Shown: positions 1 through 64,000 of the stretch, piece after piece
How positions within the stretch are numbered: position 1 is the first letter of the stretch
How the letters are laid out: each line of letters starts with the position of its first letter
Assembly (NCBI GenBank): GCA_964589945.1
Contig: CAZPVG010000009.1
Location: forward strand, 20,066 to 84,065
Source: an uncultured bacterium
GTDB lineage: Bacteria > Eisenbacteria > RBG-16-71-46
DNA length: 64,000 bases
Reading direction: 5' to 3'
Program-made: the position numbers and the translations under genes
The notes under the pieces: model-generated
What the model was told of the DNA's origin: nothing
The model's database searches: none
The model's input: only the letters and a program-made list of their open reading frames with translations

Positions 1-903
1 GCGGAGGCGAAGCGCGGGCGACTGCGCATCCTCCTCGTCGAGGACGACGTCGTGAACCAGCTCGTCACCCAGAGCGCCCTCAACCGGGTGGGTTACAACG
101 TCGAGATCGCCTCGAACGGGCGGGCGGCCATCGAGCTGACCGAGAACCAGCACTGGGACCTGATCCTGATGGACACCCAGATGCCCGGGCTCGACGGCTA
201 TCGCGCCACGGAGGCGATCCGCGCGCGCGAGCGCTTCTCGAACCGCACGCCCATCCTGGGCCTCACCGGGGACAGCTCCTTCTCGACCGACCGCGAGAAG
301 TGTCTCGCGGCCGGAATGGACGAGGTGTTCCGCAAGCCCATCGACCTCGCGGAGGTGACCACCGCCGTCGAGCGCTGGACCCTGCGCGGCGACGCGCGGC
401 AGTCGGACGCCGGGGAACCGGCGCACCAGCCCGCGCACGTCTTCACGGTCGTCTCGTCGAGCTTCGAGCCGCCGGCGGAGCCGCCGCGCGAGGAGCCGCA
501 CGACGGGCCGACGGAGGCGGTGGCCGTGACGCTCGAGGCGCCCGAGGGGCCGGCCATCGACCTCGAGCAGCTCAACACGGCCAGCATGGGCCTGCCCGCG
601 CTTCGCACGTCGCTGCTGCACACCTATCTCGACGACGTCTACCCGCGCCTCGAGCGGCTGTCGCAGGCCGTCGGGTCGGCCGACACCCGGCGGGTGGAGT
701 TCGAGGCGCACGGCCTGCGCGGCATGTGCGCGACGATCGGGGCGACGGGCTGCATGGCGCTCTTCGGCGAGATCGAGTCGGCGGCGCGGGACGACCGCCT
801 GGAGGACGCCACGCGTTACCTCGAGCCCGCGCGCAGGGAGGTGGACCGGACGGAGGAGTTCATCCGCCGGCTCGAGAGGATCGTCAGCCAGCAGGCCGCC
901 TGA
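1..903 (+). CDS. 5'-truncated CDS: response-regulator receiver domain followed by a C-terminal HPt phosphotransfer domain; likely the C-terminal part of a hybrid sensor kinase
   Basis: Frame 1 is open from nt 1 (…RILLVEDDVVNQLV…) with receiver motifs (LILMDTQMPGLDGY, FRKPID). The HPt-like segment contains HGLRGMCATIGA. No start codon lies within the window. Confidence 0.7.
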   Translation, partial: AEAKRGRLRILLVEDDVVNQLVTQSALNRVGYNVEIASNGRAAIELTENQHWDLILMDTQMPGLDGYRATEAIRARERFSNRTPILGLTGDSSFSTDREKCLAAGMDEVFRKPIDLAEVTTAVERWTLRGDARQSDAGEPAHQPAHVFTVVSSSFEPPAEPPREEPHDGPTEAVAVTLEAPEGPAIDLEQLNTASMGLPALRTSLLHTYLDDVYPRLERLSQAVGSADTRRVEFEAHGLRGMCATIGATGCMALFGEIESAARDDRLEDATRYLEPARREVDRTEEFIRRLERIVSQQAA

Positions 904-1015
904 GCGCCGTCGCCGAAGGACCTTCGCGGGTCCGCCCCCCCGGGCGGACCCGCGACGCCGTCTCGCGGCCGGCGCCCGGCGGCGGTGCGGGCGGGGCCCC
1001 CGCCGGGGCGCTTCG

Positions 1016-2230
1016 GTGCTAGGGTGCCGCCCGATGCGCCGCTTCCTCACGCCCCGCCTCGCGATCCTGACGGCCGCCCACTTCACGATCGACTCGTACT
1101 CGAGCTTCTACCTGCCGCTGCTCCCGCTCCTCGTCACGCGGCTGGGGCTCAACTACACGCTCGTCGGGACGCTGGTGGCCGTGGGATCGATGTCGTCGTC
1201 GTTCGCGCAGCCCGCCTTCGGCGTGCTCTCGGACCGGCTGCGGAGACCGTGGTTCGTGGCGCTGGGCCCGATCGTCGCGGCGCTGTTCCTGCCGGCCATC
1301 GGCGCGGCGCCGGGCTACGCGGCGCTGGTCGCGCTGCTCGTGCTCGGGGGCTTCGGCGTGTCGTCGTTCCACCCGCAGACGGCCTCGCTCGCCGGGCGGA
1401 CGGGCCCCGACCGTGGCCGGGCGATGTCGTTCTGGGTGACGGGCGGAACCCTGGGCTGGGCCCTCGGCCCGATGTTCGCGACGACGGTCGTGGGCACCTT
1501 CGGCCTGGCACGATCGTGGGTGGCGGCCGCTCCCGGGCTCGCCATGGGGACGCTGCTGCTCGCGTGGTTCGCGCGCGTGCCGCCGCTCGAGCAGTCCCAC
1601 CGCGAACGCACCCGGCTCGCCGAGCTCCTGCCCGTCGCGAGGCCGCTGACGCTCCTCTACTTCGCGGTCGTCGCGCGCTCGGCGGTCTCGATGGGATTCG
1701 CCACGTTCCTGCCGCTCTGGGTGCACGCGCAGGGCTGGTCGGTCGCGGCCGGCGCCGCGGTGACGACGCTCTACCTGGCGAGCGGCGCGATCGGCGGCTT
1801 CCTCGGCGGCTGGGTCGCCGACCGCGTCGGCGCGCGCCGAGTCGTGCGGCTCTCGTTCCTGCTCTCGGCGCCGTTCTACGCGGCCTTCTTCCTGGTCGGC
1901 GGCCGGGCGGGGATCGGCTTCCTCGTCGCGGGCTACGCGCTTCTGCAGTCCTCGCTGCCGGTCAACGTGGTCATGGGACAGGATCTCTCGCCGCGCCACG
2001 CGTCCACGATCTCGAGCCTGCTCATGGGCGCCGCCTGGGGCCTGGGGGCGCTCGCGATCGGCCCCATCGGGGCGCTGGCCGACCATGCCGGCCTCGGCGC
2101 CGGGCTCGCGGTGCTCGCCGCGTTCATCGTCCCGGGGTTCGCCTGCGCGATGATGCTGCCGGAGGTCCGCGCCCGCCACGACGAGGCCGAAGCCGCGCTC
2201 GCGCGCTGCGGCGAGGGGGAGGGCGCGTAG
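1016..2230 (+). CDS. MFS-family transporter
   Basis: 404 aa with about 12 hydrophobic helices and an MFS-like GxLSDRxGRR motif (GVLSDRLRRP). Alternative ATG start at 1034. Confidence 0.75.
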   Translation: MLGCRPMRRFLTPRLAILTAAHFTIDSYSSFYLPLLPLLVTRLGLNYTLVGTLVAVGSMSSSFAQPAFGVLSDRLRRPWFVALGPIVAALFLPAIGAAPGYAALVALLVLGGFGVSSFHPQTASLAGRTGPDRGRAMSFWVTGGTLGWALGPMFATTVVGTFGLARSWVAAAPGLAMGTLLLAWFARVPPLEQSHRERTRLAELLPVARPLTLLYFAVVARSAVSMGFATFLPLWVHAQGWSVAAGAAVTTLYLASGAIGGFLGGWVADRVGARRVVRLSFLLSAPFYAAFFLVGGRAGIGFLVAGYALLQSSLPVNVVMGQDLSPRHASTISSLLMGAAWGLGALAIGPIGALADHAGLGAGLAVLAAFIVPGFACAMMLPEVRARHDEAEAALARCGEGEGA

Positions 2231-2237
2231 CGATCCG

Positions 2238-4217
2238 TCAGTGGCGGATCCGGGCGGCGACGCCGGCCGCGGGGCGCGAGCGCTCCGACGGCGGCGCGAG
2301 CGCGGGCGGCTTCGGGCGCTGCGCCCAGCACTGGAGCGAGAGCAGCGCCCACAGCGTGCGCCCGCGGTCCTCGCGCCCCTCGAGGTGGTCGCGCACGACG
2401 TGCTGCACCGCCCGCGCGTCGAGCAGCCCGGACTCCTCGATCGCCGAGGGCGAGAGCGCCTCGACCACGAGGCCGCGCATCGGGCCGCGCGCCCACGCCG
2501 AGAAGGGCGGCGAAAAGCCCTGCTTGCGGCGCGCGAGCAGGTCGGCCGGAAGCAGCGAGTGCGCCGCCTGCTTGAGCGCCCACTTGCCGCTCGTCCCGCG
2601 CAGCTTGGCGCCGTCGGGCAGCGCCATTGCGAACTCGACGAGCGAGGCCTGAAGGAAGGGCGCCCGCGACTCGACGCCGTGGGCCATCGTGCAGCGGTCC
2701 ACCTTGGTGAGCAGGTCGCCCGGCAGGTAGGTCTCGAAGTCCAGCAGCTGGTACGCGACGAGCGGCGAGACGTCGGGCGCGGTGACCACGCCCGCATCCC
2801 GCAGCGAGCGCTCGAGGCGGCGCGCGTGCTGGAGGGGCGCCGACGCGCCCGCGGACTCCCGCAGCCCGGGGGCGAGCAGGTCGAGCGCCTCCCTCGCGCG
2901 GGCCGTCCCGAACCACGCGAGGTGCCGCTCGAAGGGCGACAGGCCGCGCACCCCGAGGAAGCGCTCGACGAGATGGGCCAGGGTGACGTGGTGGTGCTTC
3001 GGGCGGAGGCGCCGCGCCACGGCGACCGCGGCGGCCGCCAGCGGCGCGGGGATCGCCGAGGCGAGCGCGGCGTAGCGGTGGCCGAGGTAGGTTGGGTAGC
3101 CGCCGAACAGCTCGTCGCCGCCCTCGCCGGTCAGCACGACCGGCACGTGCTCCGAGGCGAGCCGCGCGAGCGCCCACGTCGGCAGCACGCTGGGGTCTCC
3201 GAGCGGCAGGTCCATGCCCGAGGCCCAGGTGTGGAAGGCCTCCTCGCCCTCGCGCGCGGTCATGACCAGCTCGTGGTGCCGCGAGCCGATGGATTCCGCG
3301 ACCCGCCGCGCGAAGCCCGACTCGTCGTACCCGCGATGCTCGATCCGCATGCTGAAGGTCGGGAAGGAGTGGCGCACCGCGCGCGCGGCGAGCACCGCCA
3401 CGAGGCCCGAGTCCACGCCCCCCGACAGGAAGACGCCGAACGGCACCTCGCCCGGGACGCGCGAGGCCACCGCCGCGGCCAGCGCCTCGCCCGAGCGCGC
3501 GGCGGCGTCCTCGACCCGCGCGCTGGGACCGCCGGCGAGCACGTCCCACGGCCGCCAGTAGCGGTGCAGCTTCTCGACGCCCGCGCGCAGCACGAGCGTG
3601 TGGGCCGGCGGGAGCTGCCGGATGCCCGCGTAGGCCGTGTCGGTGCCGGCGAACGCACCGTGCACGAGATAGCGCGCCAGGGCCGCGGGCGAGGGGTCGC
3701 GGGAGATCCAGGGAAGCGCCAGCAGCGCGTCCGGCTCCGAGGCGAACGCGAACCGCCCCGGCGCGTGGGAGACGAACAGCGGCTTCTCGCCCGCGCGATC
3801 GCGCGCGAGCGTGAGGGTGCGGCTCGCGCGGTCCCACAGCGCCGCCGCGAACATGCCGTCGAGCGAGCCGGGGAAGTTGCGACCCCGTTCCTCGAACAGG
3901 TGCGGGATCACCGCGGTGTCGGGGCCGTCGGGCACCGAGTGCCCCCGGCCGCGGAGCGCGAGCAGCAACTCACGGTGGTTGTACACCTCGCCGTTCACGA
4001 CGGCCGTGAGGTCGCCCGACTCGGAGGTCATCACGGCCGCGACCTGCTGGGGTGCCACGATCGCGAGGCGCGCGATGCCGAGCGCGCACTCGCCGCCGTC
4101 CCAGACCGCCTCGCCGGAGGGGCCGCGGTGACGCAGGCGGTGCACCATCTCGCGCAGGTACTCCAGCCGCTCGGCTGGCGCGAGGTCCGGGGCGACGATT
4201 CCGGCGATACCGCACAT
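2238..4217 (-). CDS. asnB: Asparagine synthetase (glutamine-hydrolysing)
   Basis: N-terminal MCGIAGI class-II amidotransferase nucleophile, SGGVDS PP-loop, 659 aa. Confidence 0.9.
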   Translation of the reverse strand: MCGIAGIVAPDLAPAERLEYLREMVHRLRHRGPSGEAVWDGGECALGIARLAIVAPQQVAAVMTSESGDLTAVVNGEVYNHRELLLALRGRGHSVPDGPDTAVIPHLFEERGRNFPGSLDGMFAAALWDRASRTLTLARDRAGEKPLFVSHAPGRFAFASEPDALLALPWISRDPSPAALARYLVHGAFAGTDTAYAGIRQLPPAHTLVLRAGVEKLHRYWRPWDVLAGGPSARVEDAAARSGEALAAAVASRVPGEVPFGVFLSGGVDSGLVAVLAARAVRHSFPTFSMRIEHRGYDESGFARRVAESIGSRHHELVMTAREGEEAFHTWASGMDLPLGDPSVLPTWALARLASEHVPVVLTGEGGDELFGGYPTYLGHRYAALASAIPAPLAAAAVAVARRLRPKHHHVTLAHLVERFLGVRGLSPFERHLAWFGTARAREALDLLAPGLRESAGASAPLQHARRLERSLRDAGVVTAPDVSPLVAYQLLDFETYLPGDLLTKVDRCTMAHGVESRAPFLQASLVEFAMALPDGAKLRGTSGKWALKQAAHSLLPADLLARRKQGFSPPFSAWARGPMRGLVVEALSPSAIEESGLLDARAVQHVVRDHLEGREDRGRTLWALLSLQCWAQRPKPPALAPPSERSRPAAGVAARIRH

Positions 4218-4241
4218 GGTTCGAGGCGCTCCCGGCGCGGG

Positions 4242-5669
4242 TCAGCGGACGGTGTCGCGGCGGAAGGCCGCGAACCGCGTGTCCGAGAAGAACGGTTCGC
4301 CCCAGCGCCGCACGCCTTCCGCGCGCCGCCGGGCCGGCAGGACGACGACGTCGGTGGGCGGCGCCGCCTGCTCGGAGTGGTAGAGCCGCCACTGGCCCCG
4401 CGCCTCGAGCGAATCGCGGTAGCGGACCACGTAGTTGCTCGTCAGCACGTGGCCGCCCTTCGACACCACCTCCGAAACCCGTCCCAGCCGGAAATCCGAC
4501 CCGGGACTATAGCAGTTGTCGTAGAGCACCGTGGTCGCGCCGGCGCGCTCGATCGCCGCGGCGAGCGGCTCGCCGGACTGCCCCGCGGCGTAGCGCACGA
4601 TCCACGGCGAGCCCGCGGTGAGCGCGAGCGGCGCGAGCAGCAGGCCCGCGAGCAGCGGGCGCGGCACCCGGCCGGAGCGCACGCGCCAGCACTCGGCGCC
4701 CCACCAGGCGAGCGCGGGGATCGCCGGCAGCAGGTAGGTCACGAGCTTCGAGTGCGAGAGCGAGAAGAACGCGGCGGCGAAGAGCACGAACCCGGCCGCC
4801 GTGCGCGAGCCGGCCGAGCGGGGGAGGTGCCACGGCGTCGCGAGCGACCACGGCAGCGCTCCGCCGGCGAGAACCGCGGGCACGAACCACCACGGCTGGT
4901 CGCGCCGGAACGCCCCGCTCGTCATGCGCTGGAACGACTCCTCGACGAACGCGTAGCGCAGGTACTCGGGGTGCCGGTGCAGGGCGAGCGCGAACCAGCC
5001 GCCGGCGGTCGCGAACACGAGCAGCCAGCCCGGCCACCAGCCGAGCCAGGCGAGCGGCGAGCGCGAGCGCGAGACCAGCGCCGCGCCCGCGCTGCCGCCG
5101 ATCGCCCAGGCGAGCATGATCGGCCCCTTGAGGAGCACGCCCGCCGCGACGGCGGCGAACAGGCCCAGCCGGCGCCGGTCCGAGCGGCCGGTCGCGGTCT
5201 CGAGCGCGACCCCGGTCCAGACGGCCGTCACGCACGCGGCGAGCGGCATGTCGAAGATGACGTAGGCGGCCAGGCCGGCGAAGAGCGGAGCCGCGGCCGT
5301 GAGCAGCAGCGTGTCCCGCGCGGCGCCGGGCGGGCCGAGCCGCCGCGCGGCGCGCGCGAGCAGGCCGAGGGTGACGAGCGACGCGAGCAGGGCGGGCAGC
5401 CGTACCGCGACCCGGTTCCGGCCGGCGACCCGCACCGCGAGGGCCCCGAGCGCGAACAGGCCCGGCGGCTTGTCGAGGTAGGGCAGGCCGGCGAGGTGCG
5501 GCACGACCCAGTCGCCGTCCACGGCCATCTCGCGCGCGACCTCGGCGTTGCGGCCCTCGTCCGGGTCGATGAGCGGGACGCGCCAGGCGCACCAGAGCGA
5601 GAGCAGGGCGGAGGCGGCGAGAACGGCCCAGAGGACGCGCGGGTGAGGCTCGCGGGGAGGGTCGGTCAC
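4242..5669 (-). CDS. GT39/GT83 (ArnT/PMT-like) membrane glycosyltransferase
   Basis: The conserved N-terminal loop DEGRNAEVAREM…LDKPP is followed by multiple TM helices. The start is placed at GTG 5669 or TTG 5678. The upstream part of the 885-aa ORF is a shadow frame over gnd. Confidence 0.7.
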   Translation of the reverse strand: MTDPPREPHPRVLWAVLAASALLSLWCAWRVPLIDPDEGRNAEVAREMAVDGDWVVPHLAGLPYLDKPPGLFALGALAVRVAGRNRVAVRLPALLASLVTLGLLARAARRLGPPGAARDTLLLTAAAPLFAGLAAYVIFDMPLAACVTAVWTGVALETATGRSDRRRLGLFAAVAAGVLLKGPIMLAWAIGGSAGAALVSRSRSPLAWLGWWPGWLLVFATAGGWFALALHRHPEYLRYAFVEESFQRMTSGAFRRDQPWWFVPAVLAGGALPWSLATPWHLPRSAGSRTAAGFVLFAAAFFSLSHSKLVTYLLPAIPALAWWGAECWRVRSGRVPRPLLAGLLLAPLALTAGSPWIVRYAAGQSGEPLAAAIERAGATTVLYDNCYSPGSDFRLGRVSEVVSKGGHVLTSNYVVRYRDSLEARGQWRLYHSEQAAPPTDVVVLPARRRAEGVRRWGEPFFSDTRFAAFRRDTVR

Positions 5670-5882
5670 GGGCGGCAAGGTAGCACACGCGGCTCGCCCG
5701 TTCGCCGATCGCGGCCTTCCTTGCCCGCGCGCCCCGCGCGCCGCATGCTGCCGGTGTGCGTCCCGCATCGGACGCGGCCCCGCGGCATCCATCCCCCTGA
5801 ACGCCGGGGCCGGCCCGGATCGTCGGCGCGCGGCCCGCGCACCGGACGGGACCGGGGGCCGGGAACGAGGGAAGGAGCCGGA

Positions 5883-6779
5883 ATGGAGATCGGGATCGTC
5901 GGACTCGGAAGGATGGGATTCAACATGGCGCGGCGCCTGCTCGAGCGCGGGCACCGCGTCGTCGCCTGGAACCGCCACCCGGACAAGGTGCGCGAGATCG
6001 GGAAGTTCGGCGCGGTGGCCGCGCCGAAGCTCGAGGACCTGGCGGACCTCCTCGCCGCGCCGCGCGCGGTGTGGTTCATGCTGCCCGCGGGGGCGCCGAC
6101 CGAGGACACGATGCACGGGCTCCTGCCGAAGCTCGCCCCGGGCGACCTCCTCGTGGACGGCGGCAACTCGAACTTCCACGACGACGTGCGGCGCGCGAAG
6201 GAGTTCGCGGGCCGGGGGCTCCACTACGTGGACGCCGGCGTCTCGGGCGGCGTCTGGGGCCTCCAGGTCGGCTACTGCACGATGCTCGGCGGGCCCGACG
6301 AGGCCATCGCCCGCCTGAAGCCCGCGCTCGACACGCTGGCGCCGCCCGAGGGCTGGCTGCACTGCGGGCCGGCGGGCGCCGGCCACTATGCGAAGATGGT
6401 CCACAACGGGATCGAGTACGGCATGATGCAGGCGTACGCCGAGGGCTTCGAGATCCTGCGCTCGGGCGAGTACGAATACGACCTCGCGAAGGTCGCCCAC
6501 CTGTGGAACCAGGGCAGCGTCATTCGCTCGTGGCTCCTCGACCTCGCCGAACGCGCGTTCGAGAGGGACCCGGGCCTGGACAAGATCCGCGGCTGGGTGG
6601 ACGACTCGGGCGAGGGGCGCTGGACCGTGCTCGAGGCGATCGCCAAGGGCGTGCCGGCCGAGGTGCTCACGCTGGCGCTCATGCGCCGATTCCGCTCGCG
6701 GCAGGAGAACACCTTCACCGACCGCGTGCTGGCGGCCCTGCGGAACGAGTTCGGCGGGCACGCCGTCAAGGAGGCCTGA
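5883..6779 (+). CDS. gnd: 6-phosphogluconate dehydrogenase, decarboxylating (short ~300-aa form)
   Basis: MEIGIVGLGRMGFNMARRL Rossmann N-terminus, GNSNFHD, CGPAGAGHYAKMVHNGIEYGMMQ. AAGGAG ribosome-binding site 8 nt upstream. Confidence 0.85.
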   Translation: MEIGIVGLGRMGFNMARRLLERGHRVVAWNRHPDKVREIGKFGAVAAPKLEDLADLLAAPRAVWFMLPAGAPTEDTMHGLLPKLAPGDLLVDGGNSNFHDDVRRAKEFAGRGLHYVDAGVSGGVWGLQVGYCTMLGGPDEAIARLKPALDTLAPPEGWLHCGPAGAGHYAKMVHNGIEYGMMQAYAEGFEILRSGEYEYDLAKVAHLWNQGSVIRSWLLDLAERAFERDPGLDKIRGWVDDSGEGRWTVLEAIAKGVPAEVLTLALMRRFRSRQENTFTDRVLAALRNEFGGHAVKEA

Positions 6780-6780
6780 G

Positions 6781-8295
6781 GTGGCGACGCGCGTCGAGGT
6801 GCCGTTGGAGGGGCGACCGCCCGCGCGGACCGCGAAGTCGCCCCCCTGCGCCCTCGTGGTGTTCGGCGCGACCGGCGACCTGACGCGGCGCAAGCTCATG
6901 CCGGCGCTCTACACCCTCGCGACCGGCGGCCACCTGCCCGACGCGTTCGCGGTGGTCGGGTGCGCGCGCCGCGACTGGGACCGCGCGGGGTTCGCCGGCC
7001 GCATGCGCGAGGGCGTGGACGAGTTCTCGCGCTCGAAGCTCACCGACGAAGCGTGGCGCTGGTTCGAGCCGCGACTCGAGTACGTCCGCGGCGAGTTCCA
7101 CGACGAGGCCACGTTCGCCCGGCTGCGGCAGACGCTCGAGGACATCGACGGCCGGCTCGGCACGGCGGGCAACCGCCTCTTCTACCTCGCCGTGCCGCCG
7201 GACGAGTTCGAGCCGATCCTGCGCGGTCTCCGCGCCGTGGGTCTCGTGGCGCCGCCGGGAGGCAGCGCGTACTCGCGCGTCATCATCGAGAAGCCGTTCG
7301 GCACGAGCCTCGAGACCGCGCGCGAGCTGAACGCGCTCGTGGGCGGCGTGCTCGACGAGTCGCAGACGTTCCGCATCGACCACTACCTCGGGAAGGAGAC
7401 GGTGCAGAACATCATGGTGTTCCGGTTCGCGAACAGCATCTTCGAGCCGCTCTGGAACCGGAGGCACGTGGACCACGTCCAGATCACGGCGGCGGAGTCC
7501 GTGGGGGTGGGGACGCGCAGCCGCTTCTACGAATCCACCGGGGTGCTGCGCGACATCGTGCAGAACCACCTGCTCGAAGTGCTCTCGCTCACCGCGATGG
7601 AGCCGCCGAACACGGGGCACGCCGACGACGTGCGTGGCGAGAAGCTCCAGGTCCTCAGGGCGCTGCGCCCGCCGTGGTCCGACACGGTGCCGAGTGACGT
7701 CGTCATGGGGCAGTACGGAGGCTACCGCGCCGAGCCCGGCGTCTCGCCCACGTCCACGACCCCGACGTTCGCCGCGCTGCGCGTGCACATCGACAACTGG
7801 CGCTGGCAGGGCGTCCCGTTCTACCTGCGGGCCGGCAAGCGCATGGCGAAGCGGGTCACCGAGGTCAGCATCCACATGCAGCCCATCCCGCTCTCGCTCT
7901 TCGGCAGCGGGGACCTGTGCGAGCACGTCGAGCCGAACGTCTTCACGCTGCGCATCCAGCCCGAGGAGGGCATCCAGCTCTCGTTCTCGGCGAAGCTGCC
8001 CGGCCACGACTTCACGGTCACGCCCGTGGTGATGGACATGAAGTACACCGAGGCGTTCGGCGGCGAGCCGCCCGAGGCCTACGAGCGGCTGCTGCTCGAC
8101 GCGATGCGCGGCGACGCCACGCTGGTCTCGCGGCGCGACGCCGTCGAGGCGTCGTGGGCGTGGATCCAGCCCATCCTCGACTGGTGCGAGGGGCCCGGCC
8201 GCTCGGACCTGCCCGTGTACGAGCCGGGATCGTGGGGGCCGGCCGAGGCGGATCGCATGATCCAGCGCGACCGCCGGCAGTGGCGCAACCCGTGA
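6781..8295 (+). CDS. zwf: Glucose-6-phosphate 1-dehydrogenase
   Basis: GATGDLTRRKL NADP motif, RIDHYLGKE active-site motif, 504 aa. GTG start 1 nt after the gnd stop. Confidence 0.9.
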   Translation: MATRVEVPLEGRPPARTAKSPPCALVVFGATGDLTRRKLMPALYTLATGGHLPDAFAVVGCARRDWDRAGFAGRMREGVDEFSRSKLTDEAWRWFEPRLEYVRGEFHDEATFARLRQTLEDIDGRLGTAGNRLFYLAVPPDEFEPILRGLRAVGLVAPPGGSAYSRVIIEKPFGTSLETARELNALVGGVLDESQTFRIDHYLGKETVQNIMVFRFANSIFEPLWNRRHVDHVQITAAESVGVGTRSRFYESTGVLRDIVQNHLLEVLSLTAMEPPNTGHADDVRGEKLQVLRALRPPWSDTVPSDVVMGQYGGYRAEPGVSPTSTTPTFAALRVHIDNWRWQGVPFYLRAGKRMAKRVTEVSIHMQPIPLSLFGSGDLCEHVEPNVFTLRIQPEEGIQLSFSAKLPGHDFTVTPVVMDMKYTEAFGGEPPEAYERLLLDAMRGDATLVSRRDAVEASWAWIQPILDWCEGPGRSDLPVYEPGSWGPAEADRMIQRDRRQWRNP

Positions 8296-9014
8296 CGGCG
8301 CCCGCGCCGAAGCCGCGGGTGTTCGCCGACGCGGCCGGCGCGGCCGACGCGGCGGCGCGGTGGATCGTCGAGACCGCCGGCCGCTGCATCGAGGAGCGGG
8401 GTGAGTTCCGGCTCGCCGTGCCGGGCGGCCGTTCGATCGTGGGCGTGTTCGACCGGCTCGCACGCGAACCCGAGCGCTCGCAGGTGGACTGGACGCGCGT
8501 GACGCTGCTGTTCGCCGACGAGCGGGCGGTGCCGCCCTCGCACCCGGACTCGAACTACCGCCTCGCCCGCATCGCGCTGCTGGACCCGCTCGGGGACCCG
8601 CTGCCGCGCGTGCGTCGCCTGCGCGGCGAGGCCGCCGACCTCGAGGCGGCGGCGCGCGAATACGACGCCGAGCTCGTCGTGCCGCTCGACCTCGTCGTGC
8701 TCGGACTCGGCGAGGATGGACACGTCGCCTCGCTCTTTCCGGGCTCGCCGCTCCTGTCCGAGCGCCGGCGGCGGGCCGCGGTCGTCACCGACAGCCCCAA
8801 GCCGCCGGCGCTCCGGCTGACGCTCACGCCGCGCGCGCTCACCGAGGCGCGCGAGGGGGCGGTGGTGATCGCGGTCGGCGAGGCGAAGGCGGGCGCGGCG
8901 CGCCGCGCACTCGGGGAGCCGGGAGGCCCCGCGTCGGAGTGCCCCGTCCGGCTGTTGCGCGGGGCGGCCTGGCTGCTGGACGCGGCGGCCGCGGGGCCAC
9001 TCGCGTCGCACTGA
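8292..9014 (+). CDS. pgl: 6-phosphogluconolactonase
   Basis: GTG start overlaps the zwf stop (GTGA). Lactonase motifs LAVPGGRS and GLGEDGHVASLFPGS are present. Confidence 0.8.
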   Translation: MTAPAPKPRVFADAAGAADAAARWIVETAGRCIEERGEFRLAVPGGRSIVGVFDRLAREPERSQVDWTRVTLLFADERAVPPSHPDSNYRLARIALLDPLGDPLPRVRRLRGEAADLEAAAREYDAELVVPLDLVVLGLGEDGHVASLFPGSPLLSERRRRAAVVTDSPKPPALRLTLTPRALTEAREGAVVIAVGEAKAGAARRALGEPGGPASECPVRLLRGAAWLLDAAAAGPLASH

Positions 9015-9129
9015 GAGCGGCCGCGGGGCTCCCGGGGGCGCGGGCGGCGCGGCCCGAAAGGGAATCCGGACGCGAGCGTCAGGGAAGAAGGGGCGCGCCC
9101 GGCGGGCGCGCCCCTTCGCGCGGGAACGC

Positions 9130-9498
9130 CTACTTCTTCCTGCGGCGAGGCGCGCGGCGCGGCCCGCGGCCGGCCGGGCCCAAGAGCGCGTCGAGGTAGC
9201 TCGTGACCTCGTCACGCACGATGCCGGGCAGTATCTCGCGGACCTTCGCCTGAACGCCCGCTCGCACCTGGGCGGTCAGGGCGCCGCCCGTGGCGGCCCC
9301 GGCGGCGGCCTTGAACGCGGCCGGCTTGCGTCCGCGCGGGCCCTTGATGCCGGCCTTCTTCCGCCACGAGTAATAGGTGACCGGCTTCACGCCGAATTTT
9401 TTCTGCACTTGCTCGGCCGTGAGCTTCTGGTTGATAGCTGCGGACAGGATCTGCTTCCGCTGCGCCTCCGTGTAGGCCTTGCGCTCTCGCTTTGCCAT
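9130..9498 (-). CDS. Small basic helix-turn-helix protein resembling the N-terminal HTH of IS3-family OrfA transposases; orphan, with no catalytic transposase partner
   Basis: 122 aa. KFGVKPVTYYSWRKK resembles the transposase_8/HTH motif and the C-terminus is Arg/Lys-rich. No DDE ORF or terminal inverted repeats nearby. Confidence 0.45.
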   Translation of the reverse strand: MAKRERKAYTEAQRKQILSAAINQKLTAEQVQKKFGVKPVTYYSWRKKAGIKGPRGRKPAAFKAAAGAATGGALTAQVRAGVQAKVREILPGIVRDEVTSYLDALLGPAGRGPRRAPRRRKK

Positions 9499-9598
9499 GA
9501 CATCCTCCTCGGGGTTGAGTCGTCCGGCATCGGGGGGGCGATGGGGTTTCAGCGCCTGTCACTCAAGACGCGACGACAGAGGCGCATATTTACGCGCG

Positions 9599-9630
9599 CA
9601 GGTCAATGGGGTTGTCACCACATTGACCTG
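9599..9630. promoter_or_regulatory. 10-bp perfect inverted repeat CAGGTCAATG-N12-CATTGACCTG between the GT2 gene stop and the HTH-protein gene; candidate operator or terminator
   Basis: Read directly from the sequence. The palindrome arms are exact reverse complements. It lies ~100 nt upstream of the 9498 start codon and immediately 3' of the 9631 stop. Confidence 0.35.
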
Positions 9631-10587
9631 TCAGGCGACGAATACGAAATGCTTGCCCTCCTTCAGGCCTGTTTCATCCGCACAGCGCCGCCAGCGGGCA
9701 CGCGCCTCAGGGGCCACGAACGCGAGAACGAAGGGTGCCGCATGGCGCGCGAACGCCTCGGGTGCCGGCCGGCGGGCCACCACCGCGGCGACGACCCGGT
9801 CTCCGAGCGTCTCCCGCCAGAGATCGAGGCTCGATCCGACCCCCAGCAACGTCGCCCGGCGCCCGTGCGCGAGCAGGCCGCGTTCGAGCGCGTCCGCCTT
9901 GAGCGCGACGAACCGCTCGCGCGCGTAACGCCGGTCGGTGCGGGTGGAGCTGCGCGCGTGCTGCCGCCAGCCGTAGAGCGCGCGCGGCAGCTTCGCGAAG
10001 CGGGCGCCCGATTCGAACAGCCGCAGCCAGAGGTCGAGGTCCTCCGCCCAGCCGCGCTCGTGCCAGCCGCCGACCGCCTCGAGCGGCGCTCGGCGGAGCA
10101 CGGCGGTGCCGTGCGCCAGCGGACTGTCGATCAGGCACTCGTTCCGCATGGCCTCGTGCGTGAGCAGGGCGTTGTGCCAGGCCGCCCACCGCCGCATGCC
10201 CGCGCCGTAGCCGCCCGCGGGGAAGAGGCGGACGCGCGAGCCGGCCACGTCGGTCCCCGGGTGCTCGCGCAGCCAGGCGACCTGCAGCGCGAGGCGGTCG
10301 CGGTGGGAGACGTCGTCGGCGTCGTGGCGCGCCACGAGCGGCGCACGCGCGCGCGCGAGCGCGGCGTTGAGCGCCGCCGGCAGTCCGAGCGGCGGCGTGT
10401 GGAGCACGCCCAGGCGCGGCTCGCGGTCGGCCGCCCGCTCGAGCCGCTCGCCCGATCCGTCGGTGGACCCGTCGTCCACCGCGATCACCTCGAAGTCCCG
10501 GAACGTCTGCCGCCAGAGGGATCGAAGCGCGCTGTCGAGCCAGGGCAGGGCGTTGCGGACCGGCATCAGCACGGACAGGGCAGGCAT
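9631..10587 (-). CDS. Family-2 glycosyltransferase
   Basis: N-terminal LSVLMPVRNALPWLDSALRSL…VIAVDDGSTDGS GT-A fold signature and DADD motif. Confidence 0.8.
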   Translation of the reverse strand: MPALSVLMPVRNALPWLDSALRSLWRQTFRDFEVIAVDDGSTDGSGERLERAADREPRLGVLHTPPLGLPAALNAALARARAPLVARHDADDVSHRDRLALQVAWLREHPGTDVAGSRVRLFPAGGYGAGMRRWAAWHNALLTHEAMRNECLIDSPLAHGTAVLRRAPLEAVGGWHERGWAEDLDLWLRLFESGARFAKLPRALYGWRQHARSSTRTDRRYARERFVALKADALERGLLAHGRRATLLGVGSSLDLWRETLGDRVVAAVVARRPAPEAFARHAAPFVLAFVAPEARARWRRCADETGLKEGKHFVFVA

Positions 10588-10641
10588 GCGAGCAGGCTAT
10601 CAGAGTGGCCGGGCCCTTCGCGCCGCCCGTATGCTGGGCCC

Positions 10642-12024
10642 ATGGCGGGACGGCGGCTCCTCATCCTGGGCGGCGGCTTCGGCGGCCTCGACGTGGCCCG
10701 TGCGATCGGTCGGTCGCGCGAGGCGCGGGGGTACTGGGACACGCTGCTCGTGGACAAGGAGAACTTCTTCCAGTTCAACCCGCTCCTGCCCGCCGTCGCC
10801 GTGGGCGCGGTCGAGACGCGGCACATCGTCTGGCCGCTCCGCCAGATGGCCCGTCACCGCCGCATCCGCTTCCAGAAGAACAAGGCCGAGAGAATCGATC
10901 TCGACCGCAGGATCGTGACGCTGCACAACGGGATCGAGGAGCACTGGGACACGCTCGTCGTCGCCGTGGGCAGCATGACGAACTGGTACGGCGTTCCCGG
11001 CGCCGAGGAGCACGCGCGCCCGTTCAAGACCATCGTGGACGCGATGACGCTGCGGGCCCGCGTCGTCGAGCAGTTCGAGATGGCCGAGCAGGCGCGCGAG
11101 GACGCGCAGAAGCGGCGCCTGCTCGCGTTCGTGATCGTGGGCGGCGGCGTGACGGGCGTCGAGGTCGCGGCCGAGCTGCTCGACATGACCCGCGAGACGC
11201 TGCTGCCGCGCTACCCGAGCCTGTCGGTCTCGCATCTTTCGGTCACGATCGTCGAGGGCGCCGACCGCGTCGTGCCCGCCGCGAGACCGGCGCACTCCGC
11301 GTACGTGCGGCGCCACCTCGAGACGCGCGGCGTCGGCGTGGAGACGAATGCGCGCGTGGTCCGCGTGGAGCCGCGCCGCGTGCACCTCGCCGACGGGCGC
11401 ACGTTCGAGGGGTTCACGCTGGTCTGGACGGCCGGCGTCCGGCCGCCCGCGCTCGTCACCGACCTGCCGCTGGCGAAGCACCGGGACGGCCGGCTGCTGG
11501 TGGACGAGCACCTCCACCCGCGCGGCGAGGACGGGGCCGTCCGCGACGACCTGTTCGTGATCGGCGACTGCGCGGCGGCCGAGAAGCCCGGGGGCGGAAT
11601 GCAGCCGCAGCTCTCCCAGACCGCGATCGCGATGGGCACGCACACCGGCGAGACGCTCGTGCGCGCGGCGCGCGGCCTTCCGGCGAAGCCCTTCCGTTTC
11701 CAGGACGCGGGGTACATCATCTCGCTCGGCCAGCACAGTTCCGTGCTCGAGCTGTTCGGGGTGCCGCTCTCCGGTCGCCTGGCCTGGCTCGCCTGGGCGG
11801 CCGCCTACCTCGTCAAGATGGTGGGCCTGCGCAAGCAGATCGAGGTGGGGCTGGACCACCTCACGCACCTCTTCTTCCAGCACGACACGTCGCAGATCCT
11901 CGCGCGCCGCGCGGTGCTGACCGACGACGAGCTGAACCTGACGCTCGCGGGGGGCGGGACCGACGGGGCGACCGACGGGGCGGAGCCGGGGCCCCGGCGG
12001 CCCGCCGCCGTCGCGAAGGACTGA
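10642..12024 (+). CDS. ndh: Type-II NADH:quinone oxidoreductase (NDH-2)
   Basis: MAGRRLLILGGGFGG FAD dinucleotide-binding motif and a second GGGVTGVE NAD motif, ~460 aa. Confidence 0.8.
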   Translation: MAGRRLLILGGGFGGLDVARAIGRSREARGYWDTLLVDKENFFQFNPLLPAVAVGAVETRHIVWPLRQMARHRRIRFQKNKAERIDLDRRIVTLHNGIEEHWDTLVVAVGSMTNWYGVPGAEEHARPFKTIVDAMTLRARVVEQFEMAEQAREDAQKRRLLAFVIVGGGVTGVEVAAELLDMTRETLLPRYPSLSVSHLSVTIVEGADRVVPAARPAHSAYVRRHLETRGVGVETNARVVRVEPRRVHLADGRTFEGFTLVWTAGVRPPALVTDLPLAKHRDGRLLVDEHLHPRGEDGAVRDDLFVIGDCAAAEKPGGGMQPQLSQTAIAMGTHTGETLVRAARGLPAKPFRFQDAGYIISLGQHSSVLELFGVPLSGRLAWLAWAAAYLVKMVGLRKQIEVGLDHLTHLFFQHDTSQILARRAVLTDDELNLTLAGGGTDGATDGAEPGPRRPAAVAKD

Positions 12025-12098
12025 TCGCGGCGGGGACCGGCGGGCGCGGGGCCGCTCGCGCGACCGGCGCCCCGCACCAGGGAGAACGAACGCACCTC

Positions 12099-13541
12099 AT
12101 GGAATCCTACGATCTCGTCGTCATCGGAAGCGGCCCGGGCGGACAGCGCTGCGCGGTGCAGGCCGCGAAGCTGGGCCGGAAGGTCGCGGTCGTCGAGCGC
12201 GAGCGCTCGATGGGCGGCGTCTGCATCAACACCGGGACGATCCCGAGCAAGACGATCCGCGAGGCGGTCCTCGACCTCTCCGGCATGCGCCAGCGCCGGC
12301 TCTACGGCGAGGAGTTCGCCCCGCGGCGCCGCGCGACCGCCGGGGACGTGCTGGCGCGGGCCCACCAGGTGATGACGGCCGAGCGCGAGGTCATCCGCGC
12401 GCAGCTCGAGCGCAACGGCATCCGCCTCGTCGCGGGCCACGGGCGGTTCACGGCGCCGCACACCGTGGTCGCCGAGGACGACGACGAGAGCGTGACGATG
12501 GAGGCGGCCTTCGTCGCCATCGCGGTGGGCACCGTGCCGGGTCTCCCGAAGGGCATCCAGGTGGACCACCGGACCGTGCTGACGAGCGACGACCTGCTGT
12601 CGCTGCCGGCGCTCCCCCGCCAGATGATGGTCGTCGGCGCCGGCATCATCGGGCTCGAGTACGGCAGCATGCTCGGCGCGCTCGGGGTCGAGGTCACCCT
12701 GGTGGACATGCGCACGGAGCTGCTCGAGATGGTGGACCGCGAGATCGTGGAGGCGTTCTCCTACCACGCCCGCGAGATGGGGCTCACGTTCCGCCTTGGC
12801 GAGGAGGTCGAGCGCATCGAGCCCGGCGCGAACGGCCAGGCGGTGGTGACGATGAAGAGCGGCAAGAGGACCGTCGCCGAGACCGTGCTGGTCTCCGCGG
12901 GCCGGCAGGGGGCGACCGCGGACCTCGGGCTCGAGAAGGCCGGGCTCGAAGCGGACGCGCGCGGCCGCCTCGCGGTGGACGGGCATTTCCGGACGAAGGC
13001 GCCGCACGTCTACGCGGTCGGGGACGTCATCGGCTACCCGGCGCTCGCCTCGACGAGCTCCGAGCAGGGCCGCCACGCGGCCTGCCACATGTTCGGCGTC
13101 GAGACGCGCGACGTCTCCGCGCTCTTCCCGTTCGGCATCTACGGCATTCCCGAGATCGGCTGGGTCGGCGCGACCGAGGCGGACCTCACGAAGCGCGGCG
13201 TGCCGTACGAGACCGGCGTCGCGCGCTACCGCGAGATCGCCCGAGGACAGATCCTCGGGGACCCGGACGGCATGTTGAAGCTGATCTTCCACATCGACAC
13301 CCGGAAGATCCTCGGCGTATGGTGCCTCGGGACGCAGGCGACGGAGCTCGTGCACATCGGCCAGGCGGTCATGTCGCTCGAGGGCACGCTCGACTACTTC
13401 CTCAACACGGTCTTCAACTACCCGACGCTCGCCGAGTGCTACAAGGTGGCCGCGCTCGACGGCTTCAACAAGGTCCGCGCCCTGGGTGAAGCTGCTCCGG
13501 GACTCGCGGCGACCCCGGCCACGAAGAACCGGACACCATGA
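12099..13541 (+). CDS. sthA: Soluble pyridine nucleotide transhydrogenase / class-I pyridine nucleotide-disulfide oxidoreductase
   Basis: YDLVVIGSGPGG, GGVCINTGTIPSK, GAGIIGLEYGS and a C-terminal dimerisation domain. GGAGAA ribosome-binding site upstream. Confidence 0.75.
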   Translation: MESYDLVVIGSGPGGQRCAVQAAKLGRKVAVVERERSMGGVCINTGTIPSKTIREAVLDLSGMRQRRLYGEEFAPRRRATAGDVLARAHQVMTAEREVIRAQLERNGIRLVAGHGRFTAPHTVVAEDDDESVTMEAAFVAIAVGTVPGLPKGIQVDHRTVLTSDDLLSLPALPRQMMVVGAGIIGLEYGSMLGALGVEVTLVDMRTELLEMVDREIVEAFSYHAREMGLTFRLGEEVERIEPGANGQAVVTMKSGKRTVAETVLVSAGRQGATADLGLEKAGLEADARGRLAVDGHFRTKAPHVYAVGDVIGYPALASTSSEQGRHAACHMFGVETRDVSALFPFGIYGIPEIGWVGATEADLTKRGVPYETGVARYREIARGQILGDPDGMLKLIFHIDTRKILGVWCLGTQATELVHIGQAVMSLEGTLDYFLNTVFNYPTLAECYKVAALDGFNKVRALGEAAPGLAATPATKNRTP

Positions 13542-13957
13542 GAACCGAGGGAACACTCCACCTGCAGTCGGTCGAGGGAACGGGCCTCCGCTTCGAGGCC
13601 CGTTTTCCCAAATTCAGCTTCACCGTGGACAGCGGCCCCGACGCCGTCGCGCCCGGCCCGATGGTAAACCTGCTCACCGCGATCGCCGCTTGCGGCGCGA
13701 TGGACGTCATCAGCATCCTGCGCAAGAAGCGCCTCGAGGTCACGGGCTACGAGGTCGCGATGGAAGGCGAGCGGGCCGAGACGCACCCGAAGCGCTACAC
13801 CTCGGTGACCCTCGTGCACCGCGTCACGGGCCGGAACGTGCCGCTGGACGCCGTCGAGCACGCCGTACGCAAGAGCGCGGAGAAGTACTGCTCGGTCCGG
13901 CACACGCTCGACCCGGCCATGCCCGTCACGGAGCGCTGCGAGGTGATCGAGGCCTGA
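13538..13957 (+). CDS. OsmC/Ohr-family peroxiredoxin
   Basis: 139 aa. Its ATGA start overlaps the sthA stop. OsmC-like Cys pair (AACGAMDV … KYCSVRHTL). Confidence 0.75.
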   Translation: MRTEGTLHLQSVEGTGLRFEARFPKFSFTVDSGPDAVAPGPMVNLLTAIAACGAMDVISILRKKRLEVTGYEVAMEGERAETHPKRYTSVTLVHRVTGRNVPLDAVEHAVRKSAEKYCSVRHTLDPAMPVTERCEVIEA

Positions 13958-14079
13958 GGGGTGTCCGTGCCCGCCCGGGCCGACTTGTGTAGCATCCGGC
14001 CGGGCGTCCCCGCGACGCCCGGCTTCGACCTTTCGCGCGAAAGTCCCGGCGCGCGACGCGCGCCTTCCAGGAGCCTGTC

Positions 14080-15480
14080 ATGCCCGAATATCGAACCGAA
14101 AAGGACAGCCTCGGCGAGATGAAGGTGCCCGCCGCGGCGCGCTACGGCCCGCAGACGCAGCGGGCCGTCGAGAACTTCCCCGTGTCGGGCCGGCCGATGC
14201 CGCCGGCGTTCATCCACACGCTCGGACTCATCAAGGTGGCCGCCGCGCGCGTCAACGCCCGGCTCGGCACGGTCGCGCCCGACGTCACGAAGGCGATCGA
14301 GGAGGCCGCGCTCGAGGTCGCGGGCGGGAAGTGGGACGCCGAGTTCCCGATCGACGTCTTCCAGACCGGGAGCGGCACGTCGTCGAACATGAACGCCAAC
14401 GAGGTCGTGGCGCACCGCGCGAGCGAGATCCTCGGGCGCAGGGTGCACCCGAACGACCACGTGAACTTCGGCCAGAGCAGCAACGACGTGATCCCGACCG
14501 CGCTGCACGTCTCGGCCGTGCTCGAGATCGAGCGTGAGCTGCTGCCGGCGCTCGCGGGCCTGTGGCAGGTGCTCGACGCCAAGGCGAAGGAGTTCCACGA
14601 CGTACTGAAGACGGGCCGCACGCACCTCATGGACGCGACGCCCATCCGTCTCGGCCAGGAGTTCTCGGGCTACGCCTCGCAGGTCCAGCACGGCATCGCC
14701 CGCGTCAAGGCCACGCTGCCCGACCTGCTCGAGCTCGCGATCGGCGGTACGGCCGTCGGCACGGGGCTCAACACGCATCCGGAGTTCGGGCGCCAGGTGG
14801 CGGCTGAGCTCTCGAAGCTCACCGGCCAGCGGTTCGTCGAGGCCCCGAACCACTTCGAGGCCCAGGGGGCCCAGGACGGGGCCTGCTGGGCGAGCGGCGC
14901 GCTGAACTCGGTCGCGGCGAGCCTGATGAAGATCGCGAACGACGTGCGCCTCATGAACAGCGGCCCGCGCTGCGGCCTCGGCGAGGTCTCGCTGCCCGCG
15001 ATCCAGCCGGGCTCGAGCATCATGCCCGGCAAGGTGAACCCGGTCCTCTGCGAGTCCGTCGTGCAGGTGGGCGCGCAGGTGATGGGCAACCACCTCGCGA
15101 TCACGGTCGGCGCGCAGTGGGGCCAGCTCGACCTGAACGTCATGCTCCCGCTCATCGCGCGCAACCTGCTGGAGAGCATCCACCTGCTCGCGGCGGTCTC
15201 GCGGGTGTTCGCCGACAAGGGCCTGCGCGGCCTCGTCGCGAACGCGGAGACCTGCGCGGGCTACATCGAGATCTCGCCGAGCATGGCGACGGCGCTGAAC
15301 CCGCTGATCGGCTACGACAAGGCGGCCGAGATCGCGAAGCGCTCGTTCAAGGAGCGCCGCCCCGTTCGCGAGCTCGCGCGCGAGATGACGTCGCTCGCGC
15401 CCGCGGAGATCGACGCCGCGCTCGACCCCACGCGGCAGACGAAGCCGGGGTTCGAAGCGGGGGGCGGGGCCGGAGGCTGA
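14080..15480 (+). CDS. fumC: Fumarate hydratase class II
   Basis: GSSIMPGKVNPV signature, TGSGTSSNMNANEV, 466 aa. Confidence 0.85.
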   Translation: MPEYRTEKDSLGEMKVPAAARYGPQTQRAVENFPVSGRPMPPAFIHTLGLIKVAAARVNARLGTVAPDVTKAIEEAALEVAGGKWDAEFPIDVFQTGSGTSSNMNANEVVAHRASEILGRRVHPNDHVNFGQSSNDVIPTALHVSAVLEIERELLPALAGLWQVLDAKAKEFHDVLKTGRTHLMDATPIRLGQEFSGYASQVQHGIARVKATLPDLLELAIGGTAVGTGLNTHPEFGRQVAAELSKLTGQRFVEAPNHFEAQGAQDGACWASGALNSVAASLMKIANDVRLMNSGPRCGLGEVSLPAIQPGSSIMPGKVNPVLCESVVQVGAQVMGNHLAITVGAQWGQLDLNVMLPLIARNLLESIHLLAAVSRVFADKGLRGLVANAETCAGYIEISPSMATALNPLIGYDKAAEIAKRSFKERRPVRELAREMTSLAPAEIDAALDPTRQTKPGFEAGGGAGG

Positions 15481-15485
15481 GTCCC

Positions 15486-16481
15486 GTGACGTCCTGGGTC
15501 GCCGCGCACGGGCTGCCGGCGCACGAGACGCTCGCCGCACGCTTCTCCGAGGCGCGCGGCCGCGTCGCCGAGGCGGCCCATCGCACGCCGGTCGCCACCT
15601 CGCGCTCGCTGGACCACCGGTTCGGCGCGCGCTTCTTCTTCAAGTGCGAGAACCTGCAGCGCATGGGCGCCTTCAAGTTCCGCGGCGCCTGGAACCTCGT
15701 CGCGCAGCTGCCGGAAGGGGCGCGGGCGCGAGGCCTCGTCGCCTACTCCTCGGGCAACCACGCGCAGGCGGTGGCGCTCGTCGCGCGCGAGTTCGGGATT
15801 CCGGCCGTGATCGTCATGCCCAGCACGGCGCCGCGGGTGAAGCTCGAGGCCGTGCGCGGCTACGGGGCCGAGATCGTGCACTACGACCGGCTCGGCGAGA
15901 CGCGCGAGGATCTCGCGGCTCGGCTCTCGGGCGAGCGCGGCCTCGTGCTCGTGCCGCCGTTCGACCATCCCGACATCGTGCTGGGCCAGGGCACGGCCGC
16001 CGCCGAGCTGCTCGAGGACGCCGGGCCGCTCGACCTGCTGCTCGTGCCGCTCGGCGGCGGCGGGCTGCTCTCGGGCTGCTCGCTCGCGGCGAACCTGCTC
16101 GCGCCCGGCTGCCGCGTCGTCGGTGTCGAGCCGGAGGCCGGGGACGACGGAGCGCGCTCGTTCCGCAGCGGCCGCCTCGAGCGGGCCGCGAACCCGGGCG
16201 CGACGATCGCCGACGGGGCCCGCACTCCGAGCCTGAGCGAGCTGACGCTGGGGCTCGTGCGCCGCTACGCGCACGACGTCGTCACGGTCTCCGACACCGA
16301 GCTGCTCGCCGCCCTGCGCCCGCTCTGGGAGCGGCTCAAGCTCGTCGTCGAGCCGACGGGGGCGCTGGGCTTCGCGGCCGCCGCGGCGGGCCGCGTCGAG
16401 GCGGCCGGCCGCCGCGTCGGCGTCGTGATCTCGGGCGGCAACGCCGACCTGGAGGCCGTGATCGCCGCGATGCGCGCCTGA
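15486..16481 (+). CDS. PLP-dependent threonine/serine dehydratase family enzyme
   Basis: FFFKCENLQRMGAFKFRGA PLP-lysine motif and a GGGGLLSG glycine loop. GTG start 5 nt after the fumC stop. Confidence 0.75.
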   Translation: MTSWVAAHGLPAHETLAARFSEARGRVAEAAHRTPVATSRSLDHRFGARFFFKCENLQRMGAFKFRGAWNLVAQLPEGARARGLVAYSSGNHAQAVALVAREFGIPAVIVMPSTAPRVKLEAVRGYGAEIVHYDRLGETREDLAARLSGERGLVLVPPFDHPDIVLGQGTAAAELLEDAGPLDLLLVPLGGGGLLSGCSLAANLLAPGCRVVGVEPEAGDDGARSFRSGRLERAANPGATIADGARTPSLSELTLGLVRRYAHDVVTVSDTELLAALRPLWERLKLVVEPTGALGFAAAAAGRVEAAGRRVGVVISGGNADLEAVIAAMRA

Positions 16482-16491
16482 GGCCGGCGGG

Positions 16492-17709
16492 CTACATCCC
16501 CGGGACGCCCGCCTCGGCGAGCGCGTCGCGCAGGTCCTCCTCGGGGTGCAGGCCGACCAGCGAGCGGACGATGCGCCCGTCGCGCCCGACGACCACCGTG
16601 AGGGGGATGGAACTCGCGCCGTACGCGGTGCTCGCCGCGCCCTCGGCGTCAAGCAGCACCGGGACCTGGACGTTCTGCTCCTGGACGTACTTGCGCACCC
16701 GGGGCTCGGGCTCGTGCGCGTTCACCGCGTAGAACACGACGCCGGGTCCGGCCGCCTCCTTCTCGAGCTTCGCGACGATGGGCATCCACCGGCGGCACGG
16801 CCCGCACCACGTGGCCCAGAAGTCGAGCACGACGACCTTGCCACGGAGGTCCGAGAGCCGGACCTTGCGTCCGCCGCCGTCGAGCACCGCCAGCGTGAAG
16901 TCGGGCGCCGGCTTGCCGGTGTCGTTCCGGTCGTTCGCCATCGTCGGGGCGAGGCGCCGCACGCGGCGAGAGCCCGGGGGCGGCTCGAAACGGAACTGCG
17001 AGTCGGGCCCGGCGGAGCGCAGGTCCGCGACGACGTAGCGCACTTCCTGGACCTGGCGCACCTGCCCGTACCGCGGGTGCAGGATCTCGACCGTGCTCGA
17101 GTCGCGCAGGAGCGCGCGCCGGGCCGCGTCGATCCACAGCACGCGCGGCAGCACGCGCTCGGCCGTCGAGTCGCCGAACACGTAGGTCGCCTCGACGCGC
17201 CGGCAGCGCACGGGACCGGTGGCGGTCCGCACCGTGTCGTCGCCGAGCCAGCGGGCCTTCTCGAGTCCCGTGGTCAGGTTCGCGGCCAGTGCGAGCACGG
17301 GATCGAGGGCCCGGGAGACCGAATCCGCCTCCGCGCCGAAGCGCAGGACGGGCGCCTTCTGGACGACGTACTGCTGCAGCGACGGCGCCGAGACCCAGAG
17401 CGACCCTCCGTCGGCCAGGACGGTCGTGGGCATGAACGGGTTCTGCGTCTCGTTGAGCAGCTTCCCGGGGCGCACCGCGGCGTAGCGGAACGGCACCTCG
17501 AGCAACTGCGGACGCTGGAGCCGGGCGCCGGTGGCCTCCATCCGGATCAGGCCCTCGAAGTGGTAGCGGGCGAGCCGGCCGTAGCCGGCCGCGACCGAGT
17601 CCACGAAGGCGCGCGCGTCGCCCTTCGTGGCGGCGTCCGCCGGCGCGACGGCCAGCAGGACCAGCGCCGCGGCCGCCGCGGCGCGTCCCAGACCGGGGGC
17701 CCGGCTCAG
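16492..17709 (-). CDS. Periplasmic TlpA-like thiol:disulfide oxidoreductase fused to an N-terminal domain of unknown function; start codon unresolved
   Basis: C-terminal 150 aa thioredoxin fold with WATWCGPC. In-frame upstream ~250 aa preceded by a signal-peptide-like AAAAAALVLLAVAPADA. No ATG/GTG/TTG lies 5' of the signal peptide. CTG at 17709 or an internal start at 16941 (MANDRND) are alternatives. Confidence 0.6.
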   Translation of the reverse strand: MSRAPGLGRAAAAAALVLLAVAPADAATKGDARAFVDSVAAGYGRLARYHFEGLIRMEATGARLQRPQLLEVPFRYAAVRPGKLLNETQNPFMPTTVLADGGSLWVSAPSLQQYVVQKAPVLRFGAEADSVSRALDPVLALAANLTTGLEKARWLGDDTVRTATGPVRCRRVEATYVFGDSTAERVLPRVLWIDAARRALLRDSSTVEILHPRYGQVRQVQEVRYVVADLRSAGPDSQFRFEPPPGSRRVRRLAPTMANDRNDTGKPAPDFTLAVLDGGGRKVRLSDLRGKVVVLDFWATWCGPCRRWMPIVAKLEKEAAGPGVVFYAVNAHEPEPRVRKYVQEQNVQVPVLLDAEGAASTAYGASSIPLTVVVGRDGRIVRSLVGLHPEEDLRDALAEAGVPGM

Positions 17710-18857
17710 GAACCGGCTCCGCGCTGCGCGACCATCTCGCGGCGGCGCGACTCGAGGGTTGCGAGCAGGTCGTCGTAGGACTTCGCGAACGCCTTCACGC
17801 CCTCCTCCTCGAGCTGCCCGATCAGCTCCTCGGCGGGAACGCCCAGCGCGGCCAGCCGGCCGAACAGCGCGCGCGCTTCGTCCAGGCCGTGGTGGATGCG
17901 GCTCTCGACGACGCCGTGGTCGTTGAACGCGTCGAGCGTCGCGGGCGGCAGCGTGTTCACCGTGTCGGGGCCGATCAGCTCCTCGACGTAGAGCACGTCG
18001 CGGTACGCGGGGTTCTTCGTGCTCGTCGAGGCCCAGAGCGGCCGCTGCACGTTCGCGCCCTTCGCCTGCAGCGCCGCGAAGCGCTGGCCGCCGAAGACGC
18101 GCTCGAACTCGGCATAGGCCAGCCGGGCGTTCGCGACGGCCGCCTTCCCGCGGAGCGATTCGAGCTTCGAGCGCCCGGTCGCGCCGGCGGGAAGCGAGGC
18201 GAGCCGCTGCTCGATCGCGCCGTCCACCTTCGTGTCCACTCGCGAGACGAAGAACGAGGCGACCGACCGCACCCTGGAGGCGTCGCCGCCCGCGGCCACG
18301 AGCTGCTCGAGGCCGGCGAGGTAGGCGTCCATCACCTCGCGGTAGCGCGCGAGCGAGAAGATGAGCGTGACGTTGATGCTGAGCCCGGCCGCGATGGACG
18401 ACGTGATCGCCGGCAGGCCCTCCTTCGTCGCCGGGATCTTCACCATGAGGTTCGGCCGATCCACGGCGCCGGCGAGCCGCTTCGCCGCGGCGACGGTCCC
18501 GGGACCGTCGTGCGCGAGGTGCGGGTTCACCTCGATGCTCACGCGCCCGTCGAGCCCCCGCGAGGACTCGAACACCCCGCGCAGCCGGTCGCAGGCGCCG
18601 CGGATGTCCTCGATCGCGAGGGATTCGAACAGGGGCTCGCCGGAGAGGCCGGCCGCGACGCCGGCAGCGATGGCCGTGTCGTAGTCGTCGCTCTTGCCGA
18701 TCGCGTGCTGGAAGATCGTCGGGTTCGAGGTCACGCCGACGACGCCGGCATCCTTCACCAGGGCGTCGAACTCGCCGGAGAGGAGGTGGCCGCGGCGGAT
18801 GAAGTCGAGCCACACGCTCTGGCCGAGCGTGAGCAACTGCTGCGCGCGACTGGACAT
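17706..18857 (-). CDS. tal: Transaldolase
   Basis: MSSRAQQLLTLGQSVWLDFIRR N-terminus and NPTIF…VKIPAT (Schiff-base Lys region). AGGAGC ribosome-binding site. The first 54 codons of the listed ORF are an N-terminal extension. Confidence 0.85.
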   Translation of the reverse strand: MSSRAQQLLTLGQSVWLDFIRRGHLLSGEFDALVKDAGVVGVTSNPTIFQHAIGKSDDYDTAIAAGVAAGLSGEPLFESLAIEDIRGACDRLRGVFESSRGLDGRVSIEVNPHLAHDGPGTVAAAKRLAGAVDRPNLMVKIPATKEGLPAITSSIAAGLSINVTLIFSLARYREVMDAYLAGLEQLVAAGGDASRVRSVASFFVSRVDTKVDGAIEQRLASLPAGATGRSKLESLRGKAAVANARLAYAEFERVFGGQRFAALQAKGANVQRPLWASTSTKNPAYRDVLYVEELIGPDTVNTLPPATLDAFNDHGVVESRIHHGLDEARALFGRLAALGVPAEELIGQLEEEGVKAFAKSYDDLLATLESRRREMVAQRGAGS

Positions 18858-19026
18858 GCTGGAGGCTCCTTGAGCGGGAAACGTGGGGTGGCGTGCGCGG
18901 CCCGGCGAAACGCGTCCGGCGGGGAGGGTCCAGTGGATTCGGTCGGGACCGGCGGATCGCGGGAAACCTGCCCGCGCCGCGCCTTTCCCCGCGAAGATGC
19001 CCCGGGCCGCGACGGGGCGCAAGCCC

Positions 19027-20529
19027 TCAGCGCGCCACGCGGCCGTAGGTGACGGCCAGCTCCCCGAGGCGCTCCGCCACCCGCCCGTCGAGCGCGCCGG
19101 GCGCGAGCCGCCAGGTCCAGTTCCCCGACGGACGGCCCGGGAAGTTCATGCGCGCCTCGCTGCCGAGCCCGAGGAGGTCCTGGGCGGGGACGACGCACGT
19201 GTCGGCGACCGAGCCCATGCCGGCGCGCAGGAAGTCCCAGCCGGGCTCGCTCACGTCGCGGCCGAGGTAGCGGCGCGCGTGGTCGCGATCCGCCTCGCGG
19301 GCCGTCGCCCACCAGCCGGCCGTGGTGTCGTTGTCGTGCGTGCCCGTGTAGACGACCGTGTTCGGCACGTAGCGATGCGGCAGGAAGATGTTGTCCGGCC
19401 CCGAGTCGAACGCGAAGTGCAGCACCTTCATGCCCGGGAACTCGAACGCGTCGCGGAGCTCCTCGACTTCTGGCGTCAGCAGCCCCAGGTCCTCCGCGAG
19501 GATGGGCAGCGGGCCCAGCGCGGCCTCGAGCGCGTGGAAGAGCGCGTGGGCCGGCCCGGGCTCGAAGTGGCCCGAGCGCGCGTCTTCGGCCCCGGCCGGG
19601 ATGGACCAGCAGCGCTCGAACCCGATGAAGTGGTCGAGCCGCACGCGGTCGAACTGGGTGAAGATCGAGCGCAGGCGCGCGAGCCACCACGCGTAGCCGT
19701 CGGCCGCCATCACGTCCCACCGGTAGAGCGGGTTGCCCCAGAGCTGGCCCGTCTCGCTGAAGTAGTCGGGCGGCACGCCCGCGACCGCCGTGGGCTGACC
19801 GTCGTCGTCCAGCTGGAAGAGCCCCGGCTCGGCCCACACGTCGGCGCTGTCGTGCGCGGCGAAGATGGGGGCGTCGCCCACGATGGCGACGCCGCGCGCG
19901 GCGGCGTGCGCGCGCAGGGCGGCCCACTGCCGGGCGAACGTCCACTGCATGAACTCGTGGAGGAACACCCCGCGACCGTGTTCCGCACGCGCGTTCCCGA
20001 GCGCCGCGGCCTCGCGGCGGCGCAGCGGCGCGGGCCACTCCGCCCACGGCGCACCCCCGGCGGCGTCCTTGAGCGCCATGAACAGCGCGTACGAGCCGAG
20101 CCACGACGAGGCCTGCGAGCGCCACTCGTCGAACGCCCCGTGCAGCCGGCCCGCGTGGGACCGGCCGCGCTCGAAACGGTCCGCCGCGCGCGCGAGCAGG
20201 CCGCGCTTCCAGGCGATCACCGCCCCGTAGTCCACGTGGCCGGCCGGGAAGTCCGGCCGCGACTCGAGATCGGCGGGCTCGAGGAGCCCGTCGGCGACGA
20301 GCGCCTCGGGGCTCGTCAGAAGCGGGTTGCCCGCGAACGCCGAGAAGCACTGGTACGGCGAGTCGCCGTAGCCGGTCGGTCCGAGCGGCAGCAGCTGCCA
20401 CAGGGACTGGCCGGCCGAGGCGAGCCAGTCCACGAACCGGAACGCCTCGGGGCCCGCGTCCCCGATGCCCCAGGGGCCGGGCAGGGACGTCGGGTGCAGC
20501 AGGACACCGCTGGAACGTGGAAAGCGCAT
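19027..20529 (-). CDS. malQ: 4-alpha-glucanotransferase (amylomaltase)
   Basis: Start trimmed to the conserved MRFPRSSGVLLHPTSLPG N-terminus. GH77 motifs (DHFIGFER, VVYTGTHDNDT). Confidence 0.85.
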   Translation of the reverse strand: MRFPRSSGVLLHPTSLPGPWGIGDAGPEAFRFVDWLASAGQSLWQLLPLGPTGYGDSPYQCFSAFAGNPLLTSPEALVADGLLEPADLESRPDFPAGHVDYGAVIAWKRGLLARAADRFERGRSHAGRLHGAFDEWRSQASSWLGSYALFMALKDAAGGAPWAEWPAPLRRREAAALGNARAEHGRGVFLHEFMQWTFARQWAALRAHAAARGVAIVGDAPIFAAHDSADVWAEPGLFQLDDDGQPTAVAGVPPDYFSETGQLWGNPLYRWDVMAADGYAWWLARLRSIFTQFDRVRLDHFIGFERCWSIPAGAEDARSGHFEPGPAHALFHALEAALGPLPILAEDLGLLTPEVEELRDAFEFPGMKVLHFAFDSGPDNIFLPHRYVPNTVVYTGTHDNDTTAGWWATAREADRDHARRYLGRDVSEPGWDFLRAGMGSVADTCVVPAQDLLGLGSEARMNFPGRPSGNWTWRLAPGALDGRVAERLGELAVTYGRVAR

Positions 20530-20670
20530 CGCGGGCCTCGTCGGGTGGGAGGTCGGAGGGGGCGCATTCTGCGGCGAACTCCCGTCCCGGCTCAAGGCGC
20601 CGCCCGGCCCGCCGGGTTATCGTGGGGGACGGCCCGGTGGTGCCGGGCCGCATCCCTTCCGGAGGTTTCC

Positions 20671-22245
20671 ATGCGCGCCGTTCGATTCGCGGCCTGCTTC
20701 GCCCTGCTCGCCTGCGCCCCGTTCGCGCCCGGCGCGACCCGCGCCGCGGAGCCCTCGGGCGCCTTCGTGCTCACCGCCGGCGGCGACACGCTCGCGATCG
20801 AGCGCTTCGAGCGCTCGGGCGGCGGGCTGCGCGGCACGCTGCTGTTCCGCCTCACCGGCACGCGCACGACCTGGCGCACGAGCGAGCTTCCCGGCGGACG
20901 CGTCGCGCGCTTCGAGGCCGAGTTCGCGGCCGCCGCCGATCCGCCCGGCGCACCGCCGAAGCAGGCGGTCGTCGTCGAGTTCCGGGGCGACAGCGCGATC
21001 GCCCAGGTCACCCCCGGCGGCACGCAGCGCTTCGGGACCGAGGCGGGGGCGAGGCCGTTCGTGAATCCCTCCGTGGCGCTCGTCGCCGACCTCGCGGTGC
21101 ACACGATGCCGCCGCCGGGCGGGACCGCCACGGGCGCGCTCTTCCTGCTCGCGGGCGGGCGCACCGTCGAGGCGAGGATCACGCGGCCCGCGGCCGACAG
21201 CGTCGTCGTCGCATTCGGGGGCGTGTCGTTCTGCTTCGGGCTCGACGCGGACGGGGACGTCGTGCGCGGGCGCGTGCCCGAGCAGAACCTGGCGATCGCC
21301 CGCGTGGACTCGCTGCCGGACGACCTGCTCTCGCTGCCGCACGCGGACTACTCGGCCCCCGCGGGCGCGCCGTACACGGCCGAGGAGGTTACGGTTCCGA
21401 CGCGCGGCGGGTTCACGCTCGCGGGCACGCTGACGCGGCCGGCCGGCGTGCGGCGCGCCCCGTGCGTCGTGACGATCACCGGCTCGGGGCAGCAGGACCG
21501 CGACGAGTCCATCGCGTTCGTCCACGGCTACCGGCCCTTCCGCGAGATCGCCGATGCGCTCGGCCGGCACGGCATCGCCGTCCTGCGGCTCGACGACCGC
21601 GGCGTCGGCGGCTCGGGGGGGCCCGTGCGCGGCGCGACGACGGAGGACTTCGCGCAGGACATCGAGGACGCGCTGGCGTGGCTGCGGAAGCGCCCGGACA
21701 TCGACGGCCGGCGCCTCGCGCTCCTCGGGCACAGCGAGGGCGGGATCATTGCGCCCATGGTCGCCGCGCACGACTCGCGGCTCCGTGGCATCGTGCTCCT
21801 TGCGGCGCCCGCGTGGACGGGCCGGCGCATCCTCGAGTACCAGAACGCCTGGGCGATCGACCACCACGTGGCGGCGGCCGGGCGCGACTCCGCGCGTCGC
21901 GCCGCGGCGGCCGGCGTGGACAGCCTCGCGAAGCGCGACGCGTGGCTCGCGTACTTCCTCGACCACGACCCGCTCGCGACGATCCGCGGGGTGAAGGTGC
22001 CCGTGCTCGTGCTGCAGGGGGAGACGGACCGGCAGGTACCGGCGGAGCAGGCTCCGGAGCTCGTCGAGGCCCTTCGTGCGGCCGGCAACCGCGACGTGAC
22101 GCTGCGCGAGTTCCCGGCGGTGGACCACCTGTTCCTCGAGGATCCCGACGGGGACCCCGCCGGCTACGCGCACCTCCGCACGAGCACGCTCGCGCAGCCG
22201 GTCCTGGACGCGATCGTGGAGTGGCTCGGGAAGCGGCTGCGCTGA
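20671..22245 (+). CDS. Secreted alpha/beta-hydrolase with an N-terminal domain of unknown function
   Basis: Signal peptide, GHSEGG nucleophile elbow, GGAGGT ribosome-binding site 4 nt upstream of the ATG. The enclosing 1120-aa ORF is a shadow frame. Confidence 0.7.
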   Translation: MRAVRFAACFALLACAPFAPGATRAAEPSGAFVLTAGGDTLAIERFERSGGGLRGTLLFRLTGTRTTWRTSELPGGRVARFEAEFAAAADPPGAPPKQAVVVEFRGDSAIAQVTPGGTQRFGTEAGARPFVNPSVALVADLAVHTMPPPGGTATGALFLLAGGRTVEARITRPAADSVVVAFGGVSFCFGLDADGDVVRGRVPEQNLAIARVDSLPDDLLSLPHADYSAPAGAPYTAEEVTVPTRGGFTLAGTLTRPAGVRRAPCVVTITGSGQQDRDESIAFVHGYRPFREIADALGRHGIAVLRLDDRGVGGSGGPVRGATTEDFAQDIEDALAWLRKRPDIDGRRLALLGHSEGGIIAPMVAAHDSRLRGIVLLAAPAWTGRRILEYQNAWAIDHHVAAAGRDSARRAAAAGVDSLAKRDAWLAYFLDHDPLATIRGVKVPVLVLQGETDRQVPAEQAPELVEALRAAGNRDVTLREFPAVDHLFLEDPDGDPAGYAHLRTSTLAQPVLDAIVEWLGKRLR

Positions 22246-22278
22246 AGCGCGGGCGGGCCGCCCCGCCCGCGCTTCAGC
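22241..22278. terminator. 17-bp perfect GC-rich hairpin shared by two convergent genes (bidirectional terminator candidate)
   Basis: GCTGAAGCGCGGGCGGG-ccgc-CCCGCCCGCGCTTCAGC. Both stop codons (TGA 22243-22245 on + and TCA 22274-22276 for tkt) lie inside the stem. No U-tract. Confidence 0.5.
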
Positions 22279-24289
22279 GGCGCGCCCACTCCAGCACGCG
22301 CTGCGCGACCGCCTCGCCCGTGAGGCCGAAATGCGCGGCGAGCGCCGCCGCGGGGGCCGACTCTCCGAAGCGGTCGAGCCCGATCGCGAGGCCCGACTCG
22401 CCGACGAAGGGCCGCCAGTACCACGTGACGCCGGCCTCGAGGCTGACGCGGCGGCCGCCGGGGGGCAGCACCCGGTCGCGCCACGCGGAGTCCTGCTCGA
22501 GGAAGCGCTGCGGCGCGGGCATGCTCACGACGCGCACGGCGACGCCCGACGTGCCCAGCCGCTCCGCCGCGTCCACCGCGACCCCGACCTCGGAGCCGGT
22601 GGCGATGATCGTGATCGCGTCACGCGCCTGCGCCTCGCGCAGCACGTAGCCCCCGCGGCGCAGGTCGCCGGGAGAGAATCCCGCGGGGCGCGACAGCGCG
22701 GGCGTGGACTGGCGCGTCAGCGCGATCAAGGTCGGCCCGTCGCGCCGCTCGATCGCGATGCCCCAGGCCGCCGCCGTCTCGAGCCCGTCGGCCGGCCGGA
22801 CGACGAGCAGGTTCGGGATCGCGCGCAGCGCGGCGAGGTGCTCGACGGGCTGGTGCGTCGGCCCGTCCTCGCCGAGCAGGATGCTGTCGTGCGTGAAGAT
22901 CCAGATGTTCGGCAGCTTCATGAGCGCCGCGAGCCGCAGGCTCGGCCGCGCGTAGTCGGTGAAGACAAGGAACGACGAGGCGTACGGGATCCAGCCGGCG
23001 GCGAGCGCGAGGCCGTTCATCATCGCGCCCATGCCGTGCTCGCGGATCCCGAAGTGGAAGTTGCGGCCCGAGAAGTCGCCGCGCTTCACGCCCGGCGAGC
23101 CCTTGATGAACGTCTTCGTGCTCGGCTCGAGGTCGGCGCTCCCGCCGACGAGCCCGGGCAGGAGGGCGGCCGCCTTCTGCAGCACCGCGTTGCCATGCGC
23201 GCGCGTCGCGCCCGCGCCGGCGGGCGCGTCGGCGCACAGGCGCTCGAGGAGACCGGCGGGCACGGTGCGCCCCTCGATCGCGTCCCAGAGCTCCGCCTTC
23301 GCCGGATTCGCGGCCCGCCAGGCCGCGAATCCGGACTTCCACGCGTCGTAGGCCGGGCGCAGCTCGGCCGCACGCGCCGCGAAGCGCTCGCGCACGCCGT
23401 CGGGCACGAGGAAGGAGGGCGACTCCGGCCATCCGAGCGCGCGCTTCGCCCCGGCCAGCTCCTCGGCGCCGAGCGGCTCGCCGTGCGCGTGCCGCGTGTC
23501 CTGCTTCTTCGGCGCGCCGTAGCCGATGTGGCTGCGCGTGATCACCAGGCTCGGGCGCTCCCCGTCCGCCACGGCCGCCGAGAGCGCGCGCTCGAGGTCG
23601 GCATGGTCGTAGGGGTCCGCCCGGAGCACCTGCCAGCCGTAGGCCTCGAAGCGCTTCCCGACGTCCTCGCTGAACGCGAGCGAGGTGTCGCCCTCGATGG
23701 TGACGTGGTTGTCGTCGTAGACGAACACGAGGTTGCCGAGGCCGAGGTGCCCCGCGAGCGAGGCGGCCTCGTGCGAGACGCCCTCCATGAGGTCACCGTC
23801 CCCGCAGATGCCGAAGACCCGCCAGGTGACGGGGGAGAAGCCCGACCCGTTGAACCGCGCGGCGGCCATCTTCGCCGCGAGCGCCATGCCCGCCGCGTTG
23901 CCGATGCCCTGGCCGAGCGGTCCCGTCGTCGTTTCGACGCCGGGCGTGTCGCCGTGCTCGGGATGCCCGGGCGTGCGGCTGCCGAGCTGGCGGAAGCCCT
24001 GCAGGTCTTCCATCGAAAGGTCGTACCCGGCGAGGTGCAGCGTCGCGTAGAGCAGCATCGAGCCGTGCCCGGCGCTCAGCACGAAGCGGTCGCGGTCGGG
24101 CCAGGCCGGATCCTGCGGCTGCCAGCGCAGGAACTTCGTCCAGATCACGTACGCGACGTCCGCCATGCCCATCGGCATGCCGGGGTGCCCGGAGTTGGCC
24201 TTCTCGACCGCGTCGGCCGCGAGGAAGCGGATCGTGTTCGCGCACCGCTGGTCGAGGGCCGGGTTGACCTGGGTCGGCAGGGGAGTCAT
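22274..24289 (-). CDS. tkt: Transketolase
   Basis: 671 aa with a GHPG TPP motif and typical N-terminal [23 protein letters not shown]. Confidence 0.9.
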
Positions 24290-25266
24290 TCGGGTTTTCC
24301 TCTCCGCGCGAGGGCGGCGGCGCCCCAGAGGGCGGTCTTGGAATCGAGCACCACGGAAACCGGGATCCGGGAGAGCAGCGGGCTCAGGCGGCCCTTGTCG
24401 AAGAAGGCGTGGACGAAGCGCCCGCGCGTCAGGATCGGCAGGAGCTTCGGCGCGATGCCGCCGCCCACATAGACGCCCCCGAGCGCCAGCGCCTTGAGCG
24501 CGAGGTTGCCGGCTTCGGCGCCGTAGACGTCCACGAACAGCTCGAGCGCGAACCGGGCCCGCTCGCAGGAGCCGTCGAGCGCCGTCTCGCTCACGACCAC
24601 CGCCGGATCGGGCGCGGCGTCGAAGCGCATCGCCGCCGAGGCCGGCTCCTCGCCGCGCTTCACGTCGCGGCAGAAGCGGTAGACGTCGGCGATGCCGGGC
24701 CCCGAGAGGATGCGCTCGTAGCTCACGCGCCCGTACTTGCCGCGCAGCCAGTGGAGCAGCTCGTCCTCGAGCACGTTGCGCGGGGCGAAGTCCGTGTGCC
24801 CGCCCTCGGACGCCATCGGCTCCCAGGTCCCGCCGTCCCAGTGCAGGATCGCCTCGCCGAGTCCCGTGCCCGCAGCGATCAGCGCGCGGTTGCCCTGCGC
24901 CGGCTCGCCGGGCTGCAGCCGGAGCAGGTCGGTCTCGGCGAGGACGCCGAGCCCCCAGCCCGTCGCCTCCAGGTCGTTGAGCAGCGTGACCGGGGCGCCG
25001 AGGCTCTTCGAGAGCTCGTCCCCGTCGATCTCCCAGGGGAGGTTCGTCGTGACGCAGCGGTTGTCGGCGACCGGTCCCGCGATGCCCAGCACGCAGCGCG
25101 TCGGACGCGCGCCGGCGCGCCCGACGAAGGCGTGCAGGATCGCGTCGAGCCCCGGGGAGCCGTGCGTCGGCACGCGCTCCTGGACCGAGGGGGCGCGTGG
25201 CTCGGCGCCGGGTGGGAACAGGGCGAGCTGGGCCTTCGTGCCCCCGATGTCGCCGGCGAGAATCAT
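24286..25266 (-). CDS. glk: Glucokinase
   Basis: [19 protein letters not shown]/glucokinase N-terminus. Its stop overlaps the tkt start (ATGA), so the two are coupled. An alternative GTG start lies at 25278. Confidence 0.85.
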
Positions 25267-25363
25267 GCGAGAGCCCACTCTAAGGTCGCCGGCGGTGCGG
25301 CGACAACCGGCGCCCGCCGCGGGCCCAACGGGAGCTTGATGCGCCGGTCCTTCCGCGCCTAAC

Positions 25364-26569
25364 GTGCGTGGTCCGGCCGCGAGCCCGCGTCCCCGAGGAG
25401 TCCATCCGCCCGTGAACGCCCCGCTTCCCGAACTGACGCCCGACGAGCTCCGGCGCTACGGCCGGCATCTCGTGCTGCCCGAAGTCGGACTCGAGGGCCA
25501 GCGACGCCTGAAGGCCGGGAGCGTGCTCGTCGTCGGCGCGGGCGGGCTCGGCTCGCCCGCCGCGCTCTACCTCGCGGCCGCCGGCGTGGGACGCCTGGGG
25601 ATCGTGGACTTCGACGCCGTGGACGAGAGCAACCTGCAGCGCCAGGTCGCGCACGGCACCGCCGCGATCGGCCGCCCCAAGCTCGACTCGATGCGCGAGC
25701 GGCTCGCGGACCTGAACCCGAGGGTCGCGATCGAGACGCACGACGTGCGGCTCGACCGCGACAACGCGCTCGGGATCCTCGGCGGATACGACGTCGTACT
25801 CGACGGCACCGACAACTTCGCGACGCGCTATCTCGTGAACGACGCCTGCGCGCTGCTCGGGAAGCCGAACGTCTACGGCAGCATCCTGCGCTTCGAGGGT
25901 CAGGCAAGCGTCTTCGACGCGGCGCGCGGCCCCTGCTACCGGTGCCTGTTCCCGGCGCCGCCGCCGCCGGGGGTCGTTCCGAACTGCGCCGAGGCCGGCG
26001 TGCTCGGCGTGCTGCCGGGCGTCATCGGCTCGATCCAGGCGAACGAGGCGATCAAGCTGCTGCTCGGCGGCGGCGAGACCCTGCTCGGGCGGCTGCTGCT
26101 CTACGACGCGTGGTCGCTCACGTTCCGGGAGCTCGAGCTGCGCAAGGACCCCGCGTGCCCGCTCTGCGGCGACTCGCCGACGATCCGCGAGCTCGTGGAC
26201 TACGAGGAGCTCTGCGGCACGAAGGCCGAGCCGCCCGCGCGCCGCGGGCGTCGCGAGCGGGTCTCGGCCCGCGAGCTGGCGGAGTTGCGCGCGAACGGCG
26301 CGGCGTTCACGCTGCTCGACGTGCGCGAGCCGTTCGAGCTCGCGATCGCCGGCCTCGACGGCGTGACGCACATCCCGATGGGCGTGCTGCCGGTGCGCGC
26401 GCACGAGCTGGACCGCTCGCGCCCGGTCGTGGTGATCTGCCACCACGGCACGCGCAGTTCCCTCGCGGCGCGCTGGCTCCGCGAGAACGGCTTCGAGGAC
26501 GTGACGGACCTGGAGGGCGGCATCGAGGCGTGGTCGCGGGAGGTGGACCCGTCGGTGCCGAGGTACTGA
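25364..26569 (+). CDS. moeZ: MoeB/ThiF-type adenylyltransferase with C-terminal rhodanese domain (MoeZ-like sulfur-carrier-protein adenylyltransferase/sulfurtransferase)
   Basis: RYGRHL…VLVVGAGGLGSPAALYLAAAGVG E1-like fold, two CxxC pairs, and a C-terminal rhodanese with catalytic CHHGTRS. Alternative GTG start at 25412. Confidence 0.8.
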   Translation: MRGPAASPRPRGVHPPVNAPLPELTPDELRRYGRHLVLPEVGLEGQRRLKAGSVLVVGAGGLGSPAALYLAAAGVGRLGIVDFDAVDESNLQRQVAHGTAAIGRPKLDSMRERLADLNPRVAIETHDVRLDRDNALGILGGYDVVLDGTDNFATRYLVNDACALLGKPNVYGSILRFEGQASVFDAARGPCYRCLFPAPPPPGVVPNCAEAGVLGVLPGVIGSIQANEAIKLLLGGGETLLGRLLLYDAWSLTFRELELRKDPACPLCGDSPTIRELVDYEELCGTKAEPPARRGRRERVSARELAELRANGAAFTLLDVREPFELAIAGLDGVTHIPMGVLPVRAHELDRSRPVVVICHHGTRSSLAARWLRENGFEDVTDLEGGIEAWSREVDPSVPRY

Positions 26570-26587
26570 AAGAGGGAGGACGGAATC

Positions 26588-28066
26588 GTGATCCGACGAC
26601 TCACGGGGCGGCGCGCCGCGGGGGTGCTCGCGGGCGTCGTGCTCGCCGCGGCGCTCGCGGGCTGCGCGACGAATCCGGCCACGGGCCGGCGCGAGTTCTC
26701 GCTCGTCAGCGCCGAGCAGGAGAAGCAGATCGGCCGCGAGGGGTACCCCGCGACCCTCGCCGAGTACGGGCAGTACGACGACGCGGCCCTGGCCGCCTAC
26801 GTGGACAGCATCGGCCAGCGACTCGCGAAGGTCAGCGAGCTGCCGAACCTCGACTGGCACTTCACCGTGCTCGACGACCCGGTCGTGAACGCGTTTGCGA
26901 TGCCGGGCGGCTACATCTACATCACGCGCGGGATCCTCGCGCACCTCGAGTCCGAGGCGCAGCTCGCCGGCGTGCTCGGGCACGAGATCGGCCACGTCAC
27001 CGCGCGCCACTCCGCGAAGCAGATCACGCAGCAGCAGCTCGCCGGCCTCGGCCTCGGGCTCGCAGGCGTCTTCTCGTCCACGTTCCGCCAGTACAGCGGG
27101 GCGGCACAGCAGGCTCTCGGGCTGCTCATGCTCAAGTACAGCCGCGACGACGAGACGCAGGCCGACGCGCTGGGGATCCGCTACGCCTCGGCCGCCGGCT
27201 GGGACCCGCGCGAGATCCCGAAGACCTACGCGACGCTCAAGCGCATCACCGAGCGCAGCGGCTCCAGCCTGCCGTTCTACCTCTCGACGCACCCGGATCC
27301 CGGCGACCGGGAGGAGCGGACGAGCCGGCTCGCGGCCGAGGCCTCGGCCGGGCGGAAGGATCTGGTCGTGCGGGGGCACGCGTACCTCGGGCACCTCGCG
27401 GGGCTCGTGTTCGGTGACGATCCGCGCGAGGGTTACTTCGAGGGAACGCACTACTTCCAGCCGACAATGGGTCTCGAAGTCCTCTTCCCGCAGGGCTGGA
27501 ACGTCCGGAACGGCCATTCGGGCGTCGTCGCCCGGCAGGCGCAGCAGCACGCCGGGCTCCAGCTCACGGTGGCACCGAATGCGGAATCGCGCACGCCGGC
27601 GGAGTACCTCCAGGCGCTCGAGCGAGAGGGCCGCGTCGCGAGCGCCACCGGCGGCGCCGAGACGCTCGGCGGCTGGCCGGCGTGGGTGGGCCGGGTGGCG
27701 CTGCCGCCGGCCCAGCTGGACGCGGCGCCGGTCGTGCTCGATGCGGCATGGGTGCGACAGTCGCCGGACCGGCTGCTGCAGTTCCTCGGGCAGTCCGCGC
27801 TCGCGGGCGACGCGGACGACGACGCAATCTTCGCCGCGATCCGCTCGATCCATCCGCTTCAGGACCCGGCTCGTGCGCATCCCGTGCCCGATCGCCTGAA
27901 GCTCGAGACCGCGCCGGCCTCCGGCACGCTCGCGCAGCTCCTGCCAAGGCTCGGACCGAGCGCGCTGTCCCTCGCCGACCTGTCGATCCTGAACGGCGTG
28001 GACTCGACCGCCACTCTCCCGAAGGGGGACTGGATCAAGATCGTCGAGCCGGGACGCCGGCGTTGA
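26588..28066 (+). CDS. M48-family zinc metalloprotease lipoprotein with a C-terminal LysM-like domain
   Basis: Lipobox LAGC, HEIGH zinc motif, C-terminal LADLSILNGVDSTATLPKGDWIKI. Confidence 0.75.
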   Translation: MIRRLTGRRAAGVLAGVVLAAALAGCATNPATGRREFSLVSAEQEKQIGREGYPATLAEYGQYDDAALAAYVDSIGQRLAKVSELPNLDWHFTVLDDPVVNAFAMPGGYIYITRGILAHLESEAQLAGVLGHEIGHVTARHSAKQITQQQLAGLGLGLAGVFSSTFRQYSGAAQQALGLLMLKYSRDDETQADALGIRYASAAGWDPREIPKTYATLKRITERSGSSLPFYLSTHPDPGDREERTSRLAAEASAGRKDLVVRGHAYLGHLAGLVFGDDPREGYFEGTHYFQPTMGLEVLFPQGWNVRNGHSGVVARQAQQHAGLQLTVAPNAESRTPAEYLQALEREGRVASATGGAETLGGWPAWVGRVALPPAQLDAAPVVLDAAWVRQSPDRLLQFLGQSALAGDADDDAIFAAIRSIHPLQDPARAHPVPDRLKLETAPASGTLAQLLPRLGPSALSLADLSILNGVDSTATLPKGDWIKIVEPGRRR

Positions 28067-28181
28067 GCCGCGGCGTGCAGGTGCGTGTCCCGGCGCGCCG
28101 CGGGCGGGTCGCCGGAATGCCCCTCGCGCGGCGCACGGGGCGCTCCGGATGCCCGCAGTCAGGTCGCGTTCCCGGAACGAT

Positions 28182-28210
28182 TTGACAGCGGCGGCGCCTC
28201 CACCCTAGGT
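28182..28210 (+). promoter_or_regulatory. Candidate sigma-70-like promoter for the ACIII operon (TTGACA-N17-CTAGGT)
   Basis: An exact TTGACA hexamer lies 36 nt upstream of the actA ATG. The -10 match is weak (3/6). The promoter consensus of this lineage is unknown. Confidence 0.25.
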
Positions 28211-28222
28211 TGCCGCCCTGCC

Positions 28223-28753
28223 ATGAAGAAACTCATCGTCGCTACCTCCGTCCTCGCGGCGCTTGCGATCGCTACGGTCGCCTTCACGCAGTCGTTCGGC
28301 GTACAGCTGGGCGAACGCAAGGGGCCGAAGCAGCCGATCGCGTACAGCCACAGGATCCACGCAGGCAAGCTCGGCATGAACTGCCGCTACTGCCACTACG
28401 GCGCCTACAAGTCGCCGTGGGCGAACATCCCCGCGATGAGCACGTGCATGGGCTGCCACAAGATGGCCGTGGCGGACCGGCCCGAGATCCAGAAGCTTGC
28501 GGACTACTACGAGCGCGGCGAGCGGATTCCGTGGGTCAAGGTGCACTACCTGCCCGACCACGTGAAGTTCAACCACAAGCGCCACCTCGCCGCGGGCTTC
28601 GCCTGCCAGACCTGCCACGGCCCCGTGCAGGAGATGGACGTCGTCTACCAGTACAGCTCGCTCAAGATGGGCTGGTGCATCGACTGTCACCGCAAGTACC
28701 TGAACGACCCCAAGCATCCCGCCACGCTCGACTGCGTGGCCTGCCACCACTAG
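28223..28753 (+). CDS. actA: Alternative Complex III subunit ActA, pentahaem cytochrome c
   Basis: Signal/anchor helix, then five CxxCH motifs (CRYCH, CMGCH, CQTCH, CIDCH, CVACH) in 176 aa. Immediately upstream of actB. Confidence 0.85.
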   Translation: MKKLIVATSVLAALAIATVAFTQSFGVQLGERKGPKQPIAYSHRIHAGKLGMNCRYCHYGAYKSPWANIPAMSTCMGCHKMAVADRPEIQKLADYYERGERIPWVKVHYLPDHVKFNHKRHLAAGFACQTCHGPVQEMDVVYQYSSLKMGWCIDCHRKYLNDPKHPATLDCVACHH

Positions 28754-28768
28754 AGGACGCGGACACCC

Positions 28769-31700
28769 ATGTCGGATTCGGTGGTCTTCAATCGCCGCGA
28801 CTTCCTGAAGCTCGTGGGCGTGGGCGTGGCCGGCGCCGCGGCCGGGTGCGCGAAGCCACCGGCGGAAAAGCTGATCCCCTTCCTGCTGGCGCCCGAGGAC
28901 ATCCTCCCGGGCGTTCCGTACTTCTATTCCAGCACGTGCCGTGAGTGCCCGGCCGGCTGCGGCATCGTCGTGCGCTCACGCGAGGGCCGCGCGATCAAGG
29001 TCGAGGGCAACCCGGACCACCCGGTGAGCCGCGGATCGCTCTGCGCGCGCGGCCAGGCCGCGGTGCAGGGCCTCTACAACCCGGACCGCCTCAAGTCGCC
29101 GATGGTGAAGGAGAACGGCAAGTGGCGGGAGGCGAAGTGGTCCGAGGCGCTCGGGCTGGCGACCGCGAGGCTCTCCGACGCAAAGGGCAGGCTGCTGGTG
29201 CTCACCGGCCGCGAGACCGGGACGATGCGCACGCTGGCGGGGGAGATCGCGAAGGCCGCGAAGGGCCGTCACGTCATGTGGGAGCCGTTCGCCTACGAGG
29301 CCGTGCGCGCGGCGAACAAGCGGACCTTCGGGATCGCCGCCGTGCCCCGCTACGACCTGTCGGCGGCGCGCTGCGTGATCTCGTTCGGCGCGGACCTCTT
29401 CGAGACCTTCGGCTCGCCGGTTGCCCAGATGCGCGACTGGGCCGCCATGCGCGGCAAGCGCGACGACGCAGCGGGCTGGTTCGTGTCCGTTGAGCCGCGC
29501 CTGTCGCAGACCGGCGCGAACGCCGACGAGTGGGTCGCGATCCGCCCGGGCACCGAGGCCGCGCTGGCGCTCGGCATGGCCAACGTGCTGTTCGCCGAGA
29601 ACCTCGCCGCGAACGTGCCGGAGCGCGCCGCGCTCAAGGCGGCGGTGGACGACTGGACGCCCGAGGCCGTCGCGCAGCAGACCGACGTCGACGCCGAGTC
29701 CGTGAAGCGCCTCGCGCGGCTGTTCGTCAAGGGCGGCGCGGGCCTCGCGGTCGCCGGCGGCGTCGCGACGCAGAGCACGCAGGCCACCTCGCTCGTGGCC
29801 GCGGTCAACCTGCTCAACTACGTCGCCGGCAACGTCGGGCGCACGCTGATGTTCGACCGGCCCCTCGACTTCGACGGCGTCTCGAGCTTCGCCGAACTCA
29901 CGGACGAAGTGAAGGCCATGAACGGCGGCGCCTACGACATGGTGATCGTGCACGGCACGAATCCCTCGTACGCGATGCCGGCGTGGGCCGGCTTCGGCGA
30001 GTCGTTCTCGAAGGTGCCGTTCAAGGTCGCGCTCGCGACCTCCATGGACGAGACCGCGGACGCGTGCGACGTCGTGCTGCCGGTCGTGCACTCGATCGAG
30101 GCGTACGGCGACGACTTCGGCTCGAAGGGCGTCTATTCGCTCCAGCAGCCCGCGATGAAGCCGCTGCCGATGTTCGCGGCACGCGAGCCCGGGGACGTGC
30201 TGCTGCAGCTCGCCTCCGCCTCGGGCTTCGCCGCGAACCCGCCGGTTGCCTGGTACGACTACCTCAAGGCGCACTGGAAGCCGGTGCACGCGCGGCTCGG
30301 CAAGGGCCGCGAGTTCGACCAGTTCTGGCTGGACGCGCTGAAGGCCGGCGGCGTCTGGGAGGACGTGCCGAACCCGAACGTGCGCTGGATCGGGACGCCG
30401 AAGTTCGAGACCGCGGCGTTCTCGGGCGAGGGCGACGTGGCGCTGGTCGTGGTGCCGTCGAACAACTTCTACGACGGACGCGGCGCGAACCGCCCCTGGC
30501 TCCAGGAACTGCCCGACATGACCAGCAAGGCCGTGTGGGGCTCGTGGGCCGAGGTCCACCCGGAGACGGCGAAGCAGCTCGGCCTCGAGTCGGGCGACAC
30601 GATCCGCGTCGAGACGTCCGCGGGCGCGCTCGAGCTTCCGGTCTACCCCTACGGCGGGATCCGCGCCGACGCGGTCGCGCTGACGCTCGGCCAGGGCCAC
30701 ACGAGCTACGGCCGCTACGCGACCGACCGCGGCGTGAACGCGGTCGCGCTGCTGCCGCAGGCCACCGACGCCGCCTCGGGCGCGCTGGCCTACCTCGGCG
30801 CGAGGGCGAAGCTCTCGCACGCCGGGAAGGCGCCTCCGCTCTACATGCAGCAGGCCTACAAGGACCAGTACGGCCGCCACATCTCCCGCGTCATCCCGGT
30901 CGCGGCGCTGCTCAGCGCCGAAGGCTCGCTCGAGCACTCGGTCGGCGCGACGCACGGCGACATCGGCGAGAACCAGCCGCGCAAGTACCCGTTCCCGGGA
31001 CAGTACCCGGCGGGCGAGGGCGTGCAGGTCGAGCCGACGCCGGCGATGACCAAGAAGGGCAAGTACACCGAGCCGCTCGCCCGTCCCGAAGGCTACAAGC
31101 CGCCGGCCCACGCGATCACCGCGTTCGATCCCGAGCTGAAGGTGCGCGGACCGAGGGAGAACCCGGTGGACGTCGGCAGCTACGCGAACGCGACCCACCG
31201 CTGGGCGCTGGCGGTGGACCTCGACAGCTGCACCGGCTGTGCGGCCTGCGTCGTCGCCTGCTACGCGGAGAACAACATCCCGGTCGTGGGTCCCGAGCTG
31301 GTCAAGAAGGGCCGCGAGATGGCCTGGCTGCGCATCGACCGCTTCGAGCAGAGGCTGGAGCCGGGCGCCGCGGACATCCGCTTCATCCCGATGATGTGCC
31401 AGCACTGCGGCGACGCGCCGTGCGAGATGGTGTGCCCGGTCTACGCGACCTACCACACGCCCGAGGGCCTGAACGGGCAGGTCTACAACCGCTGCGTCGG
31501 CACGAAGTACTGCTCGAACAACTGCCCGTACAAGGTGCGCGTCTTCAACTGGTTCGACTACTCGGCGCCCGAGAAGGTGACCTTCGCCTTCCCCGAGCCC
31601 CTGAACTGGCAGCTGAACCCGGACGTCACCGTGCGCTCCAAGGGCGTGATGGAGAAGTGCACGATGTGCATCCAGCGCATCCTCGAGGGCAAGGGCAACG

Positions 31701-31930
31701 CGAAGGACGAGAACCGTCCGGTGCGTGACGGCGAAATCCAGACCGCCTGCGCGCAGACGTGCCCCGCGCGCGCGATCACGTTCGGCGACCTCGCGGACGA
31801 GACGACGGCCGTCTGGAAGGCCAGTCACGACCGGCGCCAGTACTGGGTATTCGAGGAACTGAACACGAAGCCCGGCGTCACCTACCTGCAGAAGGTCAAG
31901 CGGGACACGATGAGCGGGGGACAGGCGTGA
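28769..31930 (+). CDS. actB: Alternative Complex III subunit ActB (molybdopterin-oxidoreductase-like domain fused to a 4Fe-4S ferredoxin domain)
   Basis: Twin-arginine signal RRDFLKLVGVGVAGAAAG, a ~700-aa MopB-like domain, and C-terminal multiple CxxCxxCxxxCP clusters. 1053 aa. Confidence 0.9.
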   Translation: MSDSVVFNRRDFLKLVGVGVAGAAAGCAKPPAEKLIPFLLAPEDILPGVPYFYSSTCRECPAGCGIVVRSREGRAIKVEGNPDHPVSRGSLCARGQAAVQGLYNPDRLKSPMVKENGKWREAKWSEALGLATARLSDAKGRLLVLTGRETGTMRTLAGEIAKAAKGRHVMWEPFAYEAVRAANKRTFGIAAVPRYDLSAARCVISFGADLFETFGSPVAQMRDWAAMRGKRDDAAGWFVSVEPRLSQTGANADEWVAIRPGTEAALALGMANVLFAENLAANVPERAALKAAVDDWTPEAVAQQTDVDAESVKRLARLFVKGGAGLAVAGGVATQSTQATSLVAAVNLLNYVAGNVGRTLMFDRPLDFDGVSSFAELTDEVKAMNGGAYDMVIVHGTNPSYAMPAWAGFGESFSKVPFKVALATSMDETADACDVVLPVVHSIEAYGDDFGSKGVYSLQQPAMKPLPMFAAREPGDVLLQLASASGFAANPPVAWYDYLKAHWKPVHARLGKGREFDQFWLDALKAGGVWEDVPNPNVRWIGTPKFETAAFSGEGDVALVVVPSNNFYDGRGANRPWLQELPDMTSKAVWGSWAEVHPETAKQLGLESGDTIRVETSAGALELPVYPYGGIRADAVALTLGQGHTSYGRYATDRGVNAVALLPQATDAASGALAYLGARAKLSHAGKAPPLYMQQAYKDQYGRHISRVIPVAALLSAEGSLEHSVGATHGDIGENQPRKYPFPGQYPAGEGVQVEPTPAMTKKGKYTEPLARPEGYKPPAHAITAFDPELKVRGPRENPVDVGSYANATHRWALAVDLDSCTGCAACVVACYAENNIPVVGPELVKKGREMAWLRIDRFEQRLEPGAADIRFIPMMCQHCGDAPCEMVCPVYATYHTPEGLNGQVYNRCVGTKYCSNNCPYKVRVFNWFDYSAPEKVTFAFPEPLNWQLNPDVTVRSKGVMEKCTMCIQRILEGKGNAKDENRPVRDGEIQTACAQTCPARAITFGDLADETTAVWKASHDRRQYWVFEELNTKPGVTYLQKVKRDTMSGGQA

Positions 31931-33306
31931 CGACGACGACGCTACGCAACGTCGCGGTGGACGGCGTGAACGACGTGGAGGACCGTCCGATCACGCAAAA
32001 GTCGCTCAACGACGACGTCCTCCGCATGATCAGCCTTCCGGGAAAGGTCTGGATCACGCTGTTCGTCCTGGACCTGATGGTGCTCGCCTGCGGGCTCGCC
32101 GCCGTGCGCAACATGATCGTGCTGGACTGGGGCGTCTCGGGCATGACGCGGCCGATCATGTGGGCGGTGGACATCACGAACTTCGTCTTCTGGGTCGGCA
32201 TCGCCCACTGCGGCACGCTCGTCTCGGCGGTGCTGTTCCTCTTCCGGTCGCACTTCCGTCGTGCGGTCTACCGGACGTCGGAGGCCATGACGGTCTTCGG
32301 CGTGCTCACGGCGGCGTTGTTCCCGGCCATCCACACCGGCCGGCCGTGGTTCGACTACTGGCTCTTCCCGTACCCGAACCAGCGCCAGATCTGGACGAAC
32401 ATCCGCTCGCCACTCCAGTGGGACGTGTTCGCCGTCAACACCTACCTCACGATCTCGACCATCTTCTTCCTGGTCGGCCTCATCCCCGACGTCGCCGCCG
32501 CGCGCGACCGCGCGAAGCACCCGGTGATGCGCCTGATCTACACGATCATGTCGTTCGGCTGGACGGGCGCGAACTACCAGTGGAAGCACTACTACGGCGC
32601 CTACCTGTTCTTCGCCGCGCTGGCGACGCCGCTCGTCTTCTCGGTCCACTCGGTCGTCTCGTGGGACTTCGCGATGGCCCAGGTGCCCGGCTGGCACTCG
32701 TCGCTCTTCGCGCCCTACTTCGTGGCCGGCGCGATCTTCTCGGGCGTCGCGATGGTGATCTTCCTGCTCATCATCATCCGCAAGGGTTACAACCTGCAGC
32801 ACATCGTCACGATCGACCACATGGAGAAGCTCGCGAAGCTGGTGCTGCTGACCTCGACGATGGTCGGTTACTCGTACCTGACCGAGTTCTTCATGGCCTG
32901 GATCGGCCCGAGCAAGGTCGAGCGCGACGTGTTCTGGTTCCGCGCGGTCGGCCACTACTGGTGGGCGTTCTGGATCATGTTCAGCTGCAACGTGATCTTC
33001 CCGCTCCTGCTTTGGTTCAAGGGGGTGCGGCGGAACATGAAGGCCCTGTTCGTGATCGCGATCCTGGTCAACGTGGGCATGTGGTTCGAGCGCTTCACGA
33101 TCATCGTCACGTCGCTCACGCGCGCCTTCAACCCGGCCAACTGGTTCTACTACCGGGTCTCGCTCACCGAGCTCGCACTCATCGCCGGCTCGTTCGCCTG
33201 GTTCTTCATGTTCTTCCTGATCTTCGTGCGCGTCCTGCCCGCCTTCTCGATCGCCGAGATCAAGGAGACGCTGGCGATGCCCCGCCGCCGGGGAGGAGCC
33301 CACTGA
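31927..33306 (+). CDS. actC: Alternative Complex III subunit ActC (NrfD/PsrC-like quinol-interacting membrane subunit)
   Basis: GTG overlaps the actB stop. ~10 TM helices, NrfD-like. Confidence 0.8.
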   Translation: MTTTTLRNVAVDGVNDVEDRPITQKSLNDDVLRMISLPGKVWITLFVLDLMVLACGLAAVRNMIVLDWGVSGMTRPIMWAVDITNFVFWVGIAHCGTLVSAVLFLFRSHFRRAVYRTSEAMTVFGVLTAALFPAIHTGRPWFDYWLFPYPNQRQIWTNIRSPLQWDVFAVNTYLTISTIFFLVGLIPDVAAARDRAKHPVMRLIYTIMSFGWTGANYQWKHYYGAYLFFAALATPLVFSVHSVVSWDFAMAQVPGWHSSLFAPYFVAGAIFSGVAMVIFLLIIIRKGYNLQHIVTIDHMEKLAKLVLLTSTMVGYSYLTEFFMAWIGPSKVERDVFWFRAVGHYWWAFWIMFSCNVIFPLLLWFKGVRRNMKALFVIAILVNVGMWFERFTIIVTSLTRAFNPANWFYYRVSLTELALIAGSFAWFFMFFLIFVRVLPAFSIAEIKETLAMPRRRGGAH

Positions 33307-33854
33307 TGTTCGGCCGCATGCTGGAGGGCATCCTGAATCCCGTGTCGCCGAAGTTCAACGGCGTCATGGGGATCTACTACTACGTGGACGACGCGGCGGA
33401 GGCGGTGAGGGCGCTGCGGCAGGCCGGGCACCGCAACCTGAACGTCTTCTCGCCCGTGCCGTACCACGAGATCGAGCACGAGCTCGAGCACGGGCCCTCG
33501 ATCGTGCGCTGGGTGACGGCGGTCGGCGGCATCCTGGGGGTGAGCGGCGGCTTCGGGCTGTGCTTCTACTCGATCTGGGCGTGGCCGCTCGTCATCGGCG
33601 GCAAGGAGCTCTACGACCTCCCGCCCATGACCGTGATCGCCTATGAGTCCATGATCCTGATCGCGGGCCTGTCGAACCTGCTTGGAATGCTCGCGCTGGC
33701 ACGTCTGCCGCAGGTGAAGCAGGTGGCGCCGTACGACCCGCGTTTCCAGGAGGACCGCATCGGCGTCTGGGTGCCGTGCGAGGGCCAGGCGGCCGCACGC
33801 GTCGAGCAGATGATGAAGGGAAGCGGGGCCGAGGAGGTGCAGCTCCATGCCTAG
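33306..33854 (+). CDS. actD: Alternative Complex III subunit ActD
   Basis: 182-aa protein with two TM helices. ATG overlaps the actC stop (TGATG). Position and size match ActD. Confidence 0.65.
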   Translation: MFGRMLEGILNPVSPKFNGVMGIYYYVDDAAEAVRALRQAGHRNLNVFSPVPYHEIEHELEHGPSIVRWVTAVGGILGVSGGFGLCFYSIWAWPLVIGGKELYDLPPMTVIAYESMILIAGLSNLLGMLALARLPQVKQVAPYDPRFQEDRIGVWVPCEGQAAARVEQMMKGSGAEEVQLHA

Positions 33855-34413
33855 GACCCTGCTGCTGCTGGGCGTGATCGCGCTGTGGTCGGTGTCCTTC
33901 CAGCAGGGCTGCAAGGACCTCAAGAGCTCGCTGACGCACTGGCGCTACTACCCGATCCGCGACATGCGGCAGACCGTCGTGATCGACCCGCAGCGCTACG
34001 ACCCCACGCACCCGCAGTGGCTGACCTTCCGCGGTCCCGACTCGCTGGCGGTGCCGTCCATCGACGTGGACCGGCACATCGGCGAGGCGCCCTACGAGGA
34101 GACGGCGGGCCTGATCCACGACCCGGGCGTGTCGACCCCGGCGTCGATCGTCCGCGGCGACACCCTTTTCCACACGATCTGCACGCCGTGCCACGGCATG
34201 ACGATGAAGGGCGACGGCACCGTCGCGCCGTTCTTCATGCCCCCGCCCGACCTGCTCGCCGAGCAGACGCGCAAGCGGAGTGACGGCTTCATCTTCAGCT
34301 ACGTGCGCCACGGCGGCGTCGTGATGCCGTCGTACGGGAACGCGCTCTCGGCGCACGACGCATGGGACGTGATCCACTACCTCCGCCACATGCAGAAGGT
34401 CAATCCGCGATGA
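33847..34413 (+). CDS. actE: Alternative Complex III subunit ActE, monohaem cytochrome c
   Basis: Signal peptide with a Cys (QQGC, possible lipobox) and a single CTPCH haem motif. Overlaps actD by 8 nt. Confidence 0.8.
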   Translation: MPRTLLLLGVIALWSVSFQQGCKDLKSSLTHWRYYPIRDMRQTVVIDPQRYDPTHPQWLTFRGPDSLAVPSIDVDRHIGEAPYEETAGLIHDPGVSTPASIVRGDTLFHTICTPCHGMTMKGDGTVAPFFMPPPDLLAEQTRKRSDGFIFSYVRHGGVVMPSYGNALSAHDAWDVIHYLRHMQKVNPR

Positions 34414-35666
34414 ACCGAGAGGCCGTACTCCGCGACATCGCCGGCAAGCTGCCGGTGAAGCCGAACGCACGCAAGCGCCAGATCTGGATCGCCTGCCTGC
34501 TCGTCGGCGTCGCGTCGTTCGCGTTCCTGCTGGTGACGAACCCGCTTCGCGCCTGGGGCTCGTGGACGGTCAACACGCTCTACTTCCTCGGCATCGCCGA
34601 GGGCGCGCTCGCGTTCGCGGCGGCCTACCGGCTCGCGAACGGCAAGTGGGGCGGCCCGATCGTGCGCATCGCCGAGTCGTTCTCGGCCTACCTGCCGATC
34701 GGCATCGCGACGCTCGTCGTCCTGCTCGTGGCCGGGATCTGGAAGTACCTCTCGTGGACCCAGGCGGTCGAGCCGCGCATCCAGCCGTTCCTGAACGTGC
34801 CGTTCCTCTACGTGCGCACGCTGGGCGGCGCGCTGCTCTTCTGGTGGCTCGCGCGCAAGATGGTGCGCACCTCGCTGCGGCCCGACCTGCAGGCGCTCAA
34901 GCCGCACGTCTCGCCCGAGCTGAAGCCGGAGTACGAGAAGCTCACCGCGAACTGGAAGGGCGACGAGGCCGAGCGCGACTGGAACCGCCACGAGCTCGCG
35001 CACCTCTCGCCGCAGGTCGCGCTGGCGTTCGCGGTCTTCTTCACCGTGCTCGCGTGGGACTTCATCATGCTGCTGACGCCGAACTGGGTGACGGGCCTGT
35101 TCGGCTGGTTCGTCTGGGCCGGCGCGTTCATCTGCGGCGTCGCGGCGACGGCGCTCATGGCCACGCAGCTGCGCTCGAAATACCGGCTCGAGGCCTACAT
35201 CCGCACGAACATGTTCTGGGACATCGGCAAGGTCCTGTTCGCCTGGTGCATCTTCTGGGGCTACCTGTTCTGGTCGCAGTACCTGCCGATCTGGTACGCG
35301 AACATGCCCGAGGAGACGTGGTGGGTCTTCCTGCGCTTCGAGGAGCCGTGGCGCACGTTCTCGTTCGCGGCGTTCACGCTCATCTTCGTGATCCCGCTCG
35401 TCGGCCTGCTCAACAAGACCTCGAAGACGAACCCGATCCTGCTGCTCTCGTTCTCGCTCATCGTCCTCGCCGGCGTCTGGATCGAGCGGCACGTGCTCGT
35501 GATGCCGTCGCTGAACGCCGAGCACGCGTGGATCGGCCTGCCCGAGGTCGGCGTGACGATCGGGTTCCTCGGGCTGTTCGGCTGGGCGGTGCAGGGCTTC
35601 CTGACCAAGTTCCCCGCCGTGAACGTCATGGACGTCTTATCCGGCGCGCACGGGCCCGAGCACTAG
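34410..35666 (+). CDS. actF: Alternative Complex III subunit ActF (second NrfD-like membrane subunit)
   Basis: ATGA overlap with the actE stop. Polytopic membrane protein homologous in topology to ActC. Confidence 0.8.
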   Translation: MNREAVLRDIAGKLPVKPNARKRQIWIACLLVGVASFAFLLVTNPLRAWGSWTVNTLYFLGIAEGALAFAAAYRLANGKWGGPIVRIAESFSAYLPIGIATLVVLLVAGIWKYLSWTQAVEPRIQPFLNVPFLYVRTLGGALLFWWLARKMVRTSLRPDLQALKPHVSPELKPEYEKLTANWKGDEAERDWNRHELAHLSPQVALAFAVFFTVLAWDFIMLLTPNWVTGLFGWFVWAGAFICGVAATALMATQLRSKYRLEAYIRTNMFWDIGKVLFAWCIFWGYLFWSQYLPIWYANMPEETWWVFLRFEEPWRTFSFAAFTLIFVIPLVGLLNKTSKTNPILLLSFSLIVLAGVWIERHVLVMPSLNAEHAWIGLPEVGVTIGFLGLFGWAVQGFLTKFPAVNVMDVLSGAHGPEH

Positions 35667-35684
35667 CGAGCGTTCACGCACCTT

Positions 35685-35726
35685 CGCGCCCGGGTCCGTT
35701 CGATGGACCCGGGCGCGCGTGTTTTC
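35685..35726 (+). terminator. Rho-independent terminator after actF
   Basis: 13-bp stem CGCGCCCGGGTCC / GGACCCGGGCGCG with a 7-nt loop, followed by GTGTTTT, 19 nt downstream of the actF stop. Confidence 0.7.
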
Positions 35727-35763
35727 CGCCGGCGGGCCGCGGCGCGGCGCCGGCACGGTTGGC

Positions 35764-35850
35764 GCCGGGATGGCGAAACTGGCAGACGCAGCGGACTTAA
35801 AATCCGCTGGGCTTCGGCCCGTGCAGGTTCGATCCCTGCTCCCGGCACCA
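35764..35850 (+). tRNA. tRNA-Leu (anticodon TAA), 87 nt with long variable arm, CCA encoded
   Basis: Acceptor stem GCCGGGA/TCCCGGC, anticodon loop CTTAAAA, extended variable arm GGGCTTCGGCCCG, T-arm GGTTCGATCC, 3' ACCA. Confidence 0.85.
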
Positions 35851-35893
35851 ATCGCGCGCGTTCACGATGCGCGTGGAGGGACCCGCTGCAGGC

Positions 35894-37828
35894 CTAGCGG
35901 AGCCAGACGAGCCGCCGCGACTGCGATTCGCCCGCGCGCGTGAAGCGCACCCAGTACAGCCCGGGCTGTGCACGGCCATTGTCGGACTGGCCGCGCCAGC
36001 GCAGCGTGCCGGTCGCGGGGCCGAGCGCCGCGCCCCAGATCCGACGGCCCGAGAGGTCCAGGACTTCGACTCGTCCGGCGGATCCCACCGAAGGCGGCAC
36101 GAACTCGACGCTGCCCTGCGCGATGGTCGGGCGAACGGAGAAGGAGAGTCGTGGAGTGGTCGTCGCAACGGCAGTCGTGTTCGGGCACGATTCCGGCAGC
36201 GCGCCAATGAGGCCGTAGAGGCCGCCCGCGCCGCACGGGGAGCCCTGTTGCAGGCCCAGGTCGCCCGACGCGAGGTCGCAGAGCCTCGGATCCACCGTGA
36301 GGTTGCTGTCGAGGGACGACCACGCGCCAACGAACGGCGCGACGTAATTGTCCCAGGCATCGTTGAAGGCGAACGACCCCGGGGACTGCGTCGGAAACGC
36401 GCCTCCATACCGGGCGTTCAGGACCGAGAGGTTCCGCTGGACGACCACCGGCGATCCGGTTGGCGGGTTCGGAGACTCGACGCGCAGGCCGTCGCCACCG
36501 TTCAGCACGCAGGTATTGGACGCCAGCGAGTCGGGCATATCCGGCGGTGGATACGACCCCGGTTGCAGCACGATGCCATCACCGCTGTTGGCCCATGCGA
36601 CATTACCGACGACCGAAACCCCGGTGGCGTCCAGCCGGAAGCCCGCGCCGCCGTTGTGGTCGCTCTGGCAGTCCCAGACCGTCGATGTGAACCACGGGGG
36701 ATCCGATGCCGTCGTCGTCTCGGCGATGAGGCGGATGCCATCACCCGCAACATGGGTGACACGCGAGTGAACAAGTCTGAGGGCACTGTACTGGTTCCTG
36801 AGGCGAATTACGATGCCGTCAGCTTCCGCACCATCGACCAACAGGTTCGTCAGATAATGGCCTGGGAAGTGCGCCCAATCCGGCGCAATGGTGAGGGCGT
36901 CCCCGGTTGAGGAAAGTACGGTGTCTGCAACGAGTCCAAGGACTGGAGCATAGGAAGCTGGACATGGCAGCCAGCGAATGGCGCTTCCACAACGCTCGAA
37001 GCGGGAGTTCGAAACGAAGAGTTGCGTGTCGTGGATGGTGGTGGTGTCGCATTCTGCGTTCGACTGCTCGAGCCAGATCGCGTTGCCAGCGATATCTTGC
37101 ACTACACAGGACTCGAGATCGGTGACTCCGTTGCAGACGACCCCGTTCGACGCAGTCTTGAAGTGACAGTTGCTGAAGATGACCGCATCGGGGGTGCTTC
37201 CCCGAGCGAGCACGAGCGTATCTGCGGGTCCTTCAAAAGAGCAGTTCTCAAAGGAGACGGGCCCCGTGGCGCAGGTGGAAGCGTGCAGCGGCGCGCTGTG
37301 AAAATGCAGCCCGTCGAAGCGGAGAAGATTGCTGCTATCGTAGCACTCTAACCAGGTCCGGCCGCAGAAGTCGCAGTTGTGAAAGTTCGGTCCCCCGGGC
37401 GCAGCCACGGAGTTCACCCGGCCCAGAAAGACGCAACTGCGAAACTCGACGGCGATTCCGTCCAGGCTAACCCCCTTTGCATAGGTCAGGCCCACGACGT
37501 GCCAGCTACTCGAAGATAACCGGGGCGCGTCAATGCTGCTTGCCGTCGTTACCGCTGGCCCACCCGACCCCACGATGACGACAGTGGGAATAGCGAAGGA
37601 GAAGCGGAGTGTGTCCGGGTACTCCCCGGGGCTTACGAGGATTGAATCCCGCGGCGAAACGACGAGTTGGTCGATCGCCGGCTGAATGTTTGTGAAATCG
37701 CCGCCGCCGTTGATGTCGACGAGATAGTGCGAGGCGCGCGCCGTCGAGGGCGTGAGCAAGGCCGCGAGGCAGCCCGCGATGATCAGCGCGAGAGGCGCGC
37801 GGGAGAGTCGCGCGAGGGGAGCGTGCAT
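35894..37828 (-). CDS. Secreted right-handed parallel beta-helix (pectate-lyase/NosD-like) protein with a T9SS C-terminal sorting domain
   Basis: Start trimmed to M at 37828 (GGAGGA ribosome-binding site, signal peptide MHAPLARLSRAPLALIIAGCLAALL). Many Asn/Cys/Gly-rich beta-helix repeats. C-terminal ~80 aa (…VEVLDLSGRRIW…GLYWVRF…RLVWLR) match the Por_Secre_tail pattern. Confidence 0.7.
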   Translation of the reverse strand: MHAPLARLSRAPLALIIAGCLAALLTPSTARASHYLVDINGGGDFTNIQPAIDQLVVSPRDSILVSPGEYPDTLRFSFAIPTVVIVGSGGPAVTTASSIDAPRLSSSSWHVVGLTYAKGVSLDGIAVEFRSCVFLGRVNSVAAPGGPNFHNCDFCGRTWLECYDSSNLLRFDGLHFHSAPLHASTCATGPVSFENCSFEGPADTLVLARGSTPDAVIFSNCHFKTASNGVVCNGVTDLESCVVQDIAGNAIWLEQSNAECDTTTIHDTQLFVSNSRFERCGSAIRWLPCPASYAPVLGLVADTVLSSTGDALTIAPDWAHFPGHYLTNLLVDGAEADGIVIRLRNQYSALRLVHSRVTHVAGDGIRLIAETTTASDPPWFTSTVWDCQSDHNGGAGFRLDATGVSVVGNVAWANSGDGIVLQPGSYPPPDMPDSLASNTCVLNGGDGLRVESPNPPTGSPVVVQRNLSVLNARYGGAFPTQSPGSFAFNDAWDNYVAPFVGAWSSLDSNLTVDPRLCDLASGDLGLQQGSPCGAGGLYGLIGALPESCPNTTAVATTTPRLSFSVRPTIAQGSVEFVPPSVGSAGRVEVLDLSGRRIWGAALGPATGTLRWRGQSDNGRAQPGLYWVRFTRAGESQSRRLVWLR

Positions 37829-38554
37829 GGCTGTTCCTCCGACCGACGGCCGCATCCATGCTTCGTAGGGTGACCTTGGTGGGAATGCTAGCACCCGTGA
37901 GCCGTAGCGCCGAGACGTTGCCTCCGACGATCTCGCGGTTGGTACCCCTCGCCAGGACTGCACGGACTCAACTAGGTGTCCGGGTGAGGGGCGGGGACGT
38001 CTTGGGTGGGTTCGGGGTGTTGCGGGTGTTGCGGCTGTTTCGGGCTCCAAGGAGGGGCGCCTCGACGTGCCCGCCATTGCGCGAGGACATGTTCCTTGTC
38101 CAAGGATGCAGGCGCCTCCGAGTGATCGAACGTCACACGGGCGGGTGCAGTTGTCCCGCAGTTGGCGCTCGGCGCTGGACGCTGGTCTAGAGCGCCAAGG
38201 ATGCCTTCTGCTGGCCTCGTGAGAGCTGTCTTGATTCAACACTCACGCAGGATGCGGGGACGTGCCACGGGGCTGCCGTGCATAGCCAGCTTTGGGGGAG
38301 ACGACGCCGCCGACCTGGTCCCGCGTATGTGAGCGGGTCCCCGGTCGAGACATGAGCAGCCCACCGCGCCCGTCTCCATACCCCCCGGGTTGCGCTGTGC
38401 TAGTTCTGTGTCAGAACCATCCGGAGCGACCGGTGGCTGTGTGTTCGAATCAGTCACTACGCCTCTGGGGCGCCACGCATCGCAGCCGCCAATGATGCCC
38501 GTTCGGACGCGTTCGGCACCGATGCTTCCGACCGCGCCAATTGCGGTGCTAGCC

Positions 38555-38609
38555 CTTAAGACCCGCTGGGCGAAAGCCCGTGCAGGTTCGATCCCTGCTC
38601 CCGGCACCA
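38555..38609 (+). repeat. 3' fragment of tRNA-Leu (direct repeat; last 30 nt identical to 35821-35850), att-like scar
   Basis: GTGCAGGTTCGATCCCTGCTCCCGGCACCA is identical. The upstream 25 nt are diverged. No 5' acceptor or D-arm, so it is not a functional tRNA. Confidence 0.7.
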
Positions 38610-38716
38610 CAACGGCGACTCGGTGCGACGGGCGACGGTCCCCGTTCTGTCCCCGAGTGACGAATCGCTCGCGGCTTCACGGGCTCGGGTGAATCGGCGC
38701 TGCTCGCCGGACCGCG

Positions 38717-39586
38717 CTACTTCTTCTCCGCCGGCTCGACCAGCTTCGCAACCAGCGTCCGCAGCGCCGAGCGCCACGGCTCCATCCCGCCTTCGGCGGG
38801 GGCGACGATCGAAGCCAGGTCGTCCTCGGTGAGGGTCTCCTGGGCGCCGAGCACGGAGGCGCCGAAGCGCGTCCGGCGGGCGAGGAGCCCCTCGGCGCCG
38901 ACCCGCATGACGCGTCCGGCGGGCGTGAGCACCACGCCGGTGAGCTGCAGGACCTGCACCGGTGTGTCGAGCGAGGTGAGCCAGGGCACCGGCATCGTGC
39001 GGTCGGTGCCGATCTCGATGACCTTCCCACCCTTCCAGGTGGCCTGGCGCACCCACTGCTCCTCGAACCCGAGCTGGATCGCGACGACCGCGTCGATCGA
39101 GTCGCCGGCGCCGGCGATCGCGCGCTCGCGCCAGGCGCGGCCGGGCTCCTCGACGCCGAACGTCATGCGGCGCGGGGGGCCGGGGTCGATCTCGTCCGAT
39201 CCGCGGGGCAGGCCGTCGGGCCCGGTCCCGCCGCGCCGGCAGCCGAAGCGCACGTTCGGTCCGTCGCGCAGGGGCCAGTCGCCGCCGGGCAGCGGAGCGG
39301 TCAGCTCGATCCGGTCCAGCTCGAGTCGGAGCGAATCGAGCAGCGCCGCGAGGGCGGGGGAGCGGTCGGGCGTGGGATCCAGCGAGGCCGGGTCGTCGCG
39401 GAAGGAGACCGCGACGTGCGCGACGCGGTCCTCCGCGGCGGGCGGCTTGCCGTGATAGAAGGGCGGCCGGTCGAAGTCGCCGCGGAAGACCTCCGCGGCG
39501 GCGGGGGCGGCGGACAGTGCGACCAGCAGGCCGAGAAGCACGAAGCGCTCCGGGCGCGCGGCCCGCATTCCAAAGGTGGGGTTCAT
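38717..39586 (-). CDS. Hypothetical exported protein
   Basis: 289-aa ORF with an N-terminal signal peptide (alternative start at 39568). No recognisable motif. Confidence 0.45.
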   Translation of the reverse strand: MNPTFGMRAARPERFVLLGLLVALSAAPAAAEVFRGDFDRPPFYHGKPPAAEDRVAHVAVSFRDDPASLDPTPDRSPALAALLDSLRLELDRIELTAPLPGGDWPLRDGPNVRFGCRRGGTGPDGLPRGSDEIDPGPPRRMTFGVEEPGRAWRERAIAGAGDSIDAVVAIQLGFEEQWVRQATWKGGKVIEIGTDRTMPVPWLTSLDTPVQVLQLTGVVLTPAGRVMRVGAEGLLARRTRFGASVLGAQETLTEDDLASIVAPAEGGMEPWRSALRTLVAKLVEPAEKK

Positions 39587-40285
39587 TGGCGCGGCAACCT
39601 AGACGTGGCCGGTTGGCCGGTCAAGAAGCAAGGACGCCGGCCTCGGCTCGCTCCCGGCGACCCTTCTCGCATCGCCTCCCGCGTCGGGACCGGCCCCCGG
39701 CGATGCCGCCGCGTTCGTCCGAGGGAGCCACGTTTCAACTGTTCCCACGGACCAGAATGCTCTCCGGCGCTTCGCATCACTCGCGAACGTGGACGCACGA
39801 GAGTTCTCGCTCGCACGACCCGCGACCGCCAATGCCCCGTCGGGAGAAACCGCCGCCCCCCCGATTGCAGGGTCCTGACTCATGCCAGCAGACTGCCCGC
39901 TGACCGACTACGGGAGTCCCGGAGGGTCATGCTACTTCCGGATACTTGCGCGTTGTTCCTTGAAGGTTACTCTGTTTCCTGAATCACGATCCTGATGCTG
40001 GGGTCAGTACACAACCAGGTTCAGTCCGTGCCGCGCTGAGCCGAGACATCTTTCGGTGGGAGTTCCGCTCGGCGCGGCTTGATGGAATGGGCCGCGATCC
40101 TGTTGGGGTGCGGTCCCGTTCCGGCGGGATTGGAGCCGTTCGCAAGACGGCCCCGGTCCCTTGACACCGGCAACACGACAACAACGCGTCCCTGCGGGAT
40201 TCGAAGGCCCGAGCAAGTCGCATCTCGGCCCGTGGTGCGCGACAGGATTCGCAAGCAACAGGCACGAATGCCGAGGGAACACCAC

Positions 40286-41233
40286 ATGTCACGTGAGATG
40301 GCGTTGCGACGTCTGCCCCTCATTCTCGCGTTGTTTGCGGGTCTGGCGGTCCTGGCCGGCTTCTCCGTGGCGAAGCCGAGCGCCGAGACCGGGGTTCACG
40401 AGAGCCAGGCCTGCCTCGATTGCCACGACGGGATGGACGCGACGCTCGTCGGCACGGCGCACCGGGTCACCGGCAAGGGGGCCCGCGTCGCCTGCACCGA
40501 CTGCCATGCCGGGCCGAGCGCGCACTGGGAGGACGACCCGGAGAAGAACCCGATGCCCAACCCGGGGAAGATGACCTCCACGGCGGAGGCCCGGGTGTGC
40601 ACCCAGTGCCACGAGAACTCGCACCAGCAGAACATGCTCGAGAAGAACGTGCACGCCATGAACAACGTGGCGTGCAGCGCGTGCCACAGCGTGCACGGGT
40701 CGAAGCACTACTCGCTGCTGCGCAAGCCGCAGAACGAGCTGTGCGAGTCCTGCCACACGCGCGTGGCCGGCCAGTTCGCACGGCCGTACCGCCATCCGAT
40801 CGAGGAAGGCGTCATCCAGTGCACCGACTGCCACATGACGCTCGACCGGACCACCCGGCCCCTTTCCAAGGACGGCACGAACGTCTGCCTGAAGTGCCAC
40901 GGCGACCTCGCCGGGCCGTTCCCCTACGAGCACGAGGCCACGCTCGATCACTCGACCGAAGAGGGCGGCTGCATCTCGTGCCACGACCCGCACGGCTCGT
41001 CGCTTCCGCGCATGCTCAAGCAGCCTTACCAGCCGCCGCACGAGCAGCTCTGCACGCAGTGCCACTCGATCCCGCCCAAGCACCTCTCGAACCGGATGCA
41101 CGGGACGCGCTGGAACGGCGTGGCCTGCAACGAGTGTCATACCGACATCCACGGCTCCTACGACAACCGGTGGCTCCTGAGCACGTCCCTTCGGGCTCAG
41201 GGCTGCATGAACGGGGCCTGTCATGGCCGCTAG
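40286..41233 (+). CDS. Periplasmic decahaem c-type cytochrome, MtrA/MtoA/PioA-like
   Basis: Signal peptide, then 10 CxxCH motifs in ~290 mature residues, plus a terminal C-x4-CH. The size and haem density are those of the MtrA family. Confidence 0.75.
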   Translation: MSREMALRRLPLILALFAGLAVLAGFSVAKPSAETGVHESQACLDCHDGMDATLVGTAHRVTGKGARVACTDCHAGPSAHWEDDPEKNPMPNPGKMTSTAEARVCTQCHENSHQQNMLEKNVHAMNNVACSACHSVHGSKHYSLLRKPQNELCESCHTRVAGQFARPYRHPIEEGVIQCTDCHMTLDRTTRPLSKDGTNVCLKCHGDLAGPFPYEHEATLDHSTEEGGCISCHDPHGSSLPRMLKQPYQPPHEQLCTQCHSIPPKHLSNRMHGTRWNGVACNECHTDIHGSYDNRWLLSTSLRAQGCMNGACHGR

Positions 41234-41246
41234 GACGGTGTCCGAC

Positions 41247-42815
41247 ATGCGAACTCAGAGGATGGCAGTGGGGATCGCGGCGCTGATGCTCCTGGCCGGC
41301 GCGAGCGTGGCGGGAGCGGCGAAGCTGAACGGCACCGTGAAGGTGGGCAACATCTTCCTGGACGAGACGGGCGACCGCTCGACGGTCCAGGAGACCTTCG
41401 ACATCTACGACGGCTTTGCGGTCAGCCAGGTCCTGCTCGACGGCAGCCTGCAGCCCCAGAGCCGGTTCGTGCTCGACCTGCGCGACATCAACCTCGACTC
41501 GCGCCAGGGGAACTTCAACTATCGCCTGCCCGGCCTCTTCAAGGTGCGGGCGGCCTACGACCAGAACCGCTACGTGTTCGATCCCGGCCGCGGCGTCACG
41601 TCGGAGCGCAAGAACTGGCAGGTCGGGCTGCAGGTCACCCCGATGAAGTCGCTCGTGCTCTCGGGCGACCTCAACCGCATCACGCGCACGGGTGACCGGC
41701 TCTCGTTCCCGCCCGAGCCGGGAACGCTGCTCGGCACCGTCAGCTCGCTCGGGACGCGCTACGACAACGCGCTGCTCAACTCACAGTTCGGCGCCGAGTA
41801 CCACCGGGGCCGCGCGGGCGGGGCCGTCTCCGTCCAGCTCTCGGACTACTCGGACGACCTCAACGGCACGGCCGACCGGAAGGGGCAGGTGTGGGCGGCG
41901 CGGCTCTACGCCCCGATGCCGTTCTACAACCGGTGGAACAACCTGTTCCGGGCGTCGTACGGCACGCGCAAGCTCACCGACGGCGGGGTCGAGTACAAGA
42001 TGTCGAGCTTCCAGTACACGGGGATCCTGGCGCCGCGCGAGTCCTACCAGCTGCGGTACGCGTTCGAGGCGAGCCGCGTGAAGGACAACGCGCTCGACCT
42101 GCAGACGGACCGCATCCAGAACGACCTCGACGCGACCTGGTTCCACAAGTACGGGAACCTCAACGCCGGCTTCGGCTACGAGACGAACGACGACGACATC
42201 ACGCTGACCGACTACATGAGCTGGCACGCGGGAGGCTCGTTCCGCCCGGACAAGCGCCTGAACGTGCGGTTCGAGTACAACGGGCGCGTGAAGAACGACC
42301 AGGAAGACCTGACGCTGCTCAAGGACATTGAGTCGGCGAGCTACCGCGGACGCCTCGAGATCCGGCCGAACGATCGCATCACGCTCGGCGGGGAGTACGC
42401 GAAGCGGCGCCGCGAGATGCCGGACATCCAGGTCGTGGTGAGCGGCATCACGGCCGGCGCGTTCGCGAGGTACGAGCAGCCGAAGTGGGGTGCCGCGTCG
42501 CTCGACTACACCCACGCCATCGACGAGTACGACGACCGTCTCGCGCCGTTCAATGTCGTGACCGCGATCACGACGGCGCGGGTGGATCTCTCGCGGATCA
42601 AGAACCTGGATCTCGCGAGCGGCGTCACCTACCTCGACATCGGACGCGACCTCGACATCGAGAAGTCCATCGTGTTCGTGGAGGGGGGATACAAGTTCGC
42701 GGGCCGCTATCACCTGGATGCGAAGTACAACGTCTACAACTACGACGACTACATCCTGCTCGACCGTTACTACACGGCGAACGTCGTCCGGGTGAACCTC
42801 GGATACGACCTGTAG
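41247..42815 (+). CDS. Outer-membrane beta-barrel protein, candidate MtrB/MtoB/PioB-like porin partner of the adjacent cytochromes
   Basis: Signal peptide (AGASVAGAA), no Cys, and alternating amphipathic Tyr/Gly/Asp/Asn-rich beta-strand pattern throughout. 522 aa. Starts 14 nt after the decahaem gene stop. Family assignment is by context and composition only. Confidence 0.55.
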   Translation: MRTQRMAVGIAALMLLAGASVAGAAKLNGTVKVGNIFLDETGDRSTVQETFDIYDGFAVSQVLLDGSLQPQSRFVLDLRDINLDSRQGNFNYRLPGLFKVRAAYDQNRYVFDPGRGVTSERKNWQVGLQVTPMKSLVLSGDLNRITRTGDRLSFPPEPGTLLGTVSSLGTRYDNALLNSQFGAEYHRGRAGGAVSVQLSDYSDDLNGTADRKGQVWAARLYAPMPFYNRWNNLFRASYGTRKLTDGGVEYKMSSFQYTGILAPRESYQLRYAFEASRVKDNALDLQTDRIQNDLDATWFHKYGNLNAGFGYETNDDDITLTDYMSWHAGGSFRPDKRLNVRFEYNGRVKNDQEDLTLLKDIESASYRGRLEIRPNDRITLGGEYAKRRREMPDIQVVVSGITAGAFARYEQPKWGAASLDYTHAIDEYDDRLAPFNVVTAITTARVDLSRIKNLDLASGVTYLDIGRDLDIEKSIVFVEGGYKFAGRYHLDAKYNVYNYDDYILLDRYYTANVVRVNLGYDL

Positions 42816-42928
42816 CCGTGACGCAGTGGAAGCGGGGCCTGACTCCGGTCGGGATTCCGCGTGATCTCGATTCGGAGATGAAAGTGCAGAGTGCAATGGG
42901 CCGATTCAGCCTGAGGGAGGGTGCGGCG

Positions 42929-43930
42929 ATGCTTCTTCTGAAGAGGGTGGTGTTGCTGTCGGCGGTCGCCTTGGTGGCGTTCGGCTTGACGGCGTGTGAG
43001 CGCAAGATCACGCGGATCGAGCTCGCCTCGGGACCGCTGACGTGCGCGGACTGCCACAACACGAGCAGCCTGATCACGGGCAAGGAAACCGAGTGGGCGG
43101 AGTCCGTGCACGGCACGGGCACGGCCTACCTCCGCGGGACGAGCGCGGGCTGCGCGGGCTGCCACTCCGGCGGCGCGTTCGTGAAGATGATTGCGGCGGG
43201 CCAGAACCCGGGTACGGTCACCGAGGGTGACCCGGATCCGACGCGCCAGGACTGCCGTACCTGCCACAACATCCACACGACCTACACGATGGCGGACTTC
43301 TCGCTCCGGACGACGGCGCCGGTGAACCTGTTCGCGATGGATACCCCGACGGTCTTCGATGGCGGCGAGGGCAACCTGTGCGCGAACTGCCACCAGCCGC
43401 GGCGCGACGGCCCCGTGGCCGTGAACGGTACGATCACCGGGATCTCGACCCACTGGGGTCCGCACCACGGACCGCAGAGCGCGATGCTCCTCGGTGTCGC
43501 GGGCGCCGGCGTCACGGGCACCCCGGCCGGCCACTACCAGGGCGTGCCGAACACCTGCGTGACCTGCCACCTGGGTTCCGGGCTGGACCACCACTTCGAG
43601 CCGTCGGCCACGACGTGCGCGAAGTGCCACCCGGGCGCGACGAACTTCGACATCGACAACGTCCAGACCGAGATCGCGGCCCTCGGCGACTCGCTCGGCG
43701 AGATGCTGCTGAACCTCAATCTCATCAGCGAGAACAGCCCGGACGGGCACCCGACGGTCACTTCGGCGCCGGAGGCCCAGGGCGTCGCGCTCTACAACTG
43801 GCTCTACGTCATGCACGAGGACAAGAGCATGGGCGTCCACAACGCCGACTACGCCCGGGCGCTGCTGCAGAAGGGCCTCCAGGAGCTGTCGCCGGCTCCG
43901 AAGGGCGTGGGGGCGGTCGCCCGGCGGTAG
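42929..43930 (+). CDS. Hexahaem c-type cytochrome lipoprotein
   Basis: GAGGGAGG ribosome-binding site, lipoprotein signal MLLLKRVVLLSAVALVAFGLTAC, six CxxCH motifs (CADCH, CAGCH, CRTCH, CANCH, CVTCH, CAKCH). Confidence 0.75.
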   Translation: MLLLKRVVLLSAVALVAFGLTACERKITRIELASGPLTCADCHNTSSLITGKETEWAESVHGTGTAYLRGTSAGCAGCHSGGAFVKMIAAGQNPGTVTEGDPDPTRQDCRTCHNIHTTYTMADFSLRTTAPVNLFAMDTPTVFDGGEGNLCANCHQPRRDGPVAVNGTITGISTHWGPHHGPQSAMLLGVAGAGVTGTPAGHYQGVPNTCVTCHLGSGLDHHFEPSATTCAKCHPGATNFDIDNVQTEIAALGDSLGEMLLNLNLISENSPDGHPTVTSAPEAQGVALYNWLYVMHEDKSMGVHNADYARALLQKGLQELSPAPKGVGAVARR

Positions 43931-43985
43931 GGAAGCGAATCTCGAATCCCGCACCCGGGCCGCCCGGGTGGGCGGCCAGCAGTCC

Positions 43986-44018
43986 GCAGCCGCGGCCGGC
44001 ATCGCCGGCCGCGGCTGC
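43986..44018 (+). terminator. 15-bp perfect hairpin downstream of the cytochrome module (terminator candidate)
   Basis: GCAGCCGCGGCCGGC-atc-GCCGGCCGCGGCTGC, 56 nt after the stop at 43930. No U-tract. Confidence 0.45.
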
Positions 44019-44290
44019 TGCGCTTCCGCGGCCCGGGCCGGTGCCTTCCCGGCGGCCCCGCCTCCGGCCCCCCATGGTCCCGCCTGGCCGGGCCAGCCCC
44101 CTCAAGCCGGAAGGCCGCTCCTGCCGAAAACGAGGACCGGGTCTCCGTACCGTTCTCCCCCCGGGGACGGACCCTGACGCTCCCCGAGGGGCCCGGTGCC
44201 ATCTGAGATATGGTGCCGCCCATCCATCCTCTGACCGTGACCTTCGGAAGCCGCGCACGGTCCGAGCGCGCCGTTTTCCGAGGGAAAAGC

Positions 44291-47071
44291 ATGTCCGGAC
44301 CACACGATTTCGTCCTGCGCGCGAACGCCGACTACATCGACCAGCAGTTCGCCCGCTGGCAGGCCGATCCGTCCTCCGTCCCTCCCGAATGGGCCCTCTT
44401 CTTTGCCGGCGTGGACCTGGGCTCCCGCCGGGAAACGGGCGAGGTCCCGACCCAGGCCCGCTCCGAGGCGGGGGTCCGCAGCCTGATCCACGCCTATCGT
44501 GAGTTCGGGCACCTCGTCGCCCGGCTCGACCCCCTCGGCACGGGCGAGACCCGCCATCCGCTCCTCGAGCTGGAGGCTTCGGGGCTCGGTCCTGCGGACT
44601 TCGACCGGGAGGTCCGCGGGGCGCCGTTCCTCGGCGAGTTCGGCGGAACGCTCCGGCAGCTCGTCGAGGCGCTGCGCACGACCTACTGCGGTACGCTCGC
44701 GGTCGAGTACCTCGACATCGCGGACGCCGCCCAGCGTGACTGGCTCGCGGACCGGATCGAGCGCGGTCTCAACCGCCCGAGCCTCTCGCCGGCCGAACGC
44801 ATCCGCATCCTCCGCTCGATGCTCGTCGCCGACGGGCTCGAGCAGTTCCTGCACGCGCGCTACACGGGGCAGAAGCGCTTCTCGCTCGAGGGCGCCGCCA
44901 GCCTCATCCCGATGTTCGAGGCCCTGACGATCGAAGCGGGGCTGCTCGGAGTCGAGTCGCTGCAGATGGGCATGCCGCACCGCGGGCGGCTCAACTTCCT
45001 CGCGAACATCATGAAGAAGCCGCTCGAGGCGATCTTCAGCGAGTTCGAGGCGAGCTTCGCGCCGGTGGACGTGCAGGGCCACGGTGACGTGAAGTACCAC
45101 CTCGGCTACTCGAGCGTCATGCCGTTGCCGAACGGGCGCAGCATCGCGCTGAGCCTGTGCTACAACCCGAGCCACCTCGAGTTCGTGAACCCCGTCGTGC
45201 TCGGCTCCCTGCGCGCCAAGCAGGAGGCGGCGGGGGACGCCGCCCGCACCCGCGGCGTTCCGGTGCTGATCCACGGCGACGCGGCGTTCGCGGGCGAGGG
45301 CATCGTGGCGGAGACCCTGGCGCTGGGGCAGCTGCCGGGCTACGTCACGGGCGGCACGATCCACGTCATCGTGAACAACCAGATCGGGTTCACGACCTCG
45401 CCGAAGGCCACGCGCCCGACCCGGTACCCGACGGCGATCGCGCGCGCGCTCGACGTCCCCGTCTTCCACGTGAACGGGGACGATCCCGAGGCCTGCGTGC
45501 GGGCGATGTCGCTCGCGCTCGCGTGGCGCATGCGGTTCCAGCGGGATGTGTTCATCGACCTCGTCTGCTACCGCAGGCACGGCCACAACGAGATGGACGA
45601 TCCGACCTTCACGCAGCCCGTGATGTACAGGGCGATTTCCTCGCACGTGCCGGCATCACGCCGGTACGCCGAGCGGCTCGTGGCCGAGGGTGTTCTCGAC
45701 CAGGCGGCGCTCGGCAAGATCGAGACCGAGATCGACTCCAGCTTCCGGGCCGCCCACCGCCGGGCGACGAACGCGCCGGTGCCGCCCGTGCGCGGCACGC
45801 CCTCGGGCATGTGGCGCGGCCTCGACTGGGCCGCCGAAGACTGGTCGGCCGACACGCGCGTGCCGCGGGAGACGCTCGAACAGGTCCTGCACGGACTCAC
45901 GAAGCTGCCGGAGGGGTTCCAGCCGCACCGCAAGATCGCCCAGCTCGCGGCCGACCGCCGGAAGATGTTCCTCGAGGACCGCATCGACTGGTCGCTCGGC
46001 GAGGCGCTGGCCTACGGATCGCTGCTGCTCGAGGGGCGCAACGTGCGCCTGACCGGGCAGGACTCCGGGCGCGGCACGTTCACGCACCGGCACGCCGTCC
46101 TTCACGACGCGGAGGACGGGCGGATGTGGACGCCCCTGCAGCACCTCGCCCAGGAACAGGGCCGCTTCGAGATCCTCGACACCATGCTGAGCGAGGCCGC
46201 CGTGCTCGGCTTCGAGTACGGCTACAGCACGGCCGACCCGCACACGCTCTGCCTCTGGGAGGCTCAGTTCGGCGACTTCACGAACGTGGCCCAGGTGGCG
46301 GTGGACCAGTTCGTCGCGAGCGGCGAGGCGAAGTGGGGCCGCATGTCGGGGCTCACGCTCCTGCTGCCGCACGGCTACGAGGGACAGGGGCCGGAGCACT
46401 CGAGCGCCCGCCTCGAGCGGTTCCTCGAGCTGTGCGCCGACCGCAACCTGCAGGTGTGCAACCTCACGACGCCGGCGCAGCTCTTCCACGCGCTGAGGCG
46501 CCAGCTCCACCGGCGCTTCCGCAAGCCGCTCGTGATCATGAGCCCGAAGAGCCTGCTGCGGCACAAGCTCGCGGTCTCGGCCGTGTCCGAGTTCGAGTCG
46601 GGCACCTTCCAGCCCGTGATCGACGACCGGAAGACCGATCCGGCCGCGGTGAGCCGCGTGCTCGTCGTCTCGGGCAAGTTCTACTACGCCCTGCTCGAGG
46701 CCCGGGCCGCCTCGAAACGCGACGACGTCGCGATCATGCGGCTCGAGCAGCTCTACCCGTTCCCCGGCGGCGAAGTGAAGGCGGCGCTTGCGCGCTACCC
46801 GAACCTCCGGGACGTGCTCTGGGTGCAGGAAGAGCCGGCGAACATGGGGGGCTGGCGCGCGATGCGACACCGCATCGACGGCGTCACGCCGCCCGGCGCG
46901 CGCCTGCGGCGTGTCTCCCGTCCGTCGTCGTCCTCGCCGGCGACGGGCTACTACCTGCTGCACCAGCAGCAGGAGCGGCAGATCCTGGCGGAGGCGTTCG
47001 AATCGGCCGCCCCCGGCGACGGGGCGGCGCCGGCCGCCGCCGGTCGCACTTCGAAGGGAGTGAAGCGATGA
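44291..47071 (+). CDS. sucA: 2-oxoglutarate dehydrogenase E1 component
   Basis: 927 aa, conserved N-terminus …YIDQQF…W, TPP motifs. GAGGGAAAAG ribosome-binding site. Confidence 0.9.
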
Positions 47072-48351
47072 CGATCGAGATCCGGGTTCCCCGCCTGGCG
47101 GAGTCCATCTCGGAGGCGGTCCTCGTCGAGTGGCTGAAGTCCGACGGCGCCGCCGTGAGGACGGACGAGCCCGTCGCGACGCTGGAAACCGACAAGGCGG
47201 CGGTCGAGATCGTCGCCGACGCCGCGGGCGTACTGCACCACGGGCGAAAGGTCGGCGAGACCGTGCAGGTGGGTGACGCGCTCGGCCAGATCGAGGCTGG
47301 AACCGTGAAAGCGCCCGCGCCCTCACCCGGCAACGGCGCCGGGGGCCACGCGCCATCGGCCGGCGCCGCCGCGACCCCTGCACCCGCGCCGGCCGCGGCG
47401 GCGGCTTCCGCCGCCGTGCCCGCGGCGACGGCGACGTCTCCCGACCGTCCGCTCTCGCCCGCCGTGCGCCGCATCGTCGAGGAGAACGGGCTCGACGCCG
47501 CCGCGATCCGGGGAACGGGTCCGGGGGGTCGCGTGCTCAAGGAGGACGCGCTGCGCGCCGCCGCCGCGCCCGCCTCCGCCGCTGCGGCCGAGGCGCCTGC
47601 AGCCGCGCCCGCCTCCGCCGCCCCCGTCGCGACGCCCGAGACGGCCCCGGGCGAAGGGGAGCGGGTCGTGCCGATGAGCCGGATCCGCCAGCGCATCGCC
47701 GAGAAGCTCGTGCGGGCGCAGCAGTCGGCGGCGATCCTGACGACCTTCAACGAGGTGGACATGACGCGCGTGCTCGACACACGCGCGCGCTGGAAGGAAG
47801 CGTTCGAGAGCAAGCACGGCGTCCGGCTGGGTTTCATGAGCTTCTTCGCGCGGGCCTGCCTCGAGGCGATGCGCGACGTGCCGGAGGTCAACGCGGAGAT
47901 CCGCGGGACCGACATCGTCTACCACGACTTCGTCCACCTCGGCATCGCGGCCAGCACGCCCCGCGGTCTCGTCGTGCCGGTCGTCCGCAACGTCGAGCGG
48001 CTCGACTTCGCGGGGATCGAGCGCGAGATCGCACGCCTCGCACAGCGTGCCCGGGACGGCGCGCTGACGCCCGAGGAACTTTCGGGCGGCACCTTCACGA
48101 TCACGAACGGCGGCGTCTTCGGATCGCTCCTCTCGACGCCCATCCTCAACCCGCCGCAGAGCGGCATCCTCGGCATGCACAAGATCGAGAAACGCCCGGT
48201 CGTCGTGGACGACGCGGTCGTCGTGCGGCCGATGATGTACCTCGCGCTCTCCTACGATCACCGCCTGATCGACGGGGCGCAGGCCGTGACGTTCCTCGTG
48301 CGCGTGAAGGAGCGCCTCGAGGATCCCGAGCGGCTGATGCTCTCGGTGTGA
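47068..48351 (+). CDS. sucB: Dihydrolipoyllysine-residue succinyltransferase (E2)
   Basis: ATGA overlap with the sucA stop. Lipoyl domain ETDKA, Ala/Pro linker, catalytic DHRLIDG. Confidence 0.9.
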
Positions 48352-48358
48352 GCCGCCG

Positions 48359-49762
48359 GTGAGCGAGCCCGTCTTCGACCTCATCGTCATCGGCTCGGGA
48401 CCCGGGGGCTACACGGCCGCCCTGCGCGCGGCGCAGCTCGGCATGAAGACCGCGTGCGTCGAGAAGTACCCGGTGGTGGGCGGGACCTGCCTGAACGTGG
48501 GCTGCATCCCGAGCAAGGCGTTGCTGGATTCGAGCGAGCACTTCGACCTCGCGCGGCACGGCTTCGCCCAGCACGGCATCCGGGCCACCGTCGAGCTCGA
48601 CCTGCCGGCGATGATGAAGCGCAAGGACGGCGTCGTGCGCGATCTCACGCGGGGCGTCGAGGGCCTGTTCCGCCGCGCCGGGATCGAGCGCGTCGAGGGC
48701 ACGGGCCGCATCGCGCGACCCGGCCTCGTCGAGGTCGCGACAGCCGGAGGGACGCGCGCGCTCGAAACGCGCCGCATCCTCGTCGCGACGGGCAGCAAGG
48801 CGGCGGCGCTGCCCGGCATCCCGTTCGACGGCCGGCGGATCGTCCACTCGACCGACGCGCTCGCGCTTCCCGAGGTCCCGAAGCGGCTGATCGTGGTCGG
48901 GGCGGGGGCGATCGGTCTCGAGCTCGGCTCCGTCTGGCGGCGTCTCGGGGCCGAGGTCCTCGTGCTCGAGTACCTGGGGCGGATCACGCCGACCATGGAC
49001 GAGGAGGGCGCGAAGCTCCTTCAGCGCGCGCTCCAGCGTCAGGGCATGACGTTCCGCTTCGGCGTCTCGGCGAAGTCCGCGCGGGTCAAGGGCGGCCAGG
49101 TCCTCGTCGAGGTCGTGCCGGCGGAAGGTGGCGAAGCGACGGTGGAGACCTGCGACGTGCTGCTCGTCGCCGTCGGGCGGCGCCCGTACACCGAGGGCCT
49201 CGGCCTCGCCGAGGCCGGGGTGCGGACGGACGAGCGCGGCCGGATCGAGGTGGACGCGCACTGGAGCACGAACGTGCCCGGCATCTGGGCGATCGGCGAC
49301 GTGATCGCCGGCCCGATGCTCGCGCACAAGGCGGAGGAGGAGGGCATCGCCTGCGTCGAGCGGATGAACGGGCTCGCGGGCCACGTCGCCTACGAGGCGA
49401 TCCCGAACGTCGTCTACACCTGGCCGGAGTTCGCCTCCGTCGGGCTCACCGAGCAGGAGGCGAAGGAACGCGGGCACGAGGTCGCCGTCGGGGCCTTCCC
49501 GTTCCTCGCGAACGGACGCGCGAAGGCGATGGGCGAGAAGGACGGGCAGGTCCGCATCGTGGCGGACGCGAAGACCGACCGCATCCTCGGCGCGCACATC
49601 GTCGGCCCCCGCGCGAGCGACCTCGTCGCCGAGCTCGTGCTCGCGATCGAGCTGGGCGCGAGTGCCGAGGACGTCGCGCGGACCGTCCACGCCCACCCGA
49701 CGCTGCCCGAGGCGGTGCGCGAAGCCGCGCTCGCCGTGGCCAAGCGGGCCCTGAACGCCTGA
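48359..49762 (+). CDS. lpdA: Dihydrolipoyl dehydrogenase (E3)
   Basis: FDLIVIGSGPGGY, redox-active GGTCLNVGCIPSK, 467 aa. Confidence 0.9.
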   Translation: MSEPVFDLIVIGSGPGGYTAALRAAQLGMKTACVEKYPVVGGTCLNVGCIPSKALLDSSEHFDLARHGFAQHGIRATVELDLPAMMKRKDGVVRDLTRGVEGLFRRAGIERVEGTGRIARPGLVEVATAGGTRALETRRILVATGSKAAALPGIPFDGRRIVHSTDALALPEVPKRLIVVGAGAIGLELGSVWRRLGAEVLVLEYLGRITPTMDEEGAKLLQRALQRQGMTFRFGVSAKSARVKGGQVLVEVVPAEGGEATVETCDVLLVAVGRRPYTEGLGLAEAGVRTDERGRIEVDAHWSTNVPGIWAIGDVIAGPMLAHKAEEEGIACVERMNGLAGHVAYEAIPNVVYTWPEFASVGLTEQEAKERGHEVAVGAFPFLANGRAKAMGEKDGQVRIVADAKTDRILGAHIVGPRASDLVAELVLAIELGASAEDVARTVHAHPTLPEAVREAALAVAKRALNA

Positions 49763-50103
49763 GCCGGAGCCTCGCCGCCGCGCGGCCCTTTCCGACGACC
49801 GCCCCGCGGGTCCGTTCTCTTTCTATAAGGAGCGTCCGGGATGGTGAAATCCTCCCTCCGGCCGCCTCCGGGCCGGCCCCGGACCGGCGCGAGGACGTTC
49901 GCAGGCAGGTGCTCGGGCCTAAGTCACTGAAAAAGCGCTTGCTAGCGGCCGGTGGTCCAATGCTAGACTCGTTGCGTCAGTGAGCTGTCGAAGGACCCGT
50001 CTGCGCGCCTTTGGTCCCCCCTTCCGCGCAGGCCGCCGGCGGCACGGCTGCCCCGGTGACTCCCGTACGGCATACGCAAGAGGCAACTCAAGGAGAACCG
50101 CCG

Positions 50104-50865
50104 ATGAGGCTGAAGTACGTCCTCGGGGTCGTGGCGCTCGCCTGCACCGCCGGCGCACTCGCGATGCCCGCGAACGCCGCGGGCCCCGTCCCTGTCGTTT
50201 TCGGGACCAGCTGGGACGGGCCCTCCCACACGCTGCAGGGCATCGTGGACACCTACCTCGGTGTGCCGGGCGCGATCGACGTGCACGCCGACTTCATCGG
50301 TGCCCGCGCCGGCGACCTGGATCCGTGGTTCTGGGTCGGCAGCTCCATCCCCGCCCTGATGATCACGGAAGTGGCCGGCAACGCGGGCACCAACCAGCTC
50401 GGCTGGTACAAGGAGACGCTCGCGCCGCCCTTGATCGACGGAACGGACGACGGCGTCGTGTTCACGGGGTCGCAGGGCACGGATGCCAGCGTCGTCGTGC
50501 TGGTTCCGACGGGCACGACCAAGTTCGGCTTCTACCTCGACCCGCAGCCCTGGAACGCGGCCCCGCACGAGCGATTCTTCACGAACCGCTTCCTGAACAC
50601 GCCGGGGCCGAACGGGACCGGCGCCGTGCACGCTCCCTACGACGGCGACGTGCAGGCGATCGTGTTCGACGTCTCCCGCTGGAAGGGACCGAACACCTGG
50701 CTCGTGTGCTTCGAAGACCTCGACGCCGGCAACCCGATCACGCCCTGCTGTTCGGGAACGGACGACGACTACAACGACATGATCTTCCAGGTCACGGCTC
50801 TCGGTGCGACCCCGACCCGGACGCTGACGTTCGGCGGGCTCAAGTCGCGATTCAACGGCCGCTGA
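50104..50865 (+). CDS. Secreted hypothetical protein with a C-terminal acidic DDDYNDM motif (DUF4114-like)
   Basis: AAGGAGAA ribosome-binding site, signal peptide, C-terminal …VCFEDLDAGNP…GTDDDYNDMIFQV. Confidence 0.55.
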   Translation: MRLKYVLGVVALACTAGALAMPANAAGPVPVVFGTSWDGPSHTLQGIVDTYLGVPGAIDVHADFIGARAGDLDPWFWVGSSIPALMITEVAGNAGTNQLGWYKETLAPPLIDGTDDGVVFTGSQGTDASVVVLVPTGTTKFGFYLDPQPWNAAPHERFFTNRFLNTPGPNGTGAVHAPYDGDVQAIVFDVSRWKGPNTWLVCFEDLDAGNPITPCCSGTDDDYNDMIFQVTALGATPTRTLTFGGLKSRFNGR

Positions 50866-50923
50866 CCCGGCGAGACCGGCATCCTCCCGGGCGCCCGGCC
50901 CCCGTGGCCGGGCGCCATGCCAT

Positions 50924-51817
50924 TTGACCTCGCGCACGCGCGAATCCATCTTGCCCGCCATGCCGACGCTCCGAATGGGTGACTGGACGCTGCACACGAT
51001 CGAGACCGGGTTCCTGTGGCTCGACGGCGGCTCGATGTTCGGCTCCGTGCCGAAACCGCTCTGGAACCGGACGAATCCGGCCGACGAGCGCAACCGCATC
51101 CGTCTGGCGATGCGCTGCCTCCTGCTCTCCGGTCACGGCCGTCACGTGCTCGTGGACATCGGCGTGGGCGGAAAGTTCGACGCGAAGCTGCGCGACATCT
51201 ACCGGCTGGAGGACGAACCACGGCTCGCGGACTCGCTCACGGCCGCCGGGGTCGCGCCCGAGGCGGTCACCGACGTGGTGTTGACGCACCTGCACTTCGA
51301 CCACGCCGGCGGGGCCACGGCCCGCAGGGACGGCCGGCTCGTCCCGGGCCTGCCGAACGCGCGCTGGTACGTGCAGCGGCGCAACTGGGAGAACGCCCAC
51401 GCGCCCAATCCCCGCGAGCGGGCCTCCTACATGCCCGAGAACTACGATGCGCTCGAGGAAGCGGGAGTCCTGGAGCTGTGGGACGGTCCGGTGAGGCCCT
51501 GGCCCGGCGTGGAGATGATCACGGCCGAGGGCCACACGCGCGGACAGCAGCTCCTGAGGGTCGAGGGCGGGGGGAGCGCCGCGTACTTCGTGGCCGACCT
51601 CATCCCGACCGCTGCGCACGTGCGGATCCCGTACGTGATGGGCTACGACGTGGCCGCGATCGAGACGATGGACGAGAAGCGGCGGCTGCTCTCCCGAGCG
51701 GCGGCCGAGAAGGCCTGGATCGTGCTCGAGCACGATCCCGAAACGGCCCTGGCCCGCCCGGTCGAGGAGCACGGCGACTTCGGGTGGGCCGAGCGCGTTC
51801 CCGCTTCGGCGGCCTGA
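50924..51817 (+). CDS. MBL-fold metallo-hydrolase
   Basis: HLHFDH metal-binding motif. A probable start lies at M 50960. Confidence 0.8.
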   Translation: MTSRTRESILPAMPTLRMGDWTLHTIETGFLWLDGGSMFGSVPKPLWNRTNPADERNRIRLAMRCLLLSGHGRHVLVDIGVGGKFDAKLRDIYRLEDEPRLADSLTAAGVAPEAVTDVVLTHLHFDHAGGATARRDGRLVPGLPNARWYVQRRNWENAHAPNPRERASYMPENYDALEEAGVLELWDGPVRPWPGVEMITAEGHTRGQQLLRVEGGGSAAYFVADLIPTAAHVRIPYVMGYDVAAIETMDEKRRLLSRAAAEKAWIVLEHDPETALARPVEEHGDFGWAERVPASAA

Positions 51818-51850
51818 CCTCCGGCCGAGGCCGGCAAGCCCGGGAGTTCC

Positions 51851-52501
51851 ATGTTCCACCAACTGTTCGCGACCTGGATGCGGCTCACCCTGGAGTGGGG
51901 CTACGGGGGCGTCTTCGCCCTCATGGCCATCGAGTCCACGGTCTTCCCGCTGCCGAGCGAGCTCGTCGTGCCCCCGGCCGCCTACTGGGCGCAGCAGGGC
52001 CACCTGTCCTTCTGGGGTGTGGTGCTGGCCGCGACGCTGGGCTCGTGGTTCGGGGCGACGCTCTCGTACGCCTTCGCGGCCTGGGTCGGGCGGCCGGCGA
52101 TCCTCCGCTACGGCAAGTACTTCTTCGTACCCGAGAAGAAGTGGCTGCTGGCCGAGGGCTGGATCCTCCGCTACTCGGCCGTCGGCGTGTTCTTCGCCCG
52201 GCTGCTGCCCGTCGTCCGGCACCTCGTCTCGCTGCCCGCCGGCGCGGCGCGCATGAACTTCCGCGTGTTCTCGGCGATGACACTGCTCGGCTCCTTCGCC
52301 TGGTCGGTCGTGCTGGCGTGGTTCGGGGCCCGCGTGCTGGGAAGCGAGCCGCGCCTGCTCCAGGAGCCCGACGCGCTCATGCACGTCCTCAAGGCCAAGC
52401 TCGCCTGGTTCGTCGGGGCGGCCGCCCTGCTGCTCGTGCTCTACATCGTGGTGGACCTGCTCGGCCGCCGGGTCCGGCAGAACGCGACGACGGACGCCTG
52501 A
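51851..52501 (+). CDS. DedA-family (SNARE-associated/TVP38) membrane protein
   Basis: 216 aa with the DedA signature region …GWILRYSAVGVFFARLLPVVRHLVSLPAG. Confidence 0.8.
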   Translation: MFHQLFATWMRLTLEWGYGGVFALMAIESTVFPLPSELVVPPAAYWAQQGHLSFWGVVLAATLGSWFGATLSYAFAAWVGRPAILRYGKYFFVPEKKWLLAEGWILRYSAVGVFFARLLPVVRHLVSLPAGAARMNFRVFSAMTLLGSFAWSVVLAWFGARVLGSEPRLLQEPDALMHVLKAKLAWFVGAAALLLVLYIVVDLLGRRVRQNATTDA

Positions 52502-52632
52502 GCCTCCCGGCCCGGGGCGCCCTTTCCGGGGAGGCGGCGCGATCGTCGCCCGGCGGTTGATTCGGGCTCGCGGCGTGGACTAACGTGCGTGCGTTCACCC
52601 AGTCTCGCCGCCCCCGGCCCGGAACCGCCGCC

Positions 52633-53736
52633 ATGCCTTCCGTCGAACTGTCCAAGCTCGGCAAGACCTACGGTCGAGGCCAGAAGGCCGTCGACAGCGT
52701 CGATCTCGTGATCCGCGACGGCGAGTTCCTCGTGCTCGTCGGTCCCTCGGGCTGCGGGAAGTCCACCGTGCTGCGCATGGTCGCGGGGCTCGAGGACATC
52801 TCGGACGGGCAGGTCCGCATCGGCGACCGGGTCGTGAACGACGTCGCGCCGAAGGACCGCGACGTCGCCATGGTCTTCCAGAACTACGCGCTCTACCCGC
52901 ACATGAGCGTGTTCGAGAACATGGCGTTCGGCCTCCGCCGTCGCGGCATCGCCGAGGGCGAGGTCCGACGCAAGGTCGAGGAGACCGCGGAGATGCTCGG
53001 CCTCTCCGGCTACCTGCAGCGGCGGCCCCGTGAGCTGTCGGGCGGCGAGCGCCAGCGCGTGGCGCTGGGCCGGGCGATGGTGCGCAAGCCGCAGGTCTTC
53101 CTGTTCGACGAGCCGCTCTCGAACCTCGACGCGAAGCTGCGCGTCCAGATGCGCGCCGAGATCAAGCGGCTCCACCAGCGCGTCGGCGCGACGATGATCT
53201 ACGTCACGCACGACCAGGTGGAGGCCATGACGCTGGGCGACCGCATCGCGGTCATGCGCAAGGGCGTCCTCCAGCAGTGCGCGGACCCGTTCACGCTCTA
53301 CACGTCGCCCGCCAACGTGTTCGTGGCCGGGTTCATCGGCAGCCCCCCGATCAACTTCTTCCCGGCGAACGTCACCGCCGACGGCGCGGCCGTCGAAGCG
53401 GGCGGCGTCCGCATCGCCCTCGACTCCCCGGGGCGCGCGGCGGTCTCGGAGCGGGCCGGCGCCGAGGTGACCGTGGGCGTGCGGCCCGAGGACCTGCGCC
53501 TTGCCAACGGCGCCGGCGGCCTGGCGATCCCGGCCACGGTCGAGGTCCGCGAGCCGCTCGGCAACGAGACCCTGGTGCACTGGCGCTGGGCCGCGGGCAC
53601 GCTCGTCTCGCGGGTGCCCGGCCAGAAGGCGCCCGGGGTGGGCGAGAGCGTGACGCTGCACTGCTCGCTCGAGAAGCTGCACTTCTTCGACCCCGCCTCC
53701 GAACGCTCGCTGGCCGCGGCCACCGTCGCGGCCTGA
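52633..53736 (+). CDS. ABC transporter ATP-binding protein of the sugar-importer MalK/UgpC/MsmX type; solitary
   Basis: Walker A GPSGCGKST, LSGGERQRVALGRA signature, Walker B FLFDEPLSNLD, C-terminal TOBE-like regulatory domain. No permease or binding protein adjacent. Confidence 0.85.
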   Translation: MPSVELSKLGKTYGRGQKAVDSVDLVIRDGEFLVLVGPSGCGKSTVLRMVAGLEDISDGQVRIGDRVVNDVAPKDRDVAMVFQNYALYPHMSVFENMAFGLRRRGIAEGEVRRKVEETAEMLGLSGYLQRRPRELSGGERQRVALGRAMVRKPQVFLFDEPLSNLDAKLRVQMRAEIKRLHQRVGATMIYVTHDQVEAMTLGDRIAVMRKGVLQQCADPFTLYTSPANVFVAGFIGSPPINFFPANVTADGAAVEAGGVRIALDSPGRAAVSERAGAEVTVGVRPEDLRLANGAGGLAIPATVEVREPLGNETLVHWRWAAGTLVSRVPGQKAPGVGESVTLHCSLEKLHFFDPASERSLAAATVAA

Positions 53737-53959
53737 CGCGCCGCGGGCCTCGGGATCCGTCAGCCACGCTGGCAGGGCCGAGACTGCCAATCTGGCCGCG
53801 GGCCCGAACGCCCTCCGTGCCGGCCGCTGCCGCTCCCCCTGCGCTTCCCCTTGGGCCCGAACGGGTTCGGCCGGATTCCTGAGTCGCCCCGCCGGCGGGG
53901 CATGTGGCACGCGCATTGCGGCCCCGGGAACGTGCTCGCAGGGGAAGCGGGAGGGTCCC

Positions 53960-54397
53960 ATGAAGATCGTGCTCGGATTCGACGATTCGCCGCACGCGCT
54001 CGAAGCGCTCCACTGGATCCGCCGCCAGGCGTGGCCCGCCGGCACGCGCATCATCGTGGTCTCGGCCGTCAGGGCTCCGGTTACCGCCTACGCCGAGGTC
54101 TACGCCCCGGCTGTTCCATACCCGTCGGAGATGGTCGAGGAGCTGACCCGCCACCACGAGGAGCTGACGATGAAGGCCGAAGCCGAGCTTCGCGAGTCCG
54201 GCTTCGCCACGACCGCGCGCGTCCTTCAGGGTGACCCGCGCGAGGTGCTCGTCGAGGCGGTGAAGTCCGAGGGCGCGGAGATGCTCGTCGTGGGCTCGCA
54301 CGGGCGGACGGGGCTCGCGAAGCTCCTGCTCGGCAGCGTGGCCACGTACGTCGTGGCGCACGCACCCTGCACCGTCGTCGTCGTCAAGCGCCGCTGA
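53960..54397 (+). CDS. Universal stress protein
   Basis: 145 aa, UspA fold with GSHGRTGLAKLLLGSV ATP-binding motif. GGAGGG ribosome-binding site. Confidence 0.85.
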   Translation: MKIVLGFDDSPHALEALHWIRRQAWPAGTRIIVVSAVRAPVTAYAEVYAPAVPYPSEMVEELTRHHEELTMKAEAELRESGFATTARVLQGDPREVLVEAVKSEGAEMLVVGSHGRTGLAKLLLGSVATYVVAHAPCTVVVVKRR

Positions 54398-54423
54398 GGC
54401 GGGGAGGGGTGGAGGTGGACGCG

Positions 54424-54455
54424 CCGGTCCGGCGTCGATGCGCCGGACCGGCGGC
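54424..54455. terminator. 13-bp hairpin between convergent usp and methyltransferase genes
   Basis: CGCCGGTCCGGCG-tcgatg-CGCCGGACCGGCG, read directly. Confidence 0.4.
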
Positions 54456-54470
54456 GACGCGCCCGGCCGA

Positions 54471-55286
54471 TCAGCCCGGGCGGCGCGCGAGCAGGCGCGC
54501 GAGGATCGGACCACCCTCCGGGGCGTCCTCCTCGTAGGCCTCTACCTCGAGCCCCGGGAACGCGCTTCGCAGCTCGCCCGGCTCGAGCAGGAAGCGCGGA
54601 TTGCGCGGACGCCCGTAGCGCTCCTGCCCGGCGAGGAACGTCTCGTAGACGAGCGCCCCACCCGGTGAGAGCGCCCGCCCGATCCAGGGCAGGAGCGGTC
54701 GGTGCAGGAACCGCACGACGACGATCACGTCCCAGCCCGGTTCCGCCGCGGGGGGCTCGGCGTCCTCGAGCTCCACGAGGCGCGTCACGAGCGGCACCGG
54801 GATGGTGGCGGCGAGCCGTCGCGCCCGATCGAGCGGGACCGGATCGTGATCCCACGCCTCGGCGCTCCAGCCGTGCATCGCGAGGTACACCGCGTCCCGG
54901 CCCGAGCCTGCGGCCAGGTCGAGGGCCCGCCCGCGCGGCAGGCGGGGCAGCACGCGCTCGAGCAGCGGCGACGGCCGCCACAGCCGCGCCGGCGGGTCCG
55001 TTTCGGCCCGGCTGCCCGGCAACGTCGCCAGCGGCACGTCGAGCCAGAGGACGTCCCGGTAGCCGAGCAGCGCGAGCGAGGTCGCCGCGCGGCGCGCCTC
55101 GGCCGGGTCGTCGTGCACGACCAGAATCGGCGCGGTGCGCGGCGGCAGCTCGGCCCGGCGCTCCCGGAACTCCGCGTGCGCGATGCGCCCCGCGCCGGCG
55201 ACGTGGCCCCGCGCGAACTCGCCGGGAGCGCGGGCGTCGAGCACGAGGCGGTCCGCGGAGCGTGCGGCGGCCTGCGCCGGCGTCAC
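54471..55286 (-). CDS. Rhodanese-like domain (no catalytic Cys) fused to a class-I SAM-dependent methyltransferase (TehB/TPMT-like)
   Basis: GTG start chosen at 55286. The 68 codons upstream, back to the ATG at 55490, are low-complexity P/G/R-rich. MTase motif I LDLAAGSGRD. Confidence 0.6.
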   Translation of the reverse strand: MTPAQAAARSADRLVLDARAPGEFARGHVAGAGRIAHAEFRERRAELPPRTAPILVVHDDPAEARRAATSLALLGYRDVLWLDVPLATLPGSRAETDPPARLWRPSPLLERVLPRLPRGRALDLAAGSGRDAVYLAMHGWSAEAWDHDPVPLDRARRLAATIPVPLVTRLVELEDAEPPAAEPGWDVIVVVRFLHRPLLPWIGRALSPGGALVYETFLAGQERYGRPRNPRFLLEPGELRSAFPGLEVEAYEEDAPEGGPILARLLARRPG

Positions 55287-55546
55287 CGCGTGTGCGTGGC
55301 CGCGCGGCGGCGAGCCGCCGACCGGCGGCCGGCCGTCGGTCGTGGCGCCGGGATTCCCCGGGATCGCACCGGGGAGCGGGTGGGGAGCGCGCGTGCGGAT
55401 GGGGCCTCCGGGTGGACGGAAGGGTGTAAGGCTAGCCCGGACACGCGCGGTGGCACAACGAGGTTGATGCGCGCGGATGCGGGAGGCCATACTCGGCGTT
55501 CCGCGGCCGGCGTCACGATCCGACCGGCACCGCCGGTCTCCCGAAC

Positions 55547-57478
55547 ATGAAGATTTCCCTGATTCCCTGCGTGTTCGCCGCCTGCCTCGCCCTCACCGCA
55601 GGGCCCCGGCTCGCGCACGCCACGATCCGCCCCGGGACCCCCGACCGCCCCTCGCGCGAAGCGGCGAGCCTCGTCGAGCGGGCGACGGAGCGCCTCCGGC
55701 GGGGGACCGTCGAGGCGAGGCGGGGCGCCATCGCCGACCTCGAGCAGGCGGTGAAGCTCGCCCCGTCGCGGCCCGAGTACCAGCTCCTGCTCGCCCGCGC
55801 CTACATGGCGGCGGGCTTCCTGCGGCTGGCCCGCGAGCGGTTCGCGCGCGTCACCGCGTTGGCTCCCGAGGACGCCGAGGCGCGGTTCGGGCTCGGCCGC
55901 ATGTGGCGGCGCGACTACCTCAAGTACCTCGACACGACCTCGCTCGTGCGGGCCGTGGACCAGCTCGCCCAGGCCACGCGGCTCGACCCCGCGAACGTCG
56001 CGGCGTGGGTGATGCTCGCCTCGCTCGACCTCGAGCGGGGCGAGCTCCATGCGGCGCTGTCGGCGGCCCGGAGCGCGTGCGGCCGGGCGCCGCGATCGCC
56101 CGAGGCGCTCTCGGCGCTCGGCGCCGCGCGCTGGCGCCTGGGCGACGTCGAGGGTGCCGACAGCGCGTTCACGGCGGCGATGCCCCGCCTGCCGCGCAAC
56201 GTCCGGGAGCGGTTCGACGACATCGCCCCGCTCGCCACGGAGCGGGACACCGCGTACTACAACCACCTGCCTCCGGAAGGGAAGCGCGAGTACGCGCGAC
56301 GCTTCTGGTCCGAGCACGACCCGGACCTCACCACGCCCGAGAACGAGGCGCGCCTCGAATACTGGGCGCGCGTCGCGCAGGCCTGGTTCCTCTGGTACGA
56401 CACGAAGCACGAGGAGTGGGACGAGCGCGGGGAGGTCTACGTGCGCTTCGGTCCGCCCGAGCGGCAGGTGTACAACCCCGTCGGCACGAGGCTCTCGGCC
56501 CCGGTGGCGGCCACGTCGCAGTTCTTCTTCCCGATGAACGTGCTGCGCTGGGAATACCCGGCGCTGGGCATGAGCGTGACGCTGCAGGACCGCCTGCTCT
56601 CGGAGTACTACCTGCTGCAGCGCTACACGGACCGCGAGCCCGACCCGCACCCGGACCCCGACTCGCTCGCGAGACTCGGCATGGTCGCGACCCCGGAGGC
56701 CCGGGGCGTCTTCCCGCCGCTCCCCCCGCGGTCCCACCGGATCCCGTTCAAGGGACAGGTCGCGCGCTTCGAGGGGGCGGGGCGCCCGCGGCTCGTCTCG
56801 ACGCTCGAGGTCGCCGCCGCGCCGGCCGACTCGCTCGTCGCCGGGTACGTCGTGCTCGACAGCACCGACCACGTCGCGACCCGGGGCTCGCGGTCGCTCT
56901 CGCCCTCGGCCTGCGAGCCGGACCGCTTTCGCGTCGCGGACTTCGCGAGCGACCTGCCGCCGGGCGAGTACCGGGTCGGGCTCTCGCTCCACGGACCGGG
57001 CGGCCGCGGGGCGCTCCGCCTCCCGGTCACCGTGCCGCCCCCGGACTCCTCGCTCGCGTTGAGCGACCTCGTCGTGACGTGCGGGACCCCGGCGCCGCTC
57101 GAGGCCGCGGTGCGCCTGGCGGCGAACCCTTCCGGACGAGTGCCGGGTGACGGGCCGCTCACGGCGTACTTCGAGATCTACCGGCTGGCGACCGACGCGC
57201 ACGGCGACGCCCGCTTCGAGATCGGCTGGGTCGTGCGCTCGGACGAGCGCGACCCGCGCATCTGGCTGCAGCGGGCACTGGCGCCCCGGCGCGCGACGCC
57301 CTCGATCGAGGCCACGCGGCGGGTGACGCAGGCCGGACCGCTGCGCCGCCAGTTCGTGAGCGTCCCGGTCACGTCGCTGCCGCCCGGCCGCTACCGGCTC
57401 GAGGTCACGGTCCGCGACCTGCTCTCGGGCGCGGAGGCCACCGGGATGGCGCGATTCGTGCGGCCGGCGGGGCCCTGA
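55547..57478 (+). CDS. Secreted TPR-repeat protein with a GWxTD domain
   Basis: Signal peptide, N-terminal TPR-like helices, and a central RRFWSEHDPDLTTPENE…WFLWYDTKHEEWDERGEVYVRFGPP matching the GWxTD-domain pattern. Confidence 0.65.
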   Translation: MKISLIPCVFAACLALTAGPRLAHATIRPGTPDRPSREAASLVERATERLRRGTVEARRGAIADLEQAVKLAPSRPEYQLLLARAYMAAGFLRLARERFARVTALAPEDAEARFGLGRMWRRDYLKYLDTTSLVRAVDQLAQATRLDPANVAAWVMLASLDLERGELHAALSAARSACGRAPRSPEALSALGAARWRLGDVEGADSAFTAAMPRLPRNVRERFDDIAPLATERDTAYYNHLPPEGKREYARRFWSEHDPDLTTPENEARLEYWARVAQAWFLWYDTKHEEWDERGEVYVRFGPPERQVYNPVGTRLSAPVAATSQFFFPMNVLRWEYPALGMSVTLQDRLLSEYYLLQRYTDREPDPHPDPDSLARLGMVATPEARGVFPPLPPRSHRIPFKGQVARFEGAGRPRLVSTLEVAAAPADSLVAGYVVLDSTDHVATRGSRSLSPSACEPDRFRVADFASDLPPGEYRVGLSLHGPGGRGALRLPVTVPPPDSSLALSDLVVTCGTPAPLEAAVRLAANPSGRVPGDGPLTAYFEIYRLATDAHGDARFEIGWVVRSDERDPRIWLQRALAPRRATPSIEATRRVTQAGPLRRQFVSVPVTSLPPGRYRLEVTVRDLLSGAEATGMARFVRPAGP

Positions 57479-57556
57479 ACGACCGCCGGAATCCGGGGTG
57501 GAGGGCCGGGAACCGGCGTCCGATAACGAGGACGAACGATTCAACCCCCACCGTGA

Positions 57557-57964
57557 ATGGAATCCGACATGCCCGAGTCCCGCCCCCGCGTTCTCATCGT
57601 GGACGACGAGCCCGACCTGCGTTCGGTGCTCCGCTTCGGCCTCGAGGCCGAGCGCTTCGAGGTGCTCGAGGCCGCCGACGGGGAAGAGGGCCTGCGGCTC
57701 GCGTGCGACCAGGTCCCGGACCTGATCGTGCTGGACCTGATGCTGCCGCGGATGGACGGTTACAAGGTCTGCCGGGCGCTCAAGTTCGACGACCGCTACC
57801 GGCGGATCCCGGTGATCATCCTGAGCGCGCGACAGGGCGAGACCGACCGGCGGCTCGCGCTGGACCTGGGAGCGGACGCCTACCTGACGAAGCCCTACGA
57901 CATGAAGGACCTCGTCACGCGGATCCGCGAGCGCCTGCAGGCCCGGGCGGCCGACGCGGCCTGA
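57557..57964 (+). CDS. Single-domain response regulator (CheY-like receiver)
   Basis: VLIVDDEP, the phospho-acceptor D in LIVLDLMLP, KPYD. Alternative start at 57569. Confidence 0.85.
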   Translation: MESDMPESRPRVLIVDDEPDLRSVLRFGLEAERFEVLEAADGEEGLRLACDQVPDLIVLDLMLPRMDGYKVCRALKFDDRYRRIPVIILSARQGETDRRLALDLGADAYLTKPYDMKDLVTRIRERLQARAADAA

Positions 57965-57991
57965 GCGGCGGTTCGCCGGGCCCGGCCCGCG

Positions 57992-58813
57992 TCAGCCTGC
58001 GGGCGCGCGGTGCGCGGCCGGGTGCCGCGCGAGCACCTCGAGCAGCCGCGGGTGCAGCGCCGGTCCCGACGCGCAGATCTGGCGGCCGTCGAGCCGGAAG
58101 GTCCCGCCCGAGTAGTCGGTGACGACGCCGCCGGCCTCGCGCACGACCAGCGATCCGGCCGCGACGTCCCATGGCGAGAGGTTGCCCTCCCAGAAGCCGT
58201 CGAAACGGCCCATCGCGAGATAGCAGAGATTGAGCGCCGCGGACCCGTCGCGGCGCACGCCCTGCGCCCGGACGAGGAAGTCCTGGAAGAGCGGCACGTG
58301 CCGCTCGGGCACCTCGCGCACGTCGTAGGGGAACCCCGTCACGAGGAGCGCGTCCTCGAGCCGCGCACAGTCGCTCGTGCGGATCGGCCGGCCGTTCAGC
58401 GTCGCGCCCGCGCCCGCCGCGGCGGCGAACGTCTCGTCGCGCACCGGGTCGTGGACCGCTCCCGCCGCCATCGCGCCGTCCAGCTCGACGCCCACGGACA
58501 CGGCGAAGAACGGGTAGTTGTGGGCGAAGTTCGTGGTGCCGTCGAGCGGGTCGAGGATCCAGCGCACGCGGGGCGCCTCGCCGCCCGCGTGGACGCCGGA
58601 CTCCTCCGCGAGGACGGCGTGGTCGGGGAACGTGCCGCGCACGAGCGTGAGCAGGCGCTCCTCCGAGCGGCGGTCGTATTCGGTGACGAGGTCGATGCGG
58701 CCCTTGCGCTCCGGGGCGTGCGCGCGGCCGTGGCCCTCGCGCACGATCGCGCCGGCATCGCGCGCGAACGCGATCGCGGCGTCGCGGAGCCGGAGGGGAT
58801 CGAGTTCGCTCAT
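57992..58813 (-). CDS. suhB: Inositol monophosphatase family protein
   Basis: WILDPLDGTTNFAHN and the metal-binding motifs of the IMPase fold. Confidence 0.85.
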   Translation of the reverse strand: MSELDPLRLRDAAIAFARDAGAIVREGHGRAHAPERKGRIDLVTEYDRRSEERLLTLVRGTFPDHAVLAEESGVHAGGEAPRVRWILDPLDGTTNFAHNYPFFAVSVGVELDGAMAAGAVHDPVRDETFAAAAGAGATLNGRPIRTSDCARLEDALLVTGFPYDVREVPERHVPLFQDFLVRAQGVRRDGSAALNLCYLAMGRFDGFWEGNLSPWDVAAGSLVVREAGGVVTDYSGGTFRLDGRQICASGPALHPRLLEVLARHPAAHRAPAG

Positions 58814-58828
58814 GGGTCCTTTCGGCCT

Positions 58829-61780
58829 TCAGCCGCGCGCGGCGCTGTGCAGGCAGAAACGCGAGTACGGGCAGTAGCCGCACTTGCGCTGGTCGGGGTC
58901 GGGCGGGAACTCGGCGCGGCGGATGCCGGCCGACGCCGTCCGGATGCGGCCGAGGGCGAGGTCGTAGTGCTTCGGCTCGACGTCGGCCGAGCCGACGACG
59001 CCCGAGCCCACGAAACCGAGCTGCACGCGTACGGGGTCGCGCCCGCGCGTCTCGCGGTAGGCGAGCGCGTACAGGCCCAGCTGTTCGTTGCGCAGGCTCT
59101 CCTTCGCGCGTTCGTCGGCCTTCTCCGGGTCGGGGACGTCGCCGGTCTTGTAGTCCAGGAGGACGATCCCGTCGGGCGCCTCGTCGATGCGGTCCCAGCG
59201 GCCGCGCACCACGTCCCGGCCGAGTGCGAAGCGGAAGTCCATCTCGACCGCGAGCGGCGTCCGGCCGGAGGCCTCCTCGCGCGCCACGAACTGTCGCAGG
59301 GCTTCGCGTCCCTCCGCCTGGCGCAGCTCCTCGTGCTCGAGAGAGTAGAAGCCCTCGCTCGACCACGCGCCGTCGAACGCGGCGATCACGTCGTCCACGG
59401 CGATCGGCAGCCCCTTCATGCGGTGCTGCAGGTAGACGCGGATGGCGTGGTGGATCGCGATGCCGTACATGGCCCGCGGGTCCGAGGCGAGCGGCACGCG
59501 CACGACGTGCGCGTAGCGGTACTTGAGGGGGCAGGTGAGGTAGTCGTCGATCTGGCCGTGCGAGAGGTCGAGCACGTCGTCCTCGCCGAGCGGCCGCACC
59601 TCCGGCGTGGGGGACTCGGCCGCCGGCGCGAAGCGGTGGATCGCCTCTTCGGCATCCGCCTTGCGCCGTGTCTTCGGGGCGGGCGGCAGGTCCAGCGCCT
59701 CGACGACGAACCGGCTGGTCTTGACCGTGCGGCGGCCGCCGTAATCCTCGGCGTGCGTGAGCACGAGGCGGTCGCGCGCGCGCGTGAGTCCGACGAAGAA
59801 CAGCCGGCGCTCCTCGCGCTCGTGGTCGGCGCGCGGGTCGCCCGGGCCGTGCGAGAGCTCCAGGGGGAACGGAAGCGTCTCGCCCCGCCGCGCCATCGGG
59901 AAGCGCCCTTCGGCGAGATTCACCAGGTAGACGACGCCGAACTCGAGGCCCTTGGCGTTGTGCGCCGTGAGCAGCTGCACGGCGTCCTCGTCGGCGTCGG
60001 CCACGGCGGCCTGCGGGTCGTCGCCGGCGGCGATGAGCAGGTCGAGGTGGACCATGAACTCCGGCACGCGGTCGCTGCGGAGCAGCGGCCCGACGCGCTG
60101 CACGATGCCGAAGAGCTTGTTGAGGTTCTGCACCTTCTCCGCCGCCTCGGCCGACTCGTCCTGCGAGAGGCGCCCGAGCAGGCCGCTTTCGGTCACGAAG
60201 GCGTACAGCACCTCGGTCGTGGGCCGGCGGGTCGCGTTCTCCGCGAGCGCGTCCCACAGCGCGAAGAAGCGGCTCAGGGCCTCGCGCGACGCGTCCGAGA
60301 GATCCGCCGGCGCGCCCAGGGCGGCGCGCGCCGTGCGCAGCAGGCCGCGCCTCGTGCGGTTCGCGGCCGCGTTGAGGTGGAGCAGGTCGAGCGCCCCGAC
60401 GCCGAAGAGCGGGTCGCCGAGGACGCCGTACGCGGCGGGGCCGTCGTCGGGGTCGGCGATCGTGCGCAGCAGGTTCAGGCAGAGCAGCACCTCGGGCCGC
60501 GCGTACAGCCCGCGCGAGCTGCGCCGCTGGAAGGGCACACCGCGGGCGCGCAGGCCCAGGGCGAACGGCTCGAGGTGCGAGTGCGCGCGCGCGAGGACCC
60601 CGAACTCCGAGGGCCGGCGCGCGCCGGAGGCGATCGACTCGGCGATCTCCGCCGTGACGGCGTCCACCTCGTCGGCGCCGGTCGCGAACGCGTGGTGCTC
60701 GACGACCCCCTCGATCCCGGTCCGTGCGGCCACCAGGCGCTTGTCGTACTTCACCGGGTCCAGCGCCTCGAGACGTTCGGGGTTGTTGAACTGGATGGCC
60801 CGGTGCGCGATGTCGAGGATGCGCTGCCCCGAGCGGTAGTTGAGCTTCAGCTTCACGACGTGGGCCCCCGGGAACGAGTCGATGAACCCGGTCATGTTCT
60901 CGACCTTCGCCCCGCGGAACCGGTAGATGCTCTGGTCGTCGTCGCCGACGACCGTCAGGTTGCCCGAGCCGCGGTCGCCGGAGGCGAGCAGTTTCACGAG
61001 CTCGAACTGCACGTGGTTCGTGTCCTGGAACTCGTCCACGAGGATCCACCGGTAGCGGCCCTGGATCTCCCGTCGCACGTGCGGGCGTTCGCGCAGCAGC
61101 CGCAGCGCGAGCGAGATCTGCGAGCCGAAGTCCACGCGGCCGTGCTCGAGCAGCAGCGCCTGGTAGGCGGCGTACGCACGCGCCTTCTCGAGCTCGGCCG
61201 CCGCGCGGTCGCGCTCCGCCTCGTCGGCGGCGCGGGCGGCCAGCCCTTCGGCCCATTCGCGGTAGGTGTCGGGCGTCACGTCCTCGTCGCGGGCGCGGTC
61301 GAACACGCGCACGAGAGCACCGAGGTGCGTGTCCGGGGCCCCCAGCGGGAGGTAGCGCGAGAGGCCGAGCTCGAACAGGTGCTCGCGCAGGAAGACGAGG
61401 ATCTCGGCCGGCTGCTCGACGCGCAGCTGGGCCGTGATGCCCAGCTCGACGGCGTGCTCGCGCACGAGCCGGTCGCAGAACGCGTGGAACGTCGAGATCG
61501 TGAAGCCGGTCAGCCCGAACGGAACCTGCTGATCGACGCGCTCCTCCATCTCCGCCGCGGCCTTGTCCGTGAACGTGAGCGCGAGGATCTCCTCGGAACG
61601 CGCGCGCTTCGTGGCGATGAGCCACGCGATGCGCTTCGTGAGCACGTTGGTCTTGCCGGTCCCGGCGCCGGCGACGATGAGCAGCGGGCCCCCGCCGTGG
61701 GTCACCGCCTTCCGCTGCTCGTCGTTCAGCCCGGCGAGGATGTCATCGGCGGCCGGGGGCGCCGCGCCGGAGACGCTCAT
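58829..61780 (-). CDS. UvrD/PcrA-like superfamily-1 helicase fused to a C-terminal Cas4/AddB-type PD-(D/E)xK nuclease domain with Fe-S Cys motif
   Basis: Walker A GAGTGKT, UvrD helicase motifs, C-terminal …IDRID…LLDYKTG… and C-x2-C-x5-C (CGYCPYSRFC) with an upstream Cys. 983 aa. Confidence 0.8.
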   Translation of the reverse strand: MSVSGAAPPAADDILAGLNDEQRKAVTHGGGPLLIVAGAGTGKTNVLTKRIAWLIATKRARSEEILALTFTDKAAAEMEERVDQQVPFGLTGFTISTFHAFCDRLVREHAVELGITAQLRVEQPAEILVFLREHLFELGLSRYLPLGAPDTHLGALVRVFDRARDEDVTPDTYREWAEGLAARAADEAERDRAAAELEKARAYAAYQALLLEHGRVDFGSQISLALRLLRERPHVRREIQGRYRWILVDEFQDTNHVQFELVKLLASGDRGSGNLTVVGDDDQSIYRFRGAKVENMTGFIDSFPGAHVVKLKLNYRSGQRILDIAHRAIQFNNPERLEALDPVKYDKRLVAARTGIEGVVEHHAFATGADEVDAVTAEIAESIASGARRPSEFGVLARAHSHLEPFALGLRARGVPFQRRSSRGLYARPEVLLCLNLLRTIADPDDGPAAYGVLGDPLFGVGALDLLHLNAAANRTRRGLLRTARAALGAPADLSDASREALSRFFALWDALAENATRRPTTEVLYAFVTESGLLGRLSQDESAEAAEKVQNLNKLFGIVQRVGPLLRSDRVPEFMVHLDLLIAAGDDPQAAVADADEDAVQLLTAHNAKGLEFGVVYLVNLAEGRFPMARRGETLPFPLELSHGPGDPRADHEREERRLFFVGLTRARDRLVLTHAEDYGGRRTVKTSRFVVEALDLPPAPKTRRKADAEEAIHRFAPAAESPTPEVRPLGEDDVLDLSHGQIDDYLTCPLKYRYAHVVRVPLASDPRAMYGIAIHHAIRVYLQHRMKGLPIAVDDVIAAFDGAWSSEGFYSLEHEELRQAEGREALRQFVAREEASGRTPLAVEMDFRFALGRDVVRGRWDRIDEAPDGIVLLDYKTGDVPDPEKADERAKESLRNEQLGLYALAYRETRGRDPVRVQLGFVGSGVVGSADVEPKHYDLALGRIRTASAGIRRAEFPPDPDQRKCGYCPYSRFCLHSAARG

Positions 61781-62883
61781 CGGCCGGAGGGCGGCCGCAG
61801 GTCGAAGGGCGCGTGGTTCAGGCGTCGAGCGCCGTCCCCGCCCACGACGACGATGTCCTCGAGCCGGATGCCGAATCGGCCCGGGAAGTACACGCCGGGC
61901 TCGACGCTGTGGACGTTCCCCGCCACGAGCGGCTCGCGGTTGCCGCGAACGAGGTACGGCGGCTCGTGGGCCTCGAGGCCCAGGCCGTGACCGGTGCGGT
62001 GCGTGAACTGCTCCCCGAGCCCGGCGCCCTCGATCACCCCGCGGGCCGCCGCGTCAACGTCCTCGCAGACGGCCCCGACGCGCGCGGCGGCGATGCCCGC
62101 CTCGCGTGCCCGGTTGACGACCTCGAAGGTGCGCAGGACCTGGCGCGGGGGCTCGCCGAGGAAGTAGGTGCGGGTGATGTCCGAGCCGTAGCCGCCGGTC
62201 GAGGCCCCGAGGTCGAGCAGCAGCACCTCGCCTTCGGCAAGCGTCCGGTCACCGGTCACGTGGTGCGGGTCGGCCGAGTTCGGGCCCGAGGCGACGATCA
62301 CCCACGCCTCGGTATCGCCCAGGGCCTCGAAGCGCTCCACGACGAAGCGGGCGACCTCGCGCTCGGTGCGGCCGGGGCGGGCCCAGTCGGCGGCCGCCTC
62401 GACCACCTCGTCCGCGTGCGCCGCGGCGGCCACGAGCCGCTCGATCTCGGCGGCGTCCTTGACGGCCCGCAGCGGCCCCAGCACCGGGGCGGCCGGGGAG
62501 CAGTCGGTCGTCGCCGCGAGGCGCAGCACGTGCGGAACGCGCAGGCCCTCCCCGAGCAGCACGCGGCGACCCGGGGCCAGGCGCGCACGCTCGGAGAGGC
62601 GCAGCAGCGGGTCCTCGTGCTCGTCCCAGACGAGCATCTCGATCCCGTCGCAGGCTCGCGCGAGCGCGTCGGCCTCGAGGCGCGGCGCGACGACGAACGG
62701 GTCTCCGGATGCGGGAAGGGCGAGCGCGACGAGGCGCTCGGTGACGCGCGCGGTCGCCCCGGTGAGCCAGCGGAAGTCGGGGGAGGCGGGGACGATCAGC
62801 CACTCCGCGCCGGCATCCGCCAGGGCGGCTCGCGCCCGCTCGAGTCGCGCGCCGCTTTCGGCGTTGCTGGCCATGCGGGGCAA
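61777..62883 (-). CDS. M24-family metallopeptidase (Xaa-Pro aminopeptidase/creatinase-like)
   Basis: Pita-bread fold metal ligands (DLGASTGGYGSDITRT, HRTGHGLGLEAHE, VEPG…LED). Its stop overlaps the helicase start. An alternative start lies at 62874. Confidence 0.8.
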   Translation of the reverse strand: MPRMASNAESGARLERARAALADAGAEWLIVPASPDFRWLTGATARVTERLVALALPASGDPFVVAPRLEADALARACDGIEMLVWDEHEDPLLRLSERARLAPGRRVLLGEGLRVPHVLRLAATTDCSPAAPVLGPLRAVKDAAEIERLVAAAAHADEVVEAAADWARPGRTEREVARFVVERFEALGDTEAWVIVASGPNSADPHHVTGDRTLAEGEVLLLDLGASTGGYGSDITRTYFLGEPPRQVLRTFEVVNRAREAGIAAARVGAVCEDVDAAARGVIEGAGLGEQFTHRTGHGLGLEAHEPPYLVRGNREPLVAGNVHSVEPGVYFPGRFGIRLEDIVVVGGDGARRLNHAPFDLRPPSGR

Positions 62884-62960
62884 GCTAGCAGCGCGCCCGG
62901 CGGCCGGTCAACGCCCGGGCTCGTTTGCCGCTGCTCGCGGCCCGCTCCTAGACTGCGCCC

Positions 62961-64000
62961 ATGAGCCCGCCCGCACGGATGCGCGTCCGGCCGCTTCTCG
63001 TCCTCCTCCCGCTGCTCGCCCTGTTCGCCGCCGGCTGCTCGCCGCCTCCACGCGCGAAGGTCGTGCGCCGGTGGGTCGTGGGCGGCGTCGAGCCGTCCTT
63101 CGATCCCGACGGCCCTCCGAACGCGCTGCGCTGGGCGCTCGAGCGGCTGCTGTCGCGAGGCCTCGTCGAGCGCGACTCCTCGGGACGCGTCGTGCCCGCG
63201 GCGGCCGAGAGCATCGGCGTCTCGCGCGACGGCCGCACCTGGACGTTCCGGCTGCGGAAGGGCCTCGCGTACACGGACGGATCGCCCGTGACGAGCGCCG
63301 ACTTCCGCGCGGCACTGGTCGCCGGCCTCGGGCGAGAGGACCACGCGACGCGCCAGTGGCTGCTCGCCGCGGTCGCGGGCGTGAGCGGCGTGCGGCCGGG
63401 CCGGCCGCTGCCGCCGCTCGGGATCGCGACGCCCGATGCCCGTACGCTGGTCCTGAAGCTCACCGCGCCCGACACGCTGCTCGCCGAGAAGCTGGCGCTC
63501 CCGGGCGTGGCGACGCCGTGGAAGCGCCGCGACGCCGCCGGCTGGGACCGTGCGGTGGGCCTCGGGCCCTACCGCGTGCTCCGCGCCGCGGGGACGCACT
63601 CGCTCGAGCTGGTCGCGACACGCTCCCGGGTCGGGGCGGCGCCGCTCGCCGACACGCTGCAGGTGCACTTCCTCGTCGGCGCGGTGCGCGTGCGCGACGC
63701 GCTCCGGCGCGGACAGCCCGACGTCGTCTGGCCGCTGCCGCCGGACCTGCTGTCGCAGGCGCCCCCCGAGGGCTACCGTCTCGCCGGCGCGCCCGCCGAT
63801 CCGGTCCGCAGGCTGCTGCTCGTGCTCCGCGCCGACGTGCCGCCCACGACGAGGGCCGCCGCGAGGCAGGCGCTCGCCCACGCGATCAACCGCGCGGCCC
63901 TGCTCGAAGCGCTGGGCCAGCGCGGCCGCGAGATGCTCACCTGGCTTCCCGGGGGAGGCGAGTTCGACTTCCCGAGCTTCGACGCCGGCGAGTCGCGCCT
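62961..64000 (+). CDS. 3'-truncated CDS: family-5 (peptide/nickel-type) ABC substrate-binding lipoprotein
   Basis: Absent from the ORF track because no stop falls in the window. ATG at 62961, lipobox LFAAGC, SBP_bac_5-like N-terminal region. The frame is open to nt 64000. Confidence 0.65.
   Translation, partial: MSPPARMRVRPLLVLLPLLALFAAGCSPPPRAKVVRRWVVGGVEPSFDPDGPPNALRWALERLLSRGLVERDSSGRVVPAAAESIGVSRDGRTWTFRLRKGLAYTDGSPVTSADFRAALVAGLGREDHATRQWLLAAVAGVSGVRPGRPLPPLGIATPDARTLVLKLTAPDTLLAEKLALPGVATPWKRRDAAGWDRAVGLGPYRVLRAAGTHSLELVATRSRVGAAPLADTLQVHFLVGAVRVRDALRRGQPDVVWPLPPDLLSQAPPEGYRLAGAPADPVRRLLLVLRADVPPTTRAAARQALAHAINRAALLEALGQRGREMLTWLPGGGEFDFPSFDAGESR

Follow-up and report, generated by a model that had tools for sequence, protein, structure and literature searches.

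The alternative complex III (ACIII) of Rhodothermus marinus (6F0K), Flavobacterium johnsoniae (6BTM), Roseiflexus (6LOD) and Chloroflexus (8K9E) is encoded by six genes whose set and order recur in the DNA examined here, as do the properties of their products: a pentahaem ActA, a fused MopB/FeS protein with a TAT signal (ActB), two NrfD-like subunits, ActD and a monohaem ActE. A link by way of ACIII between the quinone pool and outer-membrane cytochromes has been proposed, likewise from genomes, in the Cyc2-Cyc1-ACIII model and for MBNT15, in which ACIII-like clusters are suggested to serve iron reduction (PMC5566968, PMC9386147). Among described porin-cytochrome conduits, Shewanella MtrCAB (6R2Q) includes MtrC, a four-domain decahaem lipoprotein encoded upstream of mtrA; MtoAB and PioAB have a decahaem and porin core, in the order A then B, and no surface cytochrome (PMC5566968); and Geobacter Pcc (OmbB-OmaB-OmcB) combines a porin with periplasmic and lipoprotein multihaem cytochromes.

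The window, a 64-kb stretch of DNA from a Candidatus Eisenbacteria genome, carries an ACIII operon and, downstream on the same strand, a trio of conduit genes. A first-pass annotation had suggested a route from quinol to the outer membrane, or equally one leading inwards from Fe(II). We consider it more probable, at roughly 60%, that these are two independent respiratory units made neighbours by genome rearrangement and found side by side in one small lineage only.

The act operon

25364-28066, + strand: ThiF/MoeB-rhodanese and M48 peptidase genes (Pfam), conserved to the left of the ACIII operon
28223-28753, + strand: actA, pentahaem cytochrome c with five CxxCH motifs; best PDB matches are ACIII A chains
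28769-31930, + strand: actB, MopB-like domain fused to an FeS domain, predicted to be TAT-exported
31927-33306, + strand: actC, NrfD-like membrane subunit (PF03916 NrfD, E=1.7e-22)
33306-33854, + strand: actD (PF11821 ActD, E=1.6e-41)
33847-34413, + strand: actE, monohaem cytochrome c with one CxxCH motif (PF13442, PF00034)
34410-35666, + strand: actF, second NrfD-like membrane subunit, on the basis of PDB matches

The six act genes are consecutive on one strand, overlapping or abutting one another (28223-35666), and are best read as a canonical ACIII operon, encoding the ordinary alternative complex III of the lineage. ActA, ActB and ActF all find their best solved structures in the matching chains of known ACIII complexes: 6f0k_A (E=1.7e-40), 8k9e_A and 6btm_A for ActA, all with E ~1e-40; 6f0k_B (E=3e-145) for ActB; and for ActF, in which a Pfam search gave no match, 6btm_F (E=1.1e-35) as the best, 6f0k_F (E=8e-24) and 8k9e_F. 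ActB carries the Pfam domains Molybdopterin, Molybdop_Fe4S4, Fer4_7/11 and TAT_signal, with RRDFLK as its TAT motif, and probably does without a molybdenum cofactor, judging solely from homology to the solved complexes. ActC is 69-86% identical to its orthologues in relatives, and the profile of the ACIII-specific subunit, PF11821, scores 142 bits on ActD against a cut-off of 25.7. Domain matches, CxxCH counts and structural matches thus bear out the annotation of a complete actABCDEF with these subunits. In such a complex the NrfD-like subunits would take electrons from quinol, and ActB, the FeS subunit, would relay them to the periplasmic haems of ActA and ActE.

The 64 kb contains 22 CxxCH motifs, every one of them in ActA, ActE or the decahaem and hexahaem proteins described below, and no other quinol dehydrogenase or cytochrome was found in the window. 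A scan of its six frames for haem-copper oxidase, CuA, CcoN and bd signatures was empty, in line with the earlier statement that it holds no cbb3 or caa3 oxidase genes; carbon-fixation genes and a small soluble cytochrome were likewise absent from the window, the remaining ORFs being those of central metabolism. Oxidase genes were also lacking beside the act operon in every relative fetched. That the window encodes no oxidase is an observation that sits less easily with two independent units.

The porin-cytochrome trio

39925-40285, + strand: region preceding the decahaem gene; alignment shows partial conservation in the closest relative
40286-41233, + strand: periplasmic decahaem cytochrome, MtrA/DmsE-family homologue with ten CxxCH motifs
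41247-42815, + strand: outer-membrane 26-strand beta-barrel of MtrB-like fold (AlphaFold and Foldseek); the start codon may be at 41223, 41247 or 41268
42929-43930, + strand: hexahaem outer-membrane lipoprotein with six CxxCH motifs, lipobox LTAC and a domain like MtrC domains II/IV

The decahaem protein matches MtrA (6r2q_A, E=6.6e-21) and scores 165 bits with TIGR03508, below the curated cut-off of 192, and 156 bits with the GSU2203 family; by the TIGR03508 threshold it would be classed as an MtrA-family homologue, not as a member. The porin has no Pfam match and its family profile finds no PDB match, PF11854 being present on 2 of at least 120 homologues among the matches listed; its AlphaFold model (pLDDT 83.6, 26 strands) has MtrB as top Foldseek match (6r2q_B, E=5.5e-14, TM 0.70). 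PF22113 scores 29.2 bits on the hexahaem lipoprotein, against a cut-off of 30, and is found on nearly all of its homologues among the matches listed; the AlphaFold model of this protein (pLDDT 59.7) is too poor for structural comparison. It differs from MtrC in its six haems, its length of 333 aa and the position of its gene, downstream of the porin. The earlier identification of an MtrA-like decahaem protein, a porin and a lipoprotein cytochrome nevertheless holds, from the CxxCH counts, the 6r2q matches and the lipobox.

The trio (40286-43930) would constitute a self-contained MtrAB-type porin-cytochrome module with its own upstream region. Blocks shared with the closest relative (CATGCTACT..TACTTGC and GGCCCGTGGTGCGCGA) precede the decahaem gene, and the 39925-40285 region, which showed no sigma-70-type match, is presumed to be the promoter and 5' leader of the conduit. 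The decahaem protein would thread the 26-strand barrel and touch the surface lipoprotein, allowing electrons to cross the outer membrane; the direction of flow, where we give one, is that which we infer. GC3 of the conduit genes is native (0.92-0.95), and they are therefore not a recent foreign import, an observation which also runs counter to two independent units. So does the lack of a quinol dehydrogenase gene beside this conduit, some conduits of relatives having one of their own; an inner-membrane partner is consequently required, for which ACIII is the nearest candidate. That partner could be encoded elsewhere, or be any periplasm-facing quinol oxidoreductase of the cell.

A conduit of this kind might take up electrons from Fe(II), minerals or cathodes, passing them from the decahaem protein through periplasmic carriers to a terminal oxidase encoded elsewhere, with ACIII in reverse pushing some uphill into the quinone pool, as in the Cyc2-ACIII proposal for microaerophilic iron oxidisers. 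MtoAB/PioAB-type conduits do run inward, MtrA and MtoA do not separate into clades by function (PMC8805035), an inner-membrane role for ACIII in the electron uptake of iron oxidisers has been put forward (PMC5566968), and the adjacency data serve this route as well as its outward counterpart. We regard it as very improbable all the same: the synteny is not conserved (see below), the window is without carbon-fixation genes, oxidase or small soluble cytochrome, and a surface hexahaem lipoprotein is the arrangement of MtrCAB-type reducers, one that MtoAB/PioAB do not have (PMC5566968).

The interval between operon and trio

35685-35727, + strand: intrinsic-terminator-like hairpin and T-tract, closing the act operon
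35764-35850, + strand: tRNA-Leu(UAA) (ARAGORN; Rfam, 57 bits), the sole intact tRNA in the window
35851-38609, no strand assigned: island remnant of 2759 bp, with tRNA-Leu at one edge and an incomplete copy of the tRNA 3' half at the other
35894-37855, - strand: secreted right-handed beta-helix protein (PF13229 Beta_helix), cargo of the island
38555-38609, + strand: partial copy of the tRNA-Leu 3' half, 55 nt, an att-like direct repeat
38717-39586, - strand: Hyp289, exported 289-aa protein of unassigned function, no Pfam match
44210-49762, + strand: sucA-sucB-lpd, 2-oxoglutarate dehydrogenase (Pfam), the conserved right edge of a variable slot

The ActF stop and the decahaem ATG are 4619 nt apart, which matches the 4.6 kb reported in the first-pass annotation, as the hairpin and T-tract match the clear terminator that it described: the stem (35685-35717) has 15 pairs, 12 of them G-C, and the tail is CGTGTTTTCC. 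The closest relative carries an equivalent hairpin at the same position (L034). The "tRNA-bracketed insert" of that annotation has to be redrawn, since ARAGORN and Rfam find one tRNA, not two, and make no call at 38555-38609; the second bracket is the partial copy, 89% identical to 35796-35850 with the final 33 nt the same. This 55-nt copy marks out a low-GC3 island remnant of 2.76 kb (GC 0.652), in which no integrase was found and whose small ORFs gave no Pfam match. GC3 of the beta-helix gene is 0.745, against 0.92-0.99 in its neighbours; no homologue of its product was found in any fetched locus, and the island is missing from L034. Hyp289, at GC3 0.94, has an orthologue (70% identity) in the closest relative (L009), where it lies 3' of the hexahaem gene. 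A strong terminator, a tRNA gene, the island remnant and an opposite-strand gene thus lie between operon and trio, which do not form a co-transcribed or shared regulatory unit.

The trio might itself be cargo of, or have been moved by, an element targeting tRNA-Leu, its proximity to ACIII being then a by-product of a tRNA hotspot. It shares the slot with the tRNA 3'-half repeat and the island remnant, its position relative to Hyp289 differs between the window and the closest relative, it occurs in many unrelated genomic contexts, and assemblies of the relative repeatedly break within the tRNA. This explanation seems to us improbable, since the att-like repeat bounds the beta-helix gene only, leaving the trio outside, the GC3 of the trio is native, and a search around it for integrase, transposase and flanking repeats found none.

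Gene neighbourhoods in relatives

We compared flanks of up to 10 kb. On the conduit side these came from 35 loci whose upstream sequence runs to 2 kb or more, in Eisenbacteria, Krumholzibacteriia, Latescibacterota and other FCB lineages; on the ACIII side, from 12 closely related loci having 1.5 kb or more of downstream sequence (10 kb in three of them). ACIII lies near the conduit at a single conduit locus, that of the closest relative (L034/L095/L009; ActF 87% identical), with a gap of ~0.7 kb on the same strand; it was not found at the other 34, and no conduit was found downstream of ACIII at any of the 12. The idea that relatives keep the two adjacent is accordingly not upheld. Nonetheless the adjacency is real, with an even smaller gap (0.7 kb, same strand) in the closest relative, which tells against the two-unit reading; its presence there means that it has been maintained since these two species split.

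What relatives do keep is the glucokinase-ThiF-M48-ACIII-tRNA-Leu block: the order ThiF-M48-ActA..F recurs in L047, L051, L056, L059, L064, L077 and L104, ThiF-M48-ACIII-tRNA-Leu is retained where ActF identity is 59-82%, and tRNA-Leu(UAA) follows ActF in 27 of the 29 related loci scanned, forming the conserved right edge of the ACIII block. Sequence 3' of the tRNA differs among nearly all relatives. L077 is collinear with the window to the left, through ThiF..tRNA-Leu, and to the right, through SucA-SucB-Lpd (83-87%), and holds 5 kb of unrelated cargo between them; the tRNA-Leu to sucA interval is a variable slot, in which the island remnant also lies. The decahaem-porin-hexahaem order, for its part, is constant in ~48 loci of several FCB phyla, with ACIII within reach in one lineage only. 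The trio stands in unrelated contexts in L096, L098, L100 and L101, adjoins Rieske-cytochrome b-multihaem-NapC/NirT-FeS-NrfD genes in two Eisenbacteria contigs, and has a cytochrome b nearby in eight further loci. ACIII of the two conduit-adjacent genomes shows a divergence that is not unusual beside that of relatives without an adjacent conduit.

These data bear on the possibility that an extracellular respiration relies on ACIII to oxidise quinol and feed the conduit, with ACIII replacing the Rieske/cytochrome b-NapC/NirT-NrfD set of sister-lineage conduits. Electrons would pass from menaquinol through ActC/F, ActB and the ActA/ActE haems, then directly or by a periplasmic carrier to the decahaem protein, the barrel and the hexahaem protein, and finally to Fe(III), Mn(IV) or humics. 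The two are close and on the same strand in two related genomes, the window has no further quinol dehydrogenase or cytochrome, and the act operon is unclustered with oxidase genes here and in every fetched relative; related conduits adjoin membrane modules active on quinol, including one (multihaem, FeS, NrfD) built to the ACIII/Qrc plan, and service of periplasmic multihaem acceptors by ACIII is allowed, ACIII-like complexes having been proposed for iron reduction (PMC9386147, PMC5317091). Terminator and tRNA separate the units, however, adjacency is lacking at 34 of 35 conduit and all 12 ACIII loci, the slot is variable, and the ACIII, whose ActE is monohaem, is of canonical type and without clade-specific divergence. 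The exit haems of ACIII would moreover have higher potentials than MtrA-type haems, making outward transfer unfavourable. We therefore judge this route unlikely. Of the dedicated quinol-to-outer-membrane route put forward at first, the gene identities stand; the inference from position is not borne out by the synteny, the terminator and tRNA between the units, or the variable slot.

Discussion

Two independent units remain our preferred reading. The act operon would belong to a conserved housekeeping block, glucokinase-ThiF-M48-actABCDEF-terminator-tRNA-Leu, and the conduit module would have been placed in the tRNA-Leu/sucA slot, which probably also took the tRNA-targeted island and in relatives holds other cargo. 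A dedicated ACIII-conduit route is possible but not supported. Electron exchange between ACIII and the decahaem protein could be biochemically feasible, and ACIII is plausible as a candidate donor to the conduit, not as its dedicated partner.

Set beside known ACIII systems, the act operon differs in having no caa3 or cbb3 oxidase genes clustered with it, here or in any fetched relative, in being followed by a tRNA-Leu, and in an ActA of 177 aa, against 444 aa in F. johnsoniae, which lacks the long N-terminal extension of the latter. The Cyc2 and MBNT15 proposals invoke Cyc2, a porin fused to a cytochrome, or act-like clusters of non-canonical type, whereas this ACIII is canonical; they also draw on cross-genome conservation or altered subunits, whereas the present association is confined to one small clade.

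As to the conduit, it follows the same three-part logic as Geobacter Pcc, but no homology to Pcc was found, the decahaem protein falling with the DmsE/MtrA and GSU2203 decahaem families and the barrel resembling MtrB. With MtoAB/PioAB it shares the core and the A-B order, but a hexahaem lipoprotein gene comes next, and genes like those for MtoD, CymA(Mto) and PioC are absent here. Compared with Shewanella MtrCAB, the barrel is shorter (~520 aa; the solved MtrB chain has 649) and missed by PF11854, the third component has six haems in ~330 aa, the gene order is A-B-C instead of C-A-B, no CymA-type gene is near, and the hosts are FCB-group bacteria, the MtrCAB survey having covered three other phyla (PMC8805035). 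What the trio has in common with MtrCAB is a decahaem protein homologous to MtrA, a 26-strand barrel with MtrB as its best fold match, and a surface lipoprotein cytochrome with a domain resembling MtrC domains II/IV.

Gene content of the window

The window has a G+C content of ~72%; among named homologues of its proteins, the nearest belong to Candidatus Eisenbacteria metagenome-assembled genomes. Calling genes by third-position GC placed the two respiratory units, alternative complex III (ACIII) and a decahaem-porin-hexahaem lipoprotein trio, in the following order.

minus strand, left of the ThiF/MoeB-rhodanese gene: glucokinase
between glucokinase and actABCDEF: ThiF/MoeB-rhodanese, then M48 peptidase
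28223-35666: actABCDEF (ACIII), followed by a terminator and then tRNA-Leu(UAA)
35764-35850: tRNA-Leu(UAA)
minus strand, after tRNA-Leu: beta-helix protein gene
38555-38609: partial tRNA-Leu copy, between the beta-helix gene and Hyp289
38717-39586, minus strand: Hyp289, a 289-aa exported protein without Pfam family
40286-43930: decahaem, porin and hexahaem lipoprotein genes (the trio)
after the hexahaem gene: sucA-sucB-lpd

The remaining ORFs specify central metabolism and housekeeping functions. The window has 22 CxxCH motifs in all, none of them outside ActA, ActE and the pair of conduit cytochromes, and a six-frame scan for HPEVY, CuA, CcoN and bd signatures yielded none, in agreement with the first-pass annotation, which had reported no cbb3/caa3 oxidase genes in the window.

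The ACIII operon is canonical. ActD matches the ACIII-specific Pfam family (1.6e-41); in the PDB, ActA, ActB and ActF each match best their counterparts in the four ACIII complexes of solved structure; ActA and ActE carry five and one CxxCH motifs, respectively; and ActB combines an RRDFLK TAT motif with MopB and FeS domains. The original identification thus stands, as does that of a hairpin terminator after the operon: a 15-pair stem, 12 of the pairs G-C, followed by TGTTTT lies 3' of actF and is the strongest terminator-like site within 35-44.4 kb.

The trio was likewise correctly recognized as a multihaem conduit. Its decahaem protein (315 aa, ten CxxCH) is homologous to MtrA of the Shewanella Mtr complex (6r2q_A, E=6.6e-21), and scores 165 bits against the curated DmsE-family cut-off of 192. 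Neither Pfam nor a PDB search with the family profile linked the porin (520 aa) to MtrB; the likeness was seen in the fold comparison only. The AlphaFold model (25 homologues as input; pLDDT 83.6) forms a barrel of 26 strands, and structural comparison puts MtrB (6r2q_B, E=5.5e-14, TM 0.70) well ahead of the next match (2.8e-08). The hexahaem protein carries six CxxCH motifs and a lipobox (LTAC), and matches domains II/IV of MtrC/MtrF close to threshold, a domain carried by nearly all its homologues among the matches listed; its AlphaFold model (pLDDT 59.7) was too poor for a fold search.

No sigma-70-type promoter match was found in 35000-44400, and comparison of the regions upstream of the decahaem gene in 17 loci, using rough start-codon picks, revealed no common regulatory motif beyond the closest relative. 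Two upstream blocks are kept in the window and that relative: GGCCCGTGGTGCGCGA..GGATTC, ~40-60 nt before the decahaem ATG (~40225-40250 in the window, ~2240-2265 in L034, the relative's ACIII contig), and, farther upstream, CATGCTACT..TACTTGC. More distant loci showed neither block.

A variable slot between tRNA-Leu and sucA

The first-pass annotation had placed a tRNA-bracketed insert between the two units. ARAGORN and Rfam give a single tRNA, and a second one was accordingly rejected; what stands at the other bracket is a 55-nt stretch duplicating the tRNA-Leu 3' half at 89% identity, which gives a direct repeat (35796-35850 and 38555-38609) with the last 33 nt identical and with CTTCGG and GAAAG, respectively, in the variable arm. 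The island so bounded (35851-38609; 2759 bp, GC 0.652) holds one gene, for a secreted beta-helix protein, with GC3 of 0.745 as against 0.92-0.99 in every neighbour. The fetched loci contain no homologue of this gene, and Pfam revealed no integrase or other mobility gene in the island, which is probably a decayed integrative element, the remnant of an integration into tRNA-Leu. GC content was also considered as a sign that the conduit is foreign; this was rejected, as conduit GC3 is native and only the beta-helix gene deviates.

In L034, whose ActF is 87% identical to that of the window, ActF, hairpin, tRNA-Leu and decahaem gene all fall within ~700 bp, and the island and Hyp289 are not at the position they occupy in the window. 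The ACIII-tRNA-conduit order is common to both, and the adjacency is therefore older than the split of the two species; the compactness of the L034 junction means that the 4.6-kb gap in the window arose in part from later insertion. A Hyp289 orthologue (70% identical) lies after the hexahaem gene on another contig of the relative (L009 2263-3021, minus strand), whereas in the window Hyp289 is upstream of the conduit, so that Hyp289 and the trio have swapped order; no Hyp289 homologue was found in the other fetched loci.

A second contig of the L034 organism, L095, begins in the 3' half of the tRNA and spans the whole trio, and six independent assemblies (L104-L109) all stop ~160 bp after actF, inside tRNA-Leu. 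These breaks point to a repeat, or to strain-level variation, at the junction. L095 and L104-L109 were considered as further instances of the adjacency and set aside, being the same relative as L034.

Synteny from the ACIII side

Scanning metagenomes with ActF yielded 51 loci. The ThiF-M48-ActABCDEF block is kept in relatives (ActF identity 59-82%), and tRNA-Leu(UAA) follows ActF in 27 of the 29 loci scanned. Conduit genes are absent downstream of ACIII from all 12 loci with at least 1.5 kb of downstream sequence, three of them with 10 kb. The most informative locus is L077. Both of its flanks, ThiF to tRNA-Leu and sucA to lpd (the latter at 83-87%), are collinear with the window; its 5-kb slot is filled by unrelated cargo, a 1113-aa ORF without Pfam match and a pilin-like protein bearing an N-methylation motif. 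Post-tRNA regions compared pairwise among relatives have little in common, and nothing in the window matched the short stretches that follow the tRNA in L045 (ActF identity 81%) and other short contigs. The cargo of L077 and the divergence of the post-tRNA regions show that the tRNA-Leu to sucA interval is a variable slot.

Oxidase signature motifs are missing beside ACIII in every ACIII locus fetched, the window being no exception. ACIII is no more divergent in conduit-adjacent genomes than elsewhere.

Synteny from the conduit side

A porin-profile scan, one genome per species, yielded 43 loci from Eisenbacteria, Krumholzibacteriia, Latescibacterota, Gemmatimonadota-labelled bins, Ignavibacteriales, Calditrichota and one Fibrobacteraceae bin, with decahaem-porin-hexahaem order retained almost everywhere. 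Searches of conduit loci with the window Act proteins (tblastn, phmmer) found a match only in L034. Among these loci and those of later look-ups, 35 extend 2 kb or more upstream of the decahaem gene, and ACIII is beside the conduit in one of them. The adjacency is thus not conserved across relatives from either side.

The annotated conduit contexts fall into three groups. One is unrelated (chemotaxis, ABC transport, 2-oxoacid:ferredoxin oxidoreductase, amidohydrolases, acyl-CoA dehydrogenase). In the second, on two Eisenbacteria contigs (P0014, JGI 3300041967; L099 576-8475), the trio adjoins a contiguous seven-gene set: Rieske, cytochrome b, a multihaem cytochrome (~415-420 aa), a NapC/NirT-type multihaem cytochrome (624-628 aa), a further multihaem cytochrome (244 aa), an FeS protein (265 aa) and NrfD (402 aa). 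The set is co-directional and downstream of the trio in one contig, divergent and upstream in the other; it may serve the conduit family as a dedicated inner-membrane partner. In the third, cytochrome b lies within 10 kb (n=8: L008, L013, L014, L020, L025, L028, L032, L033); it is also near the trio in L010 and L016. These cytochrome b loci, from Latescibacterota, Krumholzibacteriia and some Eisenbacteria, often add a tetrahaem c554-like cytochrome and a two-helix NapC/NirT-like hexahaem membrane protein (~505 aa).

Several other features of conduit loci were seen. The hexahaem-type third gene (L001-L043, L095-L102) falls into two classes by identity to that of the window, 58-79% and 29-37%, with decahaem and porin collinear throughout both, a pattern suggestive of modular exchange of the surface cytochrome such as has been described for MtrC. 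Four Eisenbacteria loci have several kb of repetitive multihaem cytochrome coding sequence directly 5' of the decahaem gene (L006 6420-8690; L008 5607-8714; L023 2425-5517; L037 3198-6323), which may encode giant multihaem cytochromes. The sole oxidase-like motif in any fetched locus is an HPEVY in a Krumholzibacteriia conduit locus (L027 ~11689, minus strand), ~2 kb 3' of the trio.

Does ACIII feed the conduit?

We made a rough estimate of how often such neighbours would arise by chance. Complete chromosomes in the porin-profile scan are 3.2 to 6.5 Mb; assuming a 4-5 Mb genome, the chance of a given locus lying within 5 kb of another is ~0.2-0.25%, and that of at least one such coincidence over ~36 sampled lineages ~10%. 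The window and L034 count as one evolutionary event, and one such event is not clearly beyond chance, even though clustering is common among respiratory genes. Against pure chance stand its persistence since the two species diverged, the native codon composition of the conduit genes, and the absence beside the window conduit of the dedicated membrane module present beside some relatives' conduits. The evidence points to canonical ACIII and this conduit neighbouring each other in one small clade only.

We favour, at a probability of about 0.6, the reading that ACIII and the trio are two independent units. ACIII would be the cell's general quinol:periplasmic cytochrome oxidoreductase, with terminal acceptors encoded elsewhere, and the trio a self-contained Mtr-type conduit, the decahaem wire sitting inside the barrel and the hexahaem lipoprotein on the cell surface. 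The recurrent linkage of conduits to the Rieske/cytochrome b-NapC/NirT-NrfD set makes that set the better-supported candidate for inner-membrane partner; as far as gene neighbourhoods can indicate, such modules are the usual companions, more strongly pointed to than ACIII.

The first-pass annotation had taken the proximity of the two units to suggest a quinol-to-outer-membrane electron route. The proximity is confirmed; the functional link is left unsupported, though not refuted. The idea is already in the literature in other forms: ACIII has been proposed to act with Cyc2 in iron oxidisers (PMC5566968), ACIII-like clusters in iron reduction in MBNT15 (PMC9386147), and ACIII with periplasmic multihaem acceptors (PMC5317091). 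Dedicated coupling is opposed by the terminator, tRNA and opposite-strand gene between the units, by the variability of the slot, by the canonical, no more divergent ACIII of conduit-adjacent genomes, and by the lack of neighbouring oxidase genes being common to every ACIII locus fetched. We consider an outward ACIII-to-conduit route unlikely and an inward one very improbable; MtrA and MtoA/PioA do not form function-specific clades (PMC8805035), hence electron direction cannot be read from sequence. Rather doubtful, too, is the more specific proposal that canonical ACIII was recruited in this Eisenbacteria clade as a quinol:conduit oxidoreductase, replacing the Rieske/cytochrome b-NapC/NirT-NrfD set of sister lineages; if true, it would be the first ACIII-to-Mtr-type extracellular electron route.

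Inner-membrane quinol oxidases that drive extracellular electron transfer include CymA, CbcL, ImcH and others. Were ACIII to feed the conduit it would add one more, and would suggest respiration of minerals or humics by uncultured Eisenbacteria, which are abundant in soil. The useful by-products are the conduit family itself and its recurrent linkage elsewhere to the Rieske/cytochrome b-NapC/NirT-NrfD set.

Comparison with known Mtr systems

Homologues of the conduit number in the hundreds, across Eisenbacteria, Krumholzibacteriia, Latescibacterota, Ignavibacteriales and Calditrichota. A limited literature search found nothing specific on such a conduit in Eisenbacteria, Krumholzibacteriota or Latescibacterota, and this FCB-group MtrAB variant, a compact 26-strand barrel with a hexahaem lipoprotein, is widespread and apparently uncatalogued. 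A survey of MtrCAB reported it from three phyla (PMC8805035), whereas the hosts here belong to the FCB group, outside all three. Compared with the MtrAB type, the compact barrel escapes the Pfam MtrB/PioB model, the surface partner has six haems rather than ten, and the gene order is A-B-C.

Follow-up and report, generated by a model that had tools for sequence, protein, structure and literature searches.

The 64-kb stretch of DNA analysed here (the window), which belongs to a Candidatus Eisenbacteria bacterium, contains a single tRNA gene according to ARAGORN, tRNA-Leu(UAA) (taa; 35764-35850, plus strand; Rfam RF00005, 57 bits). To its left lies native DNA, in which an intrinsic-terminator-like hairpin (35685-35717, plus strand; 15 pairs followed by a T-run) closes the alternative complex III (ACIII) operon. 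To its right, a displaced 3' fragment of the tRNA-Leu gene occupies positions 38555-38609 on the same strand (nhmmer E=2e-15), and in the 2.76-kb islet bracketed by the two, a single intact gene (35894-37828, minus strand) is accompanied by 726 nt of non-coding DNA. The first native-looking gene of the right flank (p289; 38717-39586, minus strand; 289 aa, GC3 0.94) has no homologue in any of the related loci fetched for comparison.

A displaced 3' part of the tRNA-Leu gene

The 30-mer GTGCAGGTTCGATCCCTGCTCCCGGCACCA has two exact occurrences, at 35821-35850 and at 38580-38609. Chance was ruled out as the origin of this repeat, since none of 100 shuffles (0/100) gave a match even when 3 mismatches were allowed. 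Direct reading of the sequence lengthens the exact core to 34 nt (35817-35850 is identical to 38576-38609), and a repeat finder delimits a direct repeat of 55 nt with 89% identity and a spacing of 2759 nt. The first copy (35796-35850, plus strand) is the 3' part of the tRNA from the anticodon loop to CCA, while the second copy, the displaced fragment, starts at the anticodon loop (CTTAA) and has no tRNA 5' half. All six mismatches fall within the first 21 of the 55 positions (C(21,6)/C(55,6) = 0.002). The fragment retains the variable-arm hairpin, with the loop GAAA in place of TTCG, and was not called as a tRNA by either ARAGORN or Rfam. An Rfam search of 37800-38750 at E<=1 gave a single match, to 'Plastid-ycf2', which lies on the strand opposite to the T-arm, stays below threshold and is spurious. 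These results bear out the earlier note on this DNA, which had described a 30-nt repeat of the tRNA 3' end, a diverged anticodon and variable-arm stretch in front of the second copy and the inability of that copy to fold as a tRNA; the contrary case that it had named, a repeat belonging to a conserved regulatory structure, finds no Rfam family or conserved structure over the fragment.

The last 47 nt of the displaced fragment are identical to the tRNA-Leu 3' part of a close relative (L033), whereas the variable loop of the window tRNA (TTCG) differs from that of its closest relatives. This pattern fits an original 3' end that was displaced and a replacement that was supplied by an element.

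The islet and its beta-helix gene

The islet differs from its surroundings in composition. The GC3 of its gene is 0.77 compared to 0.945±0.023 in 29 neighbouring genes (more than 7 SD lower), and the GC content of the 726 nt of non-coding DNA is 65.7%, whereas the window as a whole has 72.1% and the intergenic stretches on either side have 72-78%. The layout first read from the sequence, one gene with about 700 nt of non-coding DNA less GC-rich than its flanks, is thus upheld by measurement, and the comparison of GC and codon usage that had been suggested sets the gene apart from its neighbours. The low GC3 is not intrinsic to the gene family, since a family member at another locus (L026) has a host-like GC3 of 0.94.

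The gene encodes a protein of 644 aa with a signal peptide (MHAPLARLSRAPLALIIAGCLAALLTPSTARA, read from the sequence), a right-handed parallel beta-helix and a C-terminal beta-sandwich. The beta-helix assignment is based on (i) the PF13229 score, which exceeds the gathering cutoff (40 bits vs 25.9 bits); (ii) the AF2 model (pLDDT 82.8), composed of a beta-helix and a beta-sandwich with six predicted strands at residues 564-642; and (iii) the Foldseek matches of this model, which include tailspikes, PL6 lyases and alginate epimerases. PF13229 is matched by 22/22 members of the family. Homologues are rare, only 24 with at most 47% identity among 5.8 billion proteins, and neither a PDB sequence search at E<=1 with the protein nor an IMG/VR scan with the family alignment returned a match. 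The protein had been described as a secreted beta-helix protein with a T9SS domain, of which the beta-helix stands firmly while the T9SS label remains sub-threshold: TIGR04183 is the sole match of the last 99 aa searched alone (18.2 bits, E=0.0019), the curated cutoff for T9SS type A domains (TIGR04183 / PF18962; 23 bits for TIGR04183) is not reached, and the full-length protein gives no T9SS match. The homologues of L031 and L029 score 21.4 and 15.8 bits, respectively, with the same model. The protein does have the T9SS architecture, a beta-sandwich at the extreme C-terminus combined with an N-terminal signal peptide; an end-to-end alignment links its C-terminal domain to the C-terminus of the PF18962-positive protein P0024 (E=1e-5), and supra-threshold TIGR04183 domains are present in other Eisenbacteria proteins of the fetched loci. 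The beta-sandwich is therefore probably a diverged T9SS type A sorting domain.

Upstream of the gene, a conserved leader (37829-37895, minus strand) contains a GGAGGA ribosome-binding site, a CCAAGGTCACCC.ACGAAGCATGGA motif and an extended -10-like TGCTAGCAT, and is 81-89% identical to the DNA upstream of the L029 and L031 homologues. Judged by these motifs, the leader would act as the promoter region; a sigma-70 consensus scan of 35600-38800 returned no promoter-like site. The rest of the non-coding DNA (37896-38554, about 660 nt, 65.7% GC) carries no recognisable gene remnant and may be degraded element DNA: its ORFs have no Pfam or NCBIfam match, Rfam recognises no family in the non-coding DNA of the islet, and tblastx of the 726-nt spacer against all loci gave composition-driven noise only. 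At the opposite end of the islet, the 43 nt that separate the tRNA end from the gene's stop codon (35851-35893) have no similarity to post-tRNA DNA in any related locus.

No integrase was found in the ORFs of the islet by Pfam and NCBIfam, and an integrase-family HMM run over six frames of the 64-kb window returned nothing at E<=1, in line with the absence of an integrase from the segment stated in the earlier note. The integrase or excisionase pseudogene pieces that the same note had proposed to look for in the spacer did not turn up, either with the six-frame HMM or with tblastn, where the element proteins of L008, L020, L077, L029, L031, L013 and L036 produced only a trivial overlap with the tRNA fragment.

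The tRNA-Leu locus in related Eisenbacteria

About 70 related loci were fetched, each covering only 10 kb downstream; larger array members that carry an integrase would escape notice at this range. The tRNA-Leu gene follows ActF, of the ACIII operon, in 50 of about 60 related loci. Tyrosine integrases of one family lie beside this tRNA in five other loci (L008/L039, L077, L020, L037 and L043). In L008 (DATJYG010000884.1), a tRNA-Leu identical to the window repeat over its last 31 nt precedes a gene for a 391-aa Phage_integrase/Int_N protein by 16 nt; further on come a D5_N/DUF5906 primase-helicase and low-GC3 genes, among them an NHL-repeat gene. The L077 integrase, 85% identical to that of L008, is also 16 nt from the tRNA; the L020 integrase (50% identity) is likewise adjacent, and the L020 and L077 elements share homologous HTH_17 Xis-like proteins. 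The contigs of L037 and L043 stop inside integrase genes adjoining the tRNA, and the integrase ORF P0117 overlaps a tRNA-Leu gene. An IMG/VR scan with the L008 integrase gave only a match of 36 residues with 36% identity.

A census with nhmmer revealed nine further tRNA-Leu 3' fragments, one to three per locus in L013, L014, L029 and L036, each of them located downstream of the tRNA and co-oriented with it; they bracket small segments devoid of integrases (0/9). Where 3 kb or more of downstream sequence was available (26 loci), fragments are present in 5 and integrases in 3. In L013 and L036, as in the window, the homology of the fragment to the tRNA begins with the anticodon loop. Fragments 2 and 3 of L014 have a common upstream arm and are about 330 nt apart, forming a scar without a gene, which implies that deletion does happen at these sites. 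Apart from the relatedness of L008, L077 and L020 and the local duplication in L014, no k-mers are shared in the arms of fragments or tRNAs.

Homologues of the beta-helix gene are found at the same tRNA in three other loci (L029, L031 and L079). L031 and L079 are the two closest relatives of the window, and there the homologue adjoins the tRNA without a fragment. An empty site was not found among the approximately 70 loci, the closest relatives (82% ActF identity) having no synteny downstream of the tRNA, and an exact search of JGI metagenomes for the junction of fragment and right flank gave 0 matches. The ActF-tRNA spacer of the window cannot be aligned with that of the 80-82% relatives except at the terminator hairpin, the sole part of it conserved in L031, L079 and L033. 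As neutral DNA has diverged to this extent, the undecayed fragment cannot pre-date the splits from these relatives, and the insertion appears young relative to the split from the nearest of them.

Origin of the islet and comparison with known systems

The findings support the view that the locus is a CIME-like islet which lacks an integrase and occupies a phylum-wide hotspot of integration. We consider it probable that a tyrosine-integrase element inserted at tRNA-Leu(UAA) and has since been stripped of its integrase and core genes. The low GC3 of the cargo, the integrases at the same tRNA in relatives and the co-oriented fragments elsewhere make a decayed island the best fit; both this option and the attL/attR signature of tRNA integration from which it started, already put forward in the earlier note, gain from the repeat geometry and from the related loci. 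We propose that an element with a tyrosine integrase would have entered the tRNA-Leu(UAA) gene site-specifically, that its own copy of the tRNA 3' part would have regenerated the gene at 35764-35850 (the attL side) and that the original 3' part would have been shifted to the far end of the insert, 38555-38609 (the attR side). The crossover would lie between the anticodon loop and the variable loop, in the 'anticodon-centred' class. Subsequent deletion of the integrase and the other core genes would have left both att scars, the intact and probably expressed cargo gene and about 0.7 kb of non-coding DNA. The empty attB predicted by this model runs from the full tRNA-Leu 5' half via ...GCCCGTGCAGGTTCGATCCCTGCTCCCGGCACCA to CAACGGCGACTCGGTGCGAC, and the predicted circular junction would read ...GGTGCTAGCCCTTAAGACCCGCTGGGC...GGCACCA joined to ATCGCGCGCGTTCACG. 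That the element formerly had an integrase has to be assumed, because no remnant of an integrase, excisionase or other element gene is detectable in the islet. Some features count against decay: the cargo stop codon is only 43 nt from the tRNA, so a deletion between attL and the cargo needed to be quite neat, and the lack of integrases in all nine other segments is more uniform than random decay suggests.

A less probable, though serious, alternative is that the 2.7-kb unit never held an integrase and is a non-autonomous cassette, made up of a promoter, a secreted-protein gene and an attachment site, which is inserted and excised in trans by a tRNA-Leu-specific integrase such as that of an L008-type element. 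All ten bracketed segments (the window, L013, three in L014, two each in L029 and L036) are at most 5 kb long and integrase-less; the gene next to the attR fragment points to the tRNA in the window, in L013, in the second segment of L014 and in both segments of L029; and the cargo types recur (beta-helix, NHL and T9SS-tailed proteins). The window fragment is essentially undecayed even though all other element genes are gone, its 34-nt identity would still permit excision, and autonomous elements with a matching att sequence are present in the phylum. However, no arm sequences are conserved among the cassettes or with the L008, L020 and L077 elements, an integrase of the L008 family is absent from the 64-kb window, the gene-less L014 'cassette' looks like a deletion scar, and integrase-bearing array members may lie beyond the 10 kb covered in each locus. 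Neither a circular form nor an empty site came to light.

The broader form of this idea is improbable: tRNA-Leu(UAA) behind ACIII would serve Candidatus Eisenbacteria as a shared docking platform, at which a family of tyrosine integrases specific for tRNA-Leu, residing on separate P4-like elements, would act in trans to insert, stack and exchange small cassettes without an integrase of their own, resulting in an integron-like diversification of surface and secreted proteins. Each cassette would then combine a promoter and a tRNA 3' fragment with a single gene, whose product would be a repeat protein of the beta-helix, NHL or Ig-rich type that is secreted or T9SS-tailed. An integron-type cassette array proper was rejected, there being no integrase in the window and no arm or attC-like sequence common to the cassettes besides the tRNA fragment.

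Slightly more doubtful still is the proposal that the beta-helix gene is an old, fast-evolving, vertically inherited resident of the tRNA-Leu locus, in which case either gene conversion involving the tRNA keeps the repeat perfect or the fragment is itself functional. In its favour, L031 and L079 (82% ActF identity) and also L029 have homologues of the gene behind ACIII and tRNA-Leu, convergently oriented as in the window, and these have a 65-nt leader upstream in common with the window copy; since the L031 and L079 homologues adjoin the tRNA in this way with no fragment, part of the association could be ancestral. That very lack of a fragment also speaks against the proposal, and the proteins are just 43-53% identical while ActF is 82-87% identical. 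Their GC3 (0.77-0.82) is below that of host core genes (0.95-0.98), while the L026 paralogue is fully ameliorated, and the fragment matches neither an Rfam family nor a conserved structure. In a neighbour-joining tree the family is star-like and the tRNA-linked copies do not form a clade; such a tree does not separate vertical from horizontal history.

Finally, it is very improbable that the second copy is a decayed pseudogene of a tandemly duplicated tRNA-Leu unrelated to mobile DNA, and we rejected this reading: the copy is co-oriented and keeps the variable-arm hairpin with a different stable tetraloop, but its homology begins abruptly at the anticodon loop with the 5' half wholly gone, the DNA between the copies is compositionally foreign, the pattern is repeated at the same tRNA in four other genomes beside integrase-bearing elements, and a second full-length copy is absent from the other 49 related loci, which have just one tRNA-Leu at this position.

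Taken alone, a decayed islet of this kind is a textbook integration scar and brings no conceptual change. Its context documents a conserved hotspot in an uncultured candidate phylum, tRNA-Leu(UAA) after ACIII, together with cognate integrases and fragment arrays, and shows that secreted beta-helix proteins of a phylum-restricted family are linked to this hotspot in four genomes. Programs that recognise islands only where an integrase is present would overlook every fragment-bracketed islet found here. Should cassettes indeed move in trans, the locus would offer a simple natural example of surface-protein diversification and also a candidate site-specific docking site for genetics in the phylum.

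The references of the Islander paper on islands integrated into tRNA genes include Williams 2002 (PMC100330). Islander maps islands by an intact tRNA gene, a co-oriented downstream 3' copy and foreign DNA between them, and 2083 of its 3919 islands belong to the 'anticodon centered attP' class (Hudson, Lau and Williams, PMC4383910). The window islet shares with these islands the regenerated tRNA and the displaced cognate 3' fragment, downstream on the same strand of the same replicon, at its two ends, a homology that starts at the canonical sublocation in the anticodon loop, tyrosine integrases at the same tRNA in relatives, and tandem arrays. It differs in having no integrase gene inside the interval, for which the Islander filter would reject it, and in being a single-gene islet of 2.7 kb in an uncultured candidate phylum. 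CIMEs (cis-mobilizable elements) arise by decay from ICEs or IMEs, whose integration and transfer genes have been lost while attL and attR were retained (PMC5704250). The islet corresponds to them in retaining both att scars without recombination or transfer genes, and related loci show tandem accretion at the same target. The intact relatives L008 and L077, in contrast, carry an integrase, a D5-type primase-helicase and an HTH_17 protein, with no conjugation genes in the approximately 10 kb covered of each; the fragment arrays of L014, L029 and L036 are no more than circumstantial evidence for derivation from an ICE or IME and for mobilisation after accretion with an incoming element. Similarity to P4-like satellite elements, drawn by domain content only, lies in the L008 integrase that abuts the tRNA 3' end and in the D5_N/DUF5906 primase-helicase, whereas the window islet has neither integrase nor primase, and IMG/VR contains no useful relative of the integrase and none at all of the cargo. 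The Dehalococcoides ssrA islands are arranged in tandem, with the ssrA 3' end recurring among them as direct repeats (PMC3146451). Islets of the window type are without integrase modules. The ssrA islands resemble the present locus in the use of a single-copy small-RNA gene as a recurrent hotspot with niche-specific cargo and differ from it in the target gene and the phylum.

A second copy of the tRNA-Leu(UAA) 3' end

The sole tRNA gene called by ARAGORN in the 64-kb window is a tRNA-Leu(taa) at 35764-35850 (plus strand; Rfam, 57 bits). Its last 30 nt, reported in an earlier note to recur downstream, occur exactly twice, at 35821-35850 and 38580-38609, and were found in 0 of 100 dinucleotide-preserving shuffles even with up to three mismatches permitted. 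On reading the sequence, the exact match proves to be 34 nt long (35817-35850 and 38576-38609), and a repeat search revealed a wider direct repeat of 55 nt with 89% identity (35796-35850 versus 38555-38609). The second copy starts exactly at the anticodon loop (CTTAA) and keeps the variable-arm hairpin, with a GAAA loop versus TTCG in the tRNA. It includes none of the tRNA 5' half and is called as a tRNA by neither ARAGORN nor Rfam, in line with the earlier claim that it cannot fold into one. The diverged sequence noted ahead of the exact copy is likewise present: all six mismatches fall among the first 21 of the repeat's 55 positions (our calculation gives a probability of about 0.002) and thus mark a genuine boundary, with older, diverged sequence on one side and newly duplicated sequence on the other. 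Two of the differences are at the 5' edge of the repeat (CTTAAGAC versus CTTAAAAT) and could reflect either an arm of the element or subsequent drift.

Related features occur in intact tRNA genes of loci retrieved for comparison (designated by L numbers). The tRNA-Leu(UAA) of L022 (7356-7442) and L056 (1407-1493) carries CTTAAACCCCGC, which places A31 opposite C39 as a mismatch at the anticodon-stem base, and the window fragment has the same CCCGC; G37 (CTTAAGA) is common to the L041 tRNA and the window fragment. These may be traces of earlier replacement of the 3' half by elements.

Gene and non-coding DNA of the islet

The 2.7-kb islet between the tRNA and the fragment contains, as previously described, a single gene for a parallel beta-helix protein and ~700 nt of non-coding DNA. 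The cargo gene (35894-37828, minus strand; 644 aa) has a GGAGGA ribosome-binding site, and its product has a signal peptide ending ARA/S, as read from the sequence, and a Pfam Beta_helix match of 40 bits (cutoff 25.9 bits). AlphaFold2 modelling from 22 family members (pLDDT 82.8) predicts a long right-handed beta-helix followed by a beta-sandwich with six predicted strands (residues 564-642). Foldseek comparison of the model with the PDB returned phage tailspikes, PL6 lyases, alginate epimerases and GH87 glucanases; since the TM-scores are low (mostly 0.15-0.31), the modelled protein resembles polysaccharide-active beta-helices at the fold level and no further. No sequence relative of the cargo was found in the PDB.

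The T9SS C-terminal domain that had been assigned to the protein stands in part. The full-length protein matches neither TIGR04183 nor PF18962, while the sole match of its last 99 residues alone is TIGR04183, at 18.2 bits (E=0.0019), under the 23-bit cutoff. The last 94 residues weakly match FlgD_ig (E=0.022), there is an end-to-end alignment of the C-terminus with that of a PF18962-positive protein (E=1e-5), and further Eisenbacteria proteins among those of the retrieved loci exceed the TIGR04183 cutoff. Taken together, these results make a diverged T9SS sorting domain likely.

Within the non-coding DNA (37829-38554, 726 nt), conservation with the L029 and L031 homologues extends over the 65 nt just ahead of the cargo ATG, a stretch that includes an extended -10-like TGCTAGCAT. 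The remaining ~660 nt contain no ORF with a Pfam or NCBIfam match, no remnant of any related-element protein and no Rfam family, and an HMM made from 120 members of the relevant integrase family detects nothing there; the islet is, as had been stated, free of an integrase. A conserved motif, CCAAGGTCACC(C.ACGAAGCATGGA), precedes the start codons of beta-helix family genes by 35-55 nt (window 37855-37879; L029 9767-9791; L031 3901-3926; in a shorter form in L030, L032 and L079). It is present at the Mut7-C/TldD locus and the tRNA locus, is absent in L026, and might act as a regulatory site or 5' leader specific to the family.

The islet departs from its surroundings (window GC, 72.1%) in composition. 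The cargo has a GC3 of 0.77, down to 0.66 mid-gene, versus 0.945±0.023 (minimum 0.886) for 29 confident window genes, and the non-coding DNA has 65.7% GC versus 72-78% in flanking intergenic stretches, which bears out the lower GC content first seen by eye. The low GC3 is not a property of the beta-helix family, since the L026 member, at an unrelated locus of another genome, is host-like (0.94).

The same tRNA gene in related loci

Upstream of the tRNA lies an alternative complex III (ACIII) operon (molybdopterin/FeS subunit, ActD, cytochrome c and, last, an ActF-like gene at 34362-35666), closed by a strong terminator hairpin. An ActF search yielded 25 loci from species-representative genomes (identity up to 73%), nearly all labelled Candidatus Eisenbacteria, and 44 metagenome loci (up to 82%), and tRNA-Leu(taa) is located 3' of ActF in 50 of these. 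There is no conservation beyond the tRNA; sucA (window 44210-47071) is the only downstream window gene re-found, 4.8-6.7 kb from the tRNA in L007, L016 and L061 versus 8.4 kb in the window. The contig ends <1 kb past the tRNA in 17/50 loci (e.g. L040, L054, L041, L037, L056), in one only 64 nt past it, as would be expected of assemblies broken at a strain-variable integration hotspot. An exact-junction search revealed no empty site, and none was seen in the related loci. Two loci with the Eisenbacteria-type arrangement and ActF 63-67% identical to that of the window are labelled Polyangiaceae (L008) and Saccharimonadaceae (L020), probably through binning or taxonomy errors in public MAGs.

Directly right of the islet flank, a multihaem cytochrome cluster (40079-43930) encodes a 384-aa DmsE/MtrA-like decahaem protein (TIGR03508, 164 bits, below cutoff), a 530-aa protein without a family match and a 481-aa multihaem protein with a GC3 of only 0.78. 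The cluster may encode an Mtr-like conduit for extracellular electron transfer in a member of the Eisenbacteria.

An nhmmer profile from 50 tRNA 3' halves detected the window fragment (E=2e-15) and nine more, among them one in L013, three in L014 and two each in L029 and L036. All lie downstream of the tRNA on the same strand with the sole exception of L063, where an inverted, anticodon-defective tRNA-Leu-like copy (198-281, minus) lies 5 kb upstream of the real tRNA-Leu (5398-5481, plus), across the ACIII genes, with an identical T-arm. Downstream sequence of at least 3 kb is available for 26 loci, of which five have fragments and three have integrases. The bracketed segments span 0.3-4.9 kb and none in the relatives contains an integrase; they carry NHL-repeat proteins (L013, L014), a 1058-aa protein passing TIGR04183 (L014), and a restriction-modification pair, a beta-helix homologue and a protein kinase (L029). 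The bracketed segment of L013 also contains, as a secondary insertion, an IS-type DDE transposase (DDE_Tnp_1_4; 12830-14416) that is divided between two ORFs. Fragments 2 and 3 of L014 (18208-18255 and 18542-18576), ~330 nt apart with no gene between, have a common upstream arm (…TTGTTGC.GA.GGTAGCCGCGTG.GTCC…) and look like two successive integrations of related elements, one reduced to a gene-less scar.

Integrases adjoin the same tRNA elsewhere. In L008, which is identical in sequence to L039, an opposite-strand gene for a 391-aa Phage_integrase + Int_N protein ends 16 nt past a tRNA-Leu whose last 31 nt are identical to the window repeat; beyond it follow a D5_N/DUF5906 primase-helicase, an NHL-repeat protein and others, all of low GC3 (0.64-0.81). 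The integrase of L077 (85% identical) likewise lies 16 nt from tRNA-Leu, in an element of >10 kb that includes an HTH_17 (Xis-like) gene, and L020 has a 50% identical integrase adjoining the tRNA together with a homologue of the HTH_17 protein. The short contigs L037 and L043 terminate inside integrase genes just past the tRNA, and the ORF of another integrase, P0117, extends into a tRNA-Leu. This integrase family (557 matches at E<=1e-20) has no member encoded anywhere in the window.

Origin and age of the islet

Repeat geometry, foreign composition, and integrases and fragments at the same tRNA support the earlier interpretation of an attL/attR signature. In the best-supported reading, a tyrosine-integrase element would have integrated site-specifically into tRNA-Leu(UAA), regenerating the tRNA gene and displacing the native 3' end, and the integrase and core genes would have been lost afterwards, leaving a CIME-like islet (CIME as defined in PMC5704250). 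The last 47 nt of the fragment equal the tRNA-Leu 3' part of L033 (80% ActF identity) and its GAAA loop is the common form in the phylum, whereas the TTCG loop of the window tRNA occurs elsewhere only in L010; the fragment therefore fits a displaced original 3' end, the present tRNA 3' part being putatively supplied by the element.

The main rival holds that the 2.7-kb unit was never autonomous and moved in trans. In its favour, none of the ten small bracketed segments has an integrase, the window fragment is intact, and only 43 nt separate the tRNA from the cargo stop codon; against it, there is no common arm sequence, L014 retains a gene-less scar, and the loci cover only 10 kb.

The cargo family is small, with only 24 homologues among 5.8 billion proteins (best identity 47%). 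In the nine genomic contexts examined, four members follow ACIII and tRNA-Leu, all convergent with them (window, L029, L031, L079), three lie at a Mut7-C/TldD locus (L030, L032, L080) and one elsewhere (L026, with copies L027 and L028); in the star-like family tree, the tRNA-linked copies form no cluster. L031 and L079, the closest relatives of the window by ActF (82%), have beta-helix proteins only 47% and 43% identical to the window protein, and 52.6% identical to each other versus 87% for ActF. Both carry an extra 216-217-aa gene between tRNA and cargo, contain no tRNA fragment, and have cargo GC3 of 0.78-0.82 versus 0.96-0.98 for ACIII genes. The ActF-tRNA spacer is unalignable, terminator excepted, between the window and its 80-82% relatives, so the unselected and essentially undecayed 55-nt fragment should be younger than those splits. 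A 43-47% identical gene cannot diverge in place that fast, and the window allele thus most likely arrived with the integration. An ancestral cargo with the repeat kept by gene conversion is much less likely, as is a tandem tRNA duplication.

The locus could also be a platform at which integrases of separate elements insert integrase-less cassettes in trans, which would be more interesting than an ordinary integration scar; the probability of this is low. The islet is an ordinary kind of object in an unusual phylum. With a displaced original and an element-supplied 3' part, the crossover would fall in the stretch from anticodon loop to variable loop, corresponding to the 'anticodon centered' class of Islander (PMC4383910, Table 1).

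Follow-up and report, generated by a model that had tools for sequence, protein, structure and literature searches.

A candidate compact MtrAB-type electron conduit with a hexahaem lipoprotein partner in uncultured bacteria

Mtr-type conduits are the best-understood bacterial route for electrons across the outer membrane, and the question raised by the locus described here is whether three adjacent genes of an uncultured bacterium, two for multihaem cytochromes and, between them, one for a barrel-like protein, encode a conduit of this kind. We report a computational analysis of these genes, termed c1, barrel and c3, within a 64,000-nucleotide stretch of DNA (the window), and of related loci in other genomes. 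The system of reference is the MtrAB core of Shewanella MtrCAB (PDB 6R2Q; Edwards et al. 2020, PMC7198977), which has the paralogues DmsEF and MtrDE.

The three genes are co-directional and lie at 40286-41233 (c1), 41247-42815 (barrel) and 42929-43930 (c3), with every element found where the initial annotation had placed it and in the order that it had given. Its spacing of 113 nt between barrel and c3 (42816-42928) also stands, but the gap between c1 and barrel (41234-41246), previously given as 14 nt, is counted here as 13. A terminator scan found no terminator-like site on the + strand within or between the genes, and scanning the module for promoters and terminators gave nothing else usable. 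The order of 10+1-haem cytochrome, barrel and 6-haem cytochrome is kept in essentially all of 33 independent genome loci, a recurrence from which we conclude that the module is not a chance arrangement. The 11-motif c1 is intact in 29 of the 33 and frame-shifted in one, the contigs of the remaining three beginning inside the c1 homologue or inside the barrel gene, and the hexahaem c3 gene is found in 32. As in the window, the barrel adjoins an MtrA-type c1 in all 30 related loci where the contig covers the upstream gene, while the genes that flank the module are unrelated and vary from locus to locus. The short gaps, the missing terminator-like site and an order kept across phylum-level distances are consistent with co-transcription. 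A divergent upstream gene of 289 aa (38717-39586) was considered as a fourth component and rejected, its homologue being present in one related locus only, on the opposite side of the module. Eisenbacteria, Krumholzibacteria and other uncultured bacteria, mostly unclassified MAGs, are the sources of the module-bearing loci, and the host of the window, first taken to be Gemmatimonadetes-like, is most likely a relative of Candidatus Eisenbacteria and not a member of the Gemmatimonadetes.

The first product, c1 (+ strand; ATG at 40286, stop at 41233), is a 315-aa MtrA/DmsE-like multihaem cytochrome c, predicted to be periplasmic, with a Sec signal peptide at its N-terminus (MSREMALRRLPLILALFAGLAVLAGFSVA, followed by K). 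Counting in the translation bore out the signal peptide, the ten CxxCH motifs and the C-terminal C-x4-CH (CMNGACH) reported initially, among 22 Cys and 26 His in total. The eleventh motif (C307-M-N-G-A-C-H313; 41204-41224, + strand) lies 2 residues before the C-terminus and is kept in 30 of 30 relatives examined, having the form G-C-x4-C-H in all c1 homologues examined but one, which is without the preceding Gly; it is absent from a canonical DmsE-family paralogue in a related locus (L033, 8945-9958). With exactly 22 Cys and 22 His conserved throughout the c1 family, the predicted number of bis-His haems is 11 instead of 10, and c1 would be better described as a candidate 11-haem (undecahaem) cytochrome. 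The decahaem of the initial annotation therefore holds for the ten haems colinear with those of MtrA and fails in its haem count.

The kinship of c1 was examined by profile and sequence searches. It matches TIGR03508 (DmsE-family decahaem) with E 1.7e-48 across profile positions 2-257 of 258, at a score of 165.4 bits that falls under the curated cutoff of 192.2; the canonical paralogue in L033 scores 254.8 bits. The best match among PDB sequences (phmmer) is MtrA itself (6r2q_A, E 6.4e-21), query residues 41-292 aligning with chain residues 65-324 such that all ten haems are colinear, whereas NrfB models match the first five haems only (residues 40-159, E 1e-7 to 1e-14). A full-length match to TIGR03508 and ten haems shared with 6r2q, against five with NrfB, place c1 with MtrA/DmsE rather than with NrfB/TorC, as had been proposed.

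The second gene (41247-42815, + strand; ATG at 41247, stop at 42815) encodes a Cys-free outer-membrane protein of 522 aa with a signal peptide, predicted to be of the 26-strand MtrB type, and its start is borne out by the homologue consensus, which begins 'MRT...'. Structure prediction gives a confident beta-barrel (pLDDT 84.7) of 26 antiparallel strands, upholding the barrel suspected from composition, and by two methods the best solved match over the whole length of this model is MtrB, on which it superposes at 2.9 A with an identical strand number. The protein is indeed shorter than MtrB, as first noted, but with the same 26 strands it does not form a smaller barrel; given this equality of strand number, the model suggests that the missing length is probably accounted for by loops shorter than the long surface loops of MtrB.

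In sequence the barrels form a family of their own. The window protein has no match to Pfam PF11854 (MtrB_PioB) at E up to 1, nor any Pfam match of its own; PF11854 weakly matches 13 of 30 barrel relatives (best E 3.1e-7), the more distant relatives reach 16-20 bits against a gathering cutoff of 23, and for ten distant representatives the matches are sub-threshold at best. A profile of 30 homologues finds no match among PDB sequences even at E 10, so that the link to MtrB is a structural one, together with the weak Pfam matches in relatives. An exhaustive search of 1.84 billion representatives with the barrel profile returned no canonical MtrB/PioB, all matches being fragments or proteins between 505 and 557 aa long. 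Could the barrel be no more than a porin for solutes or a channel for export, and the cytochromes unrelated NrfB-like periplasmic carriers that happen to share its operon? We judge this very improbable: both methods clearly put MtrB first, c1 follows MtrA/DmsE across twice the haems that it shares with NrfB, the three-gene unit is kept across distant lineages while its flanks change, and domain scans found neither a plug domain nor a TonB box.

The third gene, c3 (42929-43930, + strand), encodes a hexahaem c-type cytochrome lipoprotein of 333 aa with an NrfA/OcwA-like C-terminal helical region. Its start, ATG 42929, is the one called in the database for P0121 (333 aa, 100% identical); other in-frame ATGs lie at 42878 (350 aa) and 42896. 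The lipobox L-T-A-C (42986-42997, + strand), as read from the sequence, places the lipidated Cys at residue 23 of the 333-aa form and is followed by a conserved stretch, [DEST]-R-x-I-T-x-[IV]. This Cys is kept in most homologues, and some homologues have no lipobox; a hint of inner-membrane retention from Asp at +2 was dropped, as that position is D, E, S or T among homologues. With its lipobox and six motifs, all CxxCH and none CxxCK, the protein is the six-motif lipoprotein of the initial annotation, and the sixteen His that are invariant among 35 homologues would be enough for bis-His ligation of all six haems.

The identity of c3 as MtrC/OmcA or OmcS was considered and rejected. There is no match to TIGR03507 (MtrC/OmcA) at E up to 1, and a profile search of the PDB at E 10 returned no OmcS, OmcE or OmcZ chain; PF22113 reaches 29.5 bits against a cutoff of 30, spanning three haems only. 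Six CxxCH in 333 aa also contrast with the ten haems of MtrC/OmcA, carried in two pentahaem domains flanked by beta-barrel domains, and the partner is accordingly a hexahaem and not a decahaem MtrC, as originally described. The AF2 model of c3 is of low confidence (pLDDT 59.5), making its fold matches hints only: the best by Foldseek is OcwA (6i5b; E 8.6e-4, TMq 0.35), with 25% identity over 198 aligned columns. Searching PDB sequences with the c3 family profile gave marginal matches to NrfA (3ubr, E 0.002; 1oah, E 0.044), the alignment covering the last two haems and a 'W.YV..E.S.G.HN' helix. OcwA and OmhA are cell-surface multihaem reductases of the Gram-positive Thermincola and Carboxydothermus and belong to a wider group homologous to NrfA (PMC6703420, PMC9250108). 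The model and the profile thus suggest a weak resemblance of c3 to NrfA and to the surface reductase OcwA, in a C-terminal module of two haems plus helices with a conserved adjacent His-His, but c3 differs from OcwA (9 haems), OmhA (11) and NrfA (5) in having 6 haems, in being a diderm lipoprotein and in being encoded with a barrel.

This resemblance, weak as it is, admits a reading in which c1 and the barrel feed c3 as a catalytic enzyme of NrfA/OcwA type, acting not on minerals but on a soluble or colloidal substrate such as nitrite, hydroxylamine, sulfite or polysulfide, much as the Shewanella MtrAB paralogue DmsEF feeds a surface enzyme (PMC7198977). The NrfA-like alignment of the last two haems and helices, and OcwA as best fold match, speak for it; the absence of CxxCK among the six motifs, with conserved His enough for six bis-His haems, speaks against it, as do similarities that are marginal and drawn from a low-confidence model, and OcwA itself is assigned to iron-oxide reduction. 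We consider such an enzyme improbable.

We propose instead that c1, barrel and c3 probably form a compact MtrAB-type trans-outer-membrane electron conduit, a previously uncharacterised relative of Shewanella MtrAB. In the proposed conduit c1, with ten MtrA-like haems and one more at its C-terminus, would be threaded through the 26-strand barrel, which would insulate it from lipid; the N-terminal haems would extend into the periplasm and the C-terminal end would reach the cell surface, the C-terminus of MtrA being the externally facing end (PMC7198977). The porin-cytochrome conduit first suggested for this locus is thereby supported. The computed evidence is that c1 is homologous to MtrA and carries the 11-haem signature, that the barrel is MtrB-like in fold, that the three genes are conserved as a unit, and that quinol-dehydrogenase-like and giant multihaem cytochromes neighbour this unit in relatives. 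Counting against it are a tie between barrel and MtrB made of a predicted structure and weak matches in relatives, the score of c1 under the TIGR03508 cutoff and the marginal similarities of c3 to OcwA and NrfA.

Within this conduit c3 would be the dedicated redox partner, passing electrons to putative acceptors that are insoluble or polymeric: Fe(III) or Mn(IV) oxides, humics or other cells. In Mtr and Pcc systems the outer partner is typically a lipidated multihaem cytochrome (PMC4245776, PMC6344600), and the best fold match of c3 is a cell-surface iron reductase; on both grounds we slightly favour a position on the outer face of the outer membrane, though no sequence feature fixes the membrane side and some homologues are without a lipobox. 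Electrons would enter from the quinol pool via a quinol dehydrogenase of the inner membrane. In relatives this role would fall to a cytochrome of CbcL-like or NapC/NirT type whose gene adjoins the module: CbcL-like fusions of multihaem cytochrome and cytochrome b are found there in L015 and L020 and NapC/NirT-type hexahaems in L014, L016 and L021. Cytochromes of 35 and 42 haems lie beside the module in L010 and L012, and in an unrelated low-GC contig (L036) a member of the c3 family adjoins a different porin-cytochrome-like cluster. In the window the nearest quinol-side candidate would be an alternative-complex-III-like operon 4.6 kb upstream of the module; the surroundings of the module in the other loci contain no ActA homologue, and alternative complex III was rejected as a conserved partner and kept as a local candidate.

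Mtr-type conduits are reversible in principle, and the direction of electron flow is for this reason undecidable from sequence. We lean, with some reserve, towards outward flow. The same architecture could also serve an inward conduit for Fe(II) oxidation or electron uptake, of MtoAB/PioAB type, with c1 taking up electrons at the surface and c3, a periplasm-facing lipoprotein relay and counterpart of MtoD or PioC, handing them to alternative complex III or to terminal oxidases. pioABC and mtoAB-mtoD have the same order of cytochrome, barrel and third gene, the last of these encoding a periplasmic carrier (PMC10654088, PMC6344600), and this counts against the outward reading; MtoAB and PioAB, moreover, function without an extracellular cytochrome, and a short-looped barrel and an extra C-terminal haem could expose the outer end of c1 for direct reaction (PMC7198977). 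MAGs of Eisenbacteria and Krumholzibacteria are reported to carry Cyc2-type iron oxidases (PMC9769843, PMC7914226), and the aerobic traits of the window, alternative complex III and the 2-oxoglutarate dehydrogenase of the TCA cycle, mean that Fe(II) oxidation or facultative use fits as well as metal reduction. Known periplasmic relays (MtoD, PioC, STC, PpcA), however, are small and soluble, whereas c3 is a lipidated hexahaem, the CbcL-like, NapC/NirT-type and 35-42-haem cytochromes of the relatives are typical of outward transfer in Geobacter-type organisms, and alternative complex III is not a conserved neighbour. An inward conduit is, on balance, rather unlikely.

How, then, does the outward conduit that we favour compare with known systems? 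It shares with MtrCAB the ten MtrA-colinear haems, the adjacent 26-strand barrel and a lipoprotein multihaem cytochrome in the cluster, but its barrel is of about 520 aa, rather than about 650-700 aa, and of a separate sequence family; c1 differs from MtrA in its conserved eleventh motif at the outward-facing C-terminus and its score below the TIGR03508 cutoff, and c3, with six haems, stands outside the MtrC/OmcA family in a gene order of A-B-C rather than C-A-B. MtoAB of Sideroxydans and PioAB of Rhodopseudomonas likewise combine an MtrA-type cytochrome, a 26-strand-type barrel and a third redox gene with no MtrC homologue; their third gene, however, encodes a small, soluble, periplasmic protein (the monohaem MtoD, the HiPIP PioC) in place of a lipidated 333-aa hexahaem, MtoB and PioB are long members of Pfam MtrB_PioB, unlike the short barrel here, and MtoA and PioA have ten haems against 10+1 motifs. 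The Geobacter Pcc system comprises an 8-haem periplasmic cytochrome, a porin-like protein and a 12-haem outer cytochrome (OmbB-OmaB-OmcB; Shi et al. 2014, PMC4245776), none homologous to Mtr proteins (PMC6344600). Our module differs in its haems (10+1 and 6), in its ties to MtrA and MtrB and in a porin gene that is not first, the Geobacter order being ombB-omaB-omcB, porin first, and not omaB-ombB-omcB as the initial annotation had it (PMC4245776).

A barrel family of 505-557 aa, an 11-motif c1 and a non-MtrC hexahaem partner would make the module the distinct variant that was suspected. The accompanying claim that porin-cytochrome modules were unknown in an FCB/Gemmatimonadetes background was overstated: pcc clusters have been reported in Ignavibacterium album, an FCB-group genome (PMC4245776), mtrAB in Zixibacteria MAGs (PMC9769843) and MtrCAB in a Gemmatimonas MAG (PMC8805035). 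We found no description in the literature of the specific compact c1-barrel-c3 family. The NrfA/OcwA lineage fold is one used by Gram-positive iron reducers, and a bolder reading, possible but in our estimation doubtful, is that the module represents a trans-outer-membrane wire of a distinct, self-contained class, which seems to be restricted to Eisenbacteria, Krumholzibacteria and other uncultured lineages. In such a wire an 11-haem chain, protruding from a barrel apparently poor in loops, would pass electrons to a surface hexahaem lipoprotein of that lineage instead of an MtrC-type cytochrome.

Surveys that require an mtrC gene have placed Mtr-type conduits in three phyla only (PMC8805035). 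The compact family, carried by many soil and sediment genomes of Eisenbacteria and Krumholzibacteria, would escape such surveys as well as the Pfam MtrB_PioB model. With about 520 aa the barrel would be a naturally 'minimal' MtrB sheath around an 11-haem wire, informative for the roles of the barrel loops and of the terminal haem, and the pairing of an Mtr-type conduit with a non-MtrC partner bears on the modularity of these systems. For the organisms, the module suggests that Eisenbacteria and Krumholzibacteria, little-known bacteria of soils and sediments tied to iron cycling so far by generic marker matches only, are able to exchange electrons with extracellular minerals, and it offers a testable genetic basis for that exchange. 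Should the bolder reading be true, two abundant uncultured phyla of soil and sediment would be taking part, unrecognised, in the redox cycling of metals or humics.

The three co-directional open reading frames that the initial annotation had placed on the forward strand are borne out at exactly the same positions, 40286-43930, by our reading of the window sequence. The first, c1 (40286-41233, +), encodes a 315-aa cytochrome that carries ten CxxCH motifs behind a typical Sec signal peptide, with CMNGACH near the C-terminus; the second (41247-42815, +) encodes a cysteine-free protein of 522 aa with a signal peptide, hereafter the barrel, whose start at ATG 41247 agrees with the 'MRT...' start in the consensus of its homologues; and the third, c3 (42929-43930, +), encodes a protein with six CxxCH motifs and a lipobox, L-T-A-C. 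The gene call for c3 is that of a public database entry (P0121, 333 aa, 100% identical), other in-frame ATGs lying at 42878 and 42896. Gaps of 13 nt and 113 nt follow c1 and the barrel gene, respectively, and no terminator-like hairpin was found on the forward strand within or between the three genes. The MtrA homology, MtrB-like fold, haem signature and synteny of this module are established computationally, and its best-supported reading is as an insulated wire of the MtrAB type across the outer membrane, in which c1 would be threaded through the barrel and c3 would serve as the dedicated redox partner.

Amongst the NCBIfam models, the DmsE-family decahaem model is matched by c1 end to end (positions 2-257 of 258, E 1.7e-48), with a score of 165 bits that lies below the curated cutoff of 192, and the NrfB and NrfH models are matched partially (E 1e-11 to 1e-14). 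The top match amongst the sequences of solved structures is 6R2Q chain A, the MtrA of the Mtr complex (E 6.4e-21), residues 65-324 of which align with residues 41-292 of c1 and cover all ten haems, whereas NrfB aligns over the first five haems only; the choice between MtrA and NrfB that had been posed for this cytochrome thus falls to MtrA. The hit-table labels for this PDB entry are misleading: 6r2q_A, given as 'Cystathionine beta-synthase', which is evidently wrong, is the decahaem MtrA, and 6r2q_B, given as 'Uncharacterized protein', is the barrel MtrB of the same complex. The C-terminal C-x4-CH of c1 is, to judge from its relatives, no accident of this one genome, as the cytochromes upstream of the barrel in all the related loci examined have it too, 2-4 residues from the C-terminus; it is missing from the canonical DmsE-family paralogue of L033 (254.8 bits, above the cutoff). 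When 30 members of the c1 family are aligned, the residues shared by 93% or more of them include exactly 22 Cys and 22 His. As this is the number for eleven covalent bis-His haems, we describe c1 as a predicted undecahaem cytochrome; the initial annotation was correct in its ten CxxCH motifs and extra C-x4-CH, and the decahaem it proposed is revised to eleven predicted haems. The C-terminus of MtrA is its externally facing end, the N-terminus projecting into the periplasm (PMC7198977), and homology would put the extra haem of c1 at the wire's outer end.

The window barrel has no match in Pfam or NCBIfam, and a profile of 30 barrel homologues found nothing amongst PDB sequences. An AlphaFold2 model based on the alignment of these 30 homologues is confident (mean pLDDT 84.7, pTM 0.72) and contains 26 beta-strands, in keeping with the beta-barrel that had been expected of this 522-aa protein. 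In a Foldseek search of the PDB the model finds MtrB (6r2q_B) first (E 5.4e-15, TM 0.77), the remaining matches, to TonB-dependent transporters and LptD, having a TM of 0.54 or less. MtrB likewise has 26 strands, and its surface loops, reaching out ~45 A, cover MtrA for the most part (PMC7198977); since the strand numbers, that of the window barrel being predicted, are equal, the residues that the barrel lacks relative to MtrB would lie mostly in loops. Searched exhaustively with a profile, 1.84 billion representatives yielded 182 clusters, amongst which all the full-length ones are of 505-557 aa and none is a protein of MtrB/PioB size (650-800 aa); at the level of sequence the family is self-contained. 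PF11854 (MtrB_PioB) is nevertheless weakly matched by 13 of the 30 relatives (best E 3.1e-7), some of them in register, the window barrel itself falling short of the Pfam threshold, and the recurrence of these weak matches suggests remote homology with MtrB/PioB rather than convergence.

A scan restricted to one genome per species yielded 33 loci encoding the barrel, from Candidatus Eisenbacteria, Krumholzibacteria and further uncultured MAGs, the latter mostly unclassified and in a few cases labelled Fibrobacteraceae, Vicinamibacterales or Hyphomicrobiales. The 11-motif cytochrome lies directly upstream of the barrel in every locus with sufficient contig (one copy is frame-shifted), and downstream of the barrel every locus except L016 encodes a colinear protein with six CxxCH motifs (32/33). 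Because the flanking genes differ between loci, and neither the divergent upstream gene nor the downstream sucA of the window is associated with the module elsewhere, the unit consists of exactly three genes. Two groups of the third gene can be told apart across loci L003-L035 by their identity to the window c3 (63-85% and 29-36%); in the former the third gene is better conserved than the barrel (~50% identical), a pattern that suggests partner swapping or different constraints. A low-GC contig (L036, 7001-14054) carries a c3 homologue (61% identity) that lacks the lipobox and has a plain signal peptide; the genes beside it form a different porin-cytochrome-like cluster and encode a pentahaem lipoprotein, a putative outer-membrane protein of 691 aa, an NHL-repeat protein and a cytochrome with 11 haems. 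The c3 family is thus common to distinct conduit types and to very different genomes.

The c3 family is large and well conserved, with 16 His (six from the motifs and ten others) and the motif H-W-G-P-H-H-G-P-Q invariant across 35 homologues. The lipidated Cys is retained in most of them, followed by a conserved [DEST]-R-x-I-T-x-[IV], and is replaced by a plain signal peptide in a few. Some homologues have collagen-like G-x-y linkers directly after the lipidated Cys and several have a Pro/Ala-rich tail ending GGSK or GGSR (P0203, P0224, P0150, P0175, P0184, P0195 and P0197 in our c3 alignment, A2, are listed for these features); the window c3 has neither. Membership of the MtrC/OmcA family is ruled out, there being no TIGR03507 match and a PF22113 score just below the cutoff. 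As a single sequence c3 found no relative amongst PDB sequences, and the family profile weakly matches NrfA (E 0.002 and 0.044) over the last two haems and the next helix ('W.YV..E.S.G.HN'). The AF2 model of c3 is poor (pLDDT 59.5), and its only near-significant Foldseek matches are the two chains of OcwA (E 8.6e-4 and 1.8e-3; 25% identity over 198 columns), a cell-surface reductase of Thermincola with nine haems to the six of c3. OcwA belongs to the NrfA homologous group (PMC9250108), of which c3 is probably, though with low certainty, a hexahaem offshoot.

The conduit is preceded, at a distance of 4.6 kb, by an alternative-complex-III-like operon (28067-35666, +), which comprises the pentahaem ActA (28067-28753, +), which is the sole further multihaem gene in the window, the molybdopterin/4Fe-4S ActB (28754-31930, +), the NrfD-type ActC (31729-33306, +), the monohaem ActE (33817-34413, +) and an ActF-like membrane protein (34284-35666, +). 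The operon is a possible local quinol:cytochrome c link for the conduit, and was not found beside the module in other loci. Between the two lie genes for a 782-aa right-handed beta-helix protein (35894-38242, -), whose C-terminus gives a very weak match to a T9SS sorting domain (E 0.077), and for a 289-aa protein with no family match (38717-39586, -), the sole homologue of which amongst the fetched loci is in L013, on the other side of the module. Most of the window has a GC content of 0.72-0.77, which falls to 0.64-0.70 across 32000-44000; this dip spans the end of the operon, the two minus-strand genes and the conduit, and might reflect gene content or acquisition. Downstream comes the gene for 2-oxoglutarate dehydrogenase E1, followed by two ORFs whose translations resemble E2 and dihydrolipoamide dehydrogenase (44210-49762, +), and genes for 6-phosphogluconate dehydrogenase, glucose-6-phosphate dehydrogenase, transaldolase, glucokinase and fumarase lie upstream (2154-8295; 17706-19145, -; 24286-25455, -). 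Together, these central-metabolism genes suggest an aerobic or facultative heterotroph.

Of the 33 loci, 11 have additional multihaem genes next to the module. Directly beside it, L015 (2224-4863) and L020 (8574-11273) encode a CbcL-like cytochrome in which 19 CxxCH motifs are fused to a cytochrome b561/FdnI-type membrane domain at the C-terminus, the architecture of CbcL-like inner-membrane quinol dehydrogenases. NapC/NirT-type hexahaems of ~510-565 aa, with a NapC/NirT N-terminal region, adjoin it in L014 (2304-4001), L016 (9544-11106, -) and L021 (3166-4701, -), accompanied by cytochrome c554-like tetrahaems in L014 (4002-4682) and L016 (11183-11836); six-CxxCH ORFs of similar size to these hexahaems occur in L025 and L035. 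Immediately upstream of the module, L010 (2105-4732) and L012 (1499-4756) encode giant cytochromes with 35 and 42 CxxCH motifs, respectively, built of tandem MtrA/DmsE-like units with up to 22 paired-CXXCH domains. Extracellular electron transfer pathways are accompanied by such inner-membrane quinol dehydrogenases and long-range cytochromes, and the CbcL-like and NapC/NirT-like neighbours lead us to consider that electrons probably flow outward through the conduit. By analogy with Mtr and Pcc, in which lipidated multihaem cytochromes are the outer partners, and with the surface reductase that is its top fold match, c3 may well face outward. An inward conduit, for Fe(II) oxidation or electron uptake, would accord with a gene order like that of pioABC, with the aerobic traits of the window and with published Cyc2 matches in the Eisenbacteria and Krumholzibacteria phyla (PMC9769843, PMC7914226); set against these neighbours, we consider it the less likely direction.

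Porin-cytochrome modules as such are already known, and the novelty that the initial annotation claimed for an FCB/Gemmatimonadetes-like background goes too far, since a pcc module has been reported in Ignavibacterium album (PMC4245776), mtrAB in Zixibacteria (PMC9769843) and MtrCAB in a Gemmatimonas MAG (PMC8805035). The Eisenbacteria and Krumholzibacteria papers that we searched contain generic FeGenie-type matches only, such as Cyc2, 'OmcS' or 'iron cycling genes' (PMC8478452, PMC7914226, PMC9769843), and no description of the c1-barrel-c3 module was found in the searchable literature on these phyla. The family is distinguished by a compact sheath of ~520 aa with 26 predicted strands, by a conserved, predicted eleventh haem at the end of the wire presumed to face outward, by a hexahaem partner that, from its sequence, is not MtrC-like and by a range apparently limited, amongst the genomes scanned, to Eisenbacteria, Krumholzibacteria and other uncultured lineages. 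The module is relevant both to work on extracellular electron transfer and to the ecology of these uncultured phyla.
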